A stretch of 20,000 nt of DNA, from the IMG/VR virus record IMGVR_UViG_3300018080_000169; one strand, given 5' to 3'. This DNA comes from an uncultured virus (IMG/VR IMGVR_UViG_3300018080_000169). Taxonomy: Duplodnaviria; Heunggongvirae; Uroviricota; Caudoviricetes. The notes under the pieces are model-generated. The model ran no database searches and was not told where the DNA came from. It was given only the letters and a program-made list of their open reading frames with translations. Shown piece by piece: positions 1 through 20,000 of the stretch. Position numbers and translations under genes: made by a program. Within the stretch, counting starts at the first letter, position 1, and every line of letters starts with the position of its first letter.

Positions 1-102
1 TGTAAAATCGGTCTCAATACCCATATCTTTAAGAATAGCATTAACTTTTTGTATTTCGCTATCCTCTTCAGTTTTTAATTTTATAAATACTAATTGTCCC
101 AT
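1..102 (-). CDS. Hypothetical protein, 5' part only (runs off the window)
   Basis: ATG at 102 just downstream of repeat 120; open frame MGQLVFIKLKTEEDSEIQKVNAILKDMGIETDFT. Confidence 0.75.
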   Translation of the reverse strand, partial: MGQLVFIKLKTEEDSEIQKVNAILKDMGIETDFT

Positions 103-154
103 AATGTTTGTGTTTTTTATTATATAACGAATTTAATTTTTAAAGTAATGATAT

Positions 155-646
155 TTATTCTTTTATGAAATAGCCATAAACACATCTTGTCCCCCCACGT
201 GAACAATCGTAAGTATCATGTATAACTCCGTCTATCATAGCAGTTAGATGTTTAGATGTTCTTACAATTAATCTGCCATTTGGCAGTTCATCTGCCCTTA
301 AATGTACTTTACAACCCTGTCCTATAAACATTGTAGGTACCCATTTCCACCCTATACTCTTCAAATATTTTTCGTAAGTTACTCTAAAAACTCCATTCCT
401 GGAATTAGATGTTTTACGTTTTCTTTTTCCTGTTCTTTCTCTTTCTGCTAATAAATTTAAAGTATTATAAACTTCTTTATAATCTTTTCCTGTGGTTATT
501 GCTATTGAACGAGTTACACAATCCCTTACTTTTTCGGCTTTAAAATATTCACTTCTGCCACCGTCATTATATTGAAATTTTTGTGCAAAGGAATAATGCT
601 CTCCATTTTTATAGCCAATTTCTGACCAAATTATTTTTTCTTCCAT
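155..646 (-). CDS. Conserved phage protein, possible Cys-His-Asp (C39/papain-like) fold
   Basis: 163 aa with motifs YNDGGR, DCVTRSIA, KHLTAMIDG, HDT and CVYGYF; repeat upstream. Confidence 0.75.
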   Translation of the reverse strand: MEEKIIWSEIGYKNGEHYSFAQKFQYNDGGRSEYFKAEKVRDCVTRSIAITTGKDYKEVYNTLNLLAERERTGKRKRKTSNSRNGVFRVTYEKYLKSIGWKWVPTMFIGQGCKVHLRADELPNGRLIVRTSKHLTAMIDGVIHDTYDCSRGGTRCVYGYFIKE

Positions 647-696
647 TTGTTTTGTTTTTATTATATAACGAATTTAATTTTTAAAGTAATGAAATT

Positions 697-897
697 TTAA
701 CGTTGTCCAAAGCGTCCTTTATCTATCCAAATTATCAATTCATTTTCGCTTGGTCTTAACATAACTGAACATTTTTTTGATAAAAGATAATTAACTATCT
801 CATTCCTTTTTTTTGTGGAATATTCAAATTCCTCTAAATGTTCATATTTTATTCCTTCAATTTTGCTGTGCCAATATCCTATTTTTATTTTTTTCAT
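697..897 (-). CDS. Hypothetical protein
   Basis: 66-aa ORF exactly filling the space between repeats 908 and 661. Confidence 0.8.
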   Translation of the reverse strand: MKKIKIGYWHSKIEGIKYEHLEEFEYSTKKRNEIVNYLLSKKCSVMLRPSENELIIWIDKGRFGQR

Positions 898-989
898 TTG
901 TTTTTATTTATATAACGAATTTAATTTTAAAAGTAATGAAATTCTACTTTAACTACAAAAAAAATATATTTAAAGTAACAATTAAAATG

Positions 990-1016
990 AAAAAAGAGGA
1001 GGACTTTCACCTCCTC
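990..1016 (-). terminator. Intrinsic terminator
   Basis: Minus strand GAGGAGG-tgaaagt-CCTCCTC followed by a T-run. Confidence 0.7.
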
Positions 1017-1075
1017 CAAAAACAAACAAACAGGCAATTTGTCCCAGAACGGGACTGAAAAGTTCTTTTATATCT

Positions 1076-1513
1076 TTAATCTGAACAACGCTTTTCTGTT
1101 TTCAGCATATCAGCTTCATAATTTTGAAGTATTAACGAAATTTCATCTATTGTGTCTTCATCCAATTCTTCATACGCAACTGAAAATTCATCAACTTCTG
1201 TTTCGTGAACATACGTAACAACATCAACATCATTATTATTAAATCTTTCAATCAGGGAGAAATTGTCTTTTCCTATTGTAGCATAAACAGGAGAGTTTTC
1301 TGATTCCAGTTCACCCATAGAAATACTACCCCATTCTTCAATAATTCTTTTTATTTCTGAAATTTTTTGTTCCTTAATATCTACTTCATGCCCAATTTCA
1401 ACAACTTCTATCATTCCTTCATCATCAATATTGCCATTAATTAATGCTTCTAAAATGTCTTTTGTGGTAGGAGATTTTTCTCCAACATACTTAATTTTAA
1501 ATTCTTTTTTCAT
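1076..1513 (-). CDS. Acidic hypothetical protein
   Basis: 145 aa, Glu/Asp-rich; repeat 1530 upstream. Confidence 0.8.
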   Translation of the reverse strand: MKKEFKIKYVGEKSPTTKDILEALINGNIDDEGMIEVVEIGHEVDIKEQKISEIKRIIEEWGSISMGELESENSPVYATIGKDNFSLIERFNNNDVDVVTYVHETEVDEFSVAYEELDEDTIDEISLILQNYEADMLKTEKRCSD

Positions 1514-1563
1514 AGCTTTTGTTTTTATTTATTATAACGAATTATTATTTTAAAGTAATGAAT

Positions 1564-2016
1564 TTATGCTCCGCAACTTTCTAAAATATCATCAACTTCT
1601 TCCTGGTCATTCGGGGAGAGTTTTTTGTAATAGCTTTGAAATTTATCTTTCAACGCTAAACATTCATCATCTTTACCCTCTCTTAAAAGTTCTTCAGCAT
1701 CTAAAAACATTTGTGCAACTTCATCAGCTTCCAAAACTATATTTACATCAGGGTAAATTTTTTTTACAGTATCAATTAAAACTTTTCTGTCCTTTTCATC
1801 AGGACTAAAAAGTTCTAAACGTCTGCCACCTGGGCCCCAAATGTCTATTGAAAGGTCTGCAAAGTGGTCAAAAAACATTCTTTTGTATTCTTTATAAAAA
1901 AATATAGCCGTAACATTTGAGCCAACTTGAATAACACATTTGTATTTGCCTAATTTAACTTCCCCAAAAACATCATTTTGGGTAACTTTTTCAATTAATC
2001 TTTTTAAATATCCCAT
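1564..2016 (-). CDS. Hypothetical protein
   Basis: 150-aa ORF between repeats 2032 and 1530. Confidence 0.8.
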   Translation of the reverse strand: MGYLKRLIEKVTQNDVFGEVKLGKYKCVIQVGSNVTAIFFYKEYKRMFFDHFADLSIDIWGPGGRRLELFSPDEKDRKVLIDTVKKIYPDVNIVLEADEVAQMFLDAEELLREGKDDECLALKDKFQSYYKKLSPNDQEEVDDILESCGA

Positions 2017-2084
2017 GATTTTTGTTTTTGTTTATATAACGAATTTAATTTTTAAAGTAATGAAATTTATGTCAATAATGTAAA

Positions 2085-2213
2085 TTATTTTAATTTCTCC
2101 ACCAACGATAATATTGCGTTAACAGTTTTTTCATTTTCAAATAACTCTTTATCTACTTCTATTACATAATCAATATTAAATGTCTTTTTTTTCTTCCCTG
2201 TCTTCAGATTCAT
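2085..2213 (-). CDS. Small hypothetical protein (42 aa)
   Basis: Hand-translated MNLKTGKKKKTFNIDYVIEVDKELFENEKTVNAILSLVEKLK; fills the gap before repeat 2032. Confidence 0.45.
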   Translation of the reverse strand: MNLKTGKKKKTFNIDYVIEVDKELFENEKTVNAILSLVEKLK

Positions 2214-2229
2214 GTCCAATATTAATAAG

Positions 2230-2601
2230 TTATGCACCATGTTTTACCATGCACACATAAACACTATACTTTGACCATGAACAACAAAAAACTGTCCATC
2301 CCGAAAATTCAGGAAATTCAATTTCTGTTAAATCTTCTGTAGTTTTATTCTTCCTGATATTTGTTGTGTTTTTATTTGCTTCCAATACGATACAAGGTAT
2401 ATCATTTTTATTACTACCAGTAGCCGAAATTTTACCCCATTTATTTTTTGTGTCAATACAAAAAGCTATTACATTATCTGATTTTTGATAAGTAATACAA
2501 TTGTTTACAGAAATAGCACCTTGATAAGTAACACGGTGCATAACAACAGGTATATTTAATACCTGTGTTTCAGTGTTATTCAAGTTTTCTACTTTTTTCA
2601 T
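2230..2601 (-). CDS. Hypothetical protein carrying an internal inverted-repeat-bounded segment
   Basis: 123-aa ORF; 15-bp inverted repeats at 2229-2243 and 2530-2544. Confidence 0.75.
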   Translation of the reverse strand: MKKVENLNNTETQVLNIPVVMHRVTYQGAISVNNCITYQKSDNVIAFCIDTKNKWGKISATGSNKNDIPCIVLEANKNTTNIRKNKTTEDLTEIEFPEFSGWTVFCCSWSKYSVYVCMVKHGA

Positions 2602-2747
2602 CTTTATTTGTATTTTGATTGTTTATACTATTTAATCAGGCACTAAACATATCTGTTGGATTGTGTTTGTAAGTTTTATGATTTCAATTTTTTTCATTGT
2701 ATCTATATAATGAATAAAAATTATGAAATAATGAATTAATATGTAAC

Positions 2748-2951
2748 TTATAGCTCATCAAGCACATTAATAATTTCCTGTGAATAATCATCAATTAATT
2801 CATCAGTCATTAATTCATACCTACTATAAGGTAATTCTTTTTCAAATTTTTCAACTGCATTTTTAAATTTTTTTACATCATCAGTTGAGAAAGTTCTACT
2901 CATTGTATCAGATGAATGTTTGTCTATTGCTGTAATTGTTAGTAAATCCAT
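2748..2951 (-). CDS. Hypothetical protein
   Basis: 67 aa, between repeats 2964 and 2703. Confidence 0.8.
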   Translation of the reverse strand: MDLLTITAIDKHSSDTMSRTFSTDDVKKFKNAVEKFEKELPYSRYELMTDELIDDYSQEIINVLDEL

Positions 2952-2999
2952 AGCTTTTTTTATTTATATACCGAATTAAAATTTTAAAGTAATAAAAAT

Positions 3000-3025
3000 C
3001 CCCCCACTCAAATTAAGGGGGAGAG
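3000..3025 (-). terminator. CCCCCACTTAATTTAAGCGGGGG-family hairpin
   Basis: ccccccactcaaattaagggggagag between a stop codon and the next repeat. Confidence 0.6.
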
Positions 3026-3030
3026 TTCTT

Positions 3031-3237
3031 TTAATCTTCGTCTGGCAGTTCAGCAATTTCTTTTTCGCCTTCTTCGTGTTCTATTGCCCTGTCATTCCAG
3101 GTAATTATTTCATATTTTTTGCCTTCATATTCAAAAACTTCTGCATCGCCTGCATTTGAGTTTGTTTGACTTTCATCAATAGGATAATCATATAAAAATT
3201 CTCCATTTTCTAAAACGTCTTGAATGTTTGGTTTCAT
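3031..3237 (-). CDS. Acidic hypothetical protein (68 aa)
   Basis: Start moved to the ATG at 3237 (MKPNIQ...), just downstream of repeat 3251. Confidence 0.8.
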   Translation of the reverse strand: MKPNIQDVLENGEFLYDYPIDESQTNSNAGDAEVFEYEGKKYEIITWNDRAIEHEEGEKEIAELPDED

Positions 3238-3286
3238 AGTGTTTTTTTGTTTATATAACGAATAAAAATTTTGAAGTAATGAATTA

Positions 3287-3571
3287 TTACTCAAATTCAA
3301 AACTTATTTCAGTAACATACATATCAGCATCATCAAAACCTGGATTTATCATTTTAAGATAATAAATATCAAAATATCCGAATGTATCTTCTTTTTTTGA
3401 ATTAAACATGAAATTATAATCACAAGGTTTATTATCAAAATTTGTGCAATCTTCTCCTTTAATTTCTTCATTAAAAATTTTGCTCAACTCTTGATTTAAG
3501 GTTTTTGATGAAAATCTTTTGCCAACAAGTTCTTCTAATTTGGCTACTATTGTTTTTTGAATATCTGTCAT
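3287..3571 (-). CDS. Hypothetical protein
   Basis: 94 aa, between repeats 3583 and 3251. Confidence 0.8.
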   Translation of the reverse strand: MTDIQKTIVAKLEELVGKRFSSKTLNQELSKIFNEEIKGEDCTNFDNKPCDYNFMFNSKKEDTFGYFDIYYLKMINPGFDDADMYVTEISFEFE

Positions 3572-3616
3572 AATTCTTTTGTTTATATAACGAATTAAAA
3601 ATTTAAAGTAATGAAA

Positions 3617-3982
3617 TTAAACTCTGCCTCTTTTTTCAGCACAAGTATAACACATATCTTCATTTTCTATAAGCCCTGAAGTTTTGCCACATTTAACACA
3701 AAATCTGTCATTGTTAATATTATCAAACCAAATAGTCAGGGAGTCTTTTATTTCATCATCTTTGACAAAAATATCAACAATTACACCGAGTTCATCTTTA
3801 TCATTTTTTATATCAACAATATCGGTATCACTAACTTTTTCATTTAAAAAATCTTTGATAATATCAACAATTTCTATTGCCCCGTCTTCGCCAACTATAA
3901 GGTCAGCAACTTCTTTTTCATCTAGAAACAATGTATATGTTTCTTTTTCGTTGCCGTCATAAGTAATTACATTTTTTGCCAT
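3617..3982 (-). CDS. Acidic hypothetical protein with C-terminal CxxC...CxxC Zn finger
   Basis: 121 aa; CVKC and CYTC motifs near the C-terminus. Confidence 0.8.
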   Translation of the reverse strand: MAKNVITYDGNEKETYTLFLDEKEVADLIVGEDGAIEIVDIIKDFLNEKVSDTDIVDIKNDKDELGVIVDIFVKDDEIKDSLTIWFDNINNDRFCVKCGKTSGLIENEDMCYTCAEKRGRV

Positions 3983-4040
3983 AGTGTTTTTATTTATATA
4001 ACGAATAAAATTTTTAAAGTAATGAAATTGTTTATTAATT

Positions 4041-4283
4041 TTAGTAGCTTGTTTCAGCAGTTACTTCCCACCACCCACTATAACTAATGCCTTCTTCTCC
4101 TTTTTCAATATCTGTATCGTGCATAAAAACATTGTCGCACAATTCTCCAGATGTATAACCTTCAACCCTCATTTCATTTATTCTTTTTTCAGCACTTTCC
4201 TCAAGTGCCTCTTTGTGATGGTCTAAAATTTCTCCTTCTTCATCTCGCCACCACCTATAAGTAATTATGATTTTCTTTTCCAT
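4041..4283 (-). CDS. Hypothetical phage protein
   Basis: 80 aa with GYTSGEL and YSGWW; second gene of its module. Confidence 0.8.
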   Translation of the reverse strand: MEKKIIITYRWWRDEEGEILDHHKEALEESAEKRINEMRVEGYTSGELCDNVFMHDTDIEKGEEGISYSGWWEVTAETSY

Positions 4284-4297
4284 AATATTTATATTTT

Positions 4298-4627
4298 TTA
4301 GTTAATTAAAATCATTTCCATTTGGTCTTTAATAATATCAATAACCACATCAACCTCTTTAATACCGCTTATATGAAAATTCCATTTACCACTATATCTG
4401 TTTACACCTATAATTTTTTCATCTGCTAAAGAGGGATTATCAAATTTTGTAAAAACTGAATAACAATAATTGTTATCTTCATCAACTTTAATTTTTAAAT
4501 TTCCTGCAATAGTTCTTAAATTATAAGGATAACGATTATCAACTTTTTCTGCTCCGAGTTCAGTAATCATAGCAGTAACTTTTTTTACAAATTCTTTGCT
4601 TCTTTTTGCTGTTATTGTTTTTCTCAT
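4298..4627 (-). CDS. Hypothetical phage protein
   Basis: 109 aa with NRYSGKWNFH; repeat 4641 upstream. Confidence 0.8.
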   Translation of the reverse strand: MRKTITAKRSKEFVKKVTAMITELGAEKVDNRYPYNLRTIAGNLKIKVDEDNNYCYSVFTKFDNPSLADEKIIGVNRYSGKWNFHISGIKEVDVVIDIIKDQMEMILIN

Positions 4628-4675
4628 ATCGTTTTTTTGTTTATATAACGAATTTATTTTTTAAAGTAATGAAGT

Positions 4676-5038
4676 TTATTTTTTAATTCCATGACTTTCA
4701 GGATAATTTTCAAATTCGCCCATATTGTCCCATTCATCTAATAGTGTTTCAGGATGTTGCCAATCACAAAATTCAAATAATACTTCAGCTAATATTTCAG
4801 GGATTCCATTTACTCCCAATTCCTCAAAATGTTCTTTAGCCAAATTTACAAAATCCTGATAAGTATAACCTACGCCCTCTGTATAAAATTCTGCGTCATC
4901 TAATTCAGGGATATAACATACTTCATTTGTTTTTTCGCAAAATGCTTCAAAGTTTTTGTAAATATATCCCTGTTGAAAAAATTCTTTTTCAATTTTGCCG
5001 TTTTCGTGGATTTTACCAACTGTATCTAAATATGCCAT
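4676..5038 (-). CDS. Hypothetical protein (CYIPE / DWQHP motifs)
   Basis: 120 aa, between repeats 5050 and 4641. Confidence 0.8.
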   Translation of the reverse strand: MAYLDTVGKIHENGKIEKEFFQQGYIYKNFEAFCEKTNEVCYIPELDDAEFYTEGVGYTYQDFVNLAKEHFEELGVNGIPEILAEVLFEFCDWQHPETLLDEWDNMGEFENYPESHGIKK

Positions 5039-5061
5039 AATGTTTTTATTTATATAACGAA

Positions 5062-5199
5062 TTATTCTTTTAAAGTAATGAGTTTATATAAGTTTAATTT
5101 TTTGCATTTGGTACAACGCCAACCCTCTTTTCCTAAAAACCTTACACTTAAAAGTGCTTCCGCTTTACAACACGGACTTATGTTTCGTTTTTTATCCAT
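5062..5199 (-). CDS. Zn-ribbon micro-protein (45 aa), paralog of 9817-9957
   Basis: MDKKRNISPCCKAEALLSVRFLGKEGWRCTKCKKLNLYKLITLKE; start just downstream of repeat 5204. Confidence 0.75.
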   Translation of the reverse strand: MDKKRNISPCCKAEALLSVRFLGKEGWRCTKCKKLNLYKLITLKE

Positions 5200-5236
5200 T
5201 ATATAATATAACGAATTAAAAGGGAGAAGTAATGAA

Positions 5237-5605
5237 TTATCCAAAAACAACTTCGCCCATAACTGCCAACTGAAACCAAATATCTGCATCGTTTGCATCA
5301 TCTTCTTCTTTCAAAATATTGGCAAATATATACTGATAATCTTTTAATAAAATTTCTTCAGCTTTTTTAATGCTTTCAAGGTTTATTTCGCCCAATTTTT
5401 CATTTTCATTTTCAATATCAAATATCTCAATAGTTTTACCTTTTTGAATAGCTGTAAAAAATGCTTCACTTAAACAGGGTTTTTCTTCTGTTTTATGTTC
5501 AGATATAAGTTTAGTATTTTTTTCATCTATCAAATACCAATAATTTGAACCGCCCTCTAAAGCAGTTATAATTAAATTTTCTCGTGCTTTATCATTTAAT
5601 TTCAT
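5237..5605 (-). CDS. Conserved phage hypothetical protein (ALEGGSNYW ... DAxxAD..Q...GE motifs)
   Basis: 122 aa, between repeats 5621 and 5204. Confidence 0.85.
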   Translation of the reverse strand: MKLNDKARENLIITALEGGSNYWYLIDEKNTKLISEHKTEEKPCLSEAFFTAIQKGKTIEIFDIENENEKLGEINLESIKKAEEILLKDYQYIFANILKEEDDANDADIWFQLAVMGEVVFG

Positions 5606-5651
5606 AGTGGTTGTTTTTATTTATATAACGAATATTATTTTTAAAGTAATG

Positions 5652-5682
5652 AAAAAAAGGATACAAAAAATTGTATCCTTTT
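5652..5682 (-). terminator. Intrinsic terminator
   Basis: aaaaggatacaa-aaaa-ttgtatcctttt is a perfect 12-bp inverted repeat abutting repeat 5621. Confidence 0.7.
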
Positions 5683-5701
5683 CAAACCAGGCTCCCCTTT
5701 A

Positions 5702-5911
5702 TTACAGGGGAGAATTGAACTTAAACAAGCGAAATAGAAACAGGACTATATTGGTCAAGATAGTATCAACTACTAATATTTTTCTGTATTTTATTTTATA
5801 CATTCTTACTACCCTTCGTATTGCTTTTTTTATTGCCACTTCGTAAGCAATAAAAACCAGGACTAAAGTTGTTACAATCATTGGTACGATAGAATCTATT
5901 ATATAAAACAT
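5702..5911 (-). CDS. Small membrane protein
   Basis: 69 aa; two hydrophobic segments separated by a basic loop. Confidence 0.6.
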   Translation of the reverse strand: MFYIIDSIVPMIVTTLVLVFIAYEVAIKKAIRRVVRMYKIKYRKILVVDTILTNIVLFLFRLFKFNSPL

Positions 5912-5935
5912 ATTTATTTTTCTCCTATTTTAAAA

Positions 5936-6058
5936 TTAATTTTTTACTTTTCTTTTGTGGGACAGGCCCATTAAGCGTTCAGTATTTTGATTATGCCTGA
6001 ATTTTCTTACGGCTTTAATCATTTCTTTGTCTTCTTTAGTGTGCTTTTTTCTTCTCAT
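5936..6058 (-). CDS. Small basic protein (40 aa)
   Basis: Hand-translated MRRKKHTKEDKEMIKAVRKFRHNQNTERLMGLSHKRKVKN; starts just after the previous stop codon. Confidence 0.55.
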   Translation of the reverse strand: MRRKKHTKEDKEMIKAVRKFRHNQNTERLMGLSHKRKVKN

Positions 6059-6063
6059 GACTT

Positions 6064-6327
6064 TTAATAAATTATTATTTTTAATCCCATATTATCAGTA
6101 CGTATATTCATTAATGCTTTTCCAACTTTATTGGCTAATTCTATTTCATCATCAGTTAAATACTCCAGAAAATCACCAATTCCTGTTAGAAACTCATCAA
6201 AACTTTCAACTACAATACCTGCTGTTGTATCTCCAAACATCCCTCGTCCTGAATAATCTTTTCTTAATTCAACATCTATTGACATTGATAGAGCTTCTTC
6301 AAAAGCTTGTGCATATTCCAATTTCAT
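6064..6327 (-). CDS. Conserved phage hypothetical protein (YSGRGMFG motif)
   Basis: 87 aa; TAATG overlap with the upstream ORF. Confidence 0.8.
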   Translation of the reverse strand: MKLEYAQAFEEALSMSIDVELRKDYSGRGMFGDTTAGIVVESFDEFLTGIGDFLEYLTDDEIELANKVGKALMNIRTDNMGLKIIIY

Positions 6328-6461
6328 TATACTTTTCCTCTACGTTTTTTAGTTTTTGTACTTTTTGCTAAAGCAATTTGTTCTGTAAAATCGGCAGGAT
6401 TTTTACCTTCTGCTTTTAATTTTCTTGTAAGTTTTCTGCCTGGAAAATTTTTTCTTTTCAT
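6327..6461 (-). CDS. Small basic protein (44 aa)
   Basis: MKRKNFPGRKLTRKLKAEGKNPADFTEQIALAKSTKTKKRRGKV; downstream of repeat 6497 and translationally coupled to the next gene. Confidence 0.65.
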   Translation of the reverse strand: MKRKNFPGRKLTRKLKAEGKNPADFTEQIALAKSTKTKKRRGKV

Positions 6462-6531
6462 AGTTTGTTTAAATTTTAAGTTTAACAATTATTTATTATT
6501 ATAACGAATTATTTTTTTAAAGTAATGAAAT

Positions 6532-6837
6532 TTACCAGTCAAAAAAACCTTTAGATTTTAACTCAACTTTTGACTTAATCCATTTTAACACTTCATCAGC
6601 ATAATAACAAGTAGATAAGTCTTCCAAATAATCCCTCAATTCTCTTTCTGCGTTTTCGCTATTTATATCAACCTCTAACCTATCCCATTCTTTAGCGTTT
6701 TTCTGACTTGTCTTTCTGCTTGAACCTTCCGAAAAGTCCCATTCTTTAGCTATTACAATAGCTTTTGTCGGAGTAGTCTTTGCGGTTATTACTCCGCCTT
6801 TGCAATATTCACCAATTTTAAAAGTTTTTTCTGCCAT
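6532..6837 (-). CDS. Hypothetical protein
   Basis: 101 aa, between repeats 6849 and 6497. Confidence 0.8.
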   Translation of the reverse strand: MAEKTFKIGEYCKGGVITAKTTPTKAIVIAKEWDFSEGSSRKTSQKNAKEWDRLEVDINSENAERELRDYLEDLSTCYYADEVLKWIKSKVELKSKGFFDW

Positions 6838-6881
6838 AGTGTTTTTATTTATATAACGAATTGTTTTTTTAAAGTAATGAA

Positions 6882-7085
6882 TTATATATTTTCAAACGGG
6901 TCCCAAGAAAATATTTGATAATCTAACTGAAGTCTTTTCCTTACTTTCTTCTTTTTCTTACGTGGGTAATTTTTAGACCTTTGCCATTCTTCACGAATTT
7001 CTTTTAACTTTTCTTCATTGTTGCCCCTCATTGTGCTTTCAAACATCAATGCCATTCCATATAACATACCTAACATTTTGCTCAT
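6882..7085 (-). CDS. Basic hypothetical protein
   Basis: 67 aa; ATGA overlap with the upstream gene. Confidence 0.7.
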   Translation of the reverse strand: MSKMLGMLYGMALMFESTMRGNNEEKLKEIREEWQRSKNYPRKKKKKVRKRLQLDYQIFSWDPFENI

Positions 7086-7273
7086 GCTTTTTCCTCCAAC
7101 GCCTTTTTAATTTGGTGATAAATTTGAAATTGCATATCATATTGAATTTGAGCATAATTTTCTTCACTCCCAGAAAATCCAACTTCTTTTAAAATCTCCT
7201 TTGTCTTTCTTAAAGATATATCCCTTAATTTTTTAAGAAGTTTATCATCATATTCAGATATTTTTTGTCCCAT
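7082..7273 (-). CDS. Hypothetical protein
   Basis: 63 aa; repeat 7284 upstream. Confidence 0.75.
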   Translation of the reverse strand: MGQKISEYDDKLLKKLRDISLRKTKEILKEVGFSGSEENYAQIQYDMQFQIYHQIKKALEEKA

Positions 7274-7320
7274 TTGCTTTTATTTATATAACGAATTAAA
7301 AGGGAGAAGTAATGAAAAAT

Positions 7321-7347
7321 CCCCCACTTAATTTAAGCGGGGGAGAG
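7321..7347 (-). terminator. CCCCCACTTAATTTAAGCGGGGG-family hairpin
   Basis: Hairpin followed by ATTTTT on the minus strand, between a stop codon and repeat 7284. Confidence 0.7.
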
Positions 7348-7350
7348 ATT

Positions 7351-7647
7351 TTATTCTAGCTCCTCAACAATTTGCTTAATATCTATAATAAAACTTTCAA
7401 AATCTTCTAAACTTTCTCTTATTTTAAAGTTTTCCCTGTATTCTTTATTTAAACGGTGAATTTCAATTTCTTCATCAACATCAAAATTATCTACATAAAA
7501 CTGTAGTTGTTCTTTAACTGGTTTATTTTTATTAATAGTAATAATCATATCTACACCGCCGTCTGTCCATTTTTCAAGCTCTATTATATCATCTGAAAAG
7601 TGAACGCCAAAATGTTTGTCTAATATTTGTTTATTTTTTTCTGTCAT
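7351..7647 (-). CDS. Hypothetical protein
   Basis: 98 aa with ELEKWTDGGVDM; repeat 7663 upstream. Confidence 0.8.
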   Translation of the reverse strand: MTEKNKQILDKHFGVHFSDDIIELEKWTDGGVDMIITINKNKPVKEQLQFYVDNFDVDEEIEIHRLNKEYRENFKIRESLEDFESFIIDIKQIVEELE

Positions 7648-7703
7648 AATTAACTCCTTTTTTTATATAACGAATTAAAAAATTGAAGTAATGAAAAATA
7701 AAA

Positions 7704-7735
7704 ACCCCCCCCCACTTAATTTAAGCGGGGGAGAG
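7704..7735 (-). terminator. CCCCCACTTAATTTAAGCGGGGG-family hairpin
   Basis: Same family, with an extended C-run. Confidence 0.7.
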
Positions 7736-7740
7736 TTTTT

Positions 7741-8079
7741 TTAGACGTATTCGCCATTTTTTACTTTATCCATAACTTGCTTCAGGGTATAGTCGCCAGG
7801 GTCAAAATACATATCTCTTTCAATTCCAAGTCCAAAAGGGAGTTTTAAACTTTCAAGCTCATCAAGCGAAACAGTGCCACATTCGGCAAATGTAGGGTCC
7901 CCCAAATTTGCAAAGCACATAAATATCCTATCTTCCTCATTGTATTCATAAAGGTACCAAGTAGAATTTCCAACGGGTGTAAAATATTTTGCAATTACCT
8001 TTATTTCTTCTGCTGTCATTTCAGAAGTATCGCCCTGCTTTTTAAAAGCATCCAGAATTTTTTTTGTAAGTAGTTTCAT
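7741..8079 (-). CDS. DUF2958 family protein
   Basis: KYFTPVGNSTWYLYE ... ECGTVSLDELESLKLPFGLGIERDMYF matches the DUF2958 pattern as recalled. Confidence 0.8.
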   Translation of the reverse strand: MKLLTKKILDAFKKQGDTSEMTAEEIKVIAKYFTPVGNSTWYLYEYNEEDRIFMCFANLGDPTFAECGTVSLDELESLKLPFGLGIERDMYFDPGDYTLKQVMDKVKNGEYV

Positions 8080-8095
8080 AGTCGTTTGTTTTTGT

Positions 8096-8614
8096 TTATA
8101 TAACGAAATTAAATTTTAAAGTAATGAATGAATATTCAGCTAAAATTTCTTTTTCAATTTCTTTTATTATTGCTGTTCTCTGTGCTTCTTTTCTTTCTTC
8201 GTATATTTCTTCAGCGTGTCTATAAAAAAGAAAGTTTATATCTTCTTCAAACTCTTTTATAATTTTGTTATATTTAAGCTCTTTAAATATTAGTGTAAAT
8301 CTTTTGCGTGTTCTTCGCCCCTCTAATATTTCTCCGTCCCAAATTATAACTTTAATTTCAAAATCATTTTTGTTAAAAGTTAGTGATACATCTAAATTAT
8401 GTGAATATGTTGTCCAAGAATCAATTTTTTTCAATTTCTTCTTCATTTCTTCTTTTGTGTCAGGATAAACAAAAAAATTTTTTGCCTCATATTCCTGAAA
8501 GTCTAAATTGTGCTTTTTACAAAAATAAAAAAATTCAGCACCATGTCTAAAATTTCCTGTTCGTATATAACCCAAAATTTTTGCCTTTTTTGAAAGTGTT
8601 TTTATTGTTGTCAT
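8096..8614 (-). CDS. Hypothetical protein whose 3' end reads through the next repeat
   Basis: 172 aa; the C-terminal SFITLKFNFVI is encoded by repeat 8096. Confidence 0.75.
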   Translation of the reverse strand: MTTIKTLSKKAKILGYIRTGNFRHGAEFFYFCKKHNLDFQEYEAKNFFVYPDTKEEMKKKLKKIDSWTTYSHNLDVSLTFNKNDFEIKVIIWDGEILEGRRTRKRFTLIFKELKYNKIIKEFEEDINFLFYRHAEEIYEERKEAQRTAIIKEIEKEILAEYSFITLKFNFVI

Positions 8615-8657
8615 TTGTTTTTATTTATATAACGAATTAAAAGGGAGAAGTAATGAA

Positions 8658-8861
8658 TTAAAAGTAAAATTCATCAATTTTTATATCAAATCCTTGTAAA
8701 CCAAAAATAAGTTCTACAAAATTATTATATGTATTTTCTCCAATATATCCTTCAGTTACAATTTTTCCGTCTCGTATTTCAATGTGTCCAAGCACCTGTC
8801 CTTTTTTTCTAATTGACATCAAATGTTGGTCTATTGTTAAATCTAAATTTTTATAGTCCAT
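8658..8861 (-). CDS. Hypothetical protein
   Basis: 67 aa, between repeats 8878 and 8625. Confidence 0.8.
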   Translation of the reverse strand: MDYKNLDLTIDQHLMSIRKKGQVLGHIEIRDGKIVTEGYIGENTYNNFVELIFGLQGFDIKIDEFYF

Positions 8862-8895
8862 GATATTTTACTTTTATTTATATAACGAATAGAAA

Positions 8896-9264
8896 TTATG
8901 AAGTAATGAAATTATACTCAAACCCTTTTGTTTTGTCAAACATAGCTTTAAAAATATCTTTAGGTTTTTCATTTTGTAAACAAATATTCATAGCGTCATC
9001 TGAAGTATGGTCTAATTTTTCGCCTTCTTTAATAACTTCAATTATTGGACGGGGAGAAATTAGTGTAGGGGGTTTTCCTACTTCGTGCAAACCAAAAATT
9101 ATTTCAACATCATCTTTTATATAGCAAATATCCAAATCTCCCATTGAAGAAAAAAAATCTGTATAATGCTTTTCTTCTGAATATTCCCACTCTTTTGTTT
9201 TCCTGTTAAATCTTTTCCTGTATGGTTTAAATCCTTTTTGTTTTATGTATTTTGTGAAATTCAT
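8896..9264 (-). CDS. Hypothetical protein
   Basis: 122 aa with GLHEVGKPPTLISPRP; stop codon inside repeat 8878. Confidence 0.8.
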   Translation of the reverse strand: MNFTKYIKQKGFKPYRKRFNRKTKEWEYSEEKHYTDFFSSMGDLDICYIKDDVEIIFGLHEVGKPPTLISPRPIIEVIKEGEKLDHTSDDAMNICLQNEKPKDIFKAMFDKTKGFEYNFITS

Positions 9265-9307
9265 TTGATTATATAACGAATAAAAAAGGAGAAGTAATGA
9301 AAATCAA

Positions 9308-9601
9308 TTATGAAAAATCTTTATTCATCCAATATTCATCATCACCTGGGTCTTGACATTCATATCTTTCAGCCCTTTCATCTAACCACGCCTGACTAGC
9401 GGGAGAGATACGAGTTGTATTGTTTCTTTTGTTCGGGGTTACTGTATTCCAATATTTATCTTTACAAACTGTTTTGCCCTTTGTTCTGCAAAATGCTTGT
9501 TGATAGTGTTCTTTTATAAACTTTGTCCCGCAACTAGGACAAATACATTCTTCACCAACTTTTTTGGACTTATTTAATTTGTATCGTTCTTTTAGTTTCA
9601 T
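9308..9601 (-). CDS. Putative Zn-finger protein
   Basis: 97 aa; CPSCGTKF...AFC...CK pattern. Confidence 0.75.
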   Translation of the reverse strand: MKLKERYKLNKSKKVGEECICPSCGTKFIKEHYQQAFCRTKGKTVCKDKYWNTVTPNKRNNTTRISPASQAWLDERAERYECQDPGDDEYWMNKDFS

Positions 9602-9790
9602 TTAACAATATACATTATTAAAGTTAGATATATTTATATATATACCACTATCAATATTGTTTTTCTTCCTTATCCTGCCAAGTTCTTTATCTTTTTGTTC
9701 ATCAACATCAAAAGGATTAAGATATTCTGAAGGCAAATAGTGCCACCCTTCTTTATCAAAATATTTTACTGTATATAATGATTTTTTCAT
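9602..9790 (-). CDS. Hypothetical protein
   Basis: 62 aa; repeat 9805 upstream; abuts the next gene. Confidence 0.7.
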   Translation of the reverse strand: MKKSLYTVKYFDKEGWHYLPSEYLNPFDVDEQKDKELGRIRKKNNIDSGIYINISNFNNVYC

Positions 9791-9816
9791 ATTGTTTATT
9801 TTATTTATATAACGAA

Positions 9817-9957
9817 TTATTTTTTAAAAGTAATGATTTTATATATATTTAATTTTTTACATTTAGCACAACGCCTCGCTTCTTTACCTAAATACCTGGC
9901 ACTCAAAACCTCTTCAGCTTCGCAACATGGACTTAATTTTTTATTTTCTTTGTTCAT
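9817..9957 (-). CDS. Zn-ribbon micro-protein (46 aa), paralog of 5062-5199
   Basis: Hand-translated MNKENKKLSPCCEAEEVLSARYLGKEARRCAKCKKLNIYKIITFKK. Confidence 0.8.
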   Translation of the reverse strand: MNKENKKLSPCCEAEEVLSARYLGKEARRCAKCKKLNIYKIITFKK

Positions 9958-9983
9958 GCTGTTTGTTTTATTTATATAACGAA

Positions 9984-10277
9984 TTATTTTTTTGAAGTAA
10001 CAAGCTCTTTAAAATTATTGTTGCCATTTATCCAACAATATAAATTTCGGCTAACTGCAAAATATTTGTCAAATACGCCCTCAATTATATTTCTTGCCCT
10101 GCTTATCTTATCACACATTTCAGAATAAGGGAGATTTTCATTTCTTATTTTGTCTTCTTCTTCTCTTTCTAAATCCCTTTGTATTCGTTCTAACCTGTCT
10201 AAATTACTTCCATATCTTTTGTAATAAGTAGCATATTTTTTGATTGCTTTTTCTGTTTTGTTTTCTATTCTGCACAT
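9984..10277 (-). CDS. Hypothetical protein (97 aa)
   Basis: Start moved to MCRIENK downstream of repeat 10289; stop codon inside repeat 9972. Confidence 0.75.
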   Translation of the reverse strand: MCRIENKTEKAIKKYATYYKRYGSNLDRLERIQRDLEREEEDKIRNENLPYSEMCDKISRARNIIEGVFDKYFAVSRNLYCWINGNNNFKELVTSKK

Positions 10278-10329
10278 ACGATTTTTATTTATATAACGAA
10301 TAAAAACTTTGAAGTAACAAAATTTTTGT

Positions 10330-10485
10330 CTATTTCTTTTTTTCTTCAAAAAACTCTAAAGGTGTAACTACCTTAGCTCTATTACCAATAATTTCTTGTG
10401 CCGTTTCATATTGTAATTCAGAAAACAAATTTCTAACTTCGTTTTCTGTGTATAGCTTTAATAATTTTAAAAAATATTTTTTCAT
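10330..10485 (-). CDS. Small hypothetical protein (51 aa)
   Basis: MKKYFLKLLKLYTENEVRNLFSELQYETAQEIIGNRAKVVTPLEFFEEKKK, between repeats 10501 and 10289. Confidence 0.7.
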   Translation of the reverse strand: MKKYFLKLLKLYTENEVRNLFSELQYETAQEIIGNRAKVVTPLEFFEEKKK

Positions 10486-10532
10486 AAGTGTTTGTTTTGT
10501 TTATATAACGAATATAAATTATGAAGTAATGA

Positions 10533-10757
10533 TTATATTATTGCTAAAAATTCTCTATCTGTAAAATAATCCAGAATAGGTGTTGTATTTATTACTTCTA
10601 GTATTATGGCAATGTCTATTTTATTAGAATTTGCTTTTTTAGTTTCCTTAGCAACTTGTTTTGCAGTTTCTAAAGTTCCTATATGGTCTTGCAACCAATA
10701 TCCATTAATTTTATTTTGCCTTTTTGATGATATGTTTATTAAAGAAAATTTGCTCAT
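10533..10757 (-). CDS. Hypothetical protein (74 aa)
   Basis: Start moved to MSKFSLIN downstream of repeat 10768. Confidence 0.75.
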   Translation of the reverse strand: MSKFSLINISSKRQNKINGYWLQDHIGTLETAKQVAKETKKANSNKIDIAIILEVINTTPILDYFTDREFLAII

Positions 10758-10827
10758 TTGTTTTTGTTTATATAACGAATAAAAACTGAGAAGTAATGAA
10801 GTTTCTAAAAGGATAACGAAAAACTGT

Positions 10828-11277
10828 CTATTCTTTAGCAAAGGGAAGTGAATAGTATTTGACAAGTCTATCAAAATCTTTATTAATAAACATATCATAA
10901 ACAGTTGTATCATCAAAATCTTTTAATAATCCTGAATTGTACCCCACTCTTTTATATCCGTTTGAAGTTAATACATCATAGACATATTTGAACGCTATTG
11001 TAGTAAATCTTTTTATTCTAAATTTTAGTTTATCATCATCCGTTGTTGGTACATCAATAACCCAACTTAAAAGAATATCATCCCAAGCATCATACCCATT
11101 ATCTCTACCACTAAAATAAGCATCATCTGGTATATCATTATCTTTCATAAATTTAGGTATATCTAAAGGATTAACATCAATAATACTAACGCTTTTAATA
11201 ATCTTCTTTGTAATTGGAGTTTGCCTATCAAGTTTGCCTATTGCGTCATTTAATGCCTTTATAATAAGAGTTTTCAT
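10828..11277 (-). CDS. Hypothetical protein
   Basis: 149 aa, flanked by two identical repeat copies. Confidence 0.85.
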   Translation of the reverse strand: MKTLIIKALNDAIGKLDRQTPITKKIIKSVSIIDVNPLDIPKFMKDNDIPDDAYFSGRDNGYDAWDDILLSWVIDVPTTDDDKLKFRIKRFTTIAFKYVYDVLTSNGYKRVGYNSGLLKDFDDTTVYDMFINKDFDRLVKYYSLPFAKE

Positions 11278-11326
11278 CTTTGCTTGTTTATTTATATAAC
11301 GAATAAAAACTGAGAAGTAATGAAAA

Positions 11327-11575
11327 TTAATTTAAAATTTTTTCTCTATCTGAATCTAAACCAGTATAAAATACTTGTATTTCGCTATCAATTTCATCAA
11401 TAGTATGTTCATAAACAACTATTTGTCCATCATTATTTTTAACGTCTGTTATTGCATCTTCATCTTTTTTTACCATTTCAATAGCTTTTTCTAAATTACT
11501 GGCAATACCAATTACTCTATGAGAAGCCCAAGTTTGCAAAATATCTGTATGGTATATTAAAAATACTTTTTTCAT
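11327..11575 (-). CDS. Hypothetical protein
   Basis: 82 aa, between repeats 11592 and 11292. Confidence 0.8.
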   Translation of the reverse strand: MKKVFLIYHTDILQTWASHRVIGIASNLEKAIEMVKKDEDAITDVKNNDGQIVVYEHTIDEIDSEIQVFYTGLDSDREKILN

Positions 11576-11630
11576 ATTGTTTAATTTTTATTTATATAAC
11601 GAATAAAAATTTTGAAGTAATGAAAAAATA

Positions 11631-11657
11631 GCCCCCACTTAATTTAAGCGGGGGGAG
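11631..11657 (-). terminator. CCCCCACTTAATTTAAGCGGGGG-family hairpin
   Basis: Same family, between a stop codon and repeat 11592. Confidence 0.7.
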
Positions 11658-11665
11658 AATTTTAT

Positions 11666-12010
11666 TTAGCCAACTTCAACAATTTCTAAAATATGAGAGG
11701 GAGTAGTAGCACACTTTCTTATTAAAGTTTTGTTAAAAGCAAATATTTCCATTATGCCATAATATTTAGTTTTAACAAAATACCTTTTCAAATGTTCTTT
11801 GAAACTTATTTTATATCCCCTTAACTTATAAACTCCGTGTTTATAAGTATCAGGATTCCATAACTCATTAAAAGTTATTTCAATAAGTTTTCTTTCTTCT
11901 TTTGAAAGTTCTTTAAAAGATTTTTCTTTTAATACTTCGTGCAAATGATATGCGTTACTGCCCTTGATTTCTTCTATTGGAGCAGGTTTTTCTACAAATG
12001 GGTAAATCAT
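11666..12010 (-). CDS. Hypothetical protein (114 aa)
   Basis: Start moved to the ATG at 12010 (MIYPFVEK), after the A-rich leader. Confidence 0.8.
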   Translation of the reverse strand: MIYPFVEKPAPIEEIKGSNAYHLHEVLKEKSFKELSKEERKLIEITFNELWNPDTYKHGVYKLRGYKISFKEHLKRYFVKTKYYGIMEIFAFNKTLIRKCATTPSHILEIVEVG

Positions 12011-12072
12011 AATTGTTTGTTTTTTAGTTAGCAATTTTATTTATATAACGAATTTATTTTTTAAAGTAATGA

Positions 12073-12100
12073 AAAAGGGAGAGTTAAAATTTAACTCCCC
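12073..12100 (-). terminator. Intrinsic terminator
   Basis: gggagagttaaa/tttaactccccc inverted repeat followed by a T-run on the minus strand. Confidence 0.65.
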
Positions 12101-12136
12101 CAAAAACAAATTGCAAACCTCAACAAAAATATATCT

Positions 12137-12361
12137 TTAATTTGATATTGCAATAGCATATAAAAACATGTTTCTGCTTATCATTAAAAACTCTTTATAA
12201 TCTAATCTTTTTTGTATAGGTATCATTTTTAATGGTCGCCCTGTTTCTTCATGAGTATGATATAATATACTTTTCTGTGAGTCATAAGTCAAAATTATTC
12301 CTGTGCCTATTAAATGATAGTGAAATAAATTTATGCCCGATTTTGCAGATATTATACTCAT
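12137..12361 (-). CDS. Hypothetical protein
   Basis: 74 aa; second gene of its module. Confidence 0.65.
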   Translation of the reverse strand: MSIISAKSGINLFHYHLIGTGIILTYDSQKSILYHTHEETGRPLKMIPIQKRLDYKEFLMISRNMFLYAIAISN

Positions 12362-12367
12362 TTTATT

Positions 12368-12643
12368 TTATTGTGCCTGAAATTTAGCAACCAATTTTTT
12401 AAGTGAATTATCAAATTCTTTTTTGTTTTCATCAACAGTTTTAACTTTAAATAAAGGAATAGCCACAATAAATTTTGCCATTTCTTTAACAATTTCAATT
12501 TCCCATGATTCACCAGTCTTTATTAAATCTGACTTTTTAGGAAAAACAACTTTTCCTTTTTTGTTTCTGCCAAGTAATTTTTGATTTTCGCCTGTATAAA
12601 ACTGTATCACTTCAGTTTTAATTGCGTTAGGGATAGTTTTCAT
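12368..12643 (-). CDS. Hypothetical protein, possibly TRAM/OB-like
   Basis: Start at MKTIPNA; GKVVFP...GESWEIEIVKEMAKFIVA loosely resembles TRAM-domain strands (weak). Confidence 0.65.
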   Translation of the reverse strand: MKTIPNAIKTEVIQFYTGENQKLLGRNKKGKVVFPKKSDLIKTGESWEIEIVKEMAKFIVAIPLFKVKTVDENKKEFDNSLKKLVAKFQAQ

Positions 12644-12671
12644 TTTTGTTTGTTTTTGGTTAGACAATTTA

Positions 12672-12932
12672 TTAATATAACGAATAAAAATTATGAAGTA
12701 ATGAAATATCTGAAATATTTAAGTTTTTAAGTTTATTTAAAATATATTCCCAACTTTTGTGTGCTTCAGGAAAATATATTATGTTATCTTTATCAGGGTG
12801 CATATAATCATATTTAATCTCTTTTCTTATTCTATGCCACCTAACAGCATCCCGAGCCTCTTTTAAAGCAAGTTTGAAATTAGTTATTTCAACCAATTCG
12901 CCCCTTATATTTTTAATAAATCTTGGTTTCAT
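12672..12932 (-). CDS. Hypothetical protein reading through the next repeat
   Basis: 86 aa; the C-terminal SLLHNFYSLY is encoded by repeat 12673. Confidence 0.7.
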   Translation of the reverse strand: MKPRFIKNIRGELVEITNFKLALKEARDAVRWHRIRKEIKYDYMHPDKDNIIYFPEAHKSWEYILNKLKNLNISDISLLHNFYSLY

Positions 12933-12966
12933 TTATTTTATTTATTTAAAAGTTTCCTAACTTAAT

Positions 12967-13155
12967 TTAAACAGGGGAGATTATTGCTATAAAGTATATA
13001 TTAGCTTTTTCTTTAGTGTCAAAAGTTTTTAAAATATTTTCATCTTGACTTACAGCATATTTACCATTTTTTAATAAATCTAAATAATAAGACTTAAATC
13101 CTATTTCTGCAGTTTTTAGTGTTTTTTGTATAATTTCCGTTGTATTTTTTTGCAT
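12967..13155 (-). CDS. Hypothetical protein
   Basis: 62 aa; repeat 13174 upstream. Confidence 0.7.
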   Translation of the reverse strand: MQKNTTEIIQKTLKTAEIGFKSYYLDLLKNGKYAVSQDENILKTFDTKEKANIYFIAIISPV

Positions 13156-13209
13156 GTTTTTATAAGTTTTTGTTTACATAACGAATTAAAAGGTAGAAGT
13201 AATGAAAAA

Positions 13210-13235
13210 TCCCCCACTTAAATTAAGCAGGGAGA
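13210..13235 (-). terminator. CCCCCACTTAA-family hairpin
   Basis: tcccccacttaaattaagcagggaga. Confidence 0.6.
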
Positions 13236-13238
13236 TTT

Positions 13239-13577
13239 TTACTTTTTAGCTTTTTTGCTTTTAAAAATCTTTGTCAAAATATTTTTCTTTGCCTGTGCTT
13301 TTTCTTTAGCTTCAACTTCAGCCCTACGTTTTTCTTCTCTTGCTTTATTCAGGGAAAGTCTTTTTTCTGACTTCTTAGAGTTTAATTCAGTTCTGATACT
13401 AGCCAATTCAACTAAATCTTCTTTTCCAATTACAAGTTTTTTCTCTGCTTTTAATTCAGCCAATTCTCTTTTGTCTGTTACAAGTTGCCCCGTATCTTTG
13501 TTGAATTTTTTGCCTTTGGAGATTATCTCCGATTGCTTACCTTTTAAGGTTCTGATGTCGTTGTCAATAGTTTTCAT
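13239..13577 (-). CDS. Lys-rich coiled-coil hypothetical protein
   Basis: 112 aa, K/E-rich with a helical pattern. Confidence 0.8.
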   Translation of the reverse strand: MKTIDNDIRTLKGKQSEIISKGKKFNKDTGQLVTDKRELAELKAEKKLVIGKEDLVELASIRTELNSKKSEKRLSLNKAREEKRRAEVEAKEKAQAKKNILTKIFKSKKAKK

Positions 13578-13665
13578 TTTTGTTTGTTTTTAGTTTAACA
13601 TTTATTTATATAACGAATACATTTTTTAAAGTAATGGAAATTTAGTTTAATGAATAATAAAAAAA

Positions 13666-13692
13666 TCCCCCACTTAATTTAAGCAGGGAGAG
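13666..13692 (-). terminator. CCCCCACTTAA-family hairpin
   Basis: tcccccacttaatttaagcagggagag, followed by a T-run on the minus strand. Confidence 0.6.
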
Positions 13693-13696
13693 ATTT

Positions 13697-13891
13697 TTAA
13701 GCAACTTTTAAAATACCTTCTCCAGGAATTTCTTTAGGTCTGTCCACTACAACACCATTTAGCTCATTTTCAACAATGCTTTTTGCCTCAAGTCTAAAAG
13801 GTGAAGTTAAAATCTTTTCATCATTTTCAACTTGTATAACTTCAAATTTAAACAGACTTTTTTCATCAATATAAAATTTTTTAGTTTCCAT
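13697..13891 (-). CDS. Hypothetical protein
   Basis: 64 aa; repeat 13927 upstream. Confidence 0.75.
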   Translation of the reverse strand: METKKFYIDEKSLFKFEVIQVENDEKILTSPFRLEAKSIVENELNGVVVDRPKEIPGEGILKVA

Positions 13892-13991
13892 TTTTTGTTT
13901 GTTTTTAGTTTGACAATTTGTTTTTCTTATATAACGAAATAAGATATTGAAGTAATGAAAAAACTAAATTTAAGAGGGGGAGAATTTTATT

Positions 13992-14570
13992 TTATACTTT
14001 TTCTAATAAAGCAGTAATTAATTCTTTTTCTTCAACATATTCAGCTATTCCATTTTTTTCAAAATCTGTACCATAAAACCCCCAACAACTATTTATAACG
14101 TCCTCATTTTTATCAAGCACCTCAAAACCGTACACATCACCACGTATATAAGTATCATATATATCAACTTCTGTAAGCAATATTTTTTCAGCTTTTTCAA
14201 TTTGCTTTTTGCTTACCCTTTTTGACATAAATTCTTTTCTTACTGCCTCTTTGGTAACAATAGCAAAACCCACTTGCCAACTGTCCCACCTACAACCAAA
14301 AGGGTTTGTAGATATTGTGATTCCGCTATGGTCATATAGGTAGAGGGGGAGAATAACTGCAACATCTTCATTTTTGATAATATCCTGCTCCATTTCATCC
14401 CAACCACTATAATCATCACTATTATAATTATGCTCATCCCCTAAATTATAACGATTATGAAAACATATCATTTTGCCTAAATTGTCCCAATTACGTGGAC
14501 TTTCAAAACTGTCGTCATAAAATATTTTCAGGGTTTTTTCGTTTACAGTAACTTTTTTTATAGCGTCCAT
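13992..14570 (-). CDS. Conserved phage/mobile-element hypothetical protein (LPLYLYDHSG / SCWGFYG motifs)
   Basis: 192 aa with SPRNWDNLG, LPLYLYDHSGITIST, GDVYGF and SCWGFYG. Confidence 0.85.
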   Translation of the reverse strand: MDAIKKVTVNEKTLKIFYDDSFESPRNWDNLGKMICFHNRYNLGDEHNYNSDDYSGWDEMEQDIIKNEDVAVILPLYLYDHSGITISTNPFGCRWDSWQVGFAIVTKEAVRKEFMSKRVSKKQIEKAEKILLTEVDIYDTYIRGDVYGFEVLDKNEDVINSCWGFYGTDFEKNGIAEYVEEKELITALLEKV

Positions 14571-14635
14571 ATTGCTTTTTGTTTTTGGTTTAACATTTAT
14601 TTATATAACGAATACCAGTTTTAAAGTAATGAAAT

Positions 14636-14836
14636 TTAAACATCTTTTTCTTTTACTGCCCCAACTTTTTTTAATACTTCATTCACTTGTTTGCTATGCT
14701 TTCCTACTTTCATTCTAAATAAGTCATTTGACTTTTGTTGATAAAATACCAAGCCCGACAAATAAGGGTAAACTAGTTTAAACTGTTTTCTGTTCAGTTT
14801 ATAAATTATCATTTCACTTTTGTAAACTTTTAACAT
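14636..14836 (-). CDS. Hypothetical protein
   Basis: 66 aa, between repeats 14852 and 14601. Confidence 0.7.
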   Translation of the reverse strand: MLKVYKSEMIIYKLNRKQFKLVYPYLSGLVFYQQKSNDLFRMKVGKHSKQVNEVLKKVGAVKEKDV

Positions 14837-14897
14837 CTTGTTTGTTTTTATTATTATAACGAATTAAAATTTTAAAGTAACAGGGAGAATTTAAAAT

Positions 14898-14929
14898 AAA
14901 AAAGGGAGATGTTAATTTAACATCCCCCT
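14898..14929 (-). terminator. Intrinsic terminator after ardC
   Basis: agggagatgttaa/ttaacatccccct inverted repeat with a T-run. Confidence 0.7.
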
Positions 14930-14936
14930 GATTTTT

Positions 14937-15848
14937 TTATACTGCTTGTTCTTTTTCTATTTCTTTATGTATTTTTACTGAAGCTGTTTCCTCATCTTCC
15001 AACTTTCCTAAAATATAATCAACTGCTTTTTGTGCCTGTGTACTTGCTTTGAAAATTAATTTACTATCATTTTGTAATGCTCTTATCCAGCTTTGTAAGT
15101 ATGCAACACTATTTTTTTCAGTATCTTCATTATTAATTCCGCCTATTGCAGATAAAAAACTTGCTCCAATTTCAGCGATTAACTCTTCAAAACTATAATC
15201 ATGGTTTTCAAAAAATGTACCTGACATGACCGTAGCCCTGTTTAATCTGTCCGTGTGTCCCGTACTATGTACTAATTCATGAGCCAATGTACTATAATAT
15301 TTTTCAGTGCTGTCAAAAGCTTTTTTAACAGGCAATTTAATATAATCTAATGTAGGATTGTAATAAGCCCTGTCGCCCCCCTCTTTTTGCACTGGTTTAT
15401 TTGGCATATTATTAAAAATTTCCTCAAGTGTTTCAACTGTACCAATATTTTCGTTACCTTCAATTTCCTTAAATTCTACTCCCTCAATTTGTTCAGCATT
15501 GAAAATATTGTAATATCTTAATAAAGGGATGCGTTTCGTTTCATTTTCTCCAGTAACTTTATTTTCTCTCTCTATATTTAAAATCTTCCAATATACCACG
15601 GTTGTTGCTTTTTCGCCCTTTATAACTTTACCCCCAAGCTTATTAGCTTGTTTCATAGTAAGCCAAAAAGGACTTTTAAAATCTGCAAATGAAGTTATAA
15701 AAGCATTAATTCCCCTGTAACCCTTTTTTGTTACATAATTCATAGGTACACCAATAGAGGACCAAGGACGTTTCCATGAAAATTTGCCCTCTTGCATACG
15801 TTTGATGATTTGGTCTGTTACTTTTTTATAAACATCTGAATTTTTCAT
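14937..15848 (-). CDS. ardC: ArdC-family anti-restriction protein (ssDNA-binding N-domain plus zincin-like metallopeptidase domain)
   Basis: 303 aa with WKRPW, YRGIN, WLTMKQANKLGGKVIKGEK, HELVHSTGH (HExxH), RLNR and YSFEELIAEIGA. Confidence 0.92.
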   Translation of the reverse strand: MKNSDVYKKVTDQIIKRMQEGKFSWKRPWSSIGVPMNYVTKKGYRGINAFITSFADFKSPFWLTMKQANKLGGKVIKGEKATTVVYWKILNIERENKVTGENETKRIPLLRYYNIFNAEQIEGVEFKEIEGNENIGTVETLEEIFNNMPNKPVQKEGGDRAYYNPTLDYIKLPVKKAFDSTEKYYSTLAHELVHSTGHTDRLNRATVMSGTFFENHDYSFEELIAEIGASFLSAIGGINNEDTEKNSVAYLQSWIRALQNDSKLIFKASTQAQKAVDYILGKLEDEETASVKIHKEIEKEQAV

Positions 15849-15922
15849 TTTGCTTGTTTTTTAGTTTGACAATTTGTTATTTGAATATATAACGAAACGA
15901 AATTTTAAAGTAATGAAATAAA

Positions 15923-15953
15923 AAAAACTCCCTGAATTTTTTAGGGAGTTTTT
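15923..15953. terminator. Bidirectional-looking hairpin terminator
   Basis: aaaaactccctgaa/tttagggagttttt. Confidence 0.7.
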
Positions 15954-16203
15954 AAAAATAATAATGAATCAAATAATTAAACAAAAAAAGAAAACAAATA
16001 ATGAAACATATAACGAAACGAAACTTTAAAGTAATGAAATAAAGGGAGATTTTTAAAATTAAATTTAACGTAATTTAAAGCTATTTAACGAATTGTCTAT
16101 TATTTTGGTAACTCTCCCCAAAGAGATAATAAAACAGTCAGAAATTAACTAAAATAAATTATTACAGGGTAAATTATAATAATATGCTAATATACAAAAA
16201 AAA

Positions 16204-16231
16204 TCCCCCCACTTAATTTAAGAGGGGGGAT
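16204..16231 (-). terminator. CCCCCACTTAA-family hairpin
   Basis: tccccccacttaatttaagaggggggat, followed by a T-run on the minus strand. Confidence 0.7.
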
Positions 16232-16252
16232 ATAAATTTTGATTTTTTTCTT

Positions 16253-16780
16253 TTAATTCTCAACAATAAAAGTTTCTTTGTTTAATGTTATTCTTGCAAT
16301 AGACAACATTTTGAAAGTCCTTATTATCACTTTATTCTCAAGCCCTGCCTGTTCGCCCTCTTTTTTATTAGTGTCAAGCCCTGTTATTAGCTCTTTTCGT
16401 ATCGGTTTGCCGTCTAATAAATAAGTAACCGAGCCAGGTTTTAAAAATATTACTTCAAGATAAAATTGCCCTTTGTGCTCAATTAATGGAGTACCCTTAA
16501 TTCTTTCGCCCCATTTTCTAGGTTTTAATTCAAAAATTGGAGTTTTGCCTTCAGATAATAGCCGTCTTTCAACCATTTTTTGATAAGCATTAACATTTTT
16601 ATTTTGAAATACCATAACATTGTTACCTGTTGATAATTTAGTAACTCTGCCCTGCATATCATTTTTTTGACCACCTTTTAATATTGGTATTGTAGCCGTA
16701 TCAATACCTATAAAGGTACTACCATTAACTACACCAGATTTGAATTTTGCAATTAATTGTTCAATAGTGATTTTTTTCAT
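16253..16780 (-). CDS. Conserved phage hypothetical protein, first gene of the array
   Basis: 175 aa with GGQKNDMQGRVTK, YQKMVERRL and PRKWGERIKGTPLIEHKG. Confidence 0.85.
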   Translation of the reverse strand: MKKITIEQLIAKFKSGVVNGSTFIGIDTATIPILKGGQKNDMQGRVTKLSTGNNVMVFQNKNVNAYQKMVERRLLSEGKTPIFELKPRKWGERIKGTPLIEHKGQFYLEVIFLKPGSVTYLLDGKPIRKELITGLDTNKKEGEQAGLENKVIIRTFKMLSIARITLNKETFIVEN

Positions 16781-16936
16781 TTTGTTTGTTTTTTTAGTTA
16801 AACAATTTGTTATTTGAATATATAACGAAACGAAAATTTAAAGTAATGAAATTTAAAAATTTATATCTTAAATTTTTACGTAAAAATTTTATAAAAGTTT
16901 CAGCATAACGAAAAAATTTTTTAAAACAATAAAAAA

Positions 16937-16968
16937 TTATTACTTTAAAAATCTATTTCGTTATATTA
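16937..16968 (+). promoter_or_regulatory. Inverted (plus-strand) copy of the bipartite repeat
   Basis: TTATTACTTTAAAAATCTATTTCGTTATATTA has the same two boxes and spacing as the minus-strand copies and is divergent from the copy at 16818. Confidence 0.8.
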
Positions 16969-17313
16969 ATAAAATTATGAAAAAGCTATGAGGGGAGAGA
17001 ATTTTAAGGGGTCTAAATAAGCCCCTTAAAAGCCCCATTAGAGTAGTGTTTCCAGAGGTTAGGGGGTCTAATTAGGGGGTCTAAATAGCTTCGTATCAAT
17101 AATAAGCCCCTAAATTAAGCACGTCCAAATAGCCATCCAAGTCCGCTCACAAAATTTTTGCCAATTTTTTGAAATAGTTTTCAACCATCGATTTTCCTTA
17201 ATCCCCCTCTTAAATTTGCTTTTTTCCTGTAGGGATTTTGACTTCCAAATAAAAGTGTTTTAAAAAAATTTTTCCAGGAAATTTTTTGGAAAATTTTTCC
17301 CCCACTTAAACAC

Positions 17314-17332
17314 ACTTTTTCTTCCTATTTAT
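17314..17332 (+). promoter_or_regulatory. Putative second-class (late?) promoter motif ACTTTT..CTATTTAT
   Basis: actttttcttcctatttat ending 18 nt before the ATG at 17351; near-identical motif at 17978. Confidence 0.5.
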
Positions 17333-17350
17333 TATAAAATATATTAAGCC

Positions 17351-17968
17351 ATGACAAAAGAAGAGTTAGTTGAATTATTAAGGGAATGTATAGACCTAGT
17401 TTTAATGGAAGAAGAGTTAATGTTAACTGAACAAGAAATTTTAACAATAAAGGAACAAATAGATGAATGTATAACAGAGGATGAAGAATTATTAAATGAG
17501 GCTGTTGCATCTATGGCCATAAGCATAATGTTATCTGCTCCAAAATTAATTGAGTGGATTGGTAAGGCTGTAAAGTTCATTGTGAATCAAATAAAAAAAG
17601 TAATAGGCAAAGATACTCAAAAAGAAAATTTTGGAGATAAAATAATAGGGGTTGGTCATAAATTAGAAAAATTTTATATTAAATCAATAAAATTTCTTCT
17701 TAAAACAACTGGTTTAGCGAAAAAAGCTGGCATTAAAGATGACAAAGAGCTTGAAAAAACAGCAAAAATTATCTTCTACGTAATATTGTTTGGGGCTGCA
17801 ATAGCTGCTGGGTATGCCACAATTGATTCTATTGGTTCAATTATATCAGGAAATGCTGGCAGCACTTCTGGTGTTGCAACCTATGGGAGCATCAAAGGTA
17901 GTTTAGCTGGAATTAAATCATCTGAAATTATAGGAGCTCTTACAAAATTTAAAGGTAAAATATTTTAA
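17351..17968 (+). CDS. Hypothetical protein with acidic N-terminal leader and hydrophobic C-terminal helices
   Basis: 205 aa; LxE-rich N-terminus (LMEEE, LTE, LLNE) and a hydrophobic segment IIFYVILFGAAIAAG. Confidence 0.85.
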   Translation: MTKEELVELLRECIDLVLMEEELMLTEQEILTIKEQIDECITEDEELLNEAVASMAISIMLSAPKLIEWIGKAVKFIVNQIKKVIGKDTQKENFGDKIIGVGHKLEKFYIKSIKFLLKTTGLAKKAGIKDDKELEKTAKIIFYVILFGAAIAAGYATIDSIGSIISGNAGSTSGVATYGSIKGSLAGIKSSEIIGALTKFKGKIF

Positions 17969-17977
17969 TATTAATAA

Positions 17978-17996
17978 ACTTTTCTTTCTATTTATA
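17978..17996 (+). promoter_or_regulatory. Putative second-class (late?) promoter motif ACTTTT..CTATTTAT
   Basis: acttttctttctatttata ending 12 nt before the ATG at 18009. Confidence 0.5.
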
Positions 17997-18008
17997 AAAA
18001 AGAAAACA

Positions 18009-19889
18009 ATGCCTAAAAAGTTGCGAAAATTTATAAGGAAATCTCTTATTGAAAATTTTTTAAATGAAGAGAAGAAAGCAATGGTTTTATATCATGGTTC
18101 TCCTTATGTATTTAAAGAATTCGGGGATAGGTTAACATTTTTTTCAGATAATGAAAATTTTGCAGTAGATTATGCAGTGCAGAAATCTCATGAGGGTGCA
18201 ATGGACAAAGAGCCGAATTTATATAAAGTCAAAGTCAATACAGATATTTTCAATATAAATAACGAGAAAGAATTTGAAGAGCTTGTAAAACTGCTTCCAG
18301 ATGAAATAGAATTTTTTCCTACGAACTTTCCGATTCCACATAAGATTAAAAAAGATGAAATTTTAATGAACATGCGTGGTTTTGATATTTTAGAGCCAGA
18401 TGAAGAAACTTTAAAGGCAAAAGTTGGTGATAGGCTTAAAACATTTGACCATGAGGCTTACGAGGTATATAAAATTGATGATGAATATGTGTATGGTTTT
18501 TCTGCAAGATATTATAATTATATATTATCGGATGCTTTTAAGGACCCTTTAGATGTAAAAGTTACAAAAAGAGAAATGCTTGAGCCATTTAAAGAAGTAA
18601 AGGACTATGTTAAAAATCTTGTTAAAAAATATGAGAATACAAATTATGTAAGTGATAATGTATTACAGATGTGGGCAATGAGTTTAAGGAGAAATGAAAG
18701 TTATCTTGTGGATTTAAAAGACGTTTCTGATGATGAAAAGAAAAAGTTTTTTGAATTATATGATAAAGCAAAAGAGGATGCAAAAGACGTTTTAATAAAA
18801 TTGGGATATATTAAAAAATTTATTAAAAAGCCAACTCGTATAGAATTGGATGAAACATGGCGATATTTTGAGAACGAAACAGTTATGAACATTATTCGTA
18901 AGTTGGGGTATGGGGGTTATGTTGCAAAAGAGCGTAAACAAAATACATATGCTATTTTTAATCCAAAACAAGATGTTCAGATAATAGAATACCAGTTGCC
19001 TGTTGGTTTTGAATTTGAAAGCATTGAAGAATATAAAAATTATCAATTATATTTAAAAAAAATGTATGAAAAATTTGGAGAAAAAGCTTGGCACATAAAC
19101 AGATGGGATGTTTATAAACTTTTTAAAGCTGGTGTAAAAGAGGATGGGGCATATAAAGAATTGGCAAGTAAAATGAATATAAGCGAAATCATACAAGAAA
19201 TTTTGGAAGCAAGCGGAATTCCTTTTGGTGAACCTAAATGGGCTGGGGGTATAACTCCATTTGAGTTGGGGTTAATATTAAAAGATAAGCTAGGGTTTAA
19301 AAAATTAGAAGAAATAGGGGAAGGTACCAATGGTGTTGCGTATTCTATTGGGGATAATAAAGTATTAAAAATAACAACTGATTTATCTGAATATGCCGAA
19401 GCCATGAAAATCAAAGGGAAAAAGAATAGACATTTGGCTGATGTATATGGTGTTTATAGATTAAGCGGAAAATATAAGAACCTTGTTATAATAATTTCTG
19501 AATATTTAAAAACTGATTTTGTTCATACAAATGATATGGATTATATTTTACATAGAGTATTTAACGAATTATTTGAATCTGAGTATAGCTACTTTAATGA
19601 ATTTATACAAGATTATATAAATGGTATGATTTCAATAAAAGATTTTCAAGAAATCAAAGAAGAATTATTTTCGAAAGAAAACGAGCATATGTTTGAGGGG
19701 GCAGAGGCTTTTGATTATGCTATAGATTTTTTTAATATGTTGGAAGAAATAAGATATTTAGGAATAACAAGTGCAGATTTTGGCCCAACCAATTTTGGAT
19801 ATAAAAAAGATGGAAGTTTAGCATATTTAGATTATGGTTTTGGCGAAGAAATTGGAGAAGAAGATTTTTCTAATACATTAATTATATAA
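18009..19889 (+). CDS. Putative ADP-ribosyltransferase-like / protein-kinase-like fusion protein
   Basis: N-terminal half has LYHGS, FFSDNENFAVDYA, LYKVKV and GYGGYV...YAIFNPKQ. C-terminal part has IGEGTNGVAY, VLKIT, ADFGPTNFG and LDYG. Confidence 0.75.
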   Translation: MPKKLRKFIRKSLIENFLNEEKKAMVLYHGSPYVFKEFGDRLTFFSDNENFAVDYAVQKSHEGAMDKEPNLYKVKVNTDIFNINNEKEFEELVKLLPDEIEFFPTNFPIPHKIKKDEILMNMRGFDILEPDEETLKAKVGDRLKTFDHEAYEVYKIDDEYVYGFSARYYNYILSDAFKDPLDVKVTKREMLEPFKEVKDYVKNLVKKYENTNYVSDNVLQMWAMSLRRNESYLVDLKDVSDDEKKKFFELYDKAKEDAKDVLIKLGYIKKFIKKPTRIELDETWRYFENETVMNIIRKLGYGGYVAKERKQNTYAIFNPKQDVQIIEYQLPVGFEFESIEEYKNYQLYLKKMYEKFGEKAWHINRWDVYKLFKAGVKEDGAYKELASKMNISEIIQEILEASGIPFGEPKWAGGITPFELGLILKDKLGFKKLEEIGEGTNGVAYSIGDNKVLKITTDLSEYAEAMKIKGKKNRHLADVYGVYRLSGKYKNLVIIISEYLKTDFVHTNDMDYILHRVFNELFESEYSYFNEFIQDYINGMISIKDFQEIKEELFSKENEHMFEGAEAFDYAIDFFNMLEEIRYLGITSADFGPTNFGYKKDGSLAYLDYGFGEEIGEEDFSNTLII

Positions 19890-20000
19890 TTGTTTTGGCA
19901 CAAGCCCTTTTTGAAAATATATTGATTTACAAAATTTTAATGGAATTTTAAATTTTATATTTTCTTTTATTATTGATACTTGATTTTCATTACATCCTTG

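Follow-up and report, generated by a model that had tools for sequence, protein, structure and literature searches.

A leftward array of small accessory genes in an uncultivated phage, most of them probably headed by a copy of one phage-specific promoter

Results

About 40 copies of one phage-specific promoter, each heading a small accessory gene, probably make up the phage early region that occupies positions 1 to 16964 of the window, i.e., of the 20,000 nucleotides from an uncultured virus that were analyzed. The window is part of a 72,469-bp contig. The genes of the array run leftward, most have a promoter of their own, and the left edge is open. We assign a probability of roughly 0.6 to the complete reading, which comprises an early accessory array, a phage-specific promoter per gene, an ECF-type sigma factor that would read it, and borders that would recombine.

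Number and arrangement of the motif copies

The core motif TTACTT-N11-TTCGTTAT matched 39 times on the two strands of the 20-kb window with at most one mismatch, while dinucleotide-preserving shuffles of the window yielded a mean of 0.02 and a maximum of 1. On the minus strand lie 38 of these matches (within 124..16846), and the single plus-strand copy (16940-16964) faces the only plus-strand genes of the window. Two further minus-strand copies have two mismatches (2707-2731 and 16905-16929); a two-mismatch match on the plus strand (9666-9690) appears to be due to chance. The distance between the boxes is 11 nt throughout, no copy deviating. In 37 of the 39 minus-strand copies the motif is followed after 8-41 nt by the start codon of an ORF of at least 30 aa, and 34 of the 44 minus-strand ORFs have a motif at most 60 nt upstream. 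A GC-rich hairpin with a T-run is found at most 70 nt upstream of 10 of 40 copies, and terminator-like sites on both strands number 21, versus 6.8 expected.

A sequence-only reading had described 39 co-oriented copies with fixed spacing between 120 and 16849. This number is reached when the degenerate copy at 2707 is added to the 38 copies, and the fixed spacing is borne out. Co-orientation also stands, but not the description as a plus-strand element: the array genes are on the minus strand without exception, in the same sense as the element. Modules of promoter, gene, and terminator, which had been proposed in general, apply to a minority, as a terminator lies directly upstream in about one quarter. 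Their size was correctly given as one to four genes.

The cassettes in the direction of transcription

The first full leftward copy of the array (16822..16846) is separated by a 41-nt leader from a 175-aa ORF (16253-16780) that has a homolog in the relative L056. Just 3' of this ORF lies a minus-strand terminator hairpin of the conserved CCCCCACTTAATTTAAG-GGGGG family (16205..16225), and over 70 nt the promoter shares 93% identity with the copy at 15889. The following cassette (16010..16034) is 'empty', without an ORF of at least 30 aa behind it, because the promoter leads directly into the terminator at 15923-15953; in L056 the equivalent position is occupied by a 65-aa ORF. The same terminator is upstream of promoter 15889..15913, which heads, with a 40-nt leader, a 303-aa ArdC-like anti-restriction ORF (14937-15848; Pfam ArdcN plus MPTase-PolyVal, phrog_7245). 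Promoter 14856..14880, with a terminator upstream (14903-14929), heads a 66-aa ORF (14636-14836). Long leaders follow the copies at 14605..14629 (192-aa ORF 13992-14570, phrog_6186, with a homolog in L007), 13931..13955 (64-aa ORF 13697-13891), 13610..13634 (112-aa ORF 13239-13577; terminator upstream at 13667-13689), 12677..12701 (ORFs 12368-12643 and 12137-12361), and 12045..12069 (114-aa ORF 11666-12010; terminator upstream at 12077-12101). The copy at 13178..13202, with an upstream terminator (13211-13233), heads ORFs 12967-13155 and 12672-12932.

Further leftward, copies head an 82-aa ORF (promoter 11596..11620, ORF 11327-11575, terminator upstream at 11632-11654), a 149-aa ORF (11296..11320, ORF 10828-11277), a 74-aa ORF with its ATG 14 nt away (10772..10796), a 51-aa ORF (10505..10529, ORF 10330-10485), a 97-aa ORF (10293..10317, ORF 9984-10277), and a 46-aa CxxC ORF (9976..10000, ORF 9817-9957), which is a paralog of 5062-5199. 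Promoter 9809..9833 heads ORFs 9602-9790 and 9308-9601 (phrog_8162), 9273..9297 lies 8 nt before the ATG of a 122-aa ORF (8896-9264), 8882..8906 heads a 67-aa ORF (8658-8861), and 8629..8653 a 172-aa ORF (8096-8614). The 3' end of the latter overlaps with promoter 8100..8124, which heads a 112-aa DUF2958 ORF (7741-8079). Terminators adjoin promoters 7667..7691 (98-aa ORF 7351-7647) and 7288..7312 (ORFs 7082-7273 and 6882-7085, a pair that is still together in L007) on their upstream sides, at 7700-7740 and 7320-7344, respectively. Promoter 6853..6877 heads a 101-aa ORF (6532-6837), and 6501..6525 the longest module, which comprises the four ORFs 6327-6461, 6064-6327, 5936-6058, and 5702-5911.

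In the left part, promoter 5625..5649 heads a 122-aa ORF (5237-5605, phrog_2355), and 5208..5232 is located 8 nt before the ATG of the 45-aa CxxC ORF 5062-5199, the 3' end of which overlaps with the -35 box of promoter 5054..5078 (120-aa ORF 4676-5038). Promoter 4645..4669 heads a 109-aa ORF (4298-4627) with a homolog in L016, followed by ORF 4041-4283. Single ORFs stand behind 3998..4022 (121 aa, 3617-3982), 3587..3611 (94 aa, 3287-3571), 3255..3279 (68 aa, 3031-3237), and the one-mismatch copy 2968..2992 (67 aa, 2748-2951), which is adjoined upstream by a terminator hairpin (2999-3022). Within 80 nt of the degenerate copy 2707..2731 no ORF of at least 30 aa starts; ORF 2230-2601 lies about 100 nt downstream. 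The last copies head ORFs of 150 aa (2036..2060, ORF 1564-2016), 145 aa (1534..1558, ORF 1076-1513, with a minus-strand terminator-like hairpin plus T-run 3' of it at 995..1017), and 66 aa (912..936, ORF 697-897), and 665..689 lies 18 nt before the ATG of a 163-aa ORF (155-646, phrog_3754). Promoter 124..148 heads an ORF that extends beyond base 1 and has a homolog of 79 aa in L027, so that the array passes the left edge, as had been claimed.

The divergent junction

At the right border, the degenerate leftward copy (16905..16929) forms an inverted repeat with the sole plus-strand copy (16940..16964), which faces a rightward unit of a 205-aa ORF (17351..17968) and a 626-aa ORF (18009..19889). 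No family match was found for the former, and none in Pfam, PHROG, or PDB sequences for the latter; the only leads, weak ones from the protein atlas, connect its C-terminal part with phage protein kinases. The 386 nt of non-coding DNA between the divergent units (16965..17350) are richer in G+C, contain the direct repeat TTAgGGGGTCTAAaTA three times (at 17004, 17059, and 17072), and have no unusual RNA structure (z = -1.07).

Sequence of the element

The full element of about 40 nt reads ttTCATTACTT-N11-TTCGTTATAtaaatAAAaa, and its consensus is identical for 42 sites of the window and 48 sites of relatives. The C of TTAC and the CG of TTCG carry the most information, the letters AC-N15-CGT are invariant, and the spacer is variable; the two boxes are under selection. 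In relatives with proteins of only 52-78% identity the element is kept letter-perfect. Its sense orientation, its short distance to start codons, the inverted copy at the divergent genes, and this conservation argue for an expression signal, in agreement with the sequence-only reading, and the element is very probably a promoter for a bacterial-type RNA polymerase. Transcripts would start a few bases past TTCGTTAT. Most genes would then have leaders of 0-12 nt, and eight genes leaders of 30-40 nt; these leaders are rich in A, and no Shine-Dalgarno sequence is present in them. The spacers of adjacent promoters are slightly more alike (4.22 vs 4.79; 57 of 2000 permutations). Spacer variants from one contig do not group together (4.69 vs 4.73; 776 of 2000 permutations), which argues against strong concerted evolution.

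Distribution and relatives

The phage collections searched contain no close relative of the contig, and the sequence did not occur in any RNA run. For the motif, IMG/VR yielded only 6 matches, exact and single, and the species-representative genomes 23 single matches and no multi-copy genome. Fourteen short metagenome contigs with three sample prefixes carry 49 copies before small genes in the same arrangement. The motif is specific to this phage lineage. The neighbors in the protein atlas are viral, and apart from the ArdC-like anti-restriction and DUF2958 genes most genes are ORFans. The region most likely represents the early part of an uncultivated phage genome of about 72 kb, where accessory ('host-takeover' or anti-defence) genes are located; the host is probably a member of the Bacteroidota.

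Discussion

Which sigma factor would read the promoter

The motif lacks the Bacteroidota -7 box and, as had been noted before, is no match to the TTTG/TAnnTTTG promoter. Nor does it fit the sigma-70 consensus: its own box pair is absent among the 60 sites listed by a scan for this consensus, which demands a T at the final -10 position. The dedicated sigma factor that had been postulated is present in the lineage, outside of the window. Two relatives encode ECF-type sigma factors with sigma-70 regions 2 and 4 (L011:758-1372 and L035:777-1661), and both genes sit directly behind motif copies. A third protein, P0012, shares 59% identity with the L011 sigma, and both score above the curated cut-off of the ECF superfamily model TIGR02937. 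P0012 is carried by a 72,469-bp contig, and it is this equal size of both contigs that would place it on the window's own contig. Upstream of the cellular homologs of the sigma (27 loci) no similar motif was found.

In PMC5758882, ECF promoters are characterized by AAC in the -35 box, CGT in the -10 box, and a spacer of 14-17, as well as by close adherence to the consensus and autoregulation. The AC-N15-CGT of the motif is similar to this description, but its -35 box reads TTAC instead of the hallmark AAC. Alternatively, the host sigma-70 would read the early array, including its anti-restriction and sigma genes. This would match the printed phage cases that were checked, in which host sigma-70 reads the early promoters and phage sigma factors the late or middle ones (PMC8948821). 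Recognition by a holoenzyme that contains an ECF-type sigma is a tentative assignment, to which we give slightly less than even odds. The position of the lineage's ECF-type sigma genes behind copies of this promoter would create a self-amplifying loop, the start of which would need some basal activity of a host sigma.

Turnover of cassettes

The relatives share anchor genes in the order F4-F5-F6-F1-F8/F2-F9F10, between which stand 0, 5, or about 13 differing genes, and only 12 of 60 ORFs of the relatives have a homolog in the window. In L007 an unrelated 73-aa ORF takes the place of the 98-aa ORF 7351-7647, and the homolog of 11327-11575 lies elsewhere, the one case of a transposed gene; this transposition would be affected if metagenome contigs were chimeric across the 35-nt repeat. 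Of the ten ends of the five main (anchor-gene) homology blocks with L007, seven lie within 15 nt of a motif in both sequences. As the repeat occupies almost all intergenic gaps, a breakpoint at the repeat is indistinguishable from one at a gene boundary. At one breakpoint, the junction before 12137-12361, the window has no promoter, and in L007 the homolog of this ORF directly follows one. Gain, loss, replacement, and transposition with block ends at the repeat speak for the proposed module shuffling; a conserved order with unrelated breakpoints, which would argue against it, was not found in the relatives. The genes are nearly all unrelated, as had been stated: a comparison of 46 ORFs gave no paralogs at E<1e-3. 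The exception, outside of this set, is the pair of 45/46-aa CxxC proteins (ORFs 5062-5199 and 9817-9957, 65% identical), which represents a cassette duplicated inside the array.

An integron-like capture platform with a dedicated recombinase, as had been suggested, was not substantiated: no integrase or recombinase family was detected in 41 proteins of the window and 47 of relatives, no attC-like site was found, and every cassette has its own promoter. The arrangement matches the PeSLs, the promoter/terminator cassettes of T4-type phages (PMC2839356). In the relatives of the array the anchor order is kept, intervening genes differ, and one gene is transposed; in the window, an intrinsic terminator directly adjoins about one quarter of the copies on the upstream side, which gives composite cassette borders like those of the PeSLs. 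Unlike PeSL cassettes, the array is built on a different kind of promoter.

We lean slightly toward the view that the repeated borders of 40-80 nt are sites of ordinary homologous recombination, which would require no dedicated recombinase. Such recombination would delete, insert, duplicate, and move cassettes, and moved cassettes would arrive already wired for expression.

The Bipartite Element and Its Position Relative to the Genes

The element TTACTT-N11-TTCGTTAT was found 39 times with at most one mismatch in the window, which has a G+C content of 27.9%, versus a mean of 0.02 matches in 200 shuffled sequences. The minus strand carries 38 of the matches (124-148 through 16822-16846) and two additional copies with two mismatches (2707-2731 and 16905-16929), and the plus strand carries one match (16940-16964). 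Since every long ORF left of 16900 is encoded on the minus strand, this is also the reading strand of the element. The sequence-only reading had counted 39 co-oriented copies with a fixed spacing, and this description was borne out: the 38 minus-strand matches and the degenerate copy at 2707 give the same count, and the spacing is 11 nt in all copies. They form a single unbroken co-oriented run with a density of one copy per 0.42 kb over 17 kb. The consensus of 42 sites including their flanks is attTcATTACTT.aaaa.tt..aTTCGTTATATaaa.AAAa, and in the logo of the sites the information is maximal at the C of TTAC and the CG of TTCG. With its conserved flanks, TTTCA upstream and TATATAAA downstream, the element measures about 40 nt.

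The position relative to the genes is nearly uniform. An ORF of at least 30 aa begins 8-41 nt, mostly 14-20 nt, past TTCGTTAT in 37 of 39 minus-strand copies. Vice versa, 34 of the 44 non-overlapping minus-strand ORFs have a copy at most 60 nt upstream, and the remaining ten, which have no close copy, are the second to fourth genes of modules. The leaders are A-rich, and Shine-Dalgarno-like words precede 4 of the 44 ORFs. Longer leaders of 32-41 nt are found at eight copies, seven of which are located in the right third of the array (minus-strand promoters 16822, 15889, 14605, 13931, 13610, 12677, 12045, and 6501), and these eight share a second conserved box, TTGTyaAACyAAAAACAAACAAA, directly before the ATG. 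This box is probably a translation initiation region that operates without a Shine-Dalgarno sequence, since a similar A-rich box (735-757) precedes the promoterless sigma factor gene of the related metagenome contig L011; alternatively, it may be an operator.

A GC-rich hairpin followed by a T-run is present upstream of 10 of 40 copies and ends 6-42 nt before TTACTT, whereby the T-run often merges into the TTTTCA at the start of the element. A consensus scan yielded 21 terminator-like sites, compared to 6.8 expected. One hairpin family, CCCCCACTTAATTTAAG-GGGGG, has seven members in the window and recurs in the related contig L007, which also contains the hairpin-plus-promoter unit of about 80 nt with 86% identity over 81 nt. 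One copy, at 16010-16034 on the minus strand, is not followed by an ORF of at least 30 aa, and a terminator (15923-15953) is reached after about 55 nt. In the related contig L056 a 65-aa gene is present at the corresponding place. This copy would represent either an emptied cassette or the source of a transcript of about 80 nt.

At the right end of the array, an inverted pair is made up of the plus-strand copy and the degenerate copy at 16905 on the minus strand. Transcription of the array runs leftward from this pair, and that of two ORFs of 205 and 626 aa runs rightward. The divergent units are separated by 386 nt of non-coding DNA that is richer in G+C (16965-17350). It contains three direct repeats TTAgGGGGTCTAAaTA at 17004, 17059, and 17072, which are followed by AT-rich repeats of the AAATTTTT type. 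This DNA, fed by the plus-strand promoter at 16940-16964, might function as a replication origin or in the binding of a regulator. As a structured RNA the 386 nt are not unusual (z = -1.07). According to their positions, only one of the 25 TAnnTTTG boxes of the window is intergenic, namely TAAATTTG at 17211-17218 on the plus strand. The ATG at 17351 follows 140 nt further on, TTTC takes the place of TTTG about 20 nt upstream, and the box could be a host-type (Bacteroidota) promoter of the rightward genes.

Distribution of the Element and Its Conservation in Related Contigs

Searches with the exact form of 18 letters, TTACTT-N11-TTCGTTATATAA, resulted in six single hits in IMG/VR, 23 single hits in species-representative prokaryotic genomes, none of which had more than one, and 62 loci in the metagenome collection. 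Fourteen of these 62 loci, with three sample prefixes, are real relatives. Nine contain at least two exact copies and three contain at least two copies with at most two mismatches, while two single-copy contigs were retained based on the common sample prefix and the extended consensus. The other 48 loci, all single hits, had been candidates for diverged relatives; all of them were scanned with up to three mismatches, nine were inspected by eye and turned out to be AT-rich noise, and the 48 were discarded.

The 14 relatives harbor 49 copies, each of which is co-oriented with small ORFs. In both boxes their consensus is identical letter for letter to that of the window, whereas the shared proteins are just 52-78% identical. 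Therefore, the boxes are under strong selection. The spacer is biased to A/T only. Neither the 626-aa protein nor the sigma factor, searched alone or as an alignment, had a relative in IMG/VR, and tblastn searches of INPHARED with the 626-aa, the ArdC-like, and a 192-aa protein gave either no hits or distant, scattered hits below 60% identity. A literature search with the 12-letter core found nothing related. In two of the relatives an array is preceded by tRNA genes, which lie next to its first promoter copy but are encoded on the other strand, namely Glu-TTC and Met-CAT in L035 (340-412 and 572-652, minus strand) and Met-CAT in L043 (129-201, minus strand); the first gene of the L035 array encodes a sigma-like protein of 294 aa.

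Gene Content and Turnover of the Cassettes

Only 2 of 41 scanned window proteins matched Pfam families above the cut-offs. One is an ArdC-like anti-restriction protein (14937-15848, minus strand; ArdcN 1.9e-31, MPTase-PolyVal 7.2e-35) and the other a DUF2958 protein (7741-8079, minus strand). Nine proteins matched PHROGs, which are of unknown function with the exception of the anti-restriction family, and 31 of the 41 have neither a Pfam family (E ≤ 0.01, none reaching the curated cut-off) nor a PHROG match (E ≤ 0.001). Scans for tRNAs and Rfam families yielded nothing above threshold in the window. The first gene of the array (175 aa) has only weak leads in the protein atlas. The rightward 626-aa ORF (18009-19889, plus strand) matched nothing in Pfam, PHROG, or PDB sequences, and for its residues ~390-620 the structure leads of the protein atlas point weakly to protein kinases of the phage T7 type. 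Its relatives have 385-410 aa with 39-48% identity and cover only about 60%, so the protein carries an extra domain; its own database entry comes from a single contig of 72,469 bp. Such a gene profile characterizes a phage region of the early, accessory, or anti-defence type. In the relative L016 a copy of the element is followed by a RadC-like JAB-domain gene (870-1247, plus strand; Pfam 1.2e-26), and genes of this type are common in anti-defence and leading regions.

Among 46 window ORFs no paralogs were detected at E < 1e-3. Two small proteins of 45 and 46 aa with two CxxC pairs each are 65% identical (5062-5199 and 9817-9957, minus strand). Both genes are flanked by promoter copies, and in both cases the -35 box of the next promoter doubles as the last codons. 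As judged from identity and setting, the pair is a duplicated cassette.

The ORFs of the window and the 14 related contigs were clustered, and the resulting families (F numbers) were compared in their order along transcription. In the window the order is F4, F5, one other gene, F6, five others, F1, one other, F7, about ten genes, F8, F2, one other, and F9 together with F10. L007 has F7 with another gene, a further gene, F6, F1, F8 with F2, an unrelated gene, and F9 with F10. In L056 the 65-aa gene, which is not found in the window, lies between F4 and F5, and in L048 two unrelated genes lie between F1 and F2. The order of the anchor families is kept, the genes in between vary, one gene is replaced, and F7 is placed elsewhere. 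For 12 of the 60 ORFs of the relatives a homolog exists in the window. The sequence-only reading had proposed a shuffling of the modules, and the differences in gene content, the replacement, and the transposition agree with this proposal, with breakpoints that coincide with gene boundaries as well as with repeats.

The homology between the window and L007 consists of five main blocks, which are the blocks of the anchor genes; two shorter alignments driven by the repeat were left aside. Seven of the ten block ends are at most 15 nt from the element in both sequences, a number for which breakpoints at repeats and at gene boundaries are inseparable because the element fills nearly all intergenic gaps. 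Of the other three ends, two are inside genes, at points of declining DNA similarity, and the third coincides with an ATG that has no promoter in the window. The relatives are short metagenome contigs, and chimeras across the 35-nt repeat are possible. The only sequencing run listed for the sequence was the DNA run X1, a possible source, and no RNA run was among the results. The contigs of X1 break at the promoter repeats; their joints have sides of 20-40 letters within the repeat and are uninformative on circles or rearrangements. The spacers of adjacent promoters of the window are slightly more alike than those of random pairs (4.22 versus 4.79; 57 of 2000 permutations). Concerted evolution by contig was not seen, with values of 4.69 within and 4.73 between contigs (776 of 2000 permutations).

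Sigma Factors of the Lineage and the Possible Reader of the Element

The primary promoters of Bacteroidota have the consensus TTTG near -33 and TAnnTTTG at -7. None of the 25 TAnnTTTG boxes of the window is within a copy of the element, and thus the statement of the sequence-only reading that the element does not resemble this promoter type holds. A sigma-70 scan, which required a T at the last -10 position, did not include the box pair of the element among the 60 sites listed; the -10-like part of the element has no T at this position.

Genes for sigma-70-family proteins that comprise no more than regions 2 and 4 were found directly behind the element in two relatives. In L011 the copy at 513 is followed by one other gene and then by that of a 204-aa sigma factor (758-1372), and in L035 the copy at 732 is followed immediately by the gene of a 294-aa sigma factor (777-1661). 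NCBIfam assigns the L011 protein and its database homolog P0012 to the ECF superfamily above the cut-off, with SigW-type models as the nearest. P0012 is 59% identical to the L011 sigma factor and is encoded on a contig of 72,469 bp, a length equal to that of the contig of the window. Therefore, the phage of the window very probably carries a sigma factor of the P0012 type outside the window, a conclusion drawn solely from the equal length of the two contigs in bp. For the 294-aa protein of L035 the protein database contained no relative other than the protein itself. The named hits among the best 120 of the phage sigma factor are all from Bacteroidota, with about 40% identity, and together with the missing Shine-Dalgarno sequences they point to a Bacteroidota host. 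Of 101 genomes sampled from one phylum, 26 have a match to the sigma factor, and no motif similar to the element was found upstream of 27 loci of such cellular homologs. In L011 an ORF of 153 aa without a family match (1376-1837, plus strand) starts 4 nt past the stop codon of the ECF-type sigma gene. The spot directly after an ECF sigma gene is the usual location of an anti-sigma factor gene.

The most probable reader of the element, with a probability of roughly 0.45, would be the phage's own ECF-type sigma factor, with its synthesis started by a host sigma factor that has basal activity on the element. ECF promoters are characterized by AAC in the -35 region, CGT in the -10 region, a spacer of 14-17 nt, and close adherence to the consensus, and most ECF sigma factors drive their own genes, as described in PMC5758882. 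The element has AC and CGT as invariant parts of its two short boxes, in the arrangement AC-N15-CGT and thus with a spacer in this range, it is extremely uniform, and sigma genes are found behind their presumed own promoter. Several points count against an ECF-type reader. The -35 region reads TTAC instead of AAC, a similar motif is missing upstream of the 27 cellular loci, and an early array needs a holoenzyme that is present at injection. In addition, the sigma factor of phage 7-11 acts late, while the early promoters of this phage are of the sigma-70 type (excerpt of PMC8948821), a precedent that would argue in the same direction. The element also differs from known ECF promoters in its conserved flanks, which extend it to about 40 nt, and in the presence of at least 40 copies in 17 kb instead of a small regulon. 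The literature search retrieved nothing relevant on ECF sigma factors of Bacteroidetes phages.

It is possible, but on present evidence rather unlikely, that a host sigma factor, either an atypical primary one or a constitutive alternative one, reads the array at infection, and that the ECF-type sigma factors of the phage serve middle or late genes elsewhere. The early-type content with the ArdC-like anti-restriction protein and the kinase-like lead would fit this view, as would the location of the sigma genes themselves behind the element, which implies that some holoenzyme must pre-exist. Against this view, the element is unlike TTGACA-N17-TATAAT as well as unlike TTTG/TAnnTTTG, among named cellular relatives of the phage sigma factor the best are all from Bacteroidota with their different primary promoter type, and the species-representative prokaryotes lack repeated copies, although the exact 18-letter pattern would miss a looser consensus. 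Precedents for reading by the host are the two early promoters of phage 7-11, which are sigma-70 dependent in contrast to the eight late promoters read by the phage sigma factor (excerpt of PMC8948821), and the sigma-70-like promoters of the PeSLs, the promoter/stem-loop elements of T4-type phages (excerpt of PMC2839356). A phage-encoded RNA polymerase, either single-subunit of the T7/N4 type or virion-packaged, with its gene outside the window, is improbable. The absence of host genomes with a repeated motif among the species representatives would be in accord with such an enzyme, and long, near-invariant, private promoters in dozens of copies are indeed typical for T7-like systems and are also what is seen here. 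However, promoters of the T7 type are one continuous block of about 23 nt, and the element is bipartite, about 40 nt long, and has an unconserved spacer of 11 nt. With 72 kb the contig resembles N4-like phages. Sizes of 72.5-74.9 kb are given in PMC3715699. Yet, the lineage invests in sigma factors, which are partners of the host core enzyme, the GC-hairpins with T-runs suit a bacterial enzyme, and no RNA polymerase gene was detected in the window or the 14 related contigs.

A role of the element as a cis signal other than a promoter is very unlikely; it might then act within long transcripts as a signal for RNA processing or translation, or be bound by a global regulator as its operator. The element ends just 8-20 nt before most of the starts, in or beside the translation initiation region, and the second box of the eight long leaders recurs before the promoterless sigma gene of L011, as might be expected for such a signal. 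But a pair of boxes held at constant distance by a variable spacer is the mark of a DNA-binding sigma factor and not of an RNA structure, terminators directly upstream of ten copies imply that transcription must restart there, the divergent unit has an inverted copy, and no other repeated promoter-like element precedes these genes. The sequence-only reading had seen a platform for gene capture and shuffling, in which the repeat is also the recombination substrate. In an integron-like version of it, the repeat would be the site of a dedicated site-specific recombinase that excises and inserts single cassettes. Short unrelated genes alternating with a repeated site, the different cassettes between conserved anchors in the relatives, and the "empty" site at 16010-16034 resemble integron arrays. 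The cassettes of integrons are promoterless and have attC on their 3' side, in contrast to the window, where the promoter-like site is 5' of the genes and each cassette has its own. Moreover, no internal inverted repeat like that of attC is apparent by eye in the logo, which looks non-palindromic, and no integrase or recombinase family was found among 41 window proteins and 47 proteins of the relatives. Homologous recombination between repeats of 40-80 nt would be enough, as has been proposed for the PeSLs (excerpt of PMC2839356), and a platform with its own recombinase has hardly any likelihood. The observations of the sequence-only reading were thus confirmed, and its interpretation is supported in part. 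The remainder of the odds goes to something other than an ECF-type sigma factor, a host sigma factor, a phage RNA polymerase, or a non-promoter element.

If the phage's own ECF-type sigma factor is the reader, a regulon on cassettes can be envisaged, tentatively and with considerable doubt. The sigma factor would be made from, and would read, the same 40-nt promoter that borders at least 40 cassettes, and genes that recombine between these borders would automatically join a self-amplifying private circuit that the primary sigma factor of the host does not see. The border would be promoter, terminator, and recombination site in one.

Comparison with Known Systems

Small early genes in short operons with strong, near-identical promoters, and often with terminators, are well known from the host-takeover module of Bacillus phage SPO1 and the early sets of T4 and T7. 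Their promoters are consensus sites for the host sigma-A or sigma-70, or, for later gene classes, sites for the T7 RNA polymerase. In comparison, the array has more copies, which are more uniform and belong to another promoter type. A match to early promoters of crAss-like phages was considered and rejected; the early transcripts of phi14:2 have no common upstream motif according to 10.1101/2020.03.07.982082.

The closest resemblance is to the PeSLs. These combine sigma-70-like early promoters with stem-loop terminators and occur about 50 times per T4-type genome, e.g., 52 times in phi1 and 51 times in RB49. They are located before ORFans in hyperplastic regions, where recombination explains indels and replacements and yields mini-circles (excerpts of PMC2839356 and PMC4122927). 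The array shares the dozens of copies (at least 41), the location between genes, immediately ahead of small ORFans of a plastic early region, and predicted expression signals that travel with each cassette. The promoter is joined to a stem-loop terminator here as well, albeit at only about a quarter of the copies (10 of 40), and indels and replacements in relatives are bounded by the elements, a likeness that is confounded with gene boundaries and possible chimeras. The differences are the AC-N15-CGT promoter instead of a sigma-70-like one, the contig of 72 kb without a T4-type gene in the window, the higher density, the lack of Shine-Dalgarno sequences, the sigma genes inside the arrays of relatives, and a lineage without INPHARED or IMG/VR relatives.

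Phage 7-11, a phiEco32-like phage, has a similar size and also encodes a sigma-family protein. Its gp47 forms a holoenzyme with the host core enzyme on the phage-private bipartite promoter GTAAtg-N16-aCTA, which precedes structural genes in the late class, whereas its early promoters belong to the host sigma-70 type (excerpt of PMC8948821). The element described here, in contrast, is found before early-type accessory genes and sigma genes, and tblastn with three window proteins revealed no sequence relationship to phiEco32-like phages. Taken together, the array is best described as a predicted PeSL-like promoter-cassette array of a new phage lineage, with a non-canonical ECF-like promoter and a link to ECF-type sigma factors of the phage.

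In the excerpts of the literature cited, borders of the PeSL type are confined to T4-type phages and host sigma-70 promoters. The array extends this architecture, in a denser and more uniform form, to an unrelated uncultivated lineage with ECF-type sigma factors inside its arrays. If such a sigma factor reads the element, a pool of accessory and anti-defence genes would be placed on a private, self-amplifying sigma circuit, and the two would constitute an orthogonal promoter/sigma pair of natural origin, probably one for Bacteroidota. If the host reads the array instead, its 41 near-identical predicted promoters with natural spacer variation still represent a clean natural data set on repeated regulatory borders that drive the turnover of cassettes.

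Follow-up and report, generated by a model that had tools for sequence, protein, structure and literature searches.

A probable integron-like cassette stranded in a phage gene array, with relatives in Bacteroidota and their phages

The locus and its surroundings

The window (the whole stretch of DNA analysed, 20,000 nucleotides) looks like part of a phage genome; most of its genes lie on the minus strand and are headed by a promoter-like repeat. This repeat, ATTACTT-N11-TTCGTTATAT on the minus strand, occurs in about 39 copies between positions 113 and 16980 and heads almost all small genes. Near 16930–16975, an inverted copy faces the plus-strand genes; the repeats look like a phage early-promoter array. 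A G/C-rich, terminator-like palindrome, CCCCCACTT...AAG.GGGG, is located downstream of some genes (about 2998–3025, 7320–7350, 7705–7735, 11630–11660, 13210–13235, 13665–13695, 13960–13985 and 16205–16230). The window also contains an ArdC-like anti-restriction gene (14937–15848, minus strand; ArdcN and MPTase-PolyVal domains, phrog_7245) and a 149-nt direct repeat (5044–5192 and 9799–9947, 81% identity), which takes in the promoter repeat as well as the 3′ end of a cysteine-rich frame and may represent a module duplication.

A minus-strand ORF at 2230–2601 encodes a protein of 123 aa. The inverted repeats at 2229–2243 and 2530–2544, reported in the first-pass annotation as the ends of an integron-cassette-like segment inside a gene, are present as described: 14 of their 15 positions match, and the segment, read on the coding minus strand, opens with GTTATGC and closes with GCATAAC, in which TAA is the stop codon of this ORF. 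The cassette body (2229–2544, minus strand) runs from the GTT at 2544 to the AAC holding the stop codon at 2229. Its ends make up a 15-bp outer stem, the 5′ arm (2530–2544, minus strand) corresponding to the R″ side of an attC site read on the opposite strand, and the 3′ arm (2229–2243, minus strand) pairing with it only in a circular cassette. The first 19 codons of the ORF form a hairpin-encoded leader, which is read in frame through the GTT into the body. The upstream attC-like hairpin, whose parts are all given on the minus strand, comprises a quasi-palindromic right inner arm (2547–2565) encoding QVLNIP, a loop (2566–2636) with an A-rich run, the ATG (2601) and the first leader codons, which was aligned with 15 relatives, and a decayed left inner arm (2637–2655); at 2656–2663, where relatives carry the outer core (AAC-G and a spacer), nothing recognisable is left in the window. 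The element extends from 2229 to about 2655–2663 and not merely to 2566, its 5′ end being blurred by the loss of the core.

The 21-codon stub ORF noted earlier (2632–2697, minus strand) is present, and its last seven codons and stop coincide, in frame, with the left arm of the hairpin. The boxes of a degenerate promoter-like repeat copy follow at 2705–2732 (minus strand); this copy had been called the most degenerate of all, and its score is indeed the lowest (15/17), but it is tied for that place among the 39 credible copies, a 40th match (14/17) looking like chance. It alone is changed at otherwise invariant bases in both boxes. On the other side, an open frame of 47 codons (2085–2228, minus strand) begins directly after the cassette AAC. 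The 3′ junction was considered as a copy of the attI-like motif described below and rejected, as it ranks 100th of 378 AAC sites under the attI-like matrix. The segment is foreign to the surrounding promoter modules, as the first-pass annotation had held, and an insertion of the cassette into an older gene is plausible; it is a guess that the start of the stub is the 5′ end, and the 2085–2228 frame the 3′ remainder, of an interrupted resident gene. An in-frame AAC lies in the stub at 2667–2665, a few bases further out than expected. Searches with the 47-codon frame found no homologue beyond itself and one weak match, the upstream neighbour gene had no relative in viral contigs, and neither an empty allele nor an uninterrupted homologue was found via the flanking frames.

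Taken alone, the inverted repeats of the window are only modestly above chance: there are 14 distinct 15-mer pairs (at most one mismatch, within 1 kb), against 8.0 on average in 60 shuffles, 8% of which contain a pair with six or more G+C. They are real as cassette ends because relatives could be compared. The relative L001 carries the same gene (92% identical protein) behind a complete hairpin; the bodies differ at 14 of 315 bases (95.6% identity), and beyond the AAC the two sequences are unrelated. Lake contigs of the same lineage as L001 stop at 2228, and we infer that 2229 is the insertion boundary of the window cassette. A contig from the probable source run, which is not independent of the window, matches 2039–3279 with zero differences, so a simple assembly join is unlikely. 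In principle, inverted repeats inside a gene would also suit an invertible segment (a shufflon-like switch), and the shuffles leave some room for chance; both explanations are very improbable, given that every cassette has its own distinct repeat pair and that the body never changes its orientation to the leader, either in L001 and L273 or in any of the 15 homologous proteins. No strand-changing joint occurs among the 15 contig joints listed, out of 23; the joints all fall on the promoter repeat and are uninformative, and contigs drop rare forms.

The hairpin, the leader and the unit that moves

The perfect 8-bp hairpin at 2546–2566, regarded earlier as an adjacent feature of its own, exists, but not as a separate element. 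Such hairpins are common (17 overlapping ones in the window, 1–16 in 10 shuffles), shuffled sequences are equally rich, and the perfect 8-bp pairing is found in none of 24 relatives of the right arm. It is a chance by-product of the right arm 2547–2565, created by one substitution.

The larger hairpin has decayed in the window. Its inner arms form 15 of 19 Watson–Crick pairs (read by hand), compared to 17–18 in 16 of 22 relatives, and its fold is weaker than that of L001 (−13.0 and −19.2 kcal/mol, respectively), the long stem not being the minimum-energy fold of the window copy. The hairpin of L001 consists of AAC, 5 nt, a 19-nt arm, a loop with the ATG, the complementary arm, 2 nt and GTT; the window retains both arms and the loop, without the outer AAC core, and since this core is unrecognisable the excision site has been lost. 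Half-sites resembling that of the window were found in L026 and in L007/L025. A profile search, with a model that included the window copy, gave 2539–2656 as the sole strong match in the 20-kb window, which has one decayed site, the only one of its subtype; no recombinase was found among the 10 of its 71 ORFs scanned (the large ones). The differences between the body and that of L001 comprise nine synonymous and five non-synonymous codon changes, which suggests that the coding sequence of the window copy is still under selection. Searches with the 123-aa ORF revealed no Pfam family, and the Atlas gave no function; the Atlas model of the cargo protein is of low confidence (pLDDT 0.38; TM-scores by query below 0.5), and our best guess, itself of low confidence, is a small accessory protein like those filling such arrays.

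Judging from the alignments, the leader is the product of the loop and right arm of an attC-like hairpin of about 116 nt upstream of the gene. The exact 46-letter leader pattern found nothing in viral contigs; a pattern for the last codons of the leader led to 22 viral loci. The first-pass annotation had named as contrary evidence a leader always joined to the same C-terminal domain, with repeats that do not covary. What was found is a leader heading 21 bodies (distinguished by their first 25 aa), 19 of them unrelated, two pairs being variants; L002/L275, with a match of 12 residues only, was left out. The GTT...AAC ends covary: in 16 of 20 scorable bodies, the end pairs with the head of the same body at no fewer than seven of nine bases beyond the core, compared to 7% of swapped partners, with the cassette end picked by position (first YAAC at or after the stop) and complementarity unused. 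One further body has no such AAC, two of the low scores belong to one body in which an earlier AAC was picked, and one body has compensated ends (L026 versus L027). The description of the segment as integron-cassette-like is upheld by these results. A recurring short leader on unrelated phage proteins can mislead annotation: phrog_33482 matches residues 1–25 only, and two Cellulophaga phage proteins match the first 23–25 residues only, i.e., the leader alone. In L014/L015, a leader-bearing cassette is present twice, 938 bp apart and with differing flanks, the copies being identical from the upstream AAC to the 3′ AAC except for single changes.

A separate cassette fused to the generic leader of an older module, as had been proposed, is not what the homologues indicate; the leader is part of the hairpin that lies upstream in the cassette itself. 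The same leader type is kept by 14 of the 15 homologues of the window body, the 15th having been called from an internal Met. Two of the 15 homologous proteins have eroded ends. In P0124 and P0125, homologues of the cargo protein, the leader is kept and the residues encoded by the terminal stems are lost; they are likely to be further domesticated copies.

Among 35 pairs of cassettes with a shared body, which are not independent and 25 of which were fetched via the arm pattern (favouring shared upstream sites, but leaving the downstream-flank result unbiased), none retains sequence past the 3′ AAC and 24 retain the upstream hairpin; the moving unit is therefore the hairpin together with the gene downstream of it, bounded at the AAC. 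The ten unbiased pairs share the hairpin in three cases, are borderline in two and have different hairpins in five; in the last five, the ORF starts inside the body, and in four of them the terminal stems differ too, which indicates separate cassette formation. These five pairs of homologous bodies behind different hairpins (L178 and L217 share a 5′ end), the occurrence of one leader type on many bodies and the loss of strand specificity by canonical attC sites devoid of extrahelical bases, reported in the available part of PMC2727003, could also be explained if the GTT...AAC body alone were mobile and were swapped in frame, at G|TT, behind interchangeable leader hairpins. Such a two-part fusion is unlikely: it predicts bodies carrying a hairpin downstream, seen in none of the 35 pairs, no leader swap was found among read-through cassettes, and neither the constancy of the leader on homologues of the window body nor the differing terminal stems agree with it. 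Over longer times, genes can, as these pairs suggest, be repackaged with another hairpin.

With the hairpin and the gene travelling together and the boundary lying at the AAC, the gene would be antisense to a normal cassette. Canonical attC sites are cut in the R′ box of the bottom strand, where AAC is usually followed by G (PMC2727003, in the sections available); on the gene strand of the phage sites, G follows AAC in 149 of 153. We infer that the gene strand corresponds to the attC bottom strand and that the phage genes are antisense to the cassette.

Site architecture, recombinase and bacterial arrays

The ends of the 361 cassettes collected pair to about position 15: pairing at positions 13, 14 and 15, which played no part in cassette selection, was found in 289, 273 and 219 cases, compared to 91 at position 16. 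Position 11 on the gene strand is a G·T in 260 of the 361 phage cassettes and an A·C in three, and the single mismatch of the window repeats is this family-wide G·T. The sites are 40–190 nt long and read, on the gene strand, AAC-G, about 5 nt, arm, loop, arm, about 2 nt and GTT; in 40 loci, site calls with an asymmetry of 2–4 nt numbered 95, versus four in reversed-sequence controls. Of 63 loci with more than one site, 59 have all sites in the same polarity, and in 113 of 131 cases the longer frame lies on the strand with the longer 5′ spacer (a>b). Among the 126 sites at least 100 nt long, 52 have an in-frame ATG in the hairpin that is read through the GTT; among 75 shorter ones, a single site does.

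The first-pass annotation had pointed to a tyrosine recombinase elsewhere in the genome as a possible partner; one does accompany such arrays, in relatives. In L013, an AAC closes the array, and an AT-rich motif lies between it and the gene of a 268-aa recombinase with SAM_4 and Phage_integrase domains. This protein scores below the cut-offs for integron integrase, XerC, XerD and XerA (TIGR02249: 156 bits, in two pieces, versus a cut-off of 265). In the region of the IntI-specific I2 insertion it has 45 residues where VchIntIA (2A3V) has 93, so that, in a comparison made on this one representative, the array-linked recombinase is devoid of the insertion that IntI possesses; its best 120 homologues are nearly all of 263–271 aa. 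The recombinase alignment matched 492 viral stretches. A set of 80 viral loci was selected by the recombinase alone. Upstream of it, these hold 153 sites in gene polarity and eight in reversed polarity, and downstream sites number only two and four in the two polarity classes; 45 of the 55 recombinase loci with at least 1.5 kb of upstream sequence carry a site. The attI-like motif at the array end, AAC-TAYTATATAT, is located just upstream of the gene of the approximately 268-aa recombinase in 73 of 78 viral loci, a partly circular figure, since the motif search was seeded by a consensus from the same loci. By its co-location, this recombinase is the putative enzyme of the sites. The 22-kb fragment holding L001 has no such recombinase gene.

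The arrays of Cellulophaga phages lie near a different integrase, of the SAM_5 type. It was considered as the cassette enzyme and set aside, because another gene lies between it and the array end, and the SAM_4 type sits directly behind the attI-like motif. The arrays of Cellulophaga phages phi19:3 (L003) and phi13:2 (L004) have shared cassettes in a different order, and both end in AAC-AATGTTATATAAC behind different last cassettes.

Homologues of the recombinase were found in 42 of the 151 Bacteroidota genomes searched. Clear sites of mirror polarity lie downstream of the recombinase in about 12 of 32 Bacteroidota loci, and the bacterial genes are followed by a mirror attI-like motif (both read by eye); two bacterial loci have the phage-type layout. 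In 10 hand-picked bacterial arrays, 28 of 32 cassettes are sense and four antisense, all four in L264, and 24 of 29 cassettes have the mirror A·C at position 11, three with doubtful ends having been left out. The antisense cassettes of L264 (genome G017) are located at about 6937–8732, on the recombinase strand of the bacterial array, and one of them encodes a 182-aa protein whose start may resemble that of phage exonuclease-like proteins; this antisense run suggests an exchange of cassettes from phage to host. The host of the virus in the window is presumably a member of Bacteroidota, judging only from where the leader and the sites occur.

The mirror A·C bears on a further explanation, in which the paired ends and hairpins are RNA structures controlling transcript stability or translation of portable modules, which spread by homologous recombination between similar hairpins. 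In phage cassettes, the G·T at position 11 would be a G·U on the mRNA strand, and the ATG lies within the loop, both as expected of such structures; in bacterial cassettes, the A·C falls on the coding strand, so the wobble tracks the DNA site and not the transcript. The breakpoints, moreover, are precise at AAC, the sites are strictly polarised relative to the tyrosine recombinase and the attI-like motif, and no Rfam family matches the sites in the window, L001, L003 and L004, all of which makes the RNA explanation quite improbable.

The proposed cassette and its relation to integrons

The stretch from 2229 to about 2660 is probably a single cassette, left on its own in a phage gene array, of an integron-like system that occurs in Bacteroidota and in their phages. 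In the mechanism proposed, the gene strand would act as the attC bottom strand, folding as single-stranded DNA and being cut at AA|C; the strand-specific G·T and the AAC breakpoints provide indirect support for recombination of folded single-stranded sites. The cassette would leave as a circle, its stem closed by the 15-bp ends, and would be inserted at the attI-like motif or, for the window copy, at a secondary AAC site. The hairpin would stand in front of the gene because phage genes are antisense to the cassette, and long hairpins would supply a start codon and a leader of about 20 residues. The window cassette would have entered behind the promoter-like repeat, probably inside a small resident gene, and would afterwards have lost its outer core and some stem pairing while its coding sequence stayed under selection, becoming a fixed gene.

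By analogy, the window copy may be an off-target insertion like those of SALINs at attG sites, followed by loss of the outer core. As far as the accessible portion of the account goes (bioRxiv 10.1101/2022.09.11.507474), SALINs are likewise lone cassettes away from an array, inserted at sites that need only a GWT-type core. The window junction, G|TT on the plus strand, is not attI-like, as is the case for attG insertions; its TT comes from the cassette itself, so the target core would be readable only with an empty allele. SALINs have been described, in the same portion, for IntI1–3, canonical attC sites and bacterial chromosomes, whereas the window copy lies in a phage gene array. The copy itself is a relic; its main value is to illustrate how a cassette can be inserted off target and become domesticated.

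The likeness to integrons extends to tandem single-gene cassettes, complementary GTT/AAC ends and hairpin sites, as given in the available sections of PMC2727003, PMC4889954 and PMC4792948, and also to the conserved G after the cut AAC and to a primary site beside a simple tyrosine recombinase, which was found in relatives and not at the window junction. In phages, the recombinase gene points away from the cassettes, the arrangement given in the same sections for typical integrons; in the bacterial arrays it is co-oriented with them, like that of the inverted-integrase group. As for the RYYYAAC/GTTRRRY core, GTT and AAC are fixed and the bases following them covary, without being strictly RRRY. 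Unlike in integrons, the cassette ends pair over 15 bp, and the genes of the phage form run antisense, their start often lying within the hairpin; the order of a gene followed by its own attC is reversed in the phage form, where the site precedes the gene, and is present in the bacterial arrays, with their mostly sense cassettes. Canonical attC sites have single extrahelical bases and a near-symmetric spacer; the window subtype instead has two arms of 19 nt each, which are free of bulges in 21 of 22 copies, and a 5×2 internal loop, and the family as a whole shows the 2–4 nt asymmetry. The system thus appears to work like an integron yet to fall outside this class by two features, the I2 insertion of IntI and the extrahelical-base layout of attC.

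Integrons are defined, in the part of PMC4792948 available, by an I2 domain reading the extrahelical bases of attC, and the origin of this pair is posed there as a chicken-and-egg problem; if an I2-less recombinase with hairpin cassettes is common, that question could be put to the test. We consider it possible, with somewhat less than even confidence, that Bacteroidota and their phages have a second class of integron, in which an I2-less recombinase would act on folded single-stranded sites and a 3-nt asymmetric loop, in place of extrahelical bases, would pick the strand; phages would use the cassettes in reverse, the hairpin giving captured DNA a start codon and a leader, host and phage arrays would swap cassettes, and the window copy would be a domesticated end point. 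If this is true, IntI-based screens may overlook a large cassette pool, spread over the bacterial genomes and viral stretches counted above. The arrays of Cellulophaga phages phi19:3 and phi13:2 offer a cultured system for testing.

The best family and structure matches of the recombinase are to XerC, XerD and XerA (NF040815, 197 bits; PDB codes 5HXY and 4A8E). It differs from them in falling below all curated cut-offs and in being tied to cassette arrays, and the XerC/XerD/XerA account names, in the sections accessible, no cassette-linked subgroup of Bacteroidota (PMC8138268). Reviews list Bacteroidota among the phyla with integrons, without detail in the passages available (PMC8618304, PMC9668308). 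The literature search, which covered few subscription papers, revealed no description of the system beyond one such site (Qi et al. 2023), so prior publication is possible.

That site, P12002L_attC1, belongs to the CALIN of Polaribacter phage P12002L and has the family layout, AAC-6 nt-arm...arm-3 nt-GTT; the strand given as its bottom strand is the one that encodes the neighbouring genes, in line with the antisense interpretation (PMC9892861). In the available text of that paper, P12002L_attC1 is treated as an ordinary attC in an integrase-less cluster and is the sole one of six sites without a verified IntI1 junction, and a dedicated recombinase, an attI-like motif or a hairpin-encoded leader are not described there. 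In the P12002L locus (L143), at about 29230–29250, the attC2 site given in the same text begins at the 3′ AAC of the last cassette of the array, the position where relatives carry the attI-like motif.
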